Source: Cyanophora paradoxa CCMP329 (lineage: Eukaryota > Plantae > Glaucophyta). Taken from it: a stretch of DNA of 64,000 bases. Positions within the stretch are counted from its first letter, which is position 1. Each line of letters opens with the position of its first letter. This document shows, piece after piece, positions 1 to 64,000 of this stretch. Under the pieces are notes generated by a model, which was not told the DNA's origin, ran no database searches, and saw nothing but the letters and a program-made list of their open reading frames with translations. The stretch is taken from assembly GCA_004431415.1 (NCBI GenBank), contig QPMI01000459.1:62001-126000 (forward strand). Direction: 5' to 3'. The position numbers were made by a program, and so were the translations under genes.

Positions 1-1290
1 TCCTCGGTCTGGAGGGGGTATGAGATAGGACGCGTGAACGAAGGGGTACGGGAATGGAGAGTGGTACGCACGAACTGGCCCAGGTGCAGCTCGCGCTCGA
101 GAAGCATCGCGATCTGCGGGGGTACACGGTTCGCGCAAACGAGCGGCGGGCCAGGGTACGGGCGCGCGCCTTGATGAGCTTCATCTGCCCGAGCTTCTCC
201 TTGTCGTAGGCGTCGTACGCGCCCAGGACCTGAGGCAAAGTTAGCAGAACGGGACATGGCGAAGAAGAGGTGGGGGGGCGGGGGCGGGGGCGGGGCGGGC
301 CTTGTCTTGGAAGGCCTTGACGGTGATTTCGTCACCCTTGCCGTACGCCTCGTTCGGGTCCTCGATCGACGCCCGCATCTCCGCCTGGGGTACGTGTCAA
401 CAAGAAGGCGGGGAAGAAGAAGAAGGGGGGCGGACCCAGGGGTCGGCGGCGTTCTCCATGACGAGCTTGACGATCTCGGCGTGGATGATGTGGCCGGTGC
501 CGTTGAAGTCGAGGGCGCGGGCGACCTCCTCGAACTTGAGGTTTCCGTCCCGGTTCGTGTCGATCAGCGCCAGGAACGCCGGCGAGACCTTCGCGAAGAA
601 GCTCATGATCAGGCGGGCACAGATCTATCTCTTGCAGAGAAAGACGGAAAGAAAACACCTTTTCGAGGACGGGGAAGGCCGCCTTCAGCTCGGCCTTGGA
701 CGCGAATCCGTCCTTCGAGCGGTCGATCACCTCCATCACCTGCGGGGGGCAACAGTCTCAGACGAGGGCGGCGCGGCCAAGGGCGAAGCCTCTAGATCTT
801 TCCTCTAGATCTTTCCTCGCCGGGCGCGCCCGCCGCGTTTCAACGCCGCCGGGCCGCCTCGAGCTCACCCAACGTCTCAACTCTAGATCTTGCTCGGCCT
901 ACCGACCTTGTCGCGATCGAGTGCCCCTCCCCCGTCGCAGACTTTGGCTAACGTTCAACGGCCAATTATACACGGATCATGATCATATAACAGATTATAT
1001 TATAACGGAGACTTCGGCGTCGCAGATTATATAACAGAGCTACGTATATATATATACGTATGCAGCAGCTTATAATTAAGAAGTCTCATTACTACAGCTC
1101 CACGCCCCAAAACGTCTCTCTCTCCGGGCCCAGCTGATCATGAACAAGGCGAGCGGACCTTGCAATTGTCGTCGAGAACCCCGCGGCCGGCCTCGGCATA
1201 GACGTCGACGTACGCGTTGCCGTCGTTGGGGTCGAGCGCGTCCACGGCGATGATTCTCGATCGCGAATTCGAATTGCACGCCGCAATTGG
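1..1290 (-). pseudogene. Older, 5'-decayed copy of the EF-hand gene (continues left of window)
   Basis: Exons VMEVIDRSKDGFASKAELK and LIDTNRDGNLKFEEVARALDFNGTG match 27533-28290 with many substitutions. 1155-1290 is a scrambled version of the exon at 28985-29073. Confidence 0.75.
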
Positions 1291-2928
1291 GGGGGGGGGG
1301 AGGAGGGCGAAGGGGGGGGAGGAGGGGGGGGGCGCCGGGGGGAAGGATCAGTGCGGTTCCCGGCCGCGGGCCGGTGCTATATATGCATATATATGTCCTA
1401 TATATATATATATATATCGATATCCGGATCGATATCCAAGCTTCGGATTCTCCGTATCGATATCGCCGCCCCGCCGGCCCAGATCTAGACCGGCAGCTGC
1501 AGAACTTGTGCAATCCAGCTTGAGCTAGCTTGCAATTGCAATTGATCATGCATATGCATCCAATTGCAATTCCGAAGTTCATTGCAATAAAAGAAGAAAA
1601 CACATTACTTTTGAAACATACAATGTATATGAAATATTTGGAAACGGGGTAGCTGTAACGTAGGGCCCCCGTTTTCGGTCACTTACAAAATGACGAGTCT
1701 GCTCATCTCCCGATCCAGCTCCGAGCTCTTAACCGAGTGTTAGTGCATGCATGAGAGCCCGGAATTCGTTGTCAGAACTCGGAAAGAGCAGAATGCTGCG
1801 CTGAAAAAAGGACCGAACCCTTTTCTCGACTATCCCTTGCAGCGCCTGATCCCGTGATCGTATAGGAGCCGGACCAAGTGCATAAGAAAGCTCTTGCGAT
1901 GCTCGACAAAGCTTGTCATACATACCAGTGCTCGGGAAGCAGCGCGTGGCGCGCTAGGCCGCATCAAGTACCTGTTGTACCGAACGCGGAAAAAAAGAGC
2001 TCCTGCGAGTTTCGGCCGATATCGTGTTGCAGTACCCGTGCTTCATGATCAAGTACTAGTCGGCGAGCTAGCCGACAGGCTCGCTAGCTGGCCAGCGTAG
2101 CTAGGTGAGCTCCGGCGCCGGCTAGCGGCTTGCTGGACTTGCGCGCGTGGCGTCGCCAGCGCGCTAGCGCTAGCAGTACTAGTGCAGGCGCCGGCGCCGG
2201 CAGTGCGCGCGGGCGCCGACGCGGCGCCGCGGCAGGCAGTGCAGGCGCGGCGCCTGCAGTGCAGGCGCGGCGCTGCGCCGGCCGGCGGCAGTTGGCACTG
2301 CTTGGCAGGCGCGGCGCCGGCGCCCGGCATCATGTGGCATGCCGCATGCGCAGTGCGCACCCGGCCCGATGGCATGGCGTGGCGCCCGCGGGCCGCGGCC
2401 GGCGCGCGCGCGCGCGAGCGCTACGTGCTCGCGATCGACGTTGACTTCATGTGCGAGGCCATGCGCAGGGACCTAAACCTATAGCTAGCGCTAGCTCGAC
2501 GTCGACCTACCCCGTTTCCAACCGGCGGCCGGCCCAGTCAGAGCCCGATCGCGAGCAGAGGCCGCCGCGTGCTAGTCTATGAGATCTTGCAATTGGTATT
2601 ACCATCGAGGCTTGCAATCGCTTCTGCGACTGCCGCTTTCAGGCCTACACGATACTTATACCTTGCCCCTAGGCCTCCCTCCCCACCGCCCCCCTTTCTC
2701 CCTTCATCCCACCCCCGCATTGTATACGTTTCACGATCAGCGCAGACTGTGTGACAAAGAGACGTAGAAATATTAATATAGCCGCTGCGAAATCAGAGCA
2801 GCGCAGCGAAATGGAAGCAGTTATAATTACAATTAGGCGTCCAATGTCGGTTGTTGGTTGTTTGATTGCAATCACAAGGCAGAGAATTACAGCAAAGACT
2901 GTGCCTATCAAGCCTGCAGATGCCAAAC

Positions 2929-3870
2929 TCAGCGGCTTGCCATGCCTGACAAGTAACGCGACTGCGCCTGCATGCGCAGCTGGCGCTATAGCTAGGCGGC
3001 CACCTCAGCAGAGACGGATGCCTCGGCGACGATGGCTGAATCCGCCTCCGCCTCCTGTACATGTGCACGAATTCGAAGCAGTTTCAGCGCTCACAATTAT
3101 AATTAGGGCGCAAATGAAATCGCACATGTACTCACCAAGAGGAGCTCCTCGTCAAACTCGATTTCAGCCTGGATGTCTGCGGTCTCAAGAAGACCGTCCC
3201 CCGCGTCGCCCTCCAATGCAACGGCCTGCGCCGCGGCCCGTGAGAAATTAAAGCGAGGCGCGATCGTATATACGAATGTCGAAGGACAAAAGAAGGAAGA
3301 TGGACGCGCTTGTCCGTCGTTGTCCAACATCATAAGTTGCCCCATTGGAGTTCGCTGGCAGTGTCCGGAATAGTCGGATTTGAAGGATCCGTTGGCATGA
3401 CCGCATCTGCGCATCAAAGCGAAAGGGCTCGCGTCAACAAACGTGGCCATGGAACGGAGCTGGCAGCCGCGAACTCGAATTCGCGCGATCGAAAAACTTG
3501 GGCATTAATCAGACACGCACTGCCACCAGTTGTCGACGTGCCACCTGACTTTCCATGTCTGTTGATCAGGGGGCACCGCTGTCCGACTCCAGGTTTTTCC
3601 GTCCCATGTCGTCTGGTGGGTCGGGCCCTCCCAGCAGCCGAGATTACCGTCCGGATAGCACGTCCCGCCCATCGGCTGCGGAGGGGAAACCAGTTGCCCA
3701 TCTTCGTGCGCGTGTAGGACGCTTTGAGAGCGGGCTTCTGCTGCCGTCGGGAGTCGAGACTTGCCGGTGGGAGATGCGGCGATCTGAATTCGAAGTTGTG
3801 CACCTGGCACCCGGACCGTGACCCGGTGACCTGCTCGATGTCGAGGTCGCCGTTCTCGAGCGCTGGGCCG
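2929..3870 (-). pseudogene. 3' fragment of an intron-containing gene of unknown function (copy B 20665-~21600)
   Basis: Exon-like blocks AVALEGDAGDGLLETADIQAEIEFDEELLL, EAEADSAIVAEASVSAE and AQSRYLSGMASR* bounded by CAG acceptors and GT donors; the 5' part runs into repeats. Confidence 0.4.
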
Positions 3871-3912
3871 GGCTACCGTAGCACCGTACTAGTAGTCACT
3901 TAGTCATGATCA

Positions 3913-4032
3913 GTCGGGAGTCGGGACTCGGGAGTCGGGACTCGGGAGTCGGGACTCGGGACTCGGGAGTCGGGACTCGGGAGTCGGGACTCGGGACTCG
4001 GGAGTCCGACGGTCGGGAGTCGGGACTCGGGA
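3913..4032. repeat. 7-bp minisatellite (G/C)TCGGGA, ~17 units (copy B 21650-21769)
   Basis: Direct reading: gtcgggagtcgggactcggga... Confidence 0.9.
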
Positions 4033-4825
4033 TTAGAGCTGTGCTCGCTGGGGGGGGCCGGGCCCAGCGGCCGCTGAAGCCCGGCGAGCGGCGCCCGTCG
4101 CTGGCCCGTCGCTGAGGTGGGGGTACCGCCAAAACCTGTCGAAAAACTGCTGAAAACCAACCGAAAACCTATCTGTTCCGTTTAGTTTATTTCGTACAAG
4201 CTTTTAAGATGCGCGCGTACGCAAATGCAGATTTAATGCTTAGTTCCGCGAGCCATCTGTCAATTTCTGCGAGATAGAGGCCAGCTGCAGGCTGCTTTTG
4301 GGCGAAGCGGAGCGCCTGGATGCTCGAAAACAGTCGAAATTTAGCAAGATTAACAACGCCGACCTACGTCGACCTTCAGATGAGAAAAAAGCGGGATGGA
4401 GCTTTTTTTGGCGCCTGTCAGCCATAAAAAACGCTGAGCGAGGAGGTGTCGCTGGCGGAAAATGCCAAGCGTAGCGGCCGCTGGAACCTCGCGAGCGAAG
4501 CGACCACCAGCGACCACAGCCCTACTCGGGATCCGGGGACCGGAGTACGTGCCTAAACGTTTTTTTTGAAAGGGCCGATGGGCCACTGGGCCAGCATAAA
4601 ACAAATTAAACGAAGTCAGTGGCGACTCGGCGTCGGCGACTCAGTGCAAGTCACCCGTGTACCGTAGTACTGTACATCATGGCATGTGCATGTGCATTAC
4701 CCCCAAATTGAAAACCCGCACCATTGGTCCATTAATATTACCCACCCAAAAAACGGTCCATGCCAGCCTCAAACTTTTTGACCTTAAAACGCTTTAATTA
4801 AATTTCAAGAAAATTCAAGTTTGAT

Positions 4826-4908
4826 TTTTTTTTGAGAGACTACGGTGGGGCGAACCCCCCGTAGGTAGTGATATTAAAGACAACAAAGCAATCACAAATC
4901 AAAGATAC
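4826..4908 (-). mobile_element. 83-bp 5'-truncated poly(A) retroposon
   Basis: TSD AGTTTGAT at 4818-4825 and 4909-4916; T-run 4825-4833 (poly A on minus strand); absent from copy B; terminal hairpin with TTCG loop. Confidence 0.9.
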
Positions 4909-5256
4909 AGTTTGATGGGGGATCCGCGGCCGGAACTTTGACCTTGGCAAGTTAATGGCAACTTGCATAAAGTTGCATTGGCAACGTGTTGTTTTTTATC
5001 AAGCGCTCACTGAGTCAGCCTATCATAGTATGGCAGTGGCAAATCCACTGGCAATTGCAATGGCAGCTCACTGCCGTCAGCGGCGGTCAGCCTACTACTA
5101 AGTAGCCTAGTAGGCTAGCTGCCGGCGTGCCGCAGTGCACTCAGTGACTGCGGCAATGCAGCGGCATCAGGCTCAGCGGCTTCCATGATTAGTTCCATGA
5201 ACTTCCATCATGTTACCGTTTGAACGAGATTAAAACTTACATGATCGATCATGCTA

Positions 5257-5601
5257 CTGTAATTCGGGTAATATTTAAGACCCCAAAATAATTAGTAATC
5301 CCGGGGTTTGGTCGGTTTAGAAGGCTGAAAATAATTAAGAGTTGGCCGCGCGGAGCGCTTTAGTAGCGGCCTTTAGAAGGGGGTGGGCGCGGCGCGCGCG
5401 CCAGGGGGTTTAGATCTGTCGGAGCGTCCGAGAGCCCCCTCACACTATAGCTATACAGCTAGCTTCTCCCGCGCTGCAACTATGGCTGCGCTACGTACCC
5501 CCCAGCACCTCAAGTTTAGTATACGATAAAACTTTAGTAGTCGGGCCTCAAAACTTTGGTACTATAAAGATCCAGTATACTAAATATTTCCCGACTTACA
5601 G
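5257..5601. mobile_element. Tc1/mariner(pogo)-type MITE (copy B 22903-23245)
   Basis: Imperfect TIRs CTGTAATTCGGGTAATATTTA / TAAATATTTCCCGACTTACAG, flanked by TA on both sides. Confidence 0.75.
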
Positions 5602-5662
5602 TACATCATCAGCCTACATCCGATCATCATGGATTCATGGCTACATGATCAACTTATAATTA

Positions 5663-5914
5663 CCGTAAAACACTTGATTAATGCGCCCGATATTAATGCG
5701 TTTTTGGATCGACCCGGACTCCTCGTACGGGAAATAATGCGCCCCCAAATTAATGCGTTTTGGAGATTTCCGCCTGCGTTAGGGGGGTACATACCGCAGT
5801 TTTCTTAGCGTTTCGATATTAATGCGCCCCCCAATTAATGCGTTTTGCCAGCAGAAAACGCATTAATTAGGGGGCGCATTAATTAAGTGTGCGCATTACT
5901 TAAATGTTCTACGG
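5663..5914. mobile_element. Tc1/mariner-type MITE (copy B 23307-23558)
   Basis: Imperfect TIRs CCGTAAAACACTTGATTAATGCGC / GCGCATTACTTAAATGTTCTACGG; TA TSDs; internal ATTAATGCG repeats. Confidence 0.8.
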
Positions 5915-6463
5915 TACATGACTCAGTGATGGCAGACATTGGCAGCAGCTGCACAGCCTGCAGTGGCCCTGCACTGCGGGAGGCTGCAGCTAGTGCTTGC
6001 ATGGGGCCTTCCTTTGAATCATTTCTAAAACAGGGCCGGGCCCCAGCACAAAAAAAGTACCCGAAATTCAGACTTTTTCATGGGAATCATGGCCGATGAG
6101 GAACCGGCCGGGTTGGAAGCCGGTTAAAAAAACGTTTGAAATGGTTTGGTTGTAAAAAAAACCGTTAACGCGCATGTGCGTCGTGCACATACTGCAGGGT
6201 CCGAACCGGTTTCAGGTTCTTCATTCGCTTTGGGTGGAAGCTCTAAGTACTTGAGAGCCGAACGGCCTCCTATGAGCAGGGCGCCGGCGAGCCCTAGCCT
6301 CTAGGGAGGCTGAGGTTGTCCGAGCCGAAGGGCGAGTCTCGAGTCTCGATCGCGAGCTTCGTTGGAAAAACGCAAAACAACTTGAAAATTGAACTCGGGC
6401 CAATCGTGATCGACTTGCCGTGAATTGCCGAGACGCTGAATTCGGCAATTTAACGACTCGGCA

Positions 6464-9400
6464 TGCAAAAAGTCCACGCATCTAATGTTACTAAATGAAA
6501 AAGAAAACTAAATCTGCGGCCGCGGCCCCCGCCGCGGCAAAAGCAGCCCCACCTACAAAGGCGCCCGGCAGCAAGCCGACGGGCCAAAAGAAACAAAATG
6601 CAACCAAGCTGCAACTGAACAAGAAGGCCGGGGGCGCGGGACCCGCGGCGGCTGCGACGCTCCGTCTGGAGAATGTCTTTCCCCCCAGACTGTTCCCCGA
6701 AGGTGGCGACTTCATAGGGGACGAGCCGGCTATCAGGAAGCAGAAACCGGACGGGGTGCTGAGGACCATGACCTTCAACACGAGAGGGTCCAGCGCCTAC
6801 AAGCTGCAGCAGCTAGAAGAATTCTGCTGCCGCTGGGACGTCGATGTAGCGGGCGTGCAGGAGCTGTCGATGACAAGGCCCCAGATGGCCGCCGCCCTGA
6901 GGTCGAGAGGGAGGACCCGCTCCAGCCGGAAGGCGCGATAACGCACGGAAAGCTCCTGTACACGCTAAAATCAGGAGACGGAACGCGAGGGAGCGGCGCC
7001 GCTCTCTGGGTCGCGCCGCAATGGGTCAAGCACCTCACGACGAAGTACGAGGTCCAGGGCCGGCTGATCGGATTCGAGCTCCGCTTCAAAGGGAACCTCC
7101 AGCTCTTCGTGGCGAGCGTGTACATGCCCGCGTCCGAGAGCAAAGCTGCGCATCGCCAGGATCAGGAGAAGGTCGTCGAAGAACTGACGAAGATGTACGA
7201 CGACTTCTACGAGCGTGAAAACGCGCACCTGCTGCTCCTGGGAGACTGGAACTCGGTCCCGGTCCCGTCGAGCTCGCGCATCCGAAACGGCGCCCTGGCC
7301 CAGAGCCACAAAGCCGAACGGAAGTGGTGGCCCACGATGATCGACTCGTGGGACCTGCGCGACGCCGGGATGTCACACGCGGCGAAACATGATGACGGAA
7401 CTCTCTGCGGAGCACGCGAGATCACGCACCGCACCCCGCACGGAAGCAAGGGCCAAGGGGCGTCGGTCGGGGCGGCGGCGGCACCTGTGCCGTCAGACGG
7501 CGTAGACGAGTCAGAGGACGCGGAACGCGAAGCAGAGGAGGAAACGCCGGCTGACCTACCAAAAGATGCGCTCTGGCACGCGGCGCGCATCGATGCAGTG
7601 CTGGTCTCGGAATCACTGGATCACGCGCTCCTCAGCGCGCACACGTGCCCCGCGTGGGTCGATGCGCCGCACGACTCGGACCACTATCCAGCGTTCGCGG
7701 ACTTCGACCTGAAGGAGGCGGGCATGACAGCGCCGGTGGGCCCGAAGCCAGAACCGAAACCCGGGCCACCAGTATTTGACCCGGACGGCCTGAAGCGCAC
7801 ACAAAACGAGAAAGATGAGCTGAAAAGAGAGCTAAACAGGCAGCTCGGCGAAGCTGTCGGGGCGGACCTTGACGCCGTCGGCGAGGGCACGCCGGAAGAG
7901 CGTCTCGAACGACTGAGCCGCATCCACGCTGCGAGCGCGAGCCTTGTTCAGGAGGTGGCAAAGGAACATCTATGCATGAGGGGCCGAGGGGGGAAGCCGA
8001 CCAAGCCGCGCAACCTGCCGTGGCAGGCGAAGGCCGACGCCAGAGTCGCCCGCATTCTCGCTGCTTGGAGGAAGGAACCAGGCGGGATCCCGTCGGAGCT
8101 GACGGTCCAGGCGATCGAGAAGCTGCTGCACTACGTGACCGCCAGGGAAGGCCTCCGACCCTTCCCGCTCCGTCCGGCTGAACGGCGCCAAGCAAGGGCT
8201 GAGCAAGGCTCACCGCCGCCCGGATCCCCACATGCGCGCTCGAGCTCGCACAGCTCACAAGGCTCGCGCAGCGGTAGCCCCGCGCCGGTCCCAGCCGTAC
8301 CCCGGTCCCCAGGTACCCCCCCGGCTGATCAGGAAGAGGACTGGGCCGAGGTGCACCGGCGGCAGCTCAAAGAAGACTGGGCGACCTTCTTCCGGGAGCT
8401 GAAAGTATGGCGAAACCGGACGCGGCACGACCTGCAGAAAATCCGCCGGGCGCTCCAGGCGGAGGACGTTGAGAGGGCATTAAAAGAGAGGCTAGACAAG
8501 TTCATGGACGGCCGCCAGCTCGGATCCTATATAGCCGCGGTGCTAGAAAAGCCGCGAAACCGCCCGATCATGCACATCACGCGTGTGTCCAAGGACGGAA
8601 AAACGTATGAAATCTACACGGAGCCTGAGGAAGTGAAACGACTCCTAAAAGAGCACTGGCGGAAATGGTGCCGGCGCCGACGCCCACGCGTGGGCTGCAC
8701 CCCAGAGACAATACCGGAAAGCGCGCTGAAGGATAGCATGGGGAAAGAACTGCTCGACTTCTGGAGGCTGGAATACGAGCCAAAAGCATACGCGGATCCT
8801 GAACTATTCCGAAACGACATGTCGGTGCCGAGCGAAGGCGAGCTCGGCGACTACATTAAAACGCTAAGAAACACGGCAGCCGGGCCGTCGAACTTCTCGT
8901 ATGCTATGGTGAAGTTCCTATGGGCGCCGGTGCCCAAGCCGAAGCCCAAAGACGGTAAGGGCGACGAGGCCGGTGGCCCAGCGCCGGAGGGCCCGAGCCC
9001 AGCCGACGAGAGCGCCGAGGAGGCCACGGAAGAGGAGCCCGTACACTGGGGCCGGAAGCTGCTGCTCTCGCTGGTGGCTGAAGCGATCCGCCTCCGGGAC
9101 CTGCCGGATGCCGTGTGTCAGGGCAACATCCTCGGCATTACTAAGAGCCGGGAGTGGGACGGGGATATCGAAAATAACCTGCGACCGATCACCCTGCAGG
9201 AGGTGGCCTTGAAGCTGACCACTGGCCTCCTGAACGCGCGCCTGTCCCGGACAATCCATCAGAACGGGCTCCTGAAAGGGGCCAACTACGGCTTCAGACC
9301 TGGTTGCTCGACGGACGACGCCCTCCACGTCTTTAACGCAGTCCTCGAGGACGCGAAGGAGTTCAAGAAGCCCCTGTACATCCTGCTGCAGGATATCAGG

Positions 9401-12400
9401 CGAGCGTACGACTCCGTCTCGTGGGAGAGCATGGAGCTCTCGATGCGGAGGCTGAACGTACCCGAGGGGTACATCGAGCTCCACAGGAACATATTCCGGC
9501 GCCGCAGGGCGCGGGCAATCTCCGGTCACGGCCTCTCCGACGAGTTCGAGCTCGAGTGCGGGCTGCCGCAGGGCGGTGTCGAGTCGCCGCTGCACTGGCT
9601 GCTCTTCTACGATGCCCTCCTCTGCGCGCAAGAGCGCCTGGATCAGCACGAGCGCCAGCACGGAAAGAAGACGGCAAAGACGATAGAGCACTATGCCCAC
9701 CCCGAGAGCTGGGAGGAGCCGGGCACGGCGTACGTGATGGGGAACCCGAGGGAGACCGATGCTGCGGAACGCGAGGGCCGGGCCCGCGTCAGCGGCGTGG
9801 CGTACGCCGATGACACGAAGTGGATGAGCGGAAGCATGCGGGGGCTACAGGCCCAGGCCGACGTGGCCTGCGAGTTCTTCCGCCTGCACGATATCGAGGT
9901 CAACGCGAAGAAGACGATCTTCACGTGGAACAACGCACGTCGCGAAGTTGAGAGCAAACCTGGGGCCCACCCCGCCGCGAAGAAGAAGGAGAAGCAGCCC
10001 TCCCCGCCGAAGATCAACGGTACCCCCGTCGGACTTGTCCGCCAGCCCCACGAGCACTTCAAGCTCCTCGGGGTATACATGAGCGCAAACCTGAACTGGG
10101 ATCGTCAGTGGCAGTACATCTGCGATCAGGCGCGGGGCGCAGTCGCGCTGATAGAACGCAAGAAGCTCACCGCGAACGAGGCCTGCTACCTTGTCGAGGC
10201 CGTAGTGCAGGCCCGCATCTCGTACGGCCTGAAGCTCATGACCCTGAGCGAGAGTCAGTGCCAGGAACTCGATCGTATTTGGATGAGGGTCGTCAAGCAC
10301 CACGGGAACCTCGCCGCCTCGACGACGAATTACGCGATCTGGAGCCACGGGGGGTACAGCCTCAAACGAACAGCCCACCTGCAAGCGGAGGCGCAAATCA
10401 CAGAGGCTCAGATCCGGCTCTGCGCGCCCGAGGGCTCGCTGCTGGCTCGGGGGGTACGGCACCGGGTGCGCGCACTGCAGGAGAAGCTTGGGGTGCCTCT
10501 GCTCCCGACCGAGTTCCTAAACGCGCCCATCTCCAGCGACCTCGCCCGCGGGAACTCCCTGGCGGCGATCATGCCGCAAATGCAGCGCCGTAAGTACCGG
10601 CTGATGTCGAATCACGCGCGCTATGCGGCGTTCCGCACCTTGCCCGGGGCGGAGCCTTGGCCTGACCCGGAGCGCCTCGACCGGCGCTACGTCGTGGCAA
10701 TGCACATCCCAAGATCCGCCTTCAGCGTCGCGGCCCCTGCCCTGTACGGGGCGGGCGTGACGACCATGGACGCGGTGACGGCAGCGGACGGCGAGACCCT
10801 GCGAACCTGGCAGGACCTGTACATGGGCGCGCCCAAGGGGACGCTGCAGAAGAGCGAGCCTGCGTGGTGGCGTGAGGTAGCGAACGCGCTCACGGTTGAT
10901 GGGAAGCAGCTGCGGCACCCGATGCGGCGGGCAGGAGAGCGCGCGTCCGCCATGGCCTCGCTCCCTGGCGGGGCCCGGAAGGTGAAGTGGGCAAAGGACG
11001 CGTTCGTAGCCGTATTTGAGGCGGAGCAACTGCACGATGAATCTGCCGAGCCCCACGTGGGGCGAGTCGTTACGTTCAAATCCGAGACGGGCAGCATATT
11101 AGCGTCGGAGTACCTGCTGGAGCACTGGGTGCCGGTGCCGAAGGGTGCGGACCCCGACGCGGAGAAAGAGGGACTCTACTGCCGGTGCGACGGTCACTGC
11201 CGGCACCCCGAAATAGAGGGGCGGAAGAGCACGTACACGGCGGTGCAGGGGACAGGGAAGCAGTACTGGCACCATGACGACCGGTGCACGCGCAATGCTC
11301 CATCGCGCTGCCCCGAAATGAGCCAGTGCGACGGCTCGTGGACGCACGGGAAGGGCTGGTGGGAGGAGGAGGATACCCTCCTCGCCTTGGAAGGCGAACC
11401 GACGGAGGAGACGCCGGCGGTAGCGGCGGGTCAGGAGACGAAGTCGAAGCGCGGGCGCAAGCAGGTCGCCCTGCGACCGACCTTGGAGTACTACGACCCG
11501 GGCCTGCGCACGCAAGACGACGAGAAACGCAGGGCGCTGCTTCTCCAGGCCCGCGTGAAAGCCGTACAGGATGGTGACGAGCGCTTCCTCCGTGAACAGC
11601 TGAGCCCGGAGGCCGAGGCTGAGCTGCAGGCCGCGCTGGAAGTGGCTGCGGCGGCGACGCCGGGCGCCGAGCCGCTGGACGAGGCACAACCTGTGTCAGA
11701 TTCAGCAGAGCAGAGCGAACTCTACTACGCGGGCGGAGCGCCGCGCCACTGGGACTCCCGGGCGGCGCAGGAAGGGGTCACCCTCACCGTTTACTGGCAG
11801 CACATGCTGGCAAATTGGGAGCAGATCGAAGAGGCGGAACTCGCGAAGCTCGGCCGTCGCCCGGGGAAACTCGAGCAGTGGATATGGACGGACGGGAGCC
11901 TGAAGAAGGGTCAGACGGAAGGGGCGCACGCGGGCCTCGGCGTCGTGAGCCCGGCTGAGTTCCCGGACGGGACCGTGGCGAACCACCCGGAATGGGCAGG
12001 CACGTACGTTGGCAGGCTGCGCGGGCTTCAAGAGAACAACAAGGCTGAGCTCCAGGCTGCGATCGTCGCCGACGTGCTCGCGGCGCAGGGGGTGCGCCTG
12101 CACACGGACAGTCAGAACGTCTGCACGTGGTTCGATAAGTTCGTGCTGAATGCGCACGATATGCACATGCGAGACTACATCCGGAACACGTGCAGCGCTG
12201 AGCTGTACGCGTGGTCCAAGTTCCGCGCCCTGGTGATGGGACGGGATCGGCAGCGGCCGGCTGCGGTTATCAAGGTCAAGGCGCACAGCGACGAGGATAT
12301 GCACGAGCTAAACGACGCCGCCGACAGAGCGGCCGATCAAGGCGCGCACCTGGAACAGGAGGAACTGGACGAGAACATCTTCCTGCCGCCCGAGTTCAGC

Positions 12401-13943
12401 ATGCCGGCAGTGCTGACGATCGAGGGACCGACCGGGATAGTCAGGCGAGTCGAAGGCGACCCTCGGCGGCACGCCGCTGTGCTTCACGCGCACCACACGC
12501 ACTTCGCGTGGGCGAACCAGCTCAAGGCCGGGGAGTGGCTACGGCTGCCAGTGGATCACGGCGCAGTATACGATCAGATGGCTATGGGGCCCCGCCGAGT
12601 CGGCGTGAGCCGAGAGAGCAACTGCTTCCGGGGTACGCATATGAAACTCGTTTTGGGTACGGTAGCAACGGCCCTCGTCCGCAAGCGAGACGCGCCCGAG
12701 CTCTACAGCGAAGTGAACCCGGCAGGACTCTGTGCGCTCTGCAGCACACGGGAAATCGATGGCGACGGCCGGCCCCAGCTTGTGACTGGGCCCGAGGAGA
12801 CGCTGGAGCACGTCCTCACCTGCCCCAGCACGGTGGCGACGGAGGCGCGCACCGCTGCGGAAGCACGCATCGCAGCGACGATCAGCGAGGCCCTCGAAGG
12901 CGCGCAGAAGCGGTCAGTGCCACACGCGCTCTCCAGCTCCCTGAAGGTCACGAGAGTAAACGACCCGACGCTCACGGCAGCTGAACGGCAGGCGCAGATG
13001 TGCGTGCTACGGGGGCTGCCCCCGGCGGGCCTCACCGATATGATTCGCGAGACCGTCACGGACGCCAAGAAAGCTGCCCAGGTCGTGCGCAAGCTGACGA
13101 CGACCATAGGCGAGCAGGCCCATAAAACGTGGGCCGCCAGATGCCAGGCGTACGCGGAGTGGGAGAAGGCGTGCGGGATCACGAAGGTCATGAAAGAACG
13201 TCGCGCCAAGGCGAAGCGCACTGAGGCGCGCGGGCGCGAGGCCGACGCGCCGCCTGACGATACGGCTGGCAACGCTCACAGGAAGCGCGCGGATCCGGAG
13301 CCCCGGCAGCGGGAACGCTGCAGGGAGTGCGGTGCCCTCGAGTCCCGCCACCAAGGCGGGGAAACCCTAGCCCTCTCACACCTGAGCTGCCCGCCAGACG
13401 ACTACGGCTGGGTCCGGGCTTCAGCGGCCATGCAAGTGTACGACCATACAAACAGGTATGCTTGGGGCGTGGGCACAAAGAGGGCGCGCCCGCGCTAGAG
13501 GGAGACACTGGGGGATTGCGGTCTGGGGGCGGGGCCGGAGGACGCAACACCAACAACTGGAGGCGGCGGAGGCGACGGCAGGAGGCGGCCAGTAGCCCAA
13601 TCTACTGGGGCTGGCGAGGAGCCTGGCACTTGGCGCGGCGAGGCCCTTGGGCAGCGCTGGCGGCGGACATACCATGATTGGGAGTCTTTTGTAGAGATAG
13701 GACCTCGTAGCCGGGAGTTTAGGTTAGTTTAGAAATCGATACAGCTAGCTTCCACATCATTAGTATTAGTTAGAAACCTCCTTAGCTAGATATCTAGACA
13801 CGAAACCTTCAAACCTTTCGTTCATTTTGTACTTTCTAAAGCACAGCATACGACGGTCCTCGATAGTATCTAGTCGGAGAGATTTATTGGGCGATGTGAA
13901 ACTCATTGTAGTTGTGTTGTGTGCTAATGCAAGAGATTGTTTG
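6464..13943 (+). mobile_element. Apparently full-length non-LTR retrotransposon (LINE), 7480 bp
   Basis: 16-bp TSD ATTTAACGACTCGGCA at 6448-6463 and 13944-13959; single copy at the empty site 24091-24106; encodes APE-RT-RNH. Confidence 0.97.
6495..13498 (+). CDS. LINE polyprotein: AP endonuclease + reverse transcriptase + RNase H + Cys/His motifs (~2330 aa; one frameshift near 6897)
   Basis: APE motifs TMTFNTRG, GVQE, LLGDWN, RIDAVL, SDHYP. RT motifs RPITL, QDIRRAYDSV, GLPQGGVESP, YADD (9803-9814), LLGV. RNase H motifs TDGS, NKAEL, TDSQ, KVKAH, NDAAD. C-terminal CALC...EHVLTC. Confidence 0.93.
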
Positions 13944-15019
13944 ATTTAACGACTCGGCAATGCTGCTGGGGGTAGGTATTTTCCTAGCCCGCCATAGAGC
14001 AAAATCTGGATTCGGCAATTTATCGCCACGGCAATTCCGGTTTCGGACGAAATCGGCAATTTTTCGCCTCGGTAATTTTCCGCCTCCTACAGTGTATGTG
14101 TTATTTCCACGCCTCTCATAATGTCTACGTATACGTAGAGGCTGGTAGAGCCCCCGGCCCTCTAACAACATTTAAAGCGGGTCTGGCGGGCGGGAATTTA
14201 TGCCTTTAAATTAACGCGGTGTGATTCCGGCCGTGTGAACCAAATTAACGCGGTGTAACAATTTTGGGCTTTTATGGGGCGGTAATTGTGGCAATGGGGG
14301 GCACTATATACGTATGGACCAACGTAGCTGTAGAGAATTAGCGCGCGCGGCATGCGCACCAAATTGACGCGATGAGTCCAAACTTTGGCGCGTTAATTAT
14401 AATTTGAGACCGACTTAATTAGCTATAGGTGAGCTATGTATATATGTATACCGTAGTACGCCGTGACGCATCGCACGGACTGCGGCGCCGGCACGGCCCG
14501 GCGGTGCGCTGCTGTGCGCATATGCGCATGCCTGATCATGACAATGCGCCTGTAAACGTAATACGTACCAGTATATCTGACATTGCCTGTAAACGTAATA
14601 CGTATATCCGTCCTATATATATAGCTATCTCATGATCAGTCTACTAGGCTAGACTCTGGATATTGCAGCTGCAGCTGCACTGCGGCAGACATTCCAGTCG
14701 CTCTCAACTTGCACGGTTCAGCGTCGCCGTTTCTCGGCGAGCTAGCTATAGCCGATCGCGTGAACGCACATCATGTCCAGCTCAGGCAGTTCTATCGATA
14801 TCCCGGTGTTGCAGGCTTGGGCAAATTTCCTCATAAACAATGCGGTCTCGCTCCCCGAATACCCGAACATCGCAGCGGTTCGTGCCTTGATAGGCCTAGG
14901 CCCGTGCCGTGTAGTGCAAATCTAGATCTAAGATGATATTGCGGCGTACGCGCTAAAACCGTACAGTCCTCAAGGCTTTGCAATGGAATGCCGTGGCTTA
15001 CGGGGGCGCTTTTGGACAG

Positions 15020-16104
15020 TTGGTCAAGCCGCTGGGACTTCCCGACCAGGTCGATGAATCCGCTGTGCGCGACACTCATTCCCGATAAAGCCATGCCGGG
15101 CATGCCGGCCTAAATCACGGCTTGCGATCAGGTAAACGACGTGATGAACAAGGTGAAGGAGGCATTTGACGCACTTCCCGATGACCAGAAATCGCTCGTC
15201 CAGGGCGAGTTTGAGGTGAGTGAACAGCAACCCTCATGCGCGTCAACATACTCGAGCTCGGCCCGAACTGATTGTACGCGTACATCTGCACGTCGGAGCT
15301 CAGGCTGCTCTTGATGCTGTGACCCCTCCGATCGAGACGGGCGTTGAAAACCCGGAGGAGCTCGTCAACGCGGTTGGCTCGTCGGCTCTTCTCGAGGTTG
15401 CAGTCGCGAACTTCATCACAAACCACATAGAAATGCTTGCCGGGCTCCCGAATCTCGCCGCGGTGCGCAGAACGCCTTTCTCATGCTCTGAAGTACTAGT
15501 CTATAACATAATATAATATGTACCTGAATTTAAAAAGCCGCCTTGAATTCAAATTCTCTCTGACTTGCTATGCATATGTATATGGCGGCACGTGCACGCA
15601 TGCGCAGTTGATAAATTCGGTCACGATTCCGGAAGTCATTGACGCGTCCAACGTGAGCCGGCTTACCCGGAGACGGAGCCCTGAAGTTGCCAGCAAGTAC
15701 TCACGATTATCTATGCAGATCGACGAGGTCGTGAAATCTGTCAGCGAGGCTTACCTTTCGCTGTCGGCAGACCAGCAGGCTGAAACGTACAACGAACTGG
15801 TGGTCAGCACGCATATGTTCCCCCCTGCCCCTCCCCTTTCTCCGACGCGTCGCCGACTTAAGCTCACCGCTTTGCAATTGGCCGCGTGCATGTGCAGGCT
15901 GCGCTCGCCGCCGCCGCGCCGGCGATTGAGGAGTCCGTGGAACAGAACTCGGACCCGATCACGAGCGTCGTGGAGGGGGATGCCTCCTACAGCTATGGCT
16001 ATGGCTTCGACGACGACCTCGACTATCTGGAGGCCAGCCTCGCGGCCGAGGCCGACGCCGCGGCCGTCGCCGACGGTGACGCCTTCGATTTCGGCGGCTT
16101 CTGA
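15020..16104 (+). CDS. 3' part of an intron-containing gene for an acidic protein with two internal helical repeats (copy B 25167-26252)
   Basis: Six exons joined by phase-0 GT-AG introns: LVKPLGLPDQVDESA / VNDVMNKVKEAFDALPDDQKSLVQGEFE / AALDAV...LAA / LINSVTIPEVIDASN / IDEVVKSVSEAYLSLSADQQAETYNELV / AALAAA...DFGGF*. No start codon located. Confidence 0.6.
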
Positions 16105-16935
16105 ACATTGAGCGGCGTCCCGCGGTCGCTTCGAATCAGCGCTCTCCAATGATTGTCGCTCCCGGAGAGAGTCCGCCTGTCGATGTCGACGGATCGTCGG
16201 ACTTGTCTTGCAGTACCAGTCTTGCATGACTCGATGATGAAACAATTATGAAAATGCCCATGCTTGAAATTTAAAATGAATCCGACTCCCGGAGTCCACG
16301 GGGCATTTCTTTCCTCCACTCGGCACTCGCTCTCGGAGTCCGGATATCGATCCCCATGCATGCATGTGCATGAACGCTGACCGCTCAATCGCACCATCGT
16401 GGGCGGTTTGTTAATGTTCGTCGGTTCACATAGTCCGATGTCTCTATTTACATGGGGATTCCTGGGCTTAAGCTTCAAACCTAGGAAGGAGAAAGGGAGA
16501 GACGGGTGCAGAGACGAACTATAATCTAATTATAAACCATGGCCAGTTGCAAAACCATGCGCATTATTTATATAGTATGAGCATGCATGTCAAGCTAGCG
16601 CTCCGGATCCCGACTCAGACTTCGGCGACGTCGACTTTATTTTGGACGGTGAACGCCGCGGCGGCGCCCCGCAGCAGCTGCGCAGGGCGTGAGACCGGGC
16701 GGGGGCGGGGGCGGGGGCGGGGTACGGAAAGTGGGCGGTGCGCTCGGCGGGGGCAGCGGGGGCGGAGCGCCTGGGCGGGAGGCCGGCGCGCGTGTACCTG
16801 TGCCTGCCCTCGCCCGTGCTGGGGCCCTTCTTCTACGCCCAGCCCCTCCGGCCCACCCCCCTCGGCCCAATCGAATGTGCAGTGATGGTGTCACGTTAAA
16901 CGTTGTATTGCAAAAATAGCGGCGGCGCCCTGCAT

Positions 16936-18690
16936 CTAGAGCTCGGTATCCCACGGCTCGGCCGCCGCGTCGGCGTCGCCCTCGGCCCACGGGGCGCCGC
17001 CCTCGGCCGCGAACTCGCCCCCGCCCCCGCCGGCCGCCGCCATAGGGGGGTCCACCACCACCGCCTCGTAGAGGTCGTACCCCTCCTCCGACGACTCCGC
17101 CTGCGGCACCTGCCCCGCCCCTTCCCGTCAAGACGAGAGGGGGTACGGGATGAGTGGGGAGGGGTACGGGCCTCGTTGACGGTGCGGGTGCTGCCCGAGG
17201 GGGCCGGCTTCAGCAGGGGAAACATATTGCCCTCCTCGTAGAACGCCTGCATCCGCTCCAGGAACTGCGGGACGGGGGTAGATCAATGGCATGTAAGCGG
17301 TGGGGGGGTACGGGACCGGGGGCGGACCTCGCCCTTGGAGACCCAGCCGTCCTGGCTCGGGTCGAACAGGGGGTAGTATGCGTGCAGCTCCTCGGTCTGG
17401 AGGGGTATGAGATAGGACGCGTGAACGAGGGGGTACGGGAATGGAGAGTGGTACGCACGAACTGGCCCAGGTGCAGCTCGCGCTCGAGAAGCATCGCGAT
17501 CTGTGGGGGTACACGGTTCGCGCAAACGAGCGGCGGGCCGGGGTACGGGCGCGCACCTTGATGAGCTTCATCTGCCCGAGCTTCTCTTTGTCGTAGGCGT
17601 CGTACGCGCCCAGGACCTGAGGCGAAGTTAGAGGAACGGGACACGACGAAGAGGAGGAGGAGCGGGGGCGGGGGCGGGGGGGCGGGGTGGGCCTTGTCCT
17701 GGAAGGCCTTGACGGTGATCTCGTCGCCCTTGCCGTACGCCTCGTTCGGGTCCTCGATCGACGCCCGCATCTCCGCCTGGGGTACGTGTCAACAAGAAGG
17801 CGGGAAGAAGAAGAAGGGGGGCGGACCCAGGGTCGGCGGCGTTCTCCATGACGAGCTTCACGATCTCGGCGTGGATGATGTGGCCGGTGCCGTTGAAGTC
17901 GAGGGCGCGGGCGACCTCCTCGAACTTGAGGTTGCCGTCCCGGTTCGTGTCGATGAGCGCCAGGAACGCCGGCGAGACCTGCGCCAAGAAGAAGCTCAGG
18001 CGGGCACAGATCTATCTATCTATCTCTTGCAGAGACAGACAGGCGGAAAAAGAGCACCTTCTCGAGGACGGGGAATGCGGCCTTCAGCTCGGCCTTGGAC
18101 GCGAATCCGTCCTTCGAGCGGTCGATCACCTCCATCACCTGCGGGGGGCAACAGTCTCAGACGAGGGCGGCGCGGCCAAGGGCGAAGCCTCTAGATCTTT
18201 CCTCTAGATCTTTCCTCGCCGGGCGCGCCCGCCGCGTTTCAACGCCGCCGGGCCGCCTCGAGCTCACCCAACGTCTCAACTCTAGATCTTGCTCGGCCTA
18301 CCGACCTTGTCGCGATCGAGTGCCCCTCCCCCGTCGCAGACTTTGGCTAACGTTCAACGGCCAATTATACACGGATCATGATCATATAACAGATTATATT
18401 ATAACGGAGACTTCGGCGTCGCAGATTATATAACAGAGCTACGTATATATATATACGTATGCAGCAGCTTATAATTAAGAAGTCTCATTACTACAGCTCC
18501 ACGCCCCAAAACGTCTCTCTCTCCGGGCCCAGCTGATCATGAACAAGGCGAGCGGACCTTGCAATTGTCGTCGAGAACCCCGCGGCCGGCCTCGGCATAG
18601 ACGTCGACGTACGCGTTGCCGTCGTTGGGGTCGAGCGCGTCCACGGCGATGATTCTCGATCGCGAATTCGAATTGCACGCCGCAATTGGG
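16936..18690 (-). pseudogene. Chimeric partial EF-hand gene copy (3' exons from the intact gene, 5' part from the decayed copy)
   Basis: 16936-18084 matches 27083-28230; 18085-18690 matches 686-1290. Confidence 0.85.
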
Positions 18691-21600
18691 GGGGGGGGGG
18701 GGGGGGGGGAAGGGGGGGGAGGAGGGGGGGGCGCCGGGGGGAAGGATCAGTGCGGTTCCCGGCCGCGGGCCGGTGCTATATATGCATATATATGTCCTAT
18801 ATATATATCGATATCCGGATCGATATCCAAGCTTCGGATTCTCCGTATCGATATCGCCGCCCCGCCGGCCCAGATCTAGACCGGCAGCTGCAGAACTTGT
18901 GCAATCCAGCTTGAGCTAGCTTGCAATTGCAATTGATCATGCATATGCATCCAATTGCAATTCCGAAGTTCATTGCAATAAAAGAAGAAAACACATTACT
19001 TTTGAAACATACAATGTATATGAAATATTTGGAAACGGGGTAGCTGTAACGTAGGGCCCCCGTTTTCGGTCACTTACAAAATGACGAGTCTGCTCATCTC
19101 CCGATCCAGCTCCGAGCTCTTAACCGAGTGTTAGTGCATGCATGAGAGCCCGGAATTCGTTGTCAGAACTCGGAAAGAGCAGAATGCTGCGCTGAAAAAG
19201 GACCGAACCCTTTTCTCGACTATCCCTTGCAGCGCCTGATCCCGTGATCGTATAGGAGCCGGACCAAGTGCATAAGAAAGCTCTTGCGATGCTCGACAAA
19301 GCTTGTCATACATACCAGTGCTCGGGAAGCAGCGCGTGGCGCGCTAGGCCGCATCAAGTACCTGTTGTACCGAACGCGGAAAAAAAGAGCTCCTGCGAGT
19401 TTCGGCCGATATCGTGTTGCAGTACCCGTGCTTCATGATCAAGTACTAGTCGGCGAGCTAGCCGACAGGCTCGCTAGCTGGCCAGCGTAGCTAGGTGAGC
19501 TCCGGCGCCGGCTAGCGGCTTGCTGGACTTGCGCGCGTGGCGTCGCCAGCGCGCTAGCGCTAGCAGTACTAGTGCAGGCGCCGGCGCCGGCAGTGCGCGC
19601 GGGCGCCGACGCGGCGCCGCGGCAGGCAGTGCAGGCGCGGCGCCTGCAGTGCAGGCGCGGCGCTGCGCCGGCCGGCGGCAGTTGGCACTGCTTGGCAGGC
19701 GCGGCGCCGGCGCCCGGCATCATGTGGCATGCCGCATGCGCAGTGCGCACCCGGCCCGATGGCATGGCGTGGCGCCCGCGGGCCGCGGCCGGCGCGCGCG
19801 CGCGCGAGCGCTACGTGCTCGCGATCGACGTTGACTTCATGTGCGAGGCCATGCGCAGGGACCTAAACCTATAGCTAGCGCTAGCTCGACGTCGACCTAC
19901 CCCGTTTCCAACCGGCGGCCGGCCCAGTCAGAGCCCGATCGCGAGCAGAGGCCGCCGCGTGCTAGTCTATGAGATCTTGCAATTGGTATTACCATCGAGG
20001 CTTGCAATCGCTTCTGCGACTGCCGCTTTCAGGCCTACACGATACTTTTTTTTCACAAAGCCCATATCAAGGGCGGTGGCGAGTGTATTTGTTCAGTGAC
20101 ATCATCGTACGCACTACCGGTTCGGACTGGGCCGAACTCTGGGTCGGAGCATAACCTGAGGCCGGAACACAGGGATAGGCGCTTTGACGCTACGGCTGAG
20201 CGTTTCTCGTGTAGGGGAAGCGTGGTAGGGGGGTTGCTGTCTTGAGTGTAGGTGCGGGGCGCGCGTTGCCGAGGGGGGCCCAATCTTATATATCGGGTAG
20301 CCGGAGCTTTTTAATAGGGGGGGGGGGGGGGGGGGGCGGCGCGGGCTAGGGTAGCGAGCGCGCCCCCGGATTTGTATTGCCTACACGATACTTATACCTT
20401 GCCCCTAGGCCTCCCTCCCCACCGCCCCCCTTTCTCCCTTCATCCCACCCCCGCATTGTATACGTTTCACGATCAGCGCAGACTGTGTGACAAAGAGACG
20501 TAGAAATATTAATATAGCCGCTGCGAAATCAGAGCAGCGCAGCGAAATGGAAGCAGTTATAATTACAATTAGGCGTCCAATGTCGGTTGTTGGTTGTTTG
20601 ATTGCAATCACAAGGCAGAGAATTACAGCAAAGACTGTGCCTATCAAGCCTGCAGATGCCAAACTCAGCGGCTTGCCATGCCTGACAAGTAACGCGACTG
20701 CGCCTGCATGCGCAGCTGGCGCTATAGCTAGGCGGCCACCTCAGCAGAGACGGATGCCTCGGCGACGATGGCTGAATCCGCCTCCGCCTCCTGTACATGT
20801 GCACGAATTCGAAGCAGTTTCAGCGCTCACAATTATAATTAGGGCGCAAATGAAATCGCACATGTACTCACCAAGAGGAGCTCCTCGTCAAACTCGATTT
20901 CAGCCTGGATGTCTGCGGTCTCAAGAAGACCGTCCCCCGCGTCGCCCTCCAATGCAACGGCCTGCGCCGCGGCCCGTGAGAAATTAAAGCGAGGCGCGAT
21001 CGTATATACGAATGTCGAAGGACAAAAGAAGGAAGATGGACGCGCTTGTCCGTCGTTGTCCAACATCATAAGTTGCCCCATTGGAGTTCGCTGGCAGTGT
21101 CCGGAATAGTCGGATTTGAAGGATCCGTTGGCATGACCGCATCTGCGCATCAAAGCGAAAGGGCTCGCGTCAACAAACGTGGCCATGGAACGGAGCTGGC
21201 AGCCGCGAACTCGAATTCGCGCGATCGAAAAACTTGGGCATTAATCAGACACGCACTGCCACCAGTTGTCGACGTGCCACCTGACTTTCCATGTCTGTTG
21301 ATCAGGGGGCACCGCTGTCCGACTCCAGGTTTTTCCGTCCCATGTCGTCTGGTGGGTCGGGCCCTCCCAGCAGCCGAGATTACCGTCCGGATAGCACGTC
21401 CCGCCCATCGGCTGCGGAGGGGGAAACCAGTTGCCCATCTTCGTGCGCGTGTAGGACGCTTTGAGAGCGGGCTTCTGCTGCCGTCGGGAGTCGAGACTTG
21501 CCGGTGGGAGATGCGGCGATCTGAATTCGAAGTTGTGCACCTGGCACCCGGACCGTGACCCGGTGACCTGCTCGATGTCGAGGTCGCCGTTCTCGAGCGC

Positions 21601-24600
21601 TGGGCCGGGCTACCGTAGCACCGTACTAGTAGTCACTTAGTCATGATCAGTCGGGAGTCGGGACTCGGGAGTCGGGACTCGGGAGTCGGGACTCGGGACT
21701 CGGGAGTCGGGACTCGGGAGTCGGGACTCGGGACTCGGGAGTCCGACGGTCGGGAGTCGGGACTCGGGATTAGAGCTGTGCTCGCTGGGGGGGGCCGGGC
21801 CCAGCGGCCGCTGAAGCCCGGCGAGCGGCGCCCGTCGCTGGCCCGTCGCTGAGGTGGGGGTACCGCCAAAACCTGTCGAAAAACTGCTGAAAACCAACCG
21901 AAAACCTATCTGTTCCGTTTAGTTTATTTCGTACAAGCTTTTAAGATGCGCGCGTACGCAAATGCAGATTTAATGCTTAGTTCCGCGAGCCATCTGTCAA
22001 TTTCTGCGAGATAGAGGCCAGCTGCAGGCTGCTTTTGGGCGAAGCGAAGCGCCTGGATGCTCGAAAACAGTCGAAATTTAGCAAGATTAACAACGCCGAC
22101 CTACGTCGACCTTCAGATGAGAAAAAAGCGGGATGGAGCTTTTTTTGGCGCCTGTCAGCCATAAAAAACGCTGAGCGAGGAGGTGTCGCTGGCGGAAAAT
22201 GCCAAGCGTAGCGGCCGCTGGAACCTCGCGAGCGAAGCGACCACCAGCGACCACAGCCCTACTCGGGATCCGGGGACCGGAGTACGTGCCTAAACGTTTT
22301 TTTTGAAAGGGCCGATGGGCCACTGGGCCAGCATAAAACAAATTAAACGAAGTCAGTGGCGACTCGGCGTCGGCGACTCAGTGCAAGTCACCCGTGTACC
22401 GTAGTACTGTACATCATGGCATGTGCATGTGCATTACCCCCAAATTGAAAACCCGCACCATTGGTCCATTAATATTACCCACCCAAAAAACGGTCCATGC
22501 CAGCCTCAAACTTTTTGACCTTAAAACGCTTTAATTAAATTTCAAGAAAATTCAAGTTTGATGGGGGATCCGCGGCCGGAACTTTGACCTTGGCAAGTTA
22601 ATGGCAACTTGCATAAAGTTGCATTGGCAACGTGTTGTTTTTTATCAAGCGCTCACTGAGTCAGCCTATCATAGTATGGCAGTGGCAAATCCACTGGCAA
22701 TTGCAATGGCAGCTCACTGCCGTCAGCGGCGGTCAGCCTACTACTAAGTAGCCTAGTAGGCTAGCTGCCGGCGTGCCGCAGTGCACTCAGTGACTGCGGC
22801 AATGCAGCGGCATCAGGCTCAGCGGCTTCCATGATTAGTTCCATGAACTTCCATCATGTTACCGTTTGAACGAGATTAAAACTTACATGATCGATCATGC
22901 TACTGTAATTCGGGTAATATTTAAGACCCCAAAATAATTAGTAATCCCGGGGTTTGGTCGGTTTAGAAGGCTGAAAATAATTAAGAGTTGGCCGCGCGGA
23001 GCGCTTTAGTAGCGGCCTTTAGAAGGGGGTGGGCGCGGCGCGCGCGCCAGGGGTTTAGATCTGTCGGAGCGTCCGAGAGCCCCCTCACACTATAGCTATA
23101 CAGCTAGCTTCTCCCGCGCTGCAACTATGGCTGCGCTACGTACCCCCAGCACCTCAAGTTTAGTATACGATAAAACTTTAGTAGTCGGGCCTCAAAACTT
23201 TGGTACTATAAAGATCCAGTATACTAAATATTTCCCGACTTACAGTACATCATCAGCCTACATCCGATCATCATGGATTCATGGCTACATGATCAACTTA
23301 TAATTACCGTAAAACACTTGATTAATGCGCCCGATATTAATGCGTTTTTGGATCGACCCGGACTCCTCGTACGGGAAATAATGCGCCCCCAAATTAATGC
23401 GTTTTGGAGATTTCCGCCTGCGTTAGGGGGGTACATACCGCAGTTTTCTTAGCGTTTCGATATTAATGCGCCCCCCAATTAATGCGTTTTGCCAGCAGAA
23501 AACGCATTAATTAGGGGGCGCATTAATTAAGTGTGCGCATTACTTAAATGTTCTACGGTACATGACTCAGTGATGGCAGACATTGGCAGCAGCTGCACAG
23601 CCTGCAGTGGCCCTGCACTGCGGGAGGCTGCAGCTAGTGCTTGCATGGGGCCTTCCTTTGAATCATTTCTAAAACAGGGCCGGGCCCCAGCACAAAAAAA
23701 GTACCCGAAATTCAGACTTTTTCATGGGAATCATGGCCGATGAGGAACCGGCCGGGTTGGAAGCCGGTTAAAAAAACGTTTGAAATGGTTTGGTTGTAAA
23801 AAAACCGTTAACGCGCATGTGCGTCGTGCACATACTGCAGGGTCCGAACCGGTTTCAGGTTCTTCATTCGCTTTGGGTGGAAGCTCTAAGTACTTGAGAG
23901 CCGAACGGCCTCCTATGAGCAGGGCGCCGGCGAGCCCTAGCCTCTAGGGAGGCTGAGGTTGTCCGAGCCGAAGGGCGAGTCTCGAGTCTCGATCGCGAGC
24001 TTCGTTGGAAAAACGCAAAACAACTTGAAAATTGAACTCGGGCCAATCGTGATCGACTTGCCGTGAATTGCCGAGACGCTGAATTCGGCAATTTAACGAC
24101 TCGGCAATGCTGCTGGGGGTAGGTATTTTCCTAGCCCGCCATAGAGCAAAATCTGGATTCGGCAATTTATCGCCACGGCAATTCCGGTTTCGGACGAAAT
24201 CGGCAATTTTTCGCCTCGGTAATTTTCCGCCTCCTACAGTGTATGTGTTATTTCCACGCCTCTCATAATGTATACGTATACGTAGAGGCTGGTAGAGCCC
24301 CCGGCCCTCTAACAACATTTAAAGCGGGTCTGGCGGGCGGGAATTTATGCCTTTAAATTAACGCGGTGTGATTCCGGCCGTGTGAACCAAATTAACGCGG
24401 TGTAACAATTTTGGGCTTTTATGGGGCGGTAATTGTGGCAATGGGGGGCACTATATACGTATGGACCAACGTAGCTGTAGAGAATTAGCGCGCGCGGCAT
24501 GCGCACCAAATTGACGCGATGAGTCCAAACTTTGGCGCGTTAATTATAATTTGAGACCGACTTAATTAGCTATAGGTGAGCTATGTATATATGTATACCG

Positions 24601-27600
24601 TAGTACGCCGTGACGCATCGCACGGACTGCGGCGCCGGCACGGCCCGGCGGTGCGCTGCCGTGCGCATATGCGCATGCCTGATCATGACAATGCGCCTGT
24701 AAACGTAATACGTACCAGTATATCTGACATTGCCTGTAAACGTAATACGTATATCCGTCCTATATATATAGCTATCTCATGATCAGTCTACTAGGCTAGA
24801 CTCTGGATATTGCAGCTGCAGCTGCACTGCGGCAGACATTCCAGTCGCTCTCAACTTGCACGGTTCAGCGTCGCCGTTTCTCGGCGAGCTAGCTATAGCC
24901 GATCGCGTGAACGCACATCATGTCCAGCTCAGGCAGTTCTATCGATATCCCGGTGTTGCAGGCTTGGGCAAATTTCCTCATAAACAATGCGGTCTCGCTC
25001 CCCGAATACCCGAACATCGCAGCGGTTCGTGCCTTGATAGGCCTAGGCCCGTGCCGTGTAGTGCAAATCTAGATCTAAGATGATATTGCGGCGTACGCGC
25101 TAAAACCGTACAGTCCTCAAGGCTTTGCAATGGAATGCCGTGGCTTACGGGGGCGCTTTTGGACAGTTGGTCAAGCCGCTGGGACTTCCCGACCAGGTCG
25201 ATGAATCCGCTGTGCGCGACACTCATTCCCGATAAAGCCATGCCGGGCATGCCGGCCTAAATCACGGCTTGCGATCAGGTAAACGACGTGATGAACAAGG
25301 TGAAGGAGGCATTTGACGCACTTCCCGATGACCAGAAATCGCTCGTCCAGGGCGAGTTTGAGGTGAGTGAACAGCAACCCTCATGCGCGTCAACATACTC
25401 GAGCTCGGCCCGAACTGATTGTACGCGTACATCTGCACGTCGGAGCTCAGGCTGCTCTTGATGCTGTGACCCCTCCGATCGAGACGGGCGTTGAAAACCC
25501 GGAGGAGCTCGTCAACGCGGTTGGCTCGTCGGCTCTTCTCGAGGTTGCAGTCGCGAACTTCATCACAAACCACATAGAAATGCTTGCCGGGCTCCCGAAT
25601 CTCGCCGCGGTGCGCAGAACGCCTTTCTCATGCTCTGAAGTACTAGTCTATAACATAATATAATATGTACCTGAATTTAAAAAGCCGCCTTGAATTCAAA
25701 TTCTCTCTGACTTGCTATGCATATGTATATGGCGGCACGTGCACGCATGCGCAGTTGATAAATTCGGTCACGATTCCGGAAGTCATTGACGCGTCCAACG
25801 TGAGCCGGCTTACCCCGGAGACGGAGCCCTGAAGTTGCCAGCAAGTACTCACGATTATCTATGCAGATCGACGAGGTCGTGAAATCTGTCAGCGAGGCTT
25901 ACCTTTCGCTGTCGGCAGACCAGCAGGCTGAAACGTACAACGAACTGGTGGTCAGCACGCATATGTTCCCCCCTGCCCCTCCCCTTTCTCCGACGCGTCG
26001 CCGACTTAAGCTCACCGCTTTGCAATTGGCCGCGTGCATGTGCAGGCTGCGCTCGCCGCCGCCGCGCCGGCGATTGAGGAGTCCGTGGAACAGAACTCGG
26101 ACCCGATCACGAGCGTCGTGGAGGGGGATGCCTCCTACAGCTATGGCTATGGCTTCGACGACGACCTCGACTATCTGGAGGCCAGCCTCGCGGCCGAGGC
26201 CGACGCCGCGGCCGTCGCCGACGGTGACGCCTTCGATTTCGGCGGCTTCTGAACATTGAGCGGCGTCCCGCGGTCGCTTCGAATCAGCGCTCTCCAATGA
26301 TTGTCGCTCCGGAGAGAGTCCGCCTGTCGATGTCGACGGATCGTCGGACTTGTCTTGCAGTACCAGTCTTGCATGACTCGATGATGAAACAATTATGAAA
26401 ATGCCCATGCTTGAAATTTAAAATGAATCCGACTCCCGGAGTCCACGGGGCATTTCTTTCCTCCACTCGGCACTCGCTCTCGGAGTCCGGATATCGATCC
26501 CCATGCATGCATGTGCATGAACGCTGACCGCTCAATCGCACCATCGTGGGCGGTTTGTTAATGTTCGTCGGTTCACATAGTCCGATGTCTCTATTTACAT
26601 GGGGATTCCTGGGCTTAAGCTTCAAACCTAGGAAGGAGAAAGGGAGAGACGGGTGCAGAGACGAACTATAATCTAATTATAAACCATGGCCAGTTGCAAA
26701 ACCATGCGCATTATTTATATAGTATGAGCATGCATGTCAAGCTAGCGCTCCGGATCCCGACTCAGACTTCGGCGACGTCGACTTTATTTTGGACGGTGAA
26801 CGCCGCGGCGGCGCCCCGCAGCAGCTGCGCAGGGCGTGAGACCGGGCGGGGGCGGGGGCGGGGGCGGGGTACGGAAAGTGGGCGGTGCGCTCGGCGGGGG
26901 CAGCGGGGGCGGAGCGCCTGGGCGGGAGGCCGGCGCGCGTGTACCTGTGCCTGCCCTCGCCCGTGCTGGGGCCCTTCTTCTACGCCCAGCCCCTCCGGCC
27001 CACCCCCCTCGGCCCAATCGAATGTGCAGTGATGGTGTCACGTTAAACGTTGTATTGCAAAAATAGCGGCGGCGCCCTGCATCTAGAGCTCGGTATCCCA
27101 CGGCTCGGCCGCCGCGTCGGCGTCGCCCTCGGCCCACGGGGCGCCGCCCTCGGCCGCGAACTCGCCCCCGCCCCCGCCGGCCGCCGCCATAGGGGGGTCC
27201 ACCACCACCGCCTCGTAGAGGTCGTACCCCTCCTCCGACGACTCCGCCTGCGGCACCTGCCCCGCCCCTTCCCGTCAAGACGAGAGGGGGTACGGGATGA
27301 GTGGGGAGGGGTACGGGCCTCGTTGACGGTGCGGGTGCTGCCCGAGGGGGCCGGCTTCAGCAGGGGAAACATATTGCCCTCCTCGTAGAACGCCTGCATC
27401 CGCTCCAGGAACTGCGGGACGGGGGTAGATCAATGGCATGTAAGCGGTGGGGGGTACGGGACCGGGGCGGACCTCGCCCTTGGAGACCCAGCCGTCCTGG
27501 CTCGGGTCGAACAGGGGTAGTATGCGTGCAGCTCCTCGGTCTGGAGGGGTATGAGATAGGACGCGTGAACGAGGGGGTACGGGAATGGAGAGTGGTACGC

Positions 27601-28230
27601 ACGAACTGGCCCAGGTGCAGCTCGCGCTCGAGAAGCATCGCGATCTGTGGGGGTACACGGTTCGCGCAAACGAGCGGCGGGCCGGGGTACGGGCGCGCAC
27701 CTTGATGAGCTTCATCTGCCCGAGCTTCTCTTTGTCGTAGGCGTCGTACGCGCCCAGGACCTGAGGCGAAGTTAGAGGAACGGGACACGACGAAGAGGAG
27801 GAGGAGCGGGGGCGGGGGCGGGGGGGCGGGGTGGGCCTTGTCCTGGAAGGCCTTGACGGTGATCTCGTCGCCCTTGCCGTACGCCTCGTTCGGGTCCTCG
27901 ATCGACGCCCGCATCTCCGCCTGGGGTACGTGTCAACAAGAAGGCGGGGAAGAAGAAGAAGGGGGGCGGACCCAGGGGTCGGCGGCGTTCTCCATGACGA
28001 GCTTCACGATCTCGGCGTGGATGATGTGGCCGGTGCCGTTGAAGTCGAGGGCGCGGGCGACCTCCTCGAACTTGAGGTTGCCGTCCCGGTTCGTGTCGAT
28101 GAGCGCCAGGAACGCCGGCGAGACCTGCGCCAAGAAGAAGCTCAGGCGGGCACAGATCTATCTATCTATCTCTTGCAGAGACAGACAGGCGGAAAAAGAG
28201 CACCTTCTCGAGGACGGGGAATGCGGCCTT
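18085..28230. repeat. Tandem segmental duplication, copy B (includes a 331-bp insertion)
   Basis: Near-identical to copy A; contains the empty sites at 22555-22562 and 24091-24106. Confidence 0.95.
20048..20378 (-). mobile_element. 331-bp poly(A) retroposon with structured 3' module
   Basis: 15-bp TSD GCCTACACGATACTT at 20033-20047 and 20379-20393; T-run 20046-20053; empty site at 2643-2657; 3' module shared with 53746-53853. Confidence 0.92.
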
Positions 28231-31096
28231 GAGTTCGGCCATGGACGCGAATCCGTCCTTCGAGCGGTCGATCACTTCCATCACCTGCGCGGGGTACAGT
28301 CTCAGACGAGGGCGGCGCGGCCAAGGGCGAAGCCTCTTTCCTAGGGCCTGGCGGGGCGGGGCGGGGCGAAACGCAAGGCATGCCTTGTAGGCGGCGACGT
28401 CGGCGGCGTTCTCGAAGACGCGGGCGATCTCCGACGCCGACGTTGACTTGTCGCGATTGTAGTCCACCTGCGCGGGGAGGAAGGGGGAGGAACGGGGTCA
28501 GGTGACCATGGGCGGGTAGGTGGGTGGGGCGGGGACGGCGGGAGAGGGGAGGGGGAAGGGAGGAGGGGGTGCCCGTCGCGTCCCAACGGCGCCTCGCCCA
28601 CCCCTCGGCTAACAGGGGCCCTTCCCCCGTCACAGACTCCGGCTAATGGCTATCGGAGCTACAGCGGCTTAAGAGCCAGCGAGCCGGCCGGCCAGCCAGC
28701 GAGCCGGCCGGCCAGCCAGCGAGCCGGCCGGCCAGCCAGCTAGCGGAACGAAGCGGGGCCAAAAGCGAGGCGGAGGGGCCAGAGCTTCGCTCCGGGCCCG
28801 GCCAAAGCCTTGAACCGACCTTGTCGAGGACCTCGGCCTCGTAGGGGGAGGAGGGGGGGGAGGGGGGGGAGGGGACGCCCGCCGCACCCCAACGGCGCCC
28901 AGCCAAACGTCTAAAGCTACTCTATCTCCAGGCCAGGCCCCAGGCCCCAGGCCCCAGGCCCAGGCCCCAGGCTCCAGGACGGACCTTGTCGAGGACCTCG
29001 GCCTCGTCGTAGGCGTTGTCGTCGTTGGGGTCGAGCACGTCCGCGATGATCCGCGACTTGCACGCCCGCGCCACCTGGGGGAGAAGGGGCGGGGGGCGGG
29101 GGGTGGGGGGTCAGCGCGGGTGGCGTCTCCTACCCAAGCCTCTCCTACGCCCCGCCCCACCCCGCCGGCGCGGGGCTACTACGGAGGAGGGGGCGGGCGG
29201 ACCTCGGGGAAGGCGACGGCACCGTCGTGGTTGGCGTCCAGGTACGCCATCAGCTGCCCGGGCTCCAGCTGCGAACGAAGCGCGGCGCGGGTGGGGCGGG
29301 TGAGGAGGCGAGGCCAAGGCAGGGGCGACGGGGGGCTTCTTCGTCCTCGAGACGGGGCAGCAGGCAGATAGATAGATAGGTAGATAGATAGATAGATAGA
29401 TAGATAAGTCACGACGGGGCGGGCAGATAAACAGAGGGACAGGTAGGTAGACAGGCTGATAGGTGGATGGACGGGGCGAGTGGAGGGACGGGCGGGGCCG
29501 CGGCGGAGCTAGCCGGACCTGGCCGCGGAGGATGGCGAGCTCCTCGGGGCGGGCCTTGAGGGCCATCTCGCGGGAGACCACCAGCACCTCCTCCGGCGTC
29601 ACAACCTGGGGGGCGGGGGGGGGGGGGGGGGGGGGGGGGGGGGCGTCAGCGGAGGGAAGGGGGGGAGGTTTGCGATCCGACCGAGTCTAGCCCGCGCCGT
29701 CTTCTCATCTATCTGATCTATCTAAGAGTTCTGAGATCTATCATCGGATCTGCCCGCCTCTCGTCTGCACCTGGTCGCGGGAGACGTCCGCGAGGAGTCT
29801 TATGGGTTATGATCTATCTATTTAAGAGTTCTGAGACCCATCTAAGAGCTCTAACCTGGTCGCGGGAGATGTCGGCGAGGCGGGCGAGCTCGCCGAGGGT
29901 AACCTCGCCGTCCCCGCCCGCGTCCGCCAGGCCCGCGAAGTCCCCGCCCAGCACCGCCGCAACCTGAAGGGGGGCGCGCGCATCGGATGGGAGGGGCGGG
30001 CGGGGGGCTTGGAGGGGCCACAAGAGGCTGGATTTCGCATTAGATTACTGGGTCTTATGGACGGTTGTGTTTATGTTAGATAAGAAGTCGGCTGGGCGAA
30101 CGGGGCCGGACCTCGCCGGTGGCGAGGCGGCCGTCCCCGTCTGAGTCCAGCGAGGCCATGATCTCCCCGGGCGAGTACGCCCCGTCCCCGTCCCCGTCCC
30201 GCATAGGGCCCTCGACCGCCGCCGCGCTCACGGGCGCCGCCACGGGCTTCGGCGGCGGCGTCGCGTCCGGCCGCCCCTGCTCTGGCTCCGGGTCCGGCGC
30301 GACGACCCGCGCCGGCGGCGCCGCCGTCTGGCTCTGCTGCACGCTCTGCTGCACGCGGGTGGGCATGCCGGGGGCCGTGGAGACGAGCGGGGCGACGAGC
30401 TCCATCCCGGGCGGGAGGTCCGGCGGCAGGTCGAGGTCCGCGAACGGCAGGTCGTTGTAGATCGAGGCGCCCTCCGTCTGGAGGCTCACCGTCATCTGAG
30501 CCCGCCCGGATCAAATTCGGATCAAATTCGATTTCAAATTCGGATCAAATTCGGATCAAATTCGGACCTGGGCCGGGGCCTCGAAGACGACGTCCTTGGG
30601 CATGCGGATGCTCTGCACGCGGCCGGCCTCCTCGACCGGCGTCCGCGTGGGCGCGTCCTCGATCTTGGCGGCGCTCGCCGTCTCCGGGTTGAGGTGCCGC
30701 GTGAAGACGGCCGGCTTGGCCAGCGGGTCGAAGATGTAGGCGTCGCCCGGGTCCGCGGGGTCCGCCGGCGGCTCCGAGAAGCTGCCCTTCACGACCGCCT
30801 CGTCGATGCGCTCGCCGCCGGGCGCCGTATAGGCGGAGGGCGTCGCCTTGGGCGGCGCCAGGGGCGAGGGAGAGGGCGACGGCGTCCCGGCCGGCGCGTT
30901 CGTCACGATCTCCTGGAACCAGTCGGCGGGGAGCGCCCAGCTCATGTCCGCGATCGGCAGCGCCGTCGCGAAGGAGAGCTCCTGGAGCTCCTGCACGGCA
31001 GAGTCCAGCATCTGCGGCGACGGCGCGGTTTGAACGCGGGCGAGCGGGCGCGAAGGAGCGCGGCGCGCTCCGCCGCCGCCTGCGGACCTTCATCAT
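27083..31096 (-). CDS. Multi-EF-hand calcium-binding protein with Pro-rich N-terminal region and C-terminal DTEL (~16 exons; 5' end uncertain)
   Basis: EF loops DGDGDGAYSPGE, DSDGDGRLATGE, DANHDGAVAFPE, DPNDDNAYDEAE, DRSKDGFASMAE, DTNRDGNLKFEE, DPSQDGWVSKGE; stop at 27083-27085. Confidence 0.8.
28673..28740. repeat. Intronic 20-bp tandem repeat (GAGCCGGCCGGCCAGCCAGC), ~3 units
   Basis: Direct reading. Confidence 0.85.
29366..29406. repeat. Intronic (GATA)n microsatellite
   Basis: Direct reading. Confidence 0.9.
30507..30565. repeat. Intronic 11-bp tandem repeat CGGATCAAATT x5
   Basis: Fills most of the ~70-bp intron. Confidence 0.85.
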
Positions 31097-32568
31097 GTGG
31101 CCCGAAGGCTCGGCAGTGGGCTGCGCCATTCCGGCCGCGTCCTGCCGGGGCGCGTCGTTGGCAGGGCGCGGGCCTCGTGGGGCGAGGCGGGACGGACCAC
31201 CGGCGACGGCGGCCGCCGAGGAGTGTCAGGAACACGAACTGCGCCGCCGCGCCGCTCCACAGACTCGGTCGGCGCCGGACTCCGTTGGACTGCGTTCGAT
31301 ACGTTAGCCATGAGCCCTCGCTCGTCGCGGCGCGGGACGGCGGCCAGTTCGCTAGCGAGAGCGGTCTCGGCCAGGAGGGCGGAGGCTATGCACCTCCGCT
31401 CTCTTCGGAAGGTGCGGTCGGGATAACGACGATGACGGGTCTGCACAGTAATAGTCAGCTCGCTGATGCATCCAAAAGCGATTCGGGTGCAATCAAGGTG
31501 CCAGCGACGCGCCTGGAAGACTCCTGCCTCAAACCCGGCGTGGCGGAGCTGTACCCCCGCCTGGCTTGCACCCCCTCTGCAGCTTCGCCGTTTCCGTGTT
31601 CACGTTGATTAGACGCTGGAAGCATTGGCTGCAGCTCGGTGAGGCGGTCGCCCGCCCCCGCAGCTGCCCCGCGGCATGATGGCGATGAGCCCGGCACCGC
31701 CCGCTCGCATGAGGCTGCGGCGGAGCGCGGGAAAGTGCGGGAATTCGGTGCGTTTGATCATATTCTCCCGGCAAGCTCGAATGCGCAACGGCAGCTAACC
31801 GGGATGCCCCGCGGGGGCCGGGCCGGTCTCGCCAGGCCCTGATCGACGCACGGAGCTTAGCTAGGATCGACTGGGGCGGCCTGAGGCTCGCTCTGGCAGC
31901 TTCAGTGACAGAAGAGGTCGGGGACGAGGGCAGGCCCGTCGAAAAGGCGCCAGAAACCTCGCGGACAGGCTCGAGCGGCCGCGGGCTCACGAGGCTCGAG
32001 GCCGGCTCGGGCCACGCGCCCCGCGCAAGCTCGCCTCAGCCTCCCGATCGCTCATCGGAGCTGAGGCATTCGCGCACGGTGACACCGCGCGCCGGCGCGG
32101 CCGGGCCAAGCGATGCCCGCCCCGCCGGGGTTGACGTCACCGCCCCGGGCTCGCCCGGACCCAGCGCGCCGACGCCTCCGCCCGGCCGCCCGCGCGCCGC
32201 GAGCCACCCCTCGATCACTCTCCACTACGAGCCGCTACTAGACGACGCAGCTGCAGACGGGGACAGCGCGGTGCCCGCCGCCGTCTCGGGCCCCAGGAAA
32301 CCCGCTGCCGCTCACGCGCACCGTCCCGCAGGGCGGGCCGGCCCCTCCCGTCGCCCCGCCCGACTCTGAAATCACTCTGGCAAATCAAACGGAGAGCGGC
32401 GGCGGGCCCGCCCGCCGCGATCCGCCCCGGCGGCGGCCGGCGCGGCGGCCGTCGCTCCCGATCCCCGCGGCGCCTCTCTCTGCGACGGCGCCGAGGCCGG
32501 CGAGCCCCCAGCGGTCCGCCCCGTACCCTCCCCGGTTCTTCCCCCTCCCTCCCCCGACCTCTCGGCAG

Positions 32569-34468
32569 GTATCCCCCTGGAATCGCTCCCCGACGAGCTC
32601 CTCGCGCGCATCGTCGACGAGGCGCGTACCCCCCCCCCCCCCCCACCACCACCCGCCTACCCAGCTGATGCGGCCGGGCGGGGCAGGTCGGGGTGGGCGA
32701 CGCGTACTTCGGGCGGTGCCGCCTGCGGAGCGTCAGCCGCCGCCTCCGGAGCGCAGTCGCGGCGCTCGAGTGGGGCGCCCTCGACGCCCGCGCGGACCTC
32801 CGACTGGGCGGCCGCGGCGGGCCCGGCTGCGTCCCCGCCCTCCTCCGCCTCGCCTCCGCCGGAGCCTTCCGCGGCGCCCGATCCCTCCGCCTCGCCCTCG
32901 CCCTCGACCGCTCCGCCGCCGCACCGGCCCGCGCCCTCCACCGCGCGGCCGCTGCCGCCCGGGACCTCGCCGCGTGCCTCGCGGCGCTGCCGGCGCCCCC
33001 AGCGCGGGCCGCCCTCGCGGTGGGGTCCTGGCCGGCGCCGGCGGAGCAGCGGGCGGCCGGCGTGCCTGGCCCCTGGGTAGGGCCCTGGTCCGCCCTCGCG
33101 TCCCTCCTCGCGGCCCTCGCGCCGGCGCCCCTCTCGGACCTCGAGCTGACCGTCGCCGGGCCCGCCGGCGGCCCCGCTCCGCCCTTCCCATGGGGCCCCT
33201 GCCTGGCCCCCTTCCCCTCCCTCCTCCGCTTCTCCCTCTCCTGTACCCCCGACGAGGCGGCGGCCGCCGCCGAGGCCCTCGCGGCCGCCTGCCCGGCCCT
33301 GCGCTCCCTGCGCCTGCCCTCGCTCCCGCCGGCCGCCGCCGAGGCCGCCCTGCGTCTCCCGCTCCTGGAGGCGCTCGAGGCTGGGCCCGAGGGCCCGCCC
33401 CTCGCCGCCCCCGCCGCCCGCGCCCTCGCGGGCCACCCCTCCCTCCGGCGCCTCGCCCTGGGCCCCGGGGCCGACTCGCCCGACGCCCTCGCCGCCCTCG
33501 TACCCCTCCGCCTCGCCGGCCTCGCCCTGTCCCCCTCCCGGGCGCGCCCGCCCGCCCCGCCTTAGGCCCTCGCCCCCGTATCCCTCTTCTCCTCTCTCGA
33601 GCACCTCGAGATCTCGGTGCGCACCCGGGGCGTACCCGGGGCTGCTTCTCCCCCCTCTCTTCTTTAATCGTGTACCCCAGTTGGACCAGGAGAGCGCGGC
33701 GGGCGTGGCGGCGCTGGGTCGCCTCCCGCGGCTTGCCTCGCTGGCCCTCGGCCTCATCTTCAGCCCGCGCGCCGGCCTCCCGCCCGGCCGCCCCGCCCCC
33801 GCCGCCCCCGCCGAGCGCGCCGCCCGCTTCCGACGGCAGCTCGACGCCCACGCCGAGGCGCGTACCCCGCCCCCGCCCCCGCCCCCGCCCTCGCTCACGC
33901 CCCGCGCAGCTGCTGCGGGGCGCCGCCGCGGCGGTCGCGGGGCGCCAGCCCTGCGGGCGGTGGAGGTGGATCTGTACCCCCGCGGGGCCCCGCAGGACGG
34001 GGCGGCGCTCGCGGCGCTGGCGGCGGCGGCCGGCGGGCGGCTGCGCGCCTGGCGATACCGCGAGCGAGCCGGCGGGCCGCCCTCCGCCGCCGAGACGGCC
34101 GCGCTGGCGGCGGCGGCGGTGGCGGGGGCGGCGGCGGCGGCCCGGGGCGGCCCCTCGACCTTCGCCTCTGGCACTCGGCCGGCCGCCCCCTCGCCCTCCC
34201 CGGCGCCCCCGCGGACCCAGGCGCGCTCGCCGCGGCCCTCGAGGGGTACGCCCCGCTGCGCGCGCTGCCGCCGGGCGCCGGCCGCTCGGCGCGGCTGCTG
34301 GTCTACGGGGACGCGGCGGCGGCGGCAGCGGCGGCCGCGCGTCTCGCCGCCCTCCTCCCCGCCTTCGCCGCAGTTGTCTCCCAGCGGGCCCCGCGGGCCC
34401 TCGGTCTCATCCCCCCCGCCAGCCCGGGGCCCCTGCCCCCCCTAGCAGAACTTGGCCCCGCCGCCTGA
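32569..34468 (+). CDS. F-box / leucine-rich-repeat-like protein (start uncertain)
   Basis: PLESLPDELLARIVDE | VGVGDAYFGRCRLRSVSRRLR resembles an F-box split by an intron; followed by LxxLxL repeats (LSDLEL, LRSLRLP, LRRLALG, LASLALG). Confidence 0.6.
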
Positions 34469-35747
34469 CCACGAGCGTCGATCGGATGTTTGAATCGATT
34501 CGATCAATATTGCCGCCTGTACCCGAGGCCTCTAATTGGGGAAGGGTAAAACACTTCCCCTGTCCCTGTCGATCGGGCCCAACCCCACCCCAAATCCCAA
34601 TTCCCCGACCTCCTCAAAACCCGGGCCGCGCGGTATATCCTGAAAGCCCATCCCCAGGGGACCCCGAAACCGTGTCTCCCGGTCCCGTCCGACCAAATGG
34701 TGATCCAGGAACGGGCACCAACACCCGGGACAAAAATGGGTCCAGCGACGCACAGGGAGCAGATATACGGGCCAGACCAATTCGAGGTCGTTGCGCGCAT
34801 TATGCCCGACATTCCGTACTGCGAGAGCGAGGCCGGGCGCGAGCGCGGTCGCGTAGGAGGACGTCGCGCGCGCTAGCCAATCACATTGGAGAGTCCGTTA
34901 ACTTACCCTGCGAAAACCTCTTAAAGTACCCCCCGGCCGCTTTCTCCCCCCGGGCGCCGCAGCTCGGCTCGGCTCAACAATGGCTACGCCTCTCGCGCGC
35001 GCGGCAGTTTGCTGTGGCTCAGCGGCTGGGTTGCGGCCGGCCGCAAGCCTGGCTGGGTTGCAACAAGCCGACGCCCGCGCGGCGCGCGCGCCGCGCGACG
35101 TGGAGCCCCCGCGCGCGCGAGATGCGCATGCCTGCTGCAGCCGCTGATCATGAGCTGGCCCGCCGCGCTGCGCAAGCGCCCTTACGGACCGTGAGGACCC
35201 TCCGGCTGCGCAAGCTTAAGCGCACTTAAAGAGCTTACGGACCCTTACCGTAGTACGCTTTCTGAGCGGAGCGTGAGCTTGAGCAGCGTCCCCGCGCCCG
35301 CGCGCGCCCAGATCGCGCGGAGGCCCAGGCCAGGCCTAGGCCAGCCCCGGCCCTAGGCCTATAGCTAGGCCAGCCGGCGCCGCGCGCCTCGAGCTCCGCG
35401 CCACGCCGTGACGCACCCGCAGCACATGTGCACTCGTGCAGGTCGCGGGGGATGCGCAGGAGCTCGAGCACGTCCACATATGCATGTACACAAGGTTCAA
35501 TTAAATATTTGCGAGCCATCCCCCGCCCCCGGGGCCCGCGCCCTATATAGCTAGGCCCTGAGGCCTACCTCTAGAGGACAGCTCGCCTCTAGATCATCCG
35601 CGTGCATCTAGATCTTCGGATTCGCCAAGGTTAAATGCCCTTCCCCGGACCCAACTGACGCGTGCGGCAAGTCAGTGGCCCTTTATATTATTCATGGGCA
35701 GCAAGTATGTTATTCCTGCGCACATGGTGGCTCAGAGAAATTTTGTG

Positions 35748-36200
35748 TATCCGAAGAGACTCACTTGCATCAATTTATTCTGGATTTGGTACCTATGTGC
35801 TAACGTTCGGGTGTATTTCCTGGACTCGGGAAAATGAAAACGCATGGACAATGCAATTGCAATATGCAATCGCAAAGCTATAGTTTATTATCGAAAGCGA
35901 AAACCTAGGTCGACGTCCTAAAAACAGCGCTATAGCTAGCGGTACTGCGGCATGCGCAGTGCTACGGCTATAGCTACAACTAACGTTATATCCGAAGAGA
36001 CTCGCTTGTGTTAATTTATTCTGGATCATGGGATCTGGTGCATTTAATTTGTGTGTTCGAATTCGGACGTAATTTGGGCGTATTTCTCGAAAACGAAAAA
36101 CCATGGCGCCGGCCAATGCAATATACATGCGCAAAGTTTATTATCGAAAGCGAGAACCTAGGTCGACGTCCTTAGAACAGCGCTAGCGGTGCTGCGGCTG
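35748..36200. repeat. Old ~240-bp tandem duplication
   Basis: TATCCGAAGAGACTC...ACCTAGGTCGACGTCCT occurs twice, starting near 35748 and near 35989. Confidence 0.8.
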
Positions 36201-37294
36201 TGCTGCAGCTGCAGCTAAGCGAAGCGCTAACATTGTGGTTTCACCGCTGCACATAACGCCGTGCAATCGCCACAGCGGCAAGGCTGAACACGGTGTTGAA
36301 GCTGACCTGCGCACCCTGCGTCGATTCGCGCGGAAGAGGCCTTACGGGCGAAAATTCGAGCGCACGTCTGAGGAGGATGTCGAAAATGCGGAGCTCAGAT
36401 AAGGGACAGACGGAACGAATCCAGCAGTGGCGGTGCTCGAAGTCACCCACGCGAATGCCTACCCGTGCATTTGGCGACGCGTGTATATGATCAGTACTAG
36501 CACTGTTTATAACTATATAGCCCGAACTGGCACGCACGTTTGCGAGCTCGATCGCAGCAAAGCGGGCCGGGATGTCCAAGCTCTCGATTCGGAGGTTATA
36601 CTGGCCCGGTCCAAAACGAAATTAGAATTTGCATGCGATATCGATCTTCTCAAGGGGGAAAGACACAGAAGCGCATGCGCACGTTCTTTCCTGCCGTGAA
36701 CTGGCGAATAGAACGGCGTTGCGAACTGGGGAGCTTGGGGGCTCCTGTGTGCCGAAGAGTGCACATTTGTCGACGTCAGCATGCATATACGTTCGAAGGA
36801 TGTCAAGGATTTTTAAAACAAAGCGCACTGAAGCGAATGGTCGTGTTTGAGGAAATTGCGGCCTCGTCGACTTGAACAGTGGCATTGGTAGTTCGATCAA
36901 TGATAAGAATACGGATCGGGGAATCGGCCTGATCATGATTCATTTTAATATCAATAAATGTTTCAGAGATGCAAGACTCGATGGGAGCTTAGCGGCTCGC
37001 GATCGAGAGTAGTGCGCACGGGCAAATTTTCGCCTTGGATGGTAACGAAATCCGTCGTGTCCGCCTGACCAAATTAAAAGTGTAAAAATGATGTATCGAT
37101 GAAGAAATAAATAGAAAGCTGTCCGCAGACCACAGGTACGGAGAAAATGGGATTTTCGAAATCGATTCTGTAGGAGCCGTCGGCCTGAAGCTGGGCTTTC
37201 GAAGTATTGAGCTGGCGCGGAATTGGACATCAGCTACGCTATAATATATATTAATGAATTGGACGTTGGCGAGGTACCGAGAAGAATTTGACGA

Positions 37295-37440
37295 CAATTT
37301 GTATAGGAAGCCCTGTCTCTGCCGCAGTGCCATACAAAAGCCCTGCGAGGACCGACCTACTAAAGATTTACCACCTGCTAAAGTGGCAGTTTTGGCGAAG
37401 TACTAATTATTTTCCTGTACTAAATTAACTAGTTCTACAG
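37295..37440 (-). mobile_element. DNA-transposon terminus (TA-flanked CTGTAG end); same family at 55205-55340 and 57565-57700
   Basis: Reverse complement of CTGTAGAACTAGTTAATTTAGTACAGGAAAATAATTAGTACTTCGC...; partner end not found. Confidence 0.6.
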
Positions 37441-37512
37441 TACAACCGGTAGCTAATATAGTATCCGATGATAGTCGCATGCCATGATGCGCATGCGCAA
37501 GTTAGCTTTGAT

Positions 37513-38554
37513 ACCCAAACGCCCGCGCCCCACGACCCCTCCCCTTCCCGCCCCTGCACCCGCCCCCCCCGCACCCACGGCGAAAAGAAAGGCAACCGGT
37601 CGCAAGACCCCCAAGCGCGGGACCAAAAAAGCGCGAACGGTGCCAATACCTGCGGGACAACCCACAATCACGTCCCTCTTCGCACCCGGAGTATACAGAC
37701 CACTCACGACGCTGCAAGAAACTGACTCTCCCCCCTCCTCCTCGCTCCAGCTGCCTTCCCCGACCGGGACCCCGCGCGAGGCCGCCCCTCCGCCCCCTCC
37801 GGCCCCTCCCCCGACCCCAATCAACCCACAAATGTCGGACCCCTCGCCCACCCCGACCACCACTATGGCTTCGGCCCCCCCCTCGGCTTCGGCCACCCCG
37901 CCGGCTTCGGCCCCCCCCCTTGGCTTCGGCCACCCCATCGGCCCCGGCCACCCCCCTGGCTTCGGCCATCCCCCCTACTCCGACTGACCCCTCCCGACCC
38001 CTTGCGACCCGCTTCATCTCCGCACTCCCCGCTCTCTGCGCCGCCTGCCAATGCCCACGCTCACTCCACACTGCTGTCCCGGCACCTCTCCCCGCCCTGC
38101 CCCGCATCCGCTGCCCACCCCCTACCGCTGCCTCCGTATACTCCCTCTCCTTCCTCATATCTTCCTCCTACCACCTTCTTCACCTTGACAAAACAGGACA
38201 CCGTTTAATCGGGGTCTTGGGGCGCAGGTGAGGAGGAGGGAGGCGGCAGAGTGAGGAGGAGGAGGGGTGGCGGAGCGGCGGCAAGGGCGGGCGGCGGACT
38301 GCGAGACATTTCACTTCCAGGGCTCATGAGGGATGGAGGAGACGATCAAGGGGTGGGCGCGCGGGTCTGGTTACGGCTATCACCGAAAACCAAGGCTCCC
38401 CCACTCAGGCGAACCTCCCATATTGAGCGACCCATGGCCGGCACCTAGCTAGCATCTTCGGCTAGATAGATGACCGGTCGGAAGGGCGCGTCACGTAGAA
38501 CATTGATACATGTGCCGTGGTGTATCAATGCGACGTCCACTTCTGCAAAAAAAA
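37513..38554 (+). mobile_element. 1042-bp 5'-truncated poly(A) retroposon carrying a Pro/Lys-rich ORF end
   Basis: 18-bp TSD GCGCAAGTTAGCTTTGAT at 37495-37512 and 38555-38572; A8 tail 38547-38554; 10-bp hairpin 38501-38530. Confidence 0.88.
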
Positions 38555-39244
38555 GCGCAAGTTAGCTTTGATCATGAGTCGCCGAGTCGCAAGTCCCGGA
38601 GTCCGACGGTCCGGATCTGGCGATCAAGTCGCAAAACAAGTGACGCTTGGCGAGTCCCGAGACTCGGACCGGGCGCCGGCGGCCCGGCATGCGGCCATGC
38701 AGTGCCAGGCTGCCAGCAACTGCGCATGCCAGCCAGTGCCAGCACTGCCAGGCTGCCCAGGCAGCAGGGCCGAGCAGGCCCAGGCTGCCGCGGCCAGCAG
38801 CGTTCCGGCGGCCCGCGGCGGGTGGGCCGGACGGTTAACGTTCGGACCCGGCCGGTAGTAGGCCCGGTACTACGGTACTAGTAGTACCGGTATACGTACC
38901 GGACTTCTACCGGTACTGTACTAGTAACTTCGACTGCCCGCCCCGGCGCCCGCCGGCTTTAGTGATCCCTTCGACTGTTCTTTTGCCTGCGCATGCACTT
39001 GATCCGCTTGATCCGCCTTCTGTGTCCTCCTCGTGCTGTAGCTCTCGATCTGTTCTTTTGCCTGTAGCTTCGAATTCCCCGCCGCCCTCCTACCGGCAGC
39101 CCCGGCAGCCCCGGGCCTCTAGATCTAGATCTGCCCCCCCGTCCCCGCCAGCAGAGGATGACTGCGCCCCGCTCAAATATTCGATTCCGCGCAACACATC
39201 TGAAGCCGGATTCAATGTACACGTCGAATTCGAACTCGCTGAAC

Positions 39245-42200
39245 CTAGGCGTCGTTGAAATCGAGCCCGATCTCCTCGACGCTGCTGCGGATCGCCTGGA
39301 CGAAGAGCCGCCGCCGCTCCCCCTCGCCGCCGACCGCAAGCGACGGCACCCCGGGGATCTGGACCTGATTCGAATTAATTATATATACACGAATGGGACA
39401 AATTCGAAGGGCCTGCGGGCGGATTCGAACCTCGTCGAAGCACGTTCGGAAGACGAGGCCCCACTCTTTGTCGGACCAGGGAACCAGGATCGTTCGCTTG
39501 AGTTTGCGGCCTTGTGCGGCGCCTTCGAATTCGGCGGCGGCGTACGTCTTGGGGGCGATGGTGAGCTTTCTGCGCGCGGAACCGGTCTTCTTCTAGATCT
39601 AGAACGATTGCATTTGCAAACTTGAGCTCACTTTTCCAGCTTTCCGCTCGCCGGCGCAGAGGCGCGGCCTGCGCGTGCAGTGCGGCTCGAGATTCGACTT
39701 GAATTTGACGGCGGCGGCTGAAATCGAATCGATAGCGAACGCGAACAAGCGCACCGATGCAGCGGGCGAGCTGCGAAGGGTCCAAGTTGCCCGTCCGAAG
39801 CGCATCGAAAAGCCAACGCTCGATCAGTGCTCGATCCTGCGGCCGCGGAGAGGTCAAGGTTCACAAATCCCTGCGCTGCGCATTATAATTTAACATTCGC
39901 CCTTTACTCGCCTCCGCGAACTCACGCCAACCCTCGTGGAATCTCAGCTGCAATTGCAAGAATCAATTCATAATTATAATTAATTACAGCCCATCGACAT
40001 CGCAACCCACGTTCGCGATGAGAGTTTCGGCCTCCCACGCCTGGCCTGCGCATGCGCATGCGAATATTAATTGCACTTGATTTGAAATTCGAATCAAATC
40101 AACCAGCCGGATTCGAACCGCCGACAAGGGCTGCCCAGTCGTCGGCTCCCGGCAGCCCGACCGCCTCCAGTGCGTCAGCCGCGCTCGAAGTCGCCTCTGG
40201 AGTTTTCTTCCACGCCCCCGGCCTGATGAAAACGCCCTGGAAGCCCTCCTGCGCGCGCGCACGATACATTGCGATCGATGCCGAGAAAATATATTTTTGA
40301 ATCACACGTAGATATATATAATCGAAGTTTGCTATGCTTAAGCTTACCCGCATCGCGTCCAAAAGCGGCCGACGCCGGCCCACGCACTGCCACTGCGCCG
40401 CGAGGCGGACCAGATCGCGCTTGTTCGCATCCGTAAGCTGCACACGAGTTAACGTAAACGTTCGCGGGCATATATAGAAGCTCGCAATTATGATCATGAT
40501 CATGAGCGGGCGATAGAAAATTGAGAATCACGAGCAGGCGATATATACATAGTGAGCAGGCGATAATATGTAGGTGGCGAGCCGCGCACATCCTCTCCGC
40601 TGAACTGGGGGCACCCCTGGAGGAACGCGTCCATCGGGACAGGCGCGTCGGGAGATACCTGGGCGAAATTAAATTAATTAAAGTTGCAGGGTCGACGTCG
40701 ACGTCCTTTCGGAATTGTGAAACTCATTGCAATTACAAAATCGGAGACACTACTGACCGGCTCGCTGAGCATCCTGTAGATCGATCCGTGGACTTGCTGT
40801 ACAGCGGCTCCGGTATTTAGGTATAATAATCGCAAAGCAAGCGCAATATCGCAAAGCAAGCGCAATTATTTATGACCATATGCATGATGACTCACGGGAT
40901 CCAGGAACGGTTCCCAGAGCGCCAGCGCCTGTTCCGAAGCGGTGCACTTGTCCGGCTGCCGCAGTGCGAGTTCGAATCTTAAAGTTCGAGTTTGAATTTT
41001 AACGTTCGAGTCTGAAGTCAACGTTTTTATTGAAATATTAATCAAGCTTAAGGATGCTCACTTAAGGAAGTTCAATTACAAAAGAAACAACGCTAAAAGC
41101 GAAGCTTTCTATTCATTAATATTTCGATTTTATAACACACCTCCTTTCCCGCCAGAAGTGGGAGCATTGGAACAAAAGCAGTGGGGATGGGATCGGTGGT
41201 TTTGCAGCATGGGTCCAGAATCCTCTCAAGGAGCGCTGCAAGTTCAAGGTGAACGTTGACGGACGACCAATCTCACATTGCAATTGTCGAATACATAAAT
41301 GCTCGCGTTCTATTTCCACATCGATGTATAAACGCTCACCTCGTCCGATTAGAGCTCCAATAAATCGGTACTTCTTGAGAACATCCGGCGCGCAAAGCCC
41401 GACAGCAGCTGTGGCGAGCGAGCTTGAACTGCCCGCGGCCAGACGAGCTGACCCGCGGCTGCAGCTGGCCGTGGCTTCAGAGGACGCCTCGGACGTCCGA
41501 GCCCGCTTGCTGCTCCGACTTTCCTCGAAATCGCTGTCGATCCCGCTGTCTTCCTCCTCCAAGTCGATGACGACAATGCGCTTGTTAGAGGCGCTGGTAT
41601 CGCTATCAGCCGACGGCGGCAGCACCGCCCTCGTGCCTCGCATCGGCTCTTCCACGAGACCTCCCTTGATCAGCTCCTCGAAGAACTGCCCCGGCACGCA
41701 TTCATATTACAATTGAAAACCTTCTCATTATAAAGTGCAAGACGTTGGCAGTTGCACGCTCGGGGCGCACCAAAGCAAAGAACTCGCGGCAGGGTCCCTT
41801 GAACTTCGAGGCTCGATCCTCGGCGCTCTCCATTGCAATTTTCAGCGGAATGTTCGCTTGCTGCAGCTGGTCCCAGATTCGCCGCTCCTGGCACGACTGG
41901 AATGCGGATTCGACCACGGCTCCACGATGCACCTGCGTGCATGACGTCGACGATCTTTTCTCAGCCCTCGAGCTCGCACGTCAGCAAATTAAATTTAATT
42001 GAAATCGAAGTCTATATATTCGTGCCTCAATCTCGATGGGCTTCGGCCCTTTGGTGCTGTAGACGCGAAGCTGCGTGTGCGCACAGCATACGCATCATGA
42101 TCAGCCGCCCGGCCCGGCTTTTCGCTTCGACTTCGCTTGTACTCGCACCTGCTTGGCGATCATGTAGATGAGACGGAGCCTGCGCATGCAAAACAACACG

Positions 42201-45200
42201 TTATTCGCATGCATATTATCATATGCATAATGTTAACGTTGAGTGTGAAGTATCCCGCCCCGCAGTGATCGATTTAATGAGCGGACGCACGACGTATTCC
42301 GCAGAGAGCGGACTTTGGAGCTGCTGTCGTACTTGTACATGTCAGCTGCCTCAACGGTTGCGCTCGAGTACATCGACGTCGATTGCCCCGCAGATGCCGA
42401 TACCTGCATTCTCCTCTCCGCCTGCAGGCAACGGCGTTAGCTATAGGTTATGGGCCGGGGGCCCGGGCTTTTAAGCTCGAGAAAATGTTATCCTCAGCAG
42501 TACGCATTGGTCTTTGAAGCTCGCGCGAATGTTATCCCCGGCAGTGCGGATTGAGCTTATCTATATAATCATATAGAGTTATAAATATATACCTCAAGCG
42601 AAGCCTCAAGCGACTGAACTCGCTCCCTGAGAGCGGCCAGCTCCGACCCCGACGTTGATCCGGTCTAGCCAAGGAACAAAGATAATTAGCACAACGTTGG
42701 AATTATTAGGTAGAGTTTGATGACCTGTCGAGCAGCTTCCTCCGCCGCCGCACAGGCCTTGTCTGCGGCCTTCTTGGCGCCCTCCGCCTCGTGCTGCGTT
42801 TTTAGGGCGTACTCGAGCGACTCCTCCGCTTGTCTCGCTCTTGAACTTGATTCGCGCAACTGCATATGCATGATCACTAGTATACGCAGCTGCAGCTGCA
42901 GATGCTAGATATTTTAAAGTTGCAAGATTATGCATACGGCTGCACGGAGGATCTTGAGCTCCAATATTTGCTCATTTTGATCAGCCTCCACGTCGGCTAG
43001 GCGTGTTCGTTTTGCAGTTTTCGAAGAATTTTCGGCTGCAGCGGCCAGCTTGCGATCGAACTCCGAATTCTGGTTGCCAAACGACAGATTCGATGCGAGT
43101 TGATTCGAAAACCGTGCTCGATTATATTTAACGGTAAACGATCACCTGCGGGGCGGACGCCTGGTCCTGGAGGGAGCTGCGATGAAGAAGGGAAAGCTCC
43201 TCCATGCCCACCAAGGGGCCCGTCGGCCCTTGCGCCGCAATCCGCCCGTCCTAAAGCACACGCTCAAGGGTCGTAATTATAAGCGGAAGGGGGCGAAAGG
43301 CAGAATTGAAGGGCAGACTGAGTAGATCCGGATTTGGTACGGGGCAGGCAGGAAGCGCTGAAAGCCTGCGATGAGCTCATCGTGGCCGGCAAAGAGTCTC
43401 ACAACGCTCAGAATAACGTCCTCAGTGGTCAGCCTGCGCATTGCATTCGAACGCATGCACATAGAAATATAATGAGGCTTCATTAAGCGCACCCGCCGTC
43501 CTTCCAACGCTTGATCGTGTCGAGAAAGCCAGAGTAGCTGTGAGGGGCCTTGGCCCGAGCTTGGGCGAGGTAGTCCAACGCGTCCGATCGCGAGTCTGTG
43601 GTATCGATATTCTGATCCAGACGCTTGAATTCGCGCGAGTTTGTGCAACGGGAAATAGTGCTTGCAATTGGATCCATCTGCTCGAGCTCGGGTTCACGAA
43701 TCTCCGGATCCTGCTGTATCCAAAATCAGAACGGAAAAGCTCGAGATCTGCAGCGCTAGCGGCAGCGTAATCATAACGCACGTGGTGCTCACGATCTTCG
43801 GTCTTTTCCTTGCTTGCCTGGCCATTAAGCCCGGCCTCCAGATCTTTTGCGCCGCCGGACTTGGCACGATCAGCCGAAATCGCCTTGCCATTCTTCTGCA
43901 GGCCGATAGTTAAGGAATGCCGAACACAGGGACACAGCTTCCGTAACATCTAGATCTCACGAGCGCGCATCGAAGCCTTCGGGGGGCGCGTAGGAGGCCC
44001 ACCTCGCGCTCGTAGCGCGCCTTGTCCGCCGCCGCCTTCGCCTCGTACGGCTGCAAAGATCCATCGTGTCACAACAAGATAATGATCAACCGACTTGAAA
44101 TATGCGATCAGGCGCCTCGCATGCGCACCGCCTTCTCTTCGGCTGTCATCTCCCTCCACTTCTCGCCCTGTGAATATGAATATATAATCAGGCAGTCGGA
44201 AGGGCCGTCATCGACGCGCTGTACGTAAACGTATACGTATACGCGAAACGAAAATGATGCTCACGCAAATCTTCGCGAGGTCGGTGCTGCTGACGCTCAT
44301 ATTGTTCTGCTTGAGTTTCTCGCGGCTCTCTGGCAACGAGCAGACGCCGTGACACGCATGCTTCAACGGTTGCAAATCGAGGAACAGCGAGGACAGAAAG
44401 TCGGACCAGTAAAGAAAATGGCGTAGGAGTTCGAAGGGCGCTTTGGGGCTCCGGGATCCCTCGGGGCAGGCTTGCCCCCCTTGGGCTTCTCCTCCTCTTC
44501 GCCGCCCTCGCCCTTGCGCATGCTCGCCTTTGCCTCCTTCGCGCCGCCGGCCTCGCCGTCCTTCGCAGAAATCGCCTTGCCGCTCTTCTGCTTTAAGAGT
44601 ATTTATAAGAATCAGAAAGGACGATTCGTTCGCGAGCATTCATCTCGCATTTTCAGGCGCGCCTCGAAGCCCTCGGGGGGCGCGTAGGAGGCCACCTCGC
44701 GCTCGTAGCGCGCCTTGTCCGCCGCCGCCTTCGCCTCGTACGGCTGCGAAGATCCATCGTGTCACAACAAGATAATGATCAACCGACTTGAAATATGCGA
44801 TCAGGCGCCTCGCATGCGCACCGCCTTCTCTTCGGCTGTCATCTCCCTCCACTTCTCGCCCTGTGGATATCAATATATGATTAATCAGGCAGTCGGAAGG
44901 GCCGTCATCGACGCGCTGTACGTATACATAAACGTATACGTATACGCGAAGCGAAAATGATGCTCACGCAAATCTTCGCGAGGTCGGTGCTGCTGACGCT
45001 CATGTTGTTCTGCTTGAGTTTCTCGCGGCTCTCTGGCAACGAGCAGACGCCGTGACACGCATGCTTCAACGGTTGCAAATCGAGGAACAGCGAGGACAGA
45101 AAGTCGGACCAGTAAAGAAAATGGCGTAGGAGTTCGAAGGGCGCTTTGGGGCTCCGGGATCCCTCGGGGCAGGCTTGCCCCCCTTGGGCTTCTCCTCCTC

Positions 45201-48200
45201 TTCGCCGCCCTCGCCCTTGCGCATGCTCGCCTTTGCCTCCTTCGCGCCGCCGGCCTCGCCGTCCTTCGCAGAAATCGCCTCGCCGCTCTTCTGCTTTAAG
45301 AGTATTTATAAGAATCAGAAAGGACGATTCGTTCGCGAGCATTCATGATCATCTCGCATTTTCAGGCGCGCCTCGAAGCCCTCGGGGGGCGCGTAGGAGG
45401 CCACCTCGCGCTCGTAGCGCGCCTTGTCCGCCGCCGCCTTCGCCTCGTACGGCTGCGCATGCGAAGATCCATCGCGTCAGTTCACAATGTAATTATATAA
45501 TTTTTCGACCACAATTTGCGCACTGCTTTTTCCTCGGATGACATGGCTACCCACTTTGCGCCCTGAAAATAGAAAAAGGTTCGCAGTCGCCAGGTCTAGA
45601 TTCGGACAGGATGCAATAACATTAAAAAAAAGAGCGTACCGTGAGCTTCCCGAGATCTCGGAAGCTCGCACCGGGGTTCTCCGCCTTGATCGAATCGCGC
45701 TTGTCTGTACGCGGCAGGCGGGCGTCAGTTTGAAAGCTTGCAATTGATCATGAGTAGTGATGAAAACTTCCCGAAATAAGGAGCTCGCGATCGAGCGCAC
45801 CGGTCGAAAAGAAAGCGTAGGCGGTCGAGGGCCGCTTGGGCGCGTTCGGGTCCTTCGCCGCGCATGCGCTTTTCCCGCCCTTCGCCTTGCTGGCACTGTC
45901 GTTCGCGTCCGTCGTCTGCTCGCCTGTCAGCATCGGCGTCGCGAGAGATCTAAGCCAGCATTTCAGATCACACGTGCACCTTCGATTTCTCCTTCGGCCC
46001 CTTCGGCTTCTTCTCCTTCGCGGCCGCCGGCTGCGCGGCGTGCAGCTGCGCACGCATTAATATCGGGTGTTGCTTTCGAGGCGATCACAGAAGTTTGATT
46101 AAAATCTCGAGCCTTCGGAGCGGGGGCGGATCCGGAGGGCGAGGGCTTGGCGATCTGGAAAAGGGCGTTGTCCGCAGGGGCTGCTGTAGGGGCCGAGTTC
46201 ACAGCTGGGCTCAAGGCTGGCGCAGCCCGCGCAGCAAGTCCGGAGGCCGAGGAGGCCGGCGGCGGCGGTTCGATAGCGACGTCGACTGAGGAAGCGCCGG
46301 CGCCTTCAGCCTTCGAATTTGCCATCACCGACTCCGAGGCCTGCGCAATATTTAATGATATAAAACGCATCGCCTGTTCGCGCGTGACTTACGCGACCTA
46401 AAGCTACCTTTGGGTTGGGCTTCGCTGGCATGGATGAGCTTGCAATTGCGGCATCCTGTCGCGAAGGTGAATAGATGAAGTTTAATTTCGACTTCGCTAA
46501 ATCAAAGGCAGCTGCAGGAAAGAAGCGATTCACAGGAGAAGAAGCGCTCTGACGAGCGCGCGCACCGGGGCAATATCGAGCTTTCGCGGTATTTGCGGCG
46601 GAGGCTTCGCGATGAGCAACGGCTTGACTTTCTGCTTCGTGCTCAGGTCCGCGCACGTGACGCTCAGGCTCGGAAGCGCCGAGCTTGCAATTGAGGCTGC
46701 CGATGTACTCGCCGATCGAGAGCTGGCTCTCGCATCGATATCGATAGCAGCGGCGTGCTTTCCCGAGGCGACGGCGCCGGCCGCGGCCGCCTGCGGGGCC
46801 TTCTGAGCCTCGTCGCGATCGCCCTCTGCTGCGAAACTCTGCAAAAAAAAGCGCGGGAACAGATAAGGTGCCGCCGGATCCGGAAAGCCTCAGCCGCGCG
46901 CGAAGAAAGTGATTTCTATGACTCGAGATCGGTGCCGTCTAGCCCCTAGGCCTTGGAAGGCACGAATGGACGCGATCGAATTTTGATTTTGAACGCTGCA
47001 TGCAGCTATATAGCTAGCGCTGTATATAAAAAGGCGCACGTGCACCTTCGCATTTGTGGGGCCCGCGGGTGCCGCGATGGGCGTCTGCGCGCGAAAGAAC
47101 GCCGCAAACTGTCAGGAGCAACAGAATCCCAGCTGCAGGAAACACTAGTAAAACGGGGTCCGAACTGATCTAATTACGATCTAATTGCGACCTAATATAT
47201 TAGATCACAGTTCAGTCGGCCCGGCCCGGCGATCTAATACGGATCGTATTGCAATTAGATCGGAGTTAGATCGGGGCTTGCGCCGCCTATAGCTGATAGC
47301 TGAGCCCTATAGCCTTATAGACCTATAGCCCTTAGAGCCCCTAGAGGCCCTTTTAGCCTTTTAGGTCGAGCCCGCCGCGGCGCCCGGCCCCGCGCGCCGC
47401 CCCGGCCTCCCCGCCCTAAGCTCCCCTCGAGCGCCCCTCGAGCTCATGATCATGAACACACGCTCTTGATAATTAAACAAATTACGTATGTATGCACGTG
47501 ACCCGAGCGCGTGGGCGAGAAGGCCGTTCTCAATGTGGCCACGAGGGCGTCCCTGGCGTCCCTAGGCGCCAGATCAATCCCTGGAATGCGGGGAAGCTAA
47601 AATACGCTTGTATGCGCATTGAAGAGACATTTAAGATTATGTATAAAGCTTAAGAGCAGCGCCGTGGGCTGGAGGGCGCGCACCAGAAAAGAGCCGAGCT
47701 TCGCTGTAGCTTCGCTTGGACAGCTCGCCTTCGAAATCTGGACAAGCAGAACTCGAGATCAGATGCAGAATGGTGGCGATACGAAAGAGATGGTGGCGAG
47801 CTCGGCTACGTGGAGGTCGCGTAACTGGAGGAGCGGCGGAGGAGCCGCTCCCGCGCGGCAGTTTCGCGAGCACCTGAGGCGAGAATCACGGCGATGCGCA
47901 GAGATTAGGGCGGGGGCGCACGGGTGCGGCCGCGCGGCCATGAAACTGCGGCCGCGCGGCCGCGCTCGGGCGCGGCGTGGGCACGGGCGCGGCTCGCATG
48001 CAGCAGGCTCGACAGGAGAGCAGGATCTCGCATGCTTGGCGGGCCTGGCGGCGGCGCGGGCGACTTGCGGCGCAAGCTCAGCAATACGAAGTTTGATAAG
48101 GATGCGCATTGGCCGCCGCCGCCATATCTTTCTCCCTCCAGCTCTCCTTCCCTTCCCCTCTCTGCTTCCCTGCTGCCTAGATAGCTGTATAATTATAATG

Positions 48201-48622
48201 CGAGTGATCTGATTGCTACATGTACACGGCAGCGCAAGGGTGGAGCGGCGGGGGGCGGGCGGGGGCGGCGGGGGCCCGCGGTCGGCGGCCCCGGATCTAA
48301 CTGAGATCTAACTAAGACCTAATTGCAGTTAGATCGCAATTTGGTCCTTACGCCCATTTTTAGGTCGCAATTAGATCGGGGGCCGATCTAATATATTAAG
48401 TCTCAGTTAGGTCGTAATTAGATCAGTTCGGACCCCTTTTTACTAGTGAAAAGATGGGCCGGGCCCACGCGCGGCCGGCCGCGGCTAGCGCTCGTACGCG
48501 TGACGCCGGCTTTAGGCCGCGAGCGCGCGCACCGGAGCGCTGTTTCTCTGCGGAGGCTTCACGACGATCAGCTTGCAATTGCCTTTCTTCTTCGAATTCG
48601 TGTTGCAATTGGGGCCCGCCAT
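39245..48622 (-). CDS. Probable single gene: 3x HMG-box + PAH domain + coiled coil + C-terminal HECT E3 ubiquitin ligase
   Basis: HMG: KDPNAPKRPSTAYAFF...GAKW...PYEAKAAADKARYERE, and twice RDPGAPKRPSNSYAIFF...GEKW. PAH: DALDYLAQ...FLDTIKRWK...VVRLFAGHDELIAGFQRFLP. HECT: GPCREFF, YRFIGALIGRAL, LTDANKRDLVRL, MR|EGF, RTCFDE (catalytic Cys), DFNDA*. Several exon junctions unresolved. Confidence 0.65.
43960..45475. repeat. ~700-bp tandem duplication of an HMG-box exon cassette
   Basis: Near-identical exons and introns repeated at a ~0.7-kb period. Confidence 0.9.
47143..48448. mobile_element. Non-autonomous CACTA/EnSpm DNA transposon, 1306 bp
   Basis: TIRs CACTAGTAAAACGGGGTCCGAACTGATCTAATTACGA / TCGTAATTAGATCAGTTCGGACCCCTTTTTACTAGTG; 3-bp TSD AAA; subterminal GATCTAA repeats. 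Confidence 0.93.
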
Positions 48623-49015
48623 CGCCCGGTCGACCCCGGCTGAGAACCCGAATGTGCGGATCGCGGCGGCTGCAGAGAATTCGAAGGGCGCGTACGAAGG
48701 CCGGGCGCTGGCCCAGCGGCGCTGCGGGGCTACCGAAATCTGGAATGGAGGGGGGGATGGAGCGGATCGACGCCAATTGAAGTCGAATAATATTAATACA
48801 ATATATTCGAGCTGGTCGTGTCGCGCGCAGACGCTGAGCTCGCGCCCATCGATGTGGAGGGGGCGACGGACGTCGGCGTATCGCTCCGCTTCGTCCCGCC
48901 AGTCTTTTTTTCAACCCCGGGCTCGTGAACCCCTACAGCTAGCAGACTCGAGAGATTTGACATGAGCGCCGCGCGCTCGAATATTGAATATGCATTCACG
49001 TATACTTATTCAAAT

Positions 49016-51266
49016 TTACGCCTTCGACGTCGCGATCGAGGCCGCGACCTCGCCCCCGATCTCGTGGGCGCGGAGGGCGGCGCGCAGGACGGCGTGCTCG
49101 TCCGGCGGCCGCGGCATGTTCGCCGCCGTCGTCCCCGGGCCGGCGGCGCGGCGGCAGGCCCCCAGGAGCCCCGCCTCGTCCCCGGGGTCCACGCCCAGGG
49201 CGTCCAGGGTGACGGGGAGCCCTACGGCGGCGCAGAAGAGGGCGGCGCGGCGCGCCTCGGCCTCGTCGCCCTCCAGGCAGAGCTGCGCCAGCGTGCAGAA
49301 GGCGACGGTCTCCCCGTGCAGGCTGCCCCGCGTCTCCGGCAGCCTGCGGGAAGGAAAGACAACCTTAGAGCGTTATAAAAAGATTAGTCAGTTATCCAGT
49401 TAGCGGGGCTCGCCAGGTGAGGCCGTTGTGGAGGGCGTGGGCGAGGGCGAGGCCGCCGCTCTCGAAGCCGAGGCCGCTCAGGAGCACGTTCGCCTCCACG
49501 ACCCGCTCCACCGCCTCCGTCACTGTGCGTGTGGATGTTACATGTCAGCGTTTAGCTCTTGGGCCGGCCTCGGGAAGGAAAGGGAATTAAAACACAGGGA
49601 GCAAGCGCGAAAAGGGGGCCGTGCTGCCGAGGAAGCCCGCTTTAAATTGTCAGCGTTTAAGGTTCGGAATGGGCCGGCCTCAGAAAGGAAATTTGAAGGA
49701 AAAGCAGAGGGGGCGATGGGGCGCGCCCTGCTTGCGCTCGACGTCGGCCGCGGCCTGCTCGCCGTGTTCGTAGAGAATGTCCCTGGATCGAATTAAAAGT
49801 CTGATTAGTTCGAACTCAAGCTTCGGGATCGATCGCCGATTCGGACCGGCAGAGGGCGGAGAGGGCGACGGCGCTCGCCGTCGGGCGCCCGCCGACCTCG
49901 CTCCGCGCGTGCGGCGCCCGCCGGCTGCGCAAACACCAGATCGAACATCAAACGTTAAAATTACCATCAGTCATACAGAGAGAGAGAGAGCGCTTCGAAT
50001 TCGCGCGCTGACGCACCAGGCGTCGGCCTCTGCGCGGGCATCGATGCCGACCGGAACAAGAGTGAGCGGTTCGAATTCGCGACGCAGAGAGCGGCAGCCC
50101 GGCCCGGCGCGCGCGCGGTCAAAGCTAGTAAAACGGTCACCGTAGAAGGTCGCCATCGCGTCGCCCATGCCGGCCACAAGAAACCGCCGCGGTGCCTCCG
50201 CGATCACCTGCGCATTAATTTCGAATTTCAAATTTTAGAAAATTTGAATTAGCTAGGTTCTCAACATTTTCGCGAGCGGGGGGGGGGCTTTAATTTTAAT
50301 TTCCCCGGGCTTCCGTTTTCGCACCTCCGTGTCGACAAGCACCAGGTGCGGGTTGTTGCGAAAGTGGAGAACCTGCGCGCTTTCACTTGCCTCAGAGCGC
50401 GACTGCAAATCTATATTGAGTATACTTGTATCCGTGTGCACTCGCCTCTTGGAAGCTGCCATCGGGGTGATACATGCCGGACAGCGCGGAGCACGGGGCG
50501 TCATTCCTGATCGCTTCTGTTAGCTACAGCGGCGCCGACCGGCAGCGAGCGTTTAACGGTAACGCTAACACTTGTAATAAGAAATTTGCAATTGTATAGA
50601 GTACTGTTCCATGATATATTTTCGCGCACGCGGCGAGCGTGGGCGCGATCACGCAGGGAACGTCAAGGGCGCTGGCGACGGCCTTGCCCGAATCCAGGCA
50701 TTTCCCTCCACCGACCGCCATCACTGCGCCCGCAAAGCTTCAATCAGCTCCGGCAATTTAAATTTATAGCATGACTGCTGCTGCGCGAAATTTACGGTAA
50801 TCGACGGGCTCGCGACGAAAGAACTCAGAAACCATATTGACCTCTTCCCAGCTGCGAGAAAGATCGAAAGAGACCAGGCGCGGAAATCGCGCTGCATTTT
50901 AAGCGGCCACCTGCACTCGCCGCCGAAGTCCACGACGACAGCCCGCGCGCCCGCCTCCTTTAGGGACCGAACGATCCGCGCCTCGTAGGCTGAGCGCAGC
51001 GCTGGGACGATCAGCACGCCCGCGGCTGCCGAGGCATGCGCATCGGCGCTCCGCCGACAGGTGAGGGGGCGCAGGAAGCAAGCCATACTGCCGAGGAGGC
51101 CCGCTTTCATAACGAACTTGCCGGGGCTGCTGAAGATCGCGGCCCCCGACGGCCCATACGCTGACTTCGGATCGAATCGCTGCGCAAGCTGCTGCGCATG
51201 CGCATGCGACTTTTCAAGGTCGCTGGCAGGCGCAGAGGCCATGCTTCTCGGTACGTGCGAGGCCAT
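49016..51266 (-). CDS. gldA: Glycerol dehydrogenase (bacterial-type, family III metal-dependent alcohol dehydrogenase), intron-rich
   Basis: [120 protein letters not shown]. Confidence 0.9.
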
Positions 51267-52005
51267 GCCTGAGCTCGGATTGCGATCGGGGTTTGAGCTC
51301 GCCGGATCGAACGAGCTCGATCGAGCAGGAAATTGAAAATTGGACTTTTTCAAGTTTCTCCGAAATTCTCGAGCTCCTGCGTGCCTAAATTTTCTCCTCT
51401 CGATCGCGAGCCCTAGCTATCTATAGGCCTGGCCTAAATTGTCTCCTCTCGAGCTCTCATGATCAGTCTATACTGTACGCAGTGCGAGCTCGATCCACTT
51501 TGCTACGCAGTGCGAGCTCTACGTATACTATGCGGGGATGCTTCGCGCCGCCGCCCGCCTGCACGCCCGCGGGGCTGCAATCATGATCGCGAGCGATGCC
51601 GCGGCCGTCTCATCGGCAATCGCGAAATCGAAATTCACAGCAGCGACTCGAGCTCCGGCCATCGATCGTGGCGGCGCGAGCTCATGCGGATGCAGGAGGA
51701 TTTCGCGGCTCCCGCACCCTCGCGATCGGCGCCGGCGCCGGCCGCAATGAGGAGGATCGGGGCTCCGGGCGCGGGGCGCCCCCGCCCCGCCTCGAATTCC
51801 GTCTGGTTCCATCGCTGGCCCTCGGCATCGGGGCTGCGGCGTGCACCTTCGCGGCTGCGGAGGACGCTGAGGCGCTTAAGCCTAGTAAGGAGGAGCCAGC
51901 GCTGGCGCCGGGCCCCGGCCCGTACGCGTGCACGTGGAGCTCGGCGTGCTAGTAAGCTCAGCCTACCAAGCTGGCCGAATATTAATTATGCTTTATATAA
52001 GTATT

Positions 52006-52084
52006 ATTTTGAGAGACTACGTACGGTGGGGCGAATTTAAACCCCCCGCGGTCCCCCCACGGGCCGTATACGTAGGTGGTGATT
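52006..52084 (-). mobile_element. Decayed relative of the 4826-4908 retroposon
   Basis: TTTTGAGAGACTAC[GTAC]GGTGGGGCGAA[TTTAAA]CCCCCCG...TAGGTGGTGAT aligns with 4830-4872. Confidence 0.75.
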
Positions 52085-52086
52085 CC

Positions 52087-53284
52087 ATGGCCATGAACCG
52101 CGACCTGCGCGCCCGCTTCCCCAACGCGCAAGGCTGCCTCGCCGCCGTTGAAGTCGACCTCGGCAACCCGAACCGCAAGCTCAAAGTACGCCTTATGTAA
52201 ACTGTGCAATTGAGCGAAGTCTCAAAACGCGAGCCCGGGCCGGGACGTAGGTCCGCATCTGTCAGGACCTCTCGGTTGCGAGCCGTCAGGCGGTGTACGC
52301 CGGCCTCACCCCGGAGCAGCAAGCCGAGGGCCTCTCCTACCGCATCTTCTGCGGCATCCAGGGCGTCTACACGGACGACGCGCTCACCGCCATGTGCCAG
52401 GTCAGCCCCGGGCCCACCCGGGCCCCAGTGGGGGCCCATAAAAGGAACTTAAAAGATAACGCCACCCCGCGCGCGAGCGCTGGACTAAACCTCTGCCCCC
52501 GCAGGCGGTTTGGCTCGAGCCCGAGCTCTTCGACGGCAAGATCAAGGTCGTGAACCTCACGGCCCTGCAGCCCCACAAGTACAAGCGTGACGGCGACAAC
52601 ATCGCCATCGTCGGCAAGGAAGTGAAGCCCGTGCTCGACGCGGACGACTCCGAGGACGAGGACCAGGAGGTCCGTACCCCCCCTCGCCCCCGAGGGACCC
52701 TGTACCCCCCCTGACAGAAGGCCCACCCGACAGTCGCTCTACCCCGACTCGCTGGCCCTGGCGGCCTCCGAGACCAGCGCGAAGGTCGTCACGGAGCACC
52801 GCATCCACTACCCCAACGGGGTGGGCGGCCGCGCCTCGTACCGCCCCGGCCACTCCACCACGGCCCGCCGGCTCAACCGCCTCAGCGCCCTCAATGAGGG
52901 CAAGACTAACGAGGAGGCAGCCAAGATCGCGGCGGAGATCGCCGCCAAGTCTCGCAAGCGCGCGGCCGCGCACTTCGGGCCCGACGCGCGCAAGAAGAAT
53001 AAGGGCGGCGCCGCTGCCCCCGCCGCCCCGGTTGCCCCCGCGCCCCACCCCGCCGCCGCCGCCGCCGCGGCGGCCGCCGCCGCCGCCCCGCGCCGATCGC
53101 CGCCCCCGCGCCCGCCCCGGGCCCGGCCCCGCCCCGGCCCGCCCCGGCCAACATCACGCTCGCCAACTACCAGGCCACCCAGAAGCTCCTCACCGAGCTC
53201 ACGGCGGCCATCGGCGGCCCCGCCGCCGTAGAGGCCTACCTCGCCGGCCGCCGCGCCGCGGCGGCGGACAACGCAGCGGCGTAG
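52087..53284 (+). CDS. Unknown protein encoded by the retroposon (4 exons; possibly 5'-truncated)
   Basis: Exons 52087-52185, 52290-52400, 52505-52669 and 52734-~53284, joined in frame by phase-0 GT-AG introns. A probable indel lies in the GC tract before ANITLANYQATQKLLTEL...*; without it the stop is at 53231. Confidence 0.7.
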
Positions 53285-53745
53285 ACTCTCTAGGACCCTC
53301 CTAGAGTTGGGGCCTCCGGCCACCCCCTTTCTCTCTTTCTTTTCTCTTAGTCAATCTCTCTTTCCAGAGCGGCCATGAGGCCTCGCTACACCTAAGGGCG
53401 CGACACTTAGCTGTCATGTATGCTTGATGAAGCAATGCCAAGGCGCGCGCCCAAGACCCCCGACCAAGCCACCCCCGCCACTCGCCCCGCATCTTAGCTC
53501 CGGCCCCGCAGGGCCCCCACCTAGCCCGTGCTCACCCCTCTCTTGCGTACCTAGCCCCATCCCGGCCACCCGGGACACCCGCCCCGCGCCCCGCATGCCG
53601 AAAGATAGGGGGATGTGCAACCGCCCTAGGCCTGTACTACCCCCCCACCCCACCCCACCCCCCCACCCCCCCTAACAGACTACGCCCCGCCGACGCGAGC
53701 CCACGACGGACACCCCGCCAAGCTCCCCCCCCCCCCCCAACACTG

Positions 53746-53897
53746 AACGCTTCTAGTTAGCGTCGAAGCGCCTATCCCTGTGTGCCGGCCACAGGTTATG
53801 AGCTGACCCAGAGTTCGGCCTAGTCCGAACCGGTAGTGCATACGATGAAGTCAGTGGTCTGAGAATAAAACAAACGCCCAAGAATTGGGCTATCCTG
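53746..53897 (+). ncRNA. Conserved structured 3' RNA module of the retroposon family (minus-strand homolog 20054-20204)
   Basis: Stems ACGCT/AGCGT, CCTGTG/CACAGG, GTTCGG/CCGAAC and a terminal GCCC/GGGC, retained in both copies. Confidence 0.6.
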
Positions 53898-54012
53898 AAA
53901 AAAAACGTAGGTGGTGATTTATAGGGTAGCTATAGGTACTATAAAACCGTATACGTATTCGTACTATACTATGATATATACCGTAATAAACAATATCATG
54001 ACAGGCAAATTT

Positions 54013-57000
54013 ATTTTCAGGCTTGTAGGGCGGTAAATTGGGGGGATACCGCGGTCAGCACCGCCCGATCGCGAAGAAGGAGCGGAAGCAGACAGGTAAG
54101 CGGAACAACAAGACGACGTGGAGGCTGAGGCGAAACAGGACGATGCGAAAGGGCAGAACTACGACACGAGCGCGAGGAGGACACAGAAGACGGATCAGGC
54201 GGATCAAGAGCAGGCAAAAGGACAGTCAAAGGAATCACTAAAGCCGGCCGTGGTCGAGGCGGGCAGTCGAACTGCAAACGACGGCGAACGACAGGCCGAA
54301 GACGAGGACTAGCGCTGTAATTAATTCTAGCTGTAGCATCGACACTACGATCAGGATCCGAACCAGACCGAAGTAAACTACAAGACAGACTCTGAGAGAA
54401 CGCCGGCGCGGCGGGATATATATACGACGGGCGAAGCACAGCGGCAGACGACAAAGCCAGAGGCTGCGGCTCCGTACCAGAACAAGCTTACGGGACGGAG
54501 GGCCTGGTCCAGCAAACCGACGGAGCCTCGGAGGATCCAGAAGGAGACGCAGGCTCGGCAAGCCGGTGACGGGTGCGACCACGAGTCCGGGAAGAGATCG
54601 GGGAAGAGGTCCCGGAGCTAAGGGCCCGAAAGCAGAGGCAGAAGGCAAGCCCGGCGAGAAATCAGACCCGGAACCGGAACCCAGCGAACGGCGACGACGT
54701 CGACGAAGAGGCCCCCGGGGGGGCATGGCCAATTGCAAGACGGGGGATCCGGAGCTACCGAGCAAAGAAAGCACTGACAACCGGCGTCGAGCACGGCGGA
54801 GGAAGTACCTCGCGGTCGCGATCGTAGACAGCGGCAGACGGAGAGCTCGAGTCCAGGGTCGAGCTAGAAACCCGACGACGGGAACGCGACGGAGGCCTAG
54901 GCCTACGGGAAGGAAGAGGCGAGGTACCTCAATTGTCTACCTCAATAGTATGTAAAAGCAATGTTTTAATGTTGAATAAACGTTGCCCTGGCGGGCCTGG
55001 CCTAGGAGGCTAGGCCTGAATGAGGCTGAATCAATTATCAATCAGTGCCGCGTCAACATCGAAGTTTCGCGCTGTGACTTCAGTGACGCAGCTGCGACTC
55101 CTGCGAGCGCCGAGCGCTCGAGCCTCGACCGGGGTGACGCCGCCGTCACGCCAGGGACCCGACTCGGCGGGGATCGGAGTACTGCTGGCCCTATATTACT
55201 AGTACTGTAGAACTAGTTAATTTAGTACAGGAAAATAATTAGTACTTCGCGAAAACTGCCACTTTAGCAGCTAGTAAATCTTAGTAGGTCAGTCTGCGCA
55301 GGGCTTTTGTATGGCGGAGACGGGACTACCCCTACAAATTCTCGCCTTTCGCAGGCGGGAAATATTTAGTAGATCGCCCAACTTGGCGCGGGCCAAAAAC
55401 TTTTAGTACTATAAATATGCAGCCCACTAAATATTTCTTTAGCTTGCAATTGGCCGGGAATTTGGCCCTCAAGTAGGGCACTGGCGGGCGGCCAACTTGG
55501 CAAGCCAGCTAGCTAGCCGGCCAATTTGGGCGGGGGGCGCCTGCAGCTGCAGGCTGCAGCGCTAGCTGGGCTAGCTACAGGCGACCAAAATCCCGGCTAG
55601 TGCTTTTCGACGGCTGGCAAGCCAACTGCCCATGGCCAAGCTGAAAGCCAGACCCAAAGCCCCCCTTTTTCTTCCCGTGGAAGGGGTACTCAAAGAGGCA
55701 GATTTGATAAAGCGCTAGCTCAATCTTGAATATTAATGTAAAGCTCGAGCTTAATGTACGGCTTAAAAAGCCGTCCTGCAGTACTCGAGACCGGGCCAGC
55801 TAGTCTAGCTGGGCGGCCTGGCCATGCATATGGGCCCTGGGTCGGGGCCCTGGGGGCCTGGCCCACCTGGGGCCAGAGCCGCCAGTGCCCGCCACTGGCC
55901 CGCCAGACCCCTACCGCCGGGCCGCGCCGGCTACCGTAGACGACTTAAATACCGCGCCACATATTACCGCGTTCTAAAATTTCGGCGCCGGTATGCGCTT
56001 TACCGCGCTACCAAATTACCGCGTTCCATCGTCTTCGAAAATGTATTATTTGTTAGCAAAGGGGGTAATTTTGAGCGCGGTAATTTGGCAGCGCGGTATT
56101 TAAGTCAGCGCGGTATATAAGTCGTCTACGGTACCGGTACTAAGGTACGGCGGTACCCTCAAAGTTCCAACAGTTACCTTGTGGACCCGGGAGCTGAGGG
56201 AATTTGGGGGGGGGGGAACTGGGGGATACTATGATACCGGCTCGTTGCCAAAGTCGTTGGTCACGGTTGGTGGCAACTTGCAATTAAGTTGCAACTTGCC
56301 AAAAGTTGCGATTGCCGGCAAGTTGCGGCGGCAACTTGCCGGCAACGTCCCCAAATTGTATCGGCATGAAATTTTCAGGCTTGTAGGGCGGTAAATTGGG
56401 GGGATACCGCGGTCAGCACCGCCCGATCGCGAAGAAGGAGCGGAAGCAGACAGGTAAGCGGAACAACAAGACGACGTGGAGGCTGAGGCGAAACAGGACG
56501 ATGCGAAAGGGCAGAACTACGACACGAGCGCGAGGAGGACACAGAAGACGGATCAGGCGGATCAAGAGCAGGCAAAAGGACAGTCAAAGGAATCACTAAA
56601 GCCGGCCGTGGTCGAGGCGGGCAGTCGAACTGCAAACGACGGCGAACGACAGGCCGAAGACGAGGACTAGCGCTGTAATTAATTCTAGCTGTAGCATCGA
56701 CACTACGATCAGGATCCGAACCAGACCGAAGTAAACTACAAGACAGACTCTGAGAGAACGCCGGCGCCGGCGGGATATATATACGACGGGCGAAGCACAG
56801 CGGCAGACGACAAAGCCAGAGGCTGCGGCTCCGTACCAGAACAAGCTTACGGGACGGAGGGCCTGGTCCAGCAAACCGACGGAGCCTCGGAGGGATCCAG
56901 AAGGAGACGCAGGCTCGGCAAGCCGGTGACGGGTGCGACCACGAGTCCGGGAAGAGATCGGGGAAGAGGTCCCGGAGCTAAGGGCCCGAAAGCAGAGGCA

Positions 57001-58242
57001 GAAGGCAAGCCCGGCGAGAAATCAGACCCGGAACCGGAACCCAGCGAACGGCGACGACGTCGACGAAGAGGCCCCCGGGGGGGCATGGCCAATTGCAAGA
57101 CGGGGGATCCGGAGCTACCGAGCAAAGAAAGCACTGACAACCGGCGTCGAGCACGGCGGAGGAAGTACCTCGCGGTCGCGATCGTAGACAGCGGCAGACG
57201 GAGAGCTCGAGTCCAGGGTCGAGCTAGAAACCCGACGACGGGAACGCGACGGAGGCCTAGGCCTACGGGAAGGAAGAGGCGAGGTACCTCAATTGTCTAC
57301 CTCAATAGTATGTAAAAGCAATGTTTTAATGTTGAATAAACGTTGCCCTGGCGGGCCTGGCCTAGGAGGCTAGGCCTGAATGAGGCTGAATCAATTATCA
57401 ATCAGTGCCGCGTCAACATCGAAGTTTCGCGCTGTGACTTCAGTGACGCAGCTGCGACTCCTGCGAGCGCCGAGCGCTCGAGCCTCGACCGGGGTGACGC
57501 CGCCGTCACGCCAGGGACCCGACTCGGCGGGGATCGGAGTACTGCTGGCCCTATATTACTAGTACTGTAGAACTAGTTAATTTAGTACAGGAAAATAATT
57601 AGTACTTCGCGAAAACTGCCACTTTAGCAGCTAGTAAATCTTAGTAGGTCAGTCTGCGCAGGGCTTTTGTATGGCGGAGACGGGACTACCCCTACAAATT
57701 CTCGCCTTTCGCAGGCGGGAAATATTTAGTAGATCGCCCAACTTGGCGCGGGCCAAAAACTTTTAGTACTATAAATATGCAGCCCACTAAATATTTCTTT
57801 AGCTTGCAATTGGCCGGGAATTTGGCCCTCAAGTAGGGCACTGGCGGGCGGCCAACTTGGCAAGCCAGCTAGCTAGCCGGCCAATTTGGGCGGGGGGCGC
57901 CTGCAGCTGCAGGCTGCAGCGCTAGCTGGGCTAGCTACAGGCGACCAAAATCCCGGCTAGTGCTTTTCGACGGCTGGCAAGCCAACTGCCCATGGCCAAG
58001 CTGAAAGCCAGACCCAAAGCCCCCCTTTTTCTTCCCGTGGAAGGGGTACTCAAAGAGGCAGATTTGATAAAGCGCTAGCTCAATCTTGAATATTAATGTA
58101 AAGCTCGAGCTTAATGTACGGCTTAAAAAGCCGTCCTGCAGTACTCGAGACCGGGCCAGCTAGTCTAGCTGGGCGGCCTGGCCATGCATATGGGCCCTGG
58201 GTCGGGGCCCTGGGGGCCTGGCCCACCTGGGGCCAGAGCCGC
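54013..58242. repeat. Tandem duplication, 2358-bp period (54013-55882 = 56371-58242), second unit cut off by an LTR element
   Basis: Near-identical sequence; part of it is related to 38955-39090 on the opposite strand. Confidence 0.93.
55934..56131. mobile_element. Tc1/mariner-type MITE
   Basis: TIRs CCGTAGACGACTTAAATACCGCGC / GCGCGGTATATAAGTCGTCTACGG; TA TSDs. Confidence 0.88.
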
Positions 58243-58523
58243 TGTCGGATGGGAGGATTCCCACCCGATTGGGCACCGCGCAGTACTGCGCGGGGCCGGC
58301 TCCCTGTGCTGGAGCAGCTGTAGATGCAGGCTGGTGTATTCACTGTGTACCCGGAAGACTACTGACTCTGTACCCCTAAGACAGGTAGAGGCGGGCCAGC
58401 GTAGGCTACCGAGAGGTAAGCCTACAGGAAGAGAGACTATGCCAGGGCTCTCAGACTACGTCAGGCACCAACTAGCTCTAGTCACTAAGTCACCGCAAGG
58501 CCAGGGAATCGAGCCAGGCGACA
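58243..58523 (-). mobile_element. 3' LTR (281 bp) of an LTR retroelement
   Basis: TGTCG...CGACA termini; starts exactly where identity with the duplicate unit ends; directly abutted by a minus-strand polypurine tract GGAAGAGGAGT (58524-58534). Confidence 0.75.
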
Positions 58524-61500
58524 ACTCCTCTTCCGCTGACGTCGCGTCCGCGCGACGTAGCCAGTCAAACCGTGACTCCAGTCGGTATAGCCGCAAGAGG
58601 GCGCCCCCAACACCGCCGATGGGTGCGCTGCTCGAGGGCACCGACAGGCCCCAAGACGAGGAACCTGAGCCACAGTCCGGGACCGGAATGCAGACAGCTG
58701 CAGGCCAGGTAGAAGGCCAGGTAGCTGTAGATCGATCCGTCCAGGTCGTATGCAAGGCATGGCAGGTGAGGCAAATGCGTGCATGCGGGAAAGCTCGAAA
58801 GGGAAAAGCATAAAAACTCGAAAGGTGTAAACGCTGGCCCAAACTCACTCCAAACGGCGAGGGCCGCTGGAGAGTGGCACGGATGGGAAGTTTCACCGCC
58901 TCGGGAAGAAACCAACGAGGAGGTATCCGGGCCGCCCATCAGGCCCAACGAAAGAGCAGGGCACGGCTTGAGCGGACCGCCCGACAACACCTGCTTCTCG
59001 GGGCCAGATGTGCCAGCAAAGCTCACGCTCAACCACTCTTTTTCAAGCTCGTGGGCCCAGGCTCCAGAAAAGTGAACGAAAGGCTCTGAACGGCGCCCGC
59101 TACTGATCGTCTCACCCGACAAGACGGTGGCCCGACCAGTAGCGACCCGCTCCTCGGCCAAGACTGAGGCAAAGCGAGCAAAGAAATCTGCCCCACGGCG
59201 CAGCGACCGCGAGCAGCATCGGGGCAAGGTATAGATTGGTTCGGATTGTTTGGTTGGGGAAGGGTCTGCTGAAGCTTGTTGCAATTGACCGTCCGGTTCG
59301 CACGCCTTAAAGGCGGGGTTTGCGTCTGCCGGCTTCCAATCCACAGCCGGCTTGCAAATGCGTCGAGCGGAATATTTTATTCCAGGCTCAGACGGCTGTC
59401 GGTGCGGCCAGAGTGGATTCATGAAGCATGCAGCCGACGTCGACGTCGATATGAGCGGCGACCTTGCATTCGCGTGCGTCTCGAGCTCGGGCTCGTGACC
59501 AAGTGCACACGATGCAGGTACGAGCCCTTGAGCCGCTCAACATCGCAGGATGTAAATGCTCCAACGATCCCGTGACTGCTTTGGCGCTTCCGTACGAGTC
59601 GGGTTGCGCGGCTTGCAGTGCAGGGTCCGATCTGCACGGCTCCCGGCTCTGATCACGAGGGCCGCAGAGTGCACGGTTGCACTTCCGCGGCGGGATCACG
59701 AGGCCAAAGACGCGGAGCCGCCGAACTCGATGCTGAAGGCAAGCGAGTTCAAGGTCGCTCACGTACATCGGAGGGGAATCGAGCAGGGTCGGAGCTCGTG
59801 AAGCATACGCCAGGCCCCGAACACGCGCTGGGGCGTGAGGGCTGCAGTGCACACGTAGAGCCACGCATGGCCACGGGACGGAGGCGCCCGCTTGGCGAAC
59901 GCAGAGCAGTGTACGTGTGCGCTGGCACTGGCGTTTGTGTATGGCCTGGAACGAGATGGGGAGCCTCGGGGAGGGTCTCGCGCTCACGGCGTGCGTGACA
60001 TCGCAGCGCTAAGCTGCTGGCGATGAGACCAGGTGTCAACGCTCCAGCTAGACGCGGCCGTCAATCGAAGGCGCGCGTGCTGGCCGCGAATCCCATCAGT
60101 CGTTCCCTCGGCCTGGTCTTCCTGGGATCCGGCCGCAGCCAGGCTCGTTGGCGAGCTTGGCGGGTCATGATCACAGGAAGGGGTTCTGCAGCGATCCGCG
60201 AGACTGCATATTCGCGGTGCCGAGACCCTCGGATTTGCGACCGATTCGCCAGCCTTCGCCGTGGGCTCGTTTCGATCGCATCCCAATACCAGGCGATCAG
60301 GCGAAGCTGACGAACGGCGAATCCTTCAGAGACTCAGATCTCTTGATCATGATCGGGGATCCGAATTCGTGTTCTGTGCGTAGCCAGACCGCAACACGGC
60401 GTGCAGTCGGCTGCTGAGATCCGATTCCGATCCTTAGGAGGCCGCATCGGTGAGTAGTGCGAGCGAGTGCACTGGCCGTAGCTGTGCTCTCAAGCTCTGT
60501 CGAAACAGCACTTGCCAGTCCGTTCCGGACACGGTCACTGGCTGTGCACGTAACAACAGGGCCTGATGGCCATCAGCCCCAGTAGCATCGCCACCGATGG
60601 GTTTCCGAGGCGGAATGTAGTTCGCCAATATTAATGGCGAGACCCGGATCCCGGCAAGCCGCCGTGCGAGGGGACCTCAAGGCGGTCGGCTTGGTCCGAT
60701 CGCTCATGATCAGCCTGCGGGCGGCGGCGCGCGCTGGCCATGGGGCAGGCTGCTGATTTGCAGGCCATGGGGCGGCGCGCGCGTAGCAGGCGTGACTGCG
60801 CGCTTGAGTCTGATTCCGACTCCTCTTCCACTGAAGAGGGGAAGTCGGGGCGTGGCAGGAATGCGCCGATCGGAGAGGCGCTCCAGCGTCGGGCCAAGAG
60901 GCGCGCGTGCTTCGGCTCGAGTGCATGTGCACGTACTCCTCTTCCGCTGAAGAGCGGAAGCCGTAGCACGGCGAGCTGCTCCTGATGCCACTCCTCTTTG
61001 GTTAAGCACCGTCCCCGGTGCTCTACCGTCTTCCGCGAAAATTTGGCACGCTGGGGCCGCTGGGATCCGTGATTGGATCGGGGCAGCATGGCCGTGGTGG
61101 GGAAATTCGCGATTGCGGGTCGAAAGAACGGCGAGGCCTAGGCATGATCATGCACGACCGGAACCGCCTCTCTTTCGTTGTATTCCATGGCGTTCCGGGC
61201 CGCTGCCTCTCTCGATTTGGGTTCAATCGAGGGGCGAGCGCGAGCCGCGGGGCCAGAGCGATGTTGAATTGATGTTGGCCTCGATTTGAATCGAGCTGTG
61301 GGCAACTGAGCAATTGCGACGGCCGGCCACGATTGTGCCGATCGCGAGTCAATCGCACTGCAGTTCCCGCCGTTCGAATTTCGCGATTCGATCGGACGCC
61401 AGTCGTGTCGAGCACGAGGGCATCGAGCCTCGGAGCTTCGAGTCTCGAGCGGGCGTCGATCAATCAAGGCCTGGGCCGAGCTTCCGAAACACGATTTTGC

Positions 61501-64000
61501 ATATCTAGCGCTCGGCTGTGTATGCTCGTGTCTGTTGGCCCGTGTTGCCGCTTTTCGCGGTTTTTAGGCCAGGCGCCGGGGTGCCAGCACCCAGATTTAT
61601 GGAGCGGCCTCAGTGAATGAAGCTGGTGACGGTGGGTGCGCCACTGCCGGGAATAAGATCCCGGGTCGCCACCGCCCAGCGCAAAACGAATTTGACAGCT
61701 ACGTCGAACTCGTTCGCTCGCAGGAGCGCCAGCTGCATGCAGCCGGGCCCGCGTGACTTGGTATGCGCGAACGTCCGATGGTCCGGGTTGCGGGGTAGAA
61801 TTTGAGAAAATCCGCGCCGCTGCTCGGGACGAGAGCCCGGCCGGCGGTTCGCCAGCGAAAATCGACGACTTTCGCCATGCTGGGCCCTCGCGAAATTTCG
61901 CGAGCCGAGAGGTACGAAATCGGCCGTGCGTGCGCGGTCCGACGGTCTGGCCTTCTCGAGCGGGCCGCGTACGCGTAGCCTACATCTCGGTTCCGATCGC
62001 AAGCCGCGCGCGGCGTCGGGGCGGAATCGCGAGATCGAGGTCGACCGTCGGACTCGGTGATCATGAGTCGCAAGAGCCGTGACCGCTTTAGTAAGCGTCC
62101 GAACCAGGCTCAGCGGCTGGTCTGAGGCTGAGGATGATGCATATGCTTGGCCGAAGGGCCGTGCAAGGGCCGGGCCACTGGGCATGGCCAAGCACACGTG
62201 GGCGCGAAATTAAATTGCCGCACTCTAGTGCTGCAAAATTTTCGTGGCGACGCGAAGTGATTCGCATGCACAGATCTAGAGGGCCCGGGAAACGTCCGGC
62301 GCGAAGATTGTGCACGTGGGCGCCCTCACGTCCGCTGGCGTGCGCCGTGACGGCCTCGCCACCGCAGCAGCCGGCCACGGGCGTGCACTGCGGCCGCCGG
62401 GCACAAGTGCATGTGCAGAGCGCGGCTGCGCATGCCGTGGTATTGATGGCTGGGCGCCAGCCGCCGTACGTAGCGTAGCAGCACCACAGGGATCGGCAGG
62501 TGGGCGCCGCGGCGTGCAACCGACGCGGTTGGTTCCCAGCCGCAGGAGCGGAACCGGTAGCGGCCGGTTGCAGGAGCCGTGCTCGTGCATACGAGCGTCA
62601 ATATCGTGCCGACGATATCATGCACGATCGCAAGCGTTCCCTTAGCGGACCGGGGGCCGGGCCCCGATGCTCTCGAGAGAAATGACGATAGAGCTCTCGC
62701 TCGCTGTCTCGCAGTGGGCCGTGGCGGCTTTTGAGAGAGCAGACGATGAAGCTCAGCGGCTTTTGCTCGCTGTCTCTCGTTGGCCGTGGCGGGTGTTCCG
62801 GAGTGTGAAGCCGGCAGATTCCACCAGCTAGGCGGGAACGGCTTTCCGAAAATTGGATACCGTACGCGTGGCTTGCGCACGGGCCAGCCACTAGGGCTCG
62901 CCGGCGCTGCCGCGCAGATCGAGAACGGGCTGGGGATCATCGGATCCGGCGCCGCGCCCACGGTCCCGAATCATTGAATTCCGGATTCGCATTGCGATGC
63001 TTTCGAATTTGGGTGCCGCAGTGCGGTCGACAGGTTCGCTTCGCTCGGTAGCGAATTACGATTTCTGCAGCTCGTGCAGTCTTCCCTGCCTCATCCTCTC
63101 TCCCACCGCGTTTTAGCGGGAGGTCGAGGCATGAACGTTAACGTGCCGCAAGGCGGGTGGGGCTGAAGGCCGCGTGCGCAGGCTTGGCGGCGAGCGGCCG
63201 TGCCGAGGCCTGGGCCTGCCGCCGTGCGGTCACGTGTAAATTTTGCGGGCCGGGCTGCGAGCCCTAAAGGCTGCGCTACGGTGCGAAAAATGCCCGCAGC
63301 CAGCACCAGCTGCAGCATCGCCGGGTTTGGCGAAGTGGTGCACAGGTTCCGGCTCAGGGCGGCGGCAATGCTCTTTTCGAGCTAGCGCTGCCCTTGGCGG
63401 GCTGGCATCGCCAGCGCCGTTCTCGGAGTGCTCGCGCGAATGTACTACGGTATGCCGCTGCAAATCGCGACCGTACATTCGATAGCTGGATCGGCGCTCT
63501 GTAGCACGGCGCTCCATTACAGCGCCTCATCAGCGCTAGCCGAGCGGCGTGCCGGCGTTGGCAGAGAGAGCCGGGCGCTGTTCAGCGCAGCCGATCGTCC
63601 GTTCGCGATCACGAGTCGACGTCGTTTCGCGAGTCGGTCCGGGGCCACGGGGCCGTGTGCGCAGCCTCTTTGAGAAAGCTACCGCATAAGTGCTCAGGCT
63701 TCGAATTTTTCGCGGCGCTCAGCGCGGCTGCTCAGCGGCTGCATCCGATATCCGGTCGCGATATCGATGCATATGCTGTGGGCCTGCAGCCGGGGCTGAG
63801 ACCCGCGCCTGCAACACACACGTGCACGTGCACGCGGTTTATGCAAGGTAGGGCTAGCCGTTTAGTTTTGTTTAACGGTTACAGCCTTTATTCCCGCTGG
63901 CCATGGTGGCTGCGGCTTGAATATTTGTGGCGCTCGCGATCGGTGTCCGCGTCCGCGGCCACGCGATTGCACGTGCAAAGAGTCGTGCGCGGCTCGACAA
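58524..64000 (-). mobile_element. Internal region of the LTR element (no recognisable gag/pol in window)
   Basis: Follows the PPT; the interrupted flank (cagtgcccgcc...) does not resume within the window. Confidence 0.5.

Follow-up and report, generated by a model that had tools for sequence, protein, structure and literature searches.

Stereotyped micro inverted triplications in the non-coding DNA of Cyanophora paradoxa, probable excision footprints of a cut-and-paste transposon

Described excision systems and the resident element

In the footprints of Ac/Ds and Tam3, as in the P nucleotides of V(D)J joining, hairpin-type processing leaves inverted copies of the flanking DNA. Tc1/mariner elements leave TA, two to three element nucleotides, and a second TA at a fixed TA target, with neither a hairpin nor an inverted copy of the duplication. 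The stretch of Cyanophora paradoxa DNA analyzed here, a 64-kb window, holds in its non-coding parts hundreds of 6- and 8-base insertions that follow one fixed pattern, a 3-base word (x), its reverse complement (rc(x)), and the word again. These insertions resemble the Tc1/mariner scar in being stereotyped and in keeping both duplications with a few terminal nucleotides, a parallel to the C and G that mark the 8-base class, and the Stowaway/mariner scars serve as the comparison (PMC4561436). The likeness to hAT-type excision by Hermes, and to Transib and the MULE Muta1, lies in the hairpins formed on the flanks, their off-centre opening by the host, and the inverted flank copies found between the kept duplications; that the flanks form hairpins which the host then opens is established in the hAT, Transib, RAG, and MULE families (PMC5499845). 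In the hAT-type and V(D)J systems, however, the duplication measures 8-9 bp and the product differs between events, whereas the window shows 3 bp and, for each class (+6 or +8), in essence a single product, at densities that reach 8-10 per kb of non-coding DNA. In the precise excision of mPing, the repair register is likewise set by microhomology from the duplicated target (PMC4561436), but that repair removes the element with one duplication and is scarless, whereas the annealing on a hairpin-derived rc(x) proposed below would add 6 or 8 nt. Short template-switch mutations (the four-point model) and DUP-TRP/INV-DUP events are formally direct-inverted-direct triplications as well, although their lengths and switch points vary and they carry no constant letters, in contrast to the 3-nt word and ordered C and G of the window.

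The CACTA, or En-Spm (CMC), elements, among them En/Spm, Tam1, Tgm9, Tdv1, and Jordan of Volvox, make a 3-bp duplication at variable targets with little specificity, end in CACT(A/G), and carry subterminal repeats (PMC4423477, PMC3193017). One element in the window shares all of these features:

47143 to 48448, plus strand: non-autonomous CACTA-type DNA transposon, 1306 bp, ends CACTAG...CTAGTG
47143 to 47206, plus strand: left terminal inverted repeat, 64 nt, 92% complementary to 48385-48448
48385 to 48448, minus strand: right terminal inverted repeat, with subterminal repeats from about 48294
47140 to 47142, no strand: 3-bp target-site duplication AAA, partner at 48449-48451

The termini fit 5'-CACT(A/G)...(C/T)AGTG-3', with CACTAG at 47143 and CTAGTG ending at 48448, and AAA stands on both sides, a match that for a single copy has a chance probability of 1 in 64. 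Besides the terminal inverted repeats there are subterminal arrays, with GATCTAAT/TAGATC repeats on the left reaching about 47270 and 12 TAGATC/GATCTA motifs within about 155 bp of the ends. The element holds no long open reading frame and is multicopy by contig depth, with this one CACTA copy in the window: CACTA-like pairs with a 3-bp duplication number 24 in the window against 25 expected, only one being real, and no further element is apparent among the remaining inverted repeats of 35000-52100. Its own flanks have G at -1 and A at +1, not the C and G favoured at the insertions. Known plant CACTA footprints are heterogeneous, 0 and 4 bp for Tgm9 (PMC4015899), whereas the window product is stereotyped, and this variability counts against the reading proposed below, as do the single copy in the window and its flanks. 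Our literature search found no stereotyped x-rc(x)-x product or genome-wide build-up for CACTA elements, and no account of the form genome-wide or in Cyanophora.

Two insertion forms and their distribution

With duplicated copies masked, the window contains 323 x-rc(x)-x nine-mers (x of 3 nt) against 26.5 expected, a 12-fold excess that makes the recurring signature described in the first-pass annotation real and much stronger than noted there. In the unmasked 64-kb window, 438 non-low-complexity nine-mers compare with 31 +/- 7 in local second-order Markov shuffles, and a fifth-order Markov model predicts 100; a chance origin of the excess is excluded. Among control patterns, enrichment over shuffles was 3x for the word around its reversal (x-rev-x), 5x for the word around its complement (x-comp-x), 5x for x-x-x, and 1.5x for x-rc-rc, so that the signature also exceeds simple tandem triplication (12x versus 5x). 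A second form, x-C-rc(x)-G-x, occurs at 77 sites, of which 54 remain after masking of duplicates against 3.5 expected, as in the following example:

5007 to 5017, no strand: TCA-C-TGA-G-TCA, second form

Swapping the two letters (x-G-rc(x)-C-x) gives only 9 sites versus 3.1 expected, and the one-sided forms are likewise few, with 20 versus 10.7 for C alone and 25 versus 10.3 for G alone. Among all spacer combinations, only x-rc(x)-x and x-C-rc(x)-G-x stand out; x-x and x-CG-x are barely enriched (1.3-1.4x) and forms with a partial inverted copy are weak. A picture of variable repair was rejected, since x-x, x-CG-x, partial copies, x-rc-rc-x, and the one-sided C or G forms all lie near background. 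This pattern indicates a single-register outcome, as annealing on rc(x) predicts.

Both forms are specific to words of 3 nt. Words of 2 nt are enriched only 1.8x and 2x, and a 2-nt class, exemplified by AC-GT-AC, was rejected as weak; words of 4 nt give about 10 unique cases versus roughly 2 expected, possibly a minor class. The 3-nt specificity and the C and G letters match the 3-bp duplication and C...G ends of the resident CACTA element. The order C then G is identical read on either strand, which is expected from two symmetric transposon ends and not from one polymerase run. The flank bias is two-fold symmetric: of the 323 masked sites, 143 have C at -1 and 129 have G at +1, against a base frequency of about 0.31, and the choice of x across these sites is broad and very diverse; the two together are typical of the target of a dimeric transposase.

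The signature is present across all non-coding parts of the window. Exact motifs account for about 5% of its unique non-LINE sequence, or about 14% when forms with one mismatch are included. The density of 8-10 per kb in non-coding DNA falls to 0.7 per kb in a recently inserted LINE, which bears out the scarcity that the annotation had reported for this element and makes it an internal negative control:

6464 to 13943, plus strand: LINE, with a 15-bp target duplication; a sister repeat unit lacks the LINE

Its 7.5 kb contain 5 motifs, 0 of them of the C/G form, and a protein comparison of its open reading frame with a 96% identical relative gave gene-model gaps only and no 2-residue indels. 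Motif run lengths in the window have a second mode at 15-16 nt, comprising about 5% of runs, and 22 runs are at least 14 nt long. This proportion matches random re-hitting of three usable registers and upholds the earlier proposal that palindromic chains arise by repeated rounds. We read the following chain as two rounds at one site:

40047 to 40062, no strand: chain of 16 nt, period 6, palindromic unit

Paralogous sites, polarity, and short reads

In alignments of diverged paralogs, all 6-bp indels follow x-rc(x)-x exactly or nearly, the class amounting to about 3 events for every 100 substitutions, in agreement with the claim that these insertions form a major indel class. Every string quoted in the first-pass annotation is present where it was placed, and the sites compared are as follows:

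45343 to 45351, no strand: TCA-TGA-TCA, exact, clean 6-bp indel against TCA at 44640
45454 to 45462, no strand: TGC-GCA-TGC, exact, clean 6-bp indel against TGC at 44745
35930 to 35938, no strand: CTA-TAG-CTA, exact, clean 6-bp indel against CTA at 36183-36185
48190 to 48198, no strand: TAA-TTA-TAA, exact motif inside the CACTA element
603 to 611, no strand: TCA-TGA-TCA, exact motif, compared with TCA at 17996 and 28142
35854 to 35862, no strand: CAA-TTG-CAA, exact motif, equal in length to its paralog between anchors, no net indel
52019 to 52024, no strand: AC-GT-AC, in a retroposon 3' module
44922 to 44930, no strand: near-fit GTA-TAC-ATA, a 6-bp insertion of TATACA after GTA, one mismatch from x-rc(x)-x
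44878 to 44881, no strand: P-nucleotide-like variant, 4 nt inserted as the reverse complement of the adjoining AATC

Six of these had been offered as paralog examples, and the three at 45343, 45454, and 35930 stand as exact, clean 6-bp indels. The motif at 603-611 is ambiguous, a plausible indel that depends on the alignment, since its comparison with 17996 can be written as a 3-bp gap with two mismatches or as a 6-bp gap with a 3-bp gap. The sites at 35854-35862 and 52019-52024 fail as presented: the former was rejected as a demonstrated indel because the length between anchors is the same in both copies, and the latter was rejected as evidence for the class because it can just as well be read as TACG simply duplicated in tandem. 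The near-fits at 44922-44930, 35874-35883, and 52032-52041 are near-fits only. At 44878-44881, the insertion yields a 10-bp palindrome lacking a third copy.

A fourth exact case comes from reads and joins the three from window alignments: in three short-read runs, a double-depth paralogous contig lacks 6 nt at 48188, within the CACTA element. Polarity is resolved at one of the four. At 45343-45351, the inserted TCATGA lies in copy 3 of a three-copy tandem repeat, sister copy 2 reads simply TCA, and the 6 nt are also missing from the diverged copy 1 as aligned, which makes the change an insertion. At 45454-45462, copies 1 and 2 both have TGC only, and the site lies inside a short-read contig with no listed difference.

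Contigs from four short-read runs (2012, 2019, 2024) cover the unique stretch 45428-47184, which holds 22 motifs, with no listed difference, and the contig pieces listed for three of the four span it whole, again with no difference. The motifs are thus present in independent short reads. Over 43800-49799, the four runs revealed no variation at motif sites, and all of them carried the same differences. An artefact of long-read assembly or sequencing could draw on the observation that near-identical duplicate copies differ mainly by 1-bp homopolymer changes resembling long-read errors, but the reproduction of 45428-47184 in runs of three different years makes such an origin scarcely credible.

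Excision footprints and rival explanations

We consider it probable, at roughly 0.65, that a cut-and-paste DNA transposon, one that makes 3-bp duplications and has ends of the form 5'-C...G-3', left the micro inverted triplications as footprints of its excision. The most likely candidate is a CACTA (EnSpm/CMC) family of the kind represented at 47143-48448. The scars keep both duplications around a few extra nucleotides, the duplicated length being that of the resident element, and the extra nucleotides correspond to an inverted flank with or without element termini, as the middle word is rc(x) and the C and G are the element's first and last bases. The chemistry of the hairpins, the annealing, and the tie of the CACTA family to the scars are inferred. 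Insertion would convert L-x-R into L-x-[element]-x-R, where L and R are the flanks. On excision, the transposase would leave a hairpin on each flank, either exact (L-x/x'-L', with x' for rc(x)) or with the element's first nucleotide at its tip (L-x-C-x'-L'), and host nucleases would open each of them at a point a few nucleotides to the 3' side of the tip. The two 3' overhangs would then be parts of the same virtual sequence and so would anneal on x', with fill-in giving L-x-x'-x-R (+6) or L-x-C-x'-G-x-R (+8). C. paradoxa is reported as probably haploid (PMC6704402); such a host would have no homologue from which to restore the element, and end joining would scar most excisions. The scars would pile up in neutral DNA and decay through point mutation.

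The first-pass annotation had pointed to local template switching by an unusual polymerase or repair pathway, that is, a transposon-independent host process in which the last 3 nt are copied in reverse by snap-back synthesis, through a polymerase or an end-joining pathway, and synthesis resumes 3 nt back. Inverted micro-insertions produced by template switching are an established class of mutation, and the inverted copy of adjoining sequence, the spread of the signature over all non-coding parts of the window, and the breadth of x are all in keeping with it. We also observed no occupied and scarred pair: the window paralogs show empty versus scarred states, and the four runs over 43800-49799 are invariant at the sites. 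However, template switching would be expected to show variable lengths and switch points with every base locally templated, whereas the length is fixed at 3 nt with no spread and the C and G of the +8 class are untemplated. These constant, strand-symmetric letters have no natural source in a single synthesis run, and the reverse-order and one-sided forms lie near background. Moreover, once rc(x) had been made, the 3' end would find nothing complementary on the original template at which synthesis could restart ahead of x. The fixed length, the constant C and G, the symmetric flank preference, and a resident CACTA transposon with a 3-bp duplication and C...G ends fit excision footprints better than template switching, and we regard the latter as unlikely and do not favour it.

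It is similarly unlikely that the scars come from no mobile elements at all and record a host hairpin-forming break-and-join pathway, through a domesticated transposase or an unknown nuclease, across the non-coding DNA; if true, several per cent of the genome would be the work of a kind of mutation for which no precedent is known. In its specific form, a host-encoded and possibly domesticated transposase-like nuclease would make 3-bp staggered, hairpin-forming breaks genome-wide with no element at the site. Symmetric target preference and hairpin-type products would equally follow from such an enzyme, and the very high density is easier to accommodate if no element need visit each site. A break with no prior insertion has only one x, though, so that a third copy would call for fill-in of both ends beforehand, and in that case nothing would template the constant C and G. 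No such gene was seen in the window. We consider this version quite doubtful. The direction of change could also be reversed, with existing palindromic chains, which selection may have kept as binding or methylation sites, losing 6 nt by microhomology-mediated deletion. The 3-nt direct repeats within every x-rc(x)-x could mediate such a loss, and polarity is resolved at only one site. Deletion cannot, however, produce a 12-fold excess of the long form, and the excess of about 1090 6-mer palindromes in the window is, by our own count, about what the nine-mers and their decayed forms supply. With the sister copy at 45343 lacking the insert, the outgroup copy doing likewise as aligned, and the great diversity of x arguing against a sequence-specific function, this alternative is very improbable.

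If the excision reading holds, small insertions in this genome would come chiefly from cut-and-paste transposition, and its non-coding DNA would be built in part from excision scars. Hundreds of thousands of transposition events would then have left a fossil record that could be read for target preference and, cautiously, for relative age. The use of the scars as an age clock, suggested earlier, would measure transposon activity, which is not necessarily constant. The two stereotyped products would also constitute sequence-level evidence that CACTA-type excision passes through hairpins on the flanks, offset by 0 or 1 nt. We know of no biochemical demonstration of flank-hairpin excision by CACTA transposases, and of none for such offset chemistry in the superfamily; the former counts against the reading. 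For this alga, aligners, gene predictors, and indel models should then expect palindromic insertions of +6 and +8, the former in frame. A density of 8-10 exact scars per kb is, to our knowledge, far above any footprint report, which also counts against the excision reading. By rough arithmetic, about 300 exact scars in about 44 kb with one resident copy would require no more than about 1e-6 excisions per copy per generation.

Abundance and forms of the inverted triplications

The window is rich in the nine-mer x-rc(x)-x, in which a 3-nt word, its reverse complement and the word again amount to a net gain of 6 nt, and such copies are here called scars, as they are read below as transposon excision footprints. 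Non-low-complexity nine-mers were counted against Markov expectations.

Counts of x-rc(x)-x (x = 3 nt)
Whole window: 438 observed, 31 +/- 7 expected (local second-order Markov shuffles)
Duplicate copies masked: 323 observed, 26.5 expected (local second-order Markov shuffles)
Duplicate copies masked: 323 observed, 100 expected (fifth-order Markov, all 6-mer frequencies kept)

The excess over shuffled controls that the first-pass annotation had anticipated is thus present, and it is larger than that of simple tandem triplication (12-fold after masking vs 5-fold for x-x-x), with the other control forms also far below the main form (x-rev-x, 3-fold; x-comp-x, 5-fold; x-rc-rc, 1.5-fold). At other word lengths the signal is weak (k=2, 1.8-fold; k=4, 16 hits, ~10 of them unique). 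The ~10 unique 12-mers at k=4 (e.g., 2158, 14518, 16674, and 55112) compare with roughly 2 expected, and may have been left by a family whose duplication is 4 bp long. One-mismatch forms are in excess as well (1303 vs 653 expected), and the excess of 6-mer palindromes, ~1090, is by our own count about what the nine-mers and decayed forms would supply. Exact scars occupy ~5% of unique non-LINE sequence, or ~14% when one-mismatch forms are included.

Motif density by region
Non-coding stretches: 8-10 per kb
LINE insertion, 6464-13943: 0.7 per kb
GC-rich sequence, 28338-32000: 0.3 per kb
Interior of a non-autonomous CACTA element, 47143-48448: 4.6 per kb

The motif is indeed scarcer in the young LINE, as had been proposed, but its low count there is not attributable to age alone, because this element is coding sequence as well as young.

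When x-a-rc(x)-b-x was tested for every spacer a and b of 0-4 nt, the sole additional form to stand out was x-C-rc(x)-G-x (net +8), with 77 occurrences in the window and 54 after masking vs 3.5 expected; it is likewise specific to k=3. The reverse order, G then C, occurs nine times, and one-sided forms are close to background (C only, 20 vs 10.7 expected; G only, 25 vs 10.3). The C-then-G order holds on both strands, since the reverse complement of the form has the same form. Loose-repair variants (x-x, x-CG-x, partial inverted copies, and x-rc-rc-x) reach only 1.3- to 2.5-fold, and there is therefore essentially one product per class.

The words are diverse, with moderate preferences (TCA/TGA, 3.2-fold; CAA/TTG, 2.8-fold) and avoidance of ACC, AAA, and CCC. 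The flanks of the main form are symmetrically biased, with C at -1 in 143 and G at +1 in 129 of 323 sites. The number of period-6 tracts drops geometrically with length, starting at 9 nt, before a second mode of 19/385 runs appears at 15-16 nt. This mode is about as expected from random second hits with three usable registers, which supports the earlier suggestion that chains arise by repeated rounds.

Paralog comparisons and sequencing reads

Every string quoted in the first-pass annotation is present at its coordinates, and global alignment of the paralog pairs showed that its examples differ in quality. Three of them (45343, 45454, and 35930) are clean 6-bp indels in which one copy has an exact x-rc(x)-x and the other has x. 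The site at 603 fits such an indel, but its alignment is ambiguous; the motif at 35854 is exact, but the net length is the same as in the paralog; and AC-GT-AC at 52019 is explained equally well by a plain tandem duplication of TACG. The contention that this is a major indel class stands, as every 6-bp indel in diverged pairs either matches x-rc(x)-x exactly or departs from it by one mismatch, and these events number about 5-7 for 198 substitutions. The chance that a random 6-nt insertion takes the exact form is 1/4096. Upstream of 45343, copies 2 and 3 of a triplet are near-identical and copy 1 is diverged; since the extra TCATGA is confined to copy 3 of the three, the polarity there is, from sequence comparison, that of an insertion.

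Four sequencing runs, from samples of 2012, 2019, and 2024, were compared over 43800-49799 (6000 letters). All four show the same differences there and no variation at motif sites. The unique stretch 45428-47184, which holds 22 motifs, is reproduced by the four runs without any listed difference and is spanned whole by the pieces listed for three of them, so that these 22 motifs are present in independent short-read contigs. At 48188, where TAA-TTA-TAA stands in the window, 6 nt are missing from a paralogous contig of double depth. An assembly or sequencing artefact is practically excluded.

A CACTA element and the proposed origin of the scars

A scan of the window for inverted termini bordered by equal 3-mers yielded one outstanding element.

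Features of the element
47143-48448: CACTA-type element, 1306 bp, ends CACTAG...CTAGTG (first base C, last base G)
Terminal inverted repeats: 64 nt, 92% complementary
Target duplication: AAA/AAA
Subterminal TAGATC/GATCTA motifs: 12, within about 155 bp of the ends

CACTA elements duplicate 3 bp at a variable target and carry CACT(A/G) at their ends (PMC4423477), and this element shows their defining non-coding features. In contig depth it stands several-fold to tens-fold over the single-copy level.

We consider it probable, at roughly 0.65, that the scars are transposon excision footprints. In the hAT, Transib, RAG, and MULE families it is established that host enzymes open flank hairpins (PMC5499845), and our scheme of hairpins and annealing is an inferred one. 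Excision of an x-flanked element would leave hairpins L-x/x'-L' and R'-x'/x-R (L and R, flanks; x', rc(x)). Opening anywhere a few nucleotides 3' of the hairpin tips would give two 3' overhangs, both part of x-x'-x, which could anneal on x' and be filled in to L-x-x'-x-R. A first nick one nucleotide inside the element would place a C at the tip on each strand, and the same annealing would give L-x-C-x'-G-x-R. This single scheme would account for the existence of the two forms, for their 3-nt specificity, for the order of C and G, for the fact that these letters come together or not at all, for the single register, and for the symmetric target preference. The 2019 Cyanophora paradoxa assembly (99.94 Mb, PacBio reads) was reported as more likely haploid (PMC6704402), and in a haploid cell, where no homologue can serve as a repair template, end joining would be favoured and most excisions would leave a scar.

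The first-pass annotation had attributed the triplications to local template switching and an unusual polymerase or repair pathway. A run of template switching explains none of the last five of these features, and a transposon-free polymerase or repair process is accordingly unlikely. That a host nuclease is responsible appears improbable. Deletion or selection is a very doubtful source, and the deletion reading is disfavoured in general because deletion cannot produce the 12-fold excess of the long form. Against the footprint reading itself, plant CACTA footprints have been reported as variable (PMC4015899). No locus was both occupied and scarred among the window paralogs or in the four runs at 43800-49799. 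Scar density of this order is, to our knowledge, without precedent. These points, together with the putative nature of hairpin chemistry in CACTA elements, hold our estimate at its present level. Inverted nucleotides in excision footprints are of a known kind; the literature searched yielded neither a stereotyped x-rc(x)-x or x-C-rc(x)-G-x scar nor a genome whose non-coding DNA is saturated by such scars.

Repeat structures of the window

Self-alignment of the window gave a repeat map with four structures.

Repeat structures
1-6463 matching 17389-24106 and 13944-18192 matching 24091-28337: tandem repeat of ~10 kb (segmental duplication of ~10.1 kb)
6464-13943: LINE, interrupting one unit of the ~10-kb repeat
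43843-45594: three-copy tandem, ~700 bp
54013-55882 and 56371-58242: identical copies

Divergence of the ~10.1-kb duplication in 1-28337 is uneven (1.6% in the first 2.6 kb, <=0.05% in the rest), a pattern suggestive of gene conversion or of duplication in a staggered manner. The LINE carries RT and RNase H by Pfam and a 15-bp target duplication, and is missing from the sister unit (24091-24106); its ORF has a relative with 96% identity over the RT region searched (EukProt entry), and upstream of its long ORF the sequence is split into several frames. Two retroposon insertions, 20048-20378 and 4826-4908, each lie in one copy only of the duplication, begin with a T run, i.e., a minus-strand poly(A) tail, and have target duplications of 15 bp and 8 bp, respectively; the shorter shares a ~40-nt 3' module with 52000-52045. 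A 7-nt minisatellite, AGTCGGG, with 17 copies at 3912-4032 and 21649-21769, is kept in both duplicate units.

The triplet at 43843-45594, an exon-intron module tandemly tripled inside a large gene, has a mosaic history, as its 5' part is common to copies 2 and 3 and its 3' part to copies 1 and 2. The stretch 32000-35000 (~80% G+C) has degenerate internal repeats, long overlapping ORFs on both strands, few scars, and no Pfam match. Between near-identical duplicates, nearly all differences are changes of 1 bp in the length of G or C runs (e.g., 15665/25813, 17302, 17318, 17369, 56767, and 56892), and these resemble errors of the long-read consensus more than mutations.

Follow-up and report, generated by a model that had tools for sequence, protein, structure and literature searches.

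A 1,820-bp insertion in the genome of the glaucophyte alga Cyanophora paradoxa, at positions 52085–53904 (+) of the 64-kb stretch of DNA analyzed here (the window), bears the marks of target-primed reverse transcription (TPRT), and yet the gene that it carries still holds introns. We put at roughly 0.6 the probability that this unit is a young, dead, 5'-truncated and frameshifted copy of a C. paradoxa retroposon family, copied unspliced by a LINE enzyme. That such a family, copied from unspliced RNA, exists is plausible but unproven, judging from the sequences compared here. We hold a more specific version tentatively, at somewhat less than even odds: a LINE-dependent, poly(A)-type family that spreads as unspliced RNA, keeps its intron positions across subfamilies that are 30–38% identical, and makes an orphan protein of ca 640 residues from spliced RNA. 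The initial annotation of this DNA had proposed a gene-carrying retroposon with introns. The sense-strand gene does hold introns and lacks reverse transcriptase (RT) and endonuclease (EN), whereas the completeness of the unit and the helper role given to its protein did not survive the analysis.

The unit is enclosed in full by a perfect 15-bp direct repeat, ACGTAGGTGGTGATT, which constitutes the target-site duplication (TSD). The left copy lies at 52070–52084 (+), with GTAT just before it, and the right copy at 53905–53919 (+), where it adjoins the A tail. This tail is short, with seven A on the sense strand (53898–53904) and an eighth (53905) common to tail and duplication, and an AATAAA (53864–53869, +) is found 28 nt upstream of it. 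Both the duplication and the tail had been noted in the initial annotation and are borne out. The whole window was scanned for exact direct repeats of 15–25 nt with a spacing of 0.3–5 kb. Among the roughly ten repeats that are not of low complexity, three enclose A-tailed insertions, namely 52085–53904, a short element near 20 kb, and 37513–38554. The 64-kb window holds no empty site for the 1.8-kb unit. With a TSD, an A tail and 5' truncation each present, 52085–53904 has the marks of a TPRT-type insertion.

A further mark of TPRT named at the outset, a 3' block shared with a second insertion, is also present. The 3' UTR of the unit (53285–53897, +) has a GC content of 0.63 and contains C-runs, and homology to the short element near 20 kb covers its last ~220 nt. 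The conserved part, 53758–53856 (+), is 90% identical to 20094–20192 (−) over 99 nt. The sibling that carries it is a 331-bp insertion at 20048–20378 (−) with a tail of seven to eight A, and its 14–15-bp duplication (20033–20047 and 20379–20393) differs from the ACGTAGGTGGTGATT repeat. The sibling is a proven insertion, because a paralogous unit of a 10.1-kb repeat holds its empty site (~2643–2660), where the duplication sequence is single. A weaker similarity between the 3' end of the 1.8-kb unit and the sibling, 71% over 229 nt, makes the two related beyond the 3' block.

We have also considered the 3' block as a structured RNA. The sole structure common to both blocks is a 6-bp hairpin, GUUCGG/CCGAAC, in a comparison of two sequences from which covariation cannot be judged. 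A stable fold was rejected, the folding energy being no better than that of shuffled sequences (z = +0.43 and −0.21). No match to the block was obtained in a metagenome scan, no tRNA was found in the short element 20048–20378, and the Rfam scan of 51500–54500 (E ≤ 1) gave no match, including to the hammerhead ribozyme. It can also be noted that GTAT(A) stands directly before both insertions with the block, at 52066–52070 and 20393–20397 (−), which in these two cases hints at a common endonuclease preference.

We now consider the gene inside the unit. The exons were translated and searched singly, while database gene models were used for the steps that involve whole proteins. The first coding segment, 52087–52185 (+), has 33 codons, corresponding to residues 295–327 of P0014, a 642-aa gene model on another contig; its ATG is internal and its GC3 is 0.88. 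It is followed by intron 1 (52186–52250, +; 65 nt, with an in-frame TAA), coding segment 2 (52251–52400, +; 50 codons, GC3 0.92), intron 2 (52401–52504, +; 104 nt, frame-shifting), coding segment 3 (52505–52669, +; 55 codons, GC3 0.95), intron 3 (52670–52733, +; 64 nt, with an in-frame TGA and a CTGAC 19 nt before the acceptor) and coding segment 4 (52734–53284, +), of which 52734–53000 is conserved and 53282–53284 is the stop. All three introns are GT-AG and in phase 0. None of their lengths is a multiple of three, and each thus breaks the frame if kept, instead of the two that had been counted before as breaking the frame or holding stops; the in-frame stops are in introns 1 and 3.

The exons display a strong coding signal (GC3 0.88–0.95, GC2 0.25–0.55) that is missing from the introns, and across the exon joins the alignment to diverged paralogues, at 32–46% identity, is free of gaps. 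The public gene model of this locus, P0001 (273 aa), connects the same exons and has the acceptor of intron 1 at 52250. The acceptor at 52289 given in the initial annotation was rejected, as homology to paralogues runs through 52251–52400, which aligns with P0007 (46%) and P0012 (41%). The 39 nt up to 52289 encode VRICQDLSVASRQ, which is part of the public model P0001, and it is because P0007 and P0012 have residues matching it that we place intron 1 at 52186–52250. The number and phase of the three introns and the limits of the second and third thus stand as annotated, whereas the end of the first does not. The C. paradoxa assembly has 67.6% GC and 9.2 introns per gene, with a mean intron length of 86 bp (PMC6704402), and lengths of 65, 104 and 64 nt are typical of the host by comparison with this mean. 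On these sequence grounds, we take the three interruptions, as far as the DNA shows, to be genuine spliceosomal introns.

It is important to realize that the unit is not complete. P0014 is 95% identical to it over the part in common, and the MAMNRDL with which the quoted protein had been taken to start is residue 295 of P0014, where it is preceded by ...HLTDIETS; the ATG is thus internal and the copy 5'-truncated. In tblastn, the alignment with P0014 begins at residue 294 and base 52084, where the duplication ends, which indicates a 1-nt microhomology at the 5' junction. What can be read in 52085–53904 is the C-terminal 55% of a protein of ~640 aa. The N-terminal 290 residues of P0014, a region that is kept between subfamilies (P0007 vs P0012, 33% identity), were not found anywhere in the window by tblastn. 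The copy is also frameshifted. A degenerate (GCC)n tract encoding Ala/Pro in exon 4 (53009–53149) introduces a net frameshift, and the conserved C-terminus, NITLANYQ...ADNAAA, follows in another frame at 53150–53281. This could be due to decay or to a long-read error. The models P0001–P0003 have a fourth "intron" that skips the tract. It was rejected as an intron; the predictor has probably bypassed the frameshift in this way, since P0005, P0008, P0014 and P0016 read straight through. The unit is not a complete gene-carrying element, and in this respect the initial annotation has to be revised.

An exhaustive phmmer search of 1.84 billion representative sequences gave 12 matches, which with their cluster members amount to 16 gene models on 15 contigs, every one of them from C. 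paradoxa (EukProt EP00741). They form three subfamilies that are 30–38% identical to one another. The N-termini of the models fall at many points of one coding sequence, while their C-termini agree. This is the pattern that 3'-anchored, 5'-truncated copies would give, the starts of the models being approximate; the models come from BRAKER1, and their authors state that curation is needed (PMC6704402). Several copies are frameshifted, including P0004, P0009 and the tail of P0014. The multi-copy family with variable 5' truncation that had been anticipated is recovered at the level of predicted proteins, in 16 models whose 5' ends are nested, whereas the unit itself is not one of the complete members.

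The other members also bear on the introns. In subfamily B, a 39-aa in-frame insert is located exactly at the site of intron 2. Its first residue is V and its last Q, as expected from a GT...CAG segment, and a comparison of two copies gives ~45% identity, with indels, for the insert against ~88% for the exons on either side. In subfamily C, the break between two adjacent gene models falls at this site, the first model running on as V... and the head of its neighbor ending in ...Q. P0003 and P0005 share the acceptor at which they enter exon 4. As far as predicted proteins can tell, this argues against the other copies being mostly intronless.

Two further features of the gene models can be mentioned. 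P0005 (tig00020572_g11553) has a LINE RT fragment (RVT_1) joined upstream to exon 4 onward in the same orientation. This could reflect the nesting of one insertion in another, or a switch of template in which synthesis passed from the RNA of the retroposon to that of its partner LINE, and in the latter case the fusion would name that partner. The N-termini of P0014 and P0007 contain ITSFL and ITGYF, respectively, followed by a Lys-rich stretch, which is faintly reminiscent of a PIP box, with the leading Q not seen. Word-based protein searches with a 559-aa relative returned the query alone, and the gene model of 52085–53904 is unmentioned in the supplements of the Cyanophora papers that were checked.

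As to function, the searches were blank throughout. Pfam gave no family for the exons or for P0001, P0006, P0007, P0012 and P0014, and it recognized none of the LINE ORF1 domains (Transposase_22, RRM, CCHC, esterase, PHD). No RT or endonuclease domain was detected by Pfam in the exons of the unit, in agreement with the initial annotation, and the 559-aa and 642-aa models have no RT. A PDB profile search yielded no relative (best E 0.14), the ESM Atlas no usable match (best score 0.76), and protein-guided scans of viral and metagenome contigs no relative. Structure prediction, which had been suggested as a check, was uninformative: the AlphaFold2 models are poor, with pLDDT values of 40 and 44 from alignments of 4 and 9 rows, and the best match in a VIA-align comparison with the PDB has a Z of 5.9 on a helical hairpin, which is at noise level. 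The family protein is an orphan, with no relative in Pfam, the PDB, the atlas or the viral sequences, and was found in C. paradoxa only. Because all these searches are blank, the "helper or ORF1-like protein" suggested earlier is a guess without support from any family, fold or structure match.

It had also been suggested to look for a partner LINE that ends in the same 3' block, and none is found in the window. The sole LINE there, at 6464–13943 (+), is ~7.5 kb long and is a young insertion that splits one unit of the 10.1-kb repeat. Its duplication of 16–20 bp, ATTTAACGACTCGGCA, can be seen in the uninterrupted unit at 24091–24110. It has neither an A tail nor the 3' block of 52085–53904, and is not the obvious partner.

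Other origins of the unit have to be weighed against the one favored above. It may be an occasional retrocopy of an orphan multi-copy host gene instead of a member of a dedicated mobile family. A SINE-like element would in that case reside in or just after the 3' UTR, or be acquired by a template switch of the RT, and an unspliced read-through pre-mRNA would have been copied by a LINE enzyme, that is, by 5' transduction. The similarity of the last ~220 nt of the unit to a separate short element fits this scenario, as do a protein without a TE-type domain and a full-length model with a normal-looking N-terminus. So do the other A-tailed retroposed units with unrelated tails in the window, from which it follows that a poly(A)-priming enzyme is active here. 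On the other hand, all three subfamilies include models cut at different 5' points, as in a transposable element, many copies are frameshifted (P0004, P0009 and the P0014 tail among them), and the junction of the 3' UTR with the SINE-like part displays no internal A-run or old duplication. We consider a host-gene origin unlikely. An ORF1-only deletion derivative of an autonomous APE/RT element, related to it as HAL1 is to L1, appears improbable. The joining of an RT fragment to the family gene in the same orientation in P0005 would agree with it, but this piece of RT is incomplete and lies upstream, as nesting or template switching would explain; ORF1-type domains were not detected, and the models of 559 and 642 aa are without RT.

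Mobilization as a Penelope-like element (PLE) is suggested by the retained introns of 52085–53904, intron retention being the trademark of PLEs (PMC3846280, PMC8557442), and some gene models, such as P0011, suggest a head-to-tail arrangement. However, the window contains no pseudo-LTR and no inverted or tandem partial copy of the unit, 51500–54500 has no hammerhead ribozyme or other Rfam match, and the AATAAA, the A tail and the clean 15-bp duplication, together with a sibling that is a simple 331-bp insertion, point elsewhere; this origin was already disfavored, and we give it very little weight. Finally, in a window full of segmental and tandem duplications, the gene could in principle have been duplicated at the DNA level, with the 15-bp repeat arising by chance. 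Such a duplication was already very unlikely and is hardly credible, as the repeat adjoins the A tail exactly, the 5' edge lies inside a codon of a longer ORF, and this 3' end recurs in an insertion whose empty site has been proven.

For the retroposon family copied unspliced by a LINE enzyme, the following mechanism can be envisaged. A full-length master would be transcribed by RNA polymerase II and polyadenylated, and its spliced RNA would give the orphan protein. A LINE-type endonuclease/reverse transcriptase, supplied in trans, would capture the unspliced sense RNA by way of its 3' end and A tail. The enzyme, of the APE/RT type, would nick a GTAT(A)|A-like site, prime on the A tail and often stop early; in the case of 52085–53904, reverse transcription would have ended at codon 294/295 with a 1-nt microhomology. 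With unspliced RNA as the template, the introns would therefore travel with the element. To call the family non-autonomous is plausible, the full-length 5' part being known from gene models alone, and the 5' third of the full-length element could hold more coding capacity.

It is instructive to compare the unit with known systems. SINEs that share the 3' tail of a LINE, SVA and the ORF1-only HAL1 are LINE-dependent non-autonomous retroposons. The unit resembles them in its TSD, A tail and 5' truncation, in the lack of its own RT and EN in the part seen, and in a 3' end that is common to a short retroposon, and like HAL1 it carries a protein gene. Unlike in these elements, this gene is split by introns that have been copied along, and no relation of its protein to any ORF1 type could be detected. 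RNA-mediated duplication is classically recognized by the loss of introns, and retrocopies are counted on this basis. This hallmark of processed retrogenes is not seen in 52085–53904, where the copied part has kept each of its three introns. Semi-processed retrogenes, i.e. retrocopies with a retained intron, are more similar in that a polyadenylated, mRNA-like transcript has been copied with an intron inside. The unit differs from them in keeping all three introns of the copied part, in stemming from a multi-copy family of which many members are truncated, and in sharing its 3' end with a separate retroposon.

With PLEs, and with host genes mobilized in trans such as an NRPS gene of Adineta vaga, the unit has in common that reverse-transcribed units keep their introns. 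The A. vaga gene is an intron-containing non-RT gene that is dispersed with target duplication (PMC3846280). PLEs are the only elements reported to keep introns after retrotransposition (PMC3846280, PMC8557442), a trait that the initial annotation had also associated with them. In contrast to PLEs, the unit has no pseudo-LTRs, no inverted partial copy, no 30–40-bp tail extension and no hammerhead, and it has an AATAAA and an A tail; the PLE clades Naiad and Chlamys are also without the hammerhead ribozyme. Retroviruses and some LTR elements resemble it in the division of labor proposed here, in which unspliced RNA would serve as the genome and spliced RNA as the messenger, but the unit has no LTRs and no gag/pol, and its insertion is of the TPRT type. 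If confirmed, the unit would work like a LINE-dependent gene-carrying retroposon such as HAL1, and yet keep its introns as PLEs do.

Should this be true, it would be the first case in which a retroelement that is not Penelope-like has been shown to disperse a gene with introns, and would provide a route by which introns and gene copies could spread in an intron-rich alga. The template choice of LINE enzymes would be broader than thought, including nuclear or unspliced RNA, and if a LINE-style glaucophyte family copies unspliced RNA, retrocopies in such genomes would be undercounted. A part of the 11.5% "unknown repeats" of the Cyanophora genome would also be explained, and the family would offer a natural system for the balance between splicing and packaging without the LTR-retrovirus machinery.

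The surroundings of the unit deserve some comments. The window is dense in repeats, with both segmental and tandem duplications. The ~10.1-kb tandem repeat occupies 1–28337, as 13944–24090, 24091–28337 and 1–6466, the last continuing into 13944. Its copies are 97.5–99.9% identical and differ by two young insertions, which provides natural pairs of filled and empty sites. Just downstream of the 1.8-kb unit, 54013–58242 is a tandem duplication with a period of 2,358 bp and 99.9% identity, whose + strand is purine-rich and has no long ORF. The third A-tailed retroposed unit, 37513–38554 (+), is 1,042 bp long and has a tail of eight A. Its TSD, GCGCAAGTTAGCTTTGAT, is a perfect repeat of 18 bp at 37495–37512 and 38555–38572, and its 3' end is unrelated to the 3' block of 52085–53904. 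It has an open frame in which a basic stretch is followed by QPTITSLF (~37658–37681), which looks like a PCNA-binding (PIP) box. Within the 10.1-kb repeat unit, a 14-nt minisatellite, (TCGGGAGTCGGGAC)n, is found at 3900–4056 and 21637–21793. The region 32001–34000 has 80.6% GC, with a strong skew of C over G and many (CCG)-type repeats, and runs of at least 20 G are located at ~18688–18709 and ~20317–20336, with a longer G-rich run at ~29603–29650.

Follow-up and report, generated by a model that had tools for sequence, protein, structure and literature searches.

Two retroposed units in one stretch of the genome of the glaucophyte Cyanophora paradoxa (64,000 nt in all, hereafter the window) end in nearly the same sequence, which raises the question of what this shared 3' module does and how it came to stand at the end of both. 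A reading made from the letters alone (the sequence-only reading) had proposed a portable RT-recognition or RNA-processing element, possibly a new class of structured RNA. We examined the two copies, their carriers and their insertion sites. The features referred to below are the following, TSD denoting the duplication that flanks an insertion.

52085..53905, plus strand: copy A, a 1.8-kb retroposed unit (C-rich 3' UTR, tail module, A8), delimited by its TSD pair, by tblastn with P0005 and by gene model P0001
52071..52084, plus strand: left TSD of copy A, 14 bp, CGTAGGTGGTGATT, with GTATA before it at 52066-52070
53906..53919, plus strand: right TSD of copy A, 14 bp
53746..53853, plus strand: conserved 108-nt box of copy A; weak homology may reach ~10 nt further upstream (CCCC-N-ACAC)
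53854..53875, plus strand: variable spacer of copy A, 22 nt, with 8/22 positions identical to copy B and equal length
53876..53890, plus strand: terminal hairpin of copy A, GCCC-N7-GGGC, pair probability 0.93-1.0
53896..53905, plus strand: 3' terminus of copy A, TG + A8
20046..20378, minus strand: copy B, a 333-bp retroposed unit (C-rich 174-nt 5' part, tail module, A8), delimited by its TSD pair and a paralogous empty site
20097..20204, minus strand: conserved 108-nt box of copy B
20060..20074, minus strand: terminal hairpin of copy B, GCCC-N7-GGGC, pair probability 0.66-0.97
20379..20392, minus strand: upstream TSD of copy B, AGTATCGTGTAGGC, 13-15 bp by assignment of an A, with GTATA before it at 20397-20393
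20033..20046, minus strand: downstream TSD of copy B, whose initial A coincides with the final A of the tail
2643..2657, minus strand: empty site corresponding to copy B (state before insertion), in the tandem-duplication unit that lacks copy B

The box shared by two 3' ends

Aligned without gaps, the plus-strand sequence of 53746-53853 and the reverse complement of 20097-20204 agree at 93 of 108 positions. The exact count of mismatches is thus 15, the number that had been estimated by hand, and they fall at module positions 7-12, 20, 39, 46, 56, 57, 59, 76, 95 and 104, with the six at 7-12 contiguous. Inside the window, blastn recovers the pair at 89.9% over 99 nt (E 3e-33), and a 30-nt core pattern of the box occurs at two places only, in copies A and B, against a chance expectation of 0. 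Both stems that had been called invariant, ACGCT/AGCGT and GTTCGG/CCGAAC, are indeed identical in the two copies, and the one change noted in CCTGTG/CACAGG, at module position 46, replaces A by T, so that copy B loses a U-A pair there.

The likeness is confined to the 3' end. When the copies are compared in the same register, identity is 86% in the box, 36% in the spacer and 25-43% upstream, the last figure being the level expected from composition for C-rich sequence. The spacer 3' of the box is 22 nt long in both copies, and the 20-nt stretch that follows it is identical at 14 of 20 positions and contains the GCCC-N7-GGGC hairpin. As had been observed, this hairpin differs in its loop (3/7 identical) and not in its stems (8/8); after a further 4-5 nt, both units end in TG + A8, at equal distance from the box. 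The upstream bodies align only at C-runs, in agreement with the earlier statement that they do not align, and the local score of 39 was equalled by 14 of 500 dinucleotide shuffles. Between the 174 nt upstream of the copy-B box and the 460-nt UTR of copy A, we found no significant alignment. A poly-C tract does lie upstream of both boxes, but its distance is not the same, being 5 nt in A and ~115 nt in B.

With filters off, a search of the window by a covariance model of copies A and B detected no diverged third copy. Scans for exact patterns likewise yielded no further copies in contigs of viruses, of metagenomes (two patterns) or of prokaryotic genomes.

The carriers, their insertion sites and the LINE of the window

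The locus of copy A is covered by gene model P0001 (tig00020734_g13600). Copy A begins in the middle of a coding sequence and is flanked by a perfect 14-bp duplication. With P0005, a paralogous 642-aa gene model on another contig, tblastn places residues 294-641 on 52084-53345 in four blocks, while residues 1-293 have no counterpart in the window; the coding blocks (52085-53345) are separated by three to four GT-AG intervals. Because the first 293 residues are absent and GT...AG intervals lie between the blocks, we read copy A, from its sequence, as a 5'-truncated, intron-keeping retroposed copy of a Cyanophora-specific gene family. The P0005 gene model extends into a 3' UTR that starts as that of copy A does, and the UTR therefore belongs to the repeated unit.

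This protein family comprises at least 12 C. paradoxa gene models at 31-98% identity, with subfamilies within the species diverging to 31-64%. An exhaustive search of 1.84 billion representatives returned no relatives outside C. paradoxa, its single match to a bacterial repeat protein being spurious. The copy-A exons were searched piece by piece, not as a joined spliced sequence, and neither these pieces nor P0005 matched an entry in Pfam, PDB or the ESM Atlas. In a word search, the last coding block of copy A matched EukProt entries of EP00741 Cyanophora paradoxa only, and the N-terminus of P0005 had no match; a protein-guided scan of viral contigs for the family was also negative. The AlphaFold2 model of the copy-A protein (pLDDT 36) was unusable.

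Two more familiar identities for copy A were considered and rejected. A processed pseudogene or retrogene made by a relaxed L1 does not fit, given that the GT-AG intervals are retained and both tails are A8 and not of arbitrary length. Nor does a HAL1-like derivative with ORF1 only, since there is no Pfam or PDB match and the only paralogues are from C. paradoxa. Elsewhere in the genome, in gene model P0007 (tig00020572_g11553, outside the window), the N-terminal part of an RT domain runs straight into the final exon of the copy-A family, probably because a truncated copy of that family is nested in a LINE and the gene predictor bridged the two. The neighbouring gene models P0009 and P0010 are apparently two pieces of a single diverged copy of full length.

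Copy B lies in a tandem duplication of ~10.9 kb, in which 1-6466 and 13944-18192 correspond to 17389-28337. The two duplication units are 99.6-99.9% identical over most of their length and 97.5% identical in the first 2.6 kb, and they differ by three insertions, namely a LINE, an 84-bp unit and copy B. Since the other, near-identical duplicate keeps the empty site intact at 2643-2657, copy B is a proven, very recent insertion with a 13-15-bp duplication. We rejected the identity of a classical SINE for it: it has no tRNA, 5S or 7SL head, ARAGORN finds no tRNA, and Rfam gives only chance hairpins of G-runs with C-runs. Among the latter are the miRNA-like Rfam matches at 20300-20440, in which a G-run of the host flank pairs by chance with the C-run (C20) of copy B; these are not genes. 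Both carriers, then, are bona fide target-primed insertions, with TSDs in A and B, an empty site for B, A8 ends in both and a 5' truncation in A.

The duplication took three separate retroposon insertions after it arose, and retroposition in the C. paradoxa genome has therefore been recent and frequent. The 84-bp retroposed unit (4825-4908, minus strand) is present in one duplication copy only, with its empty site at 22555-22562 and a TSD of 7-8 bp, (A)TCAAACT. Its 3' end consists of a strong UUCG-loop hairpin, CTACGGGGGG-TTCG-CCCCACCGTAG, then TCTCTC and A9, and it shows no similarity to the tail module or to the window LINE. The window as a whole is nuclear DNA of ~60% G+C with AT-rich intergenic stretches. 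Starting 108 bp downstream of copy A, two direct repeats of 1.87 kb (54013-55882 and 56371-58242) stand 488 bp apart at 99.9% identity; as in the LINE, the strand is rich in A; we could recognise no long ORF in them, and they may represent the terminal repeats of a further retroelement. An overlapping tandem repeat of ~700-800 bp (43963-44748 and 44657-45457) has 96.9% identity.

The insertion sites of copies A and B are strikingly alike. Both insertions are directly preceded by GTATA, and the first bases of the TSD extend the match to GTATA-N-GTA, a nine-position motif found 16 times when both strands of the window are counted, a frequency of 1.25e-4 per position. That the two should have a GTATA|NGTA target in common by coincidence is unlikely, even when two or three choices of register are allowed. 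The TSD is 14 bp in both if the ambiguous A of copy B is assigned to the duplication. Because the GTATA|NGTA target, the 14-bp TSDs and the A8 tails are common to A and B, the evidence points to one endonuclease/reverse transcriptase as the agent of both insertions.

This enzyme does not appear to come from the LINE that the window contains. The LINE occupies 6467-13943 on the plus strand, its ends being defined by an empty site at 24091-24110, and has one ORF of 2129 aa with RVT_1 and RNase H domains (Pfam). It starts with TGCAAAAAG and ends with GATTGTTTG, without an A tail, and it has a TSD of 16-20 bp and the target GGCA|ATTTAAC. The module had been described as unlike the 3' end of this LINE; the box in fact shows no similarity to any part of 6467-13943 on either strand. 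Lacking the box and differing in TSD, target and tail end, the window LINE was rejected as the partner, and the 64-kb window, in which it is the sole LINE, holds no RT-encoding element with the box tail.

Folding of the module as an RNA

The module had been pictured as a set of helices around a multibranch junction. At gathering thresholds, Rfam finds nothing in the whole window, and at E<=10 no ribozyme family (hammerhead, HDV, twister or others) matches the module or copy B; the remark that no hammerhead or HDV core is visible was thus correct. The only hit of the module at E<=10, a resemblance to a C/D-box snoRNA, scores 13.5 bits where the gathering score is 45 and was set aside as a chance match. 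A tRNA-like origin of the GTTCGG hairpin was also rejected, ARAGORN finding no tRNA and Rfam no match.

Folding energies are at the level of dinucleotide shuffles (z 0.0 to -0.54), and the single-sequence folds differ between copies A and B and from the consensus. The RNAalifold consensus does return the helices proposed earlier, including that of GCGC-UAUC with GGUAGUGC. Because all of its 29 pairs are invariant, they carry no information: 0 of the 29 covary between these two sequences, and the lack of substitutions in paired columns is built into the RNAalifold method. When the same substitution blocks were placed at random and the sequences refolded, 20-33% of the pseudo-pairs reached a consensus energy at least as good (p 0.2-0.33).

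Only two helices hold up across the Boltzmann ensembles of A and B alike: GUUCGG/CCGAAC, at 0.48-0.96, and GCCC/GGGC at the terminus, at 0.66-1.0. The P2 helix is strong in A and absent in B. Although RNAalifold recovers the multibranch junction, P1 and the junction-closing helices have an ensemble probability of <=0.15 in both copies, so that the junction found no support. A competing hairpin at module positions 15-26, in which the only substitution lies in the loop, fits the substitutions equally well. The structural claim is neither supported nor excluded by two sequences, and the proposal of a new structured RNA class or RNA-processing element draws no support from Rfam, from the folding energies, from covariation or from the randomised substitutions.

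A probable LINE-type tail, its alternatives and its relatives

How, then, is the shared 3' end best explained? We think it rather probable that the tail is a cis-acting tag of one LINE-type RT, used by two retroposon lineages as in SINE/LINE pairs. The tail would span ~160 nt, with a box of 108-120 nt, a spacer fixed at 22 nt and a short hairpin of G+C, followed by TG and 7-8 A. One LINE-type endonuclease/reverse transcriptase would pick its template by this tail, to which the RT would presumably bind, and target-primed reverse transcription would begin at the defined 3' end that the tail sets. The two lineages so served would have different bodies, one of them lineage-specific, protein-coding and with introns, and the other a 333-bp unit. 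An autonomous LINE with the same tail would be expected elsewhere in the C. paradoxa genome.

The pattern of divergence is consistent with a tail of this kind. Because copy B is younger than the near-identical duplication and the TSD of copy A is perfect, the 14% by which the boxes differ is mostly a distance between two active source lineages and not a product of decay. Box divergence at the level of lineages, beside neighbours that cannot be aligned, is therefore a sign of constraint. By analogy, the 3'-proximal hairpins that are robust in both copies would correspond to those of stringent-type LINE tails. If the responsible RT were relaxed and recognised poly(A), the box would not be needed for recognition. 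Of the earlier proposal, the part that concerned a portable RT-recognition element is supported by the context, given target-primed carriers, 3'-limited homology and the same tail, TSD and target; such a tail is of a long-known type and not a new class.

The likeness might instead be a matter of common descent, with both units being 5'-truncated copies of diverged subfamilies of one non-LTR family (possibly autonomous or giant, with the copy-A protein as its last gene) and the box being the best-conserved part of the 3' UTR. Copy A is itself 5'-truncated, the divergence of its subfamilies down to 31-64% identity indicates that diverged lineages exist, and both 3' regions are C-rich with C-runs. 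The phrase "two otherwise unrelated retroposons" in the sequence-only reading accordingly holds for bodies that do not align, but "unrelated" is unproven, as both could be truncated copies of diverged relatives. We nevertheless judge common descent unlikely: the 174 nt of copy B do not align significantly with the 460-nt copy-A UTR, neither unit holds an RT remnant or other coding remnant, and no full-length source elements are seen within the window. This alternative concerns origin only, and the function of the box could still be RT recognition. Template switching, in which an RT starts on the tail of its own LINE and jumps to unrelated RNAs, so that the shared tail is a by-product of each insertion, would account for homology that breaks off sharply where the box begins on its 5' side, beside C-runs. 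It is an improbable explanation, since P0005 reads into the start of the copy-A UTR, making the UTR part of the repeated unit, and since boxes that differ at 15 sites, and in the spacer too, do not derive from one donor RNA.

Two other explanations deserve very little credence. One holds that the transcript end is set by a new RNA, structured or self-processing, in the form of a ribozyme or of a signal for 3'-end processing. That would suit an identical TG A8 end at a fixed distance from the box and stems that are kept as loops change; against it stand the absence of any ribozyme match in Rfam at E<=10, a z of ~0, multibranch helices of low probability, a null test at p 0.2-0.33 and the competing hairpin at module positions 15-26. 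Just as hard to credit is a regulatory element in the 3' UTR of a host gene family (for mRNA stability or localisation), carried passively into retrocopies and unrelated to retroposition. It has in its favour that the protein family of copy A is conserved, lineage-specific and encoded with introns, but copy B has the box without a trace of the copy-A gene, the tail is the exact end of both units, which have the target motif in common, and ordinary mRNA retrocopies would be spliced. Beyond the LINE-type tag that we favour lies a more elaborate arrangement, which we regard as quite doubtful: a bipartite structured signal of box and hairpin, through which a family of protein-coding retroposons that lack an enzyme but keep introns, together with small non-coding units, would hijack the sequence-preferring GTATA|NGTA LINE enzyme, the family's lineage-specific protein perhaps binding the tail in cis. 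If true, this non-autonomous retroposon system would have no counterpart among those described.

We conclude that the feature is a further example, in a glaucophyte, of the known LINE-dependent shared 3' tail, and that no new RNA class is supported. To our knowledge, glaucophyte transposons are almost undescribed, and a literature search found no published description of Cyanophora SINE/LINE pairs. The tail sequence, the 14-bp TSD and the GTATA|NGTA target offer a first handle on the RNAs mobilised by the active LINE machinery of C. paradoxa, and the tail is a ready probe for collecting dependent elements and finding the partner LINE. The target preference and the intron-keeping, protein-coding carrier are noteworthy in themselves. 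The tail also bears on whether stringent 3' recognition is ancestral in Archaeplastida, a question raised by Ohshima (PMC3747384).

The ORF2 protein of stringent-type LINEs binds to a 3' stem-loop in the RNA that encodes it, and this tail is what SINEs borrow (PMC4176376; PMC3747384). The eel UnaSINE1/UnaL2 pair and zebrafish ZfL2, from the work of Okada and Ohshima, have such a common 3' tail with stringent-type recognition (PMC3747384; PMC4176376). As in these pairs, the Cyanophora units have different bodies that share only the 3' ~80-150 nt, a stem-loop near the 3' end, a defined terminus and TSDs; unlike them, the Cyanophora tail ends in an A-run and not in a TGTAA-type repeat, the carriers are without a tRNA, 5S or 7SL head, and there are no compensatory changes between the two copies.

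Closer in host are the Chlamydomonas elements SINEX-3_CR and L1-1_CR, which share ~80 nt ending in poly(A) (Ohshima 2012, reviewed in PMC3747384), and the L1/SINE pairs of plants, in which a 3' stem-loop is followed by poly(A) (reviewed in PMC3747384). Like these, the Cyanophora units belong to an algal or plant host and share a 3' stretch that runs into poly(A), with a hairpin shortly before the A-run. They differ from these pairs in that the host is a glaucophyte and the shared region is longer and bipartite, with box, variable spacer and hairpin.

The protein-coding carrier has a partial parallel of its own. HAL1 (half-L1), like other LINE derivatives of its kind, is non-autonomous and protein-coding, and its RT is supplied in trans. 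Copy A is likewise an enzyme-less retroposed unit that is still protein-coding and needs an RT in trans, but its protein is without detectable similarity to LINE ORF1, Pfam or PDB, and spliceosomal introns are kept.

An end in an A-run does not imply relaxed recognition, as exemplified by SART1 of the silkworm (R1 clade), in which the 3' UTR is essential despite a poly(A) end (PMC3747384). SART1 is telomere-specific and autonomous and has no sequence relation to the Cyanophora tail; what the two have in common is an A-run end compatible with specific recognition of the 3' UTR, together with a sequence-preferring choice of target.
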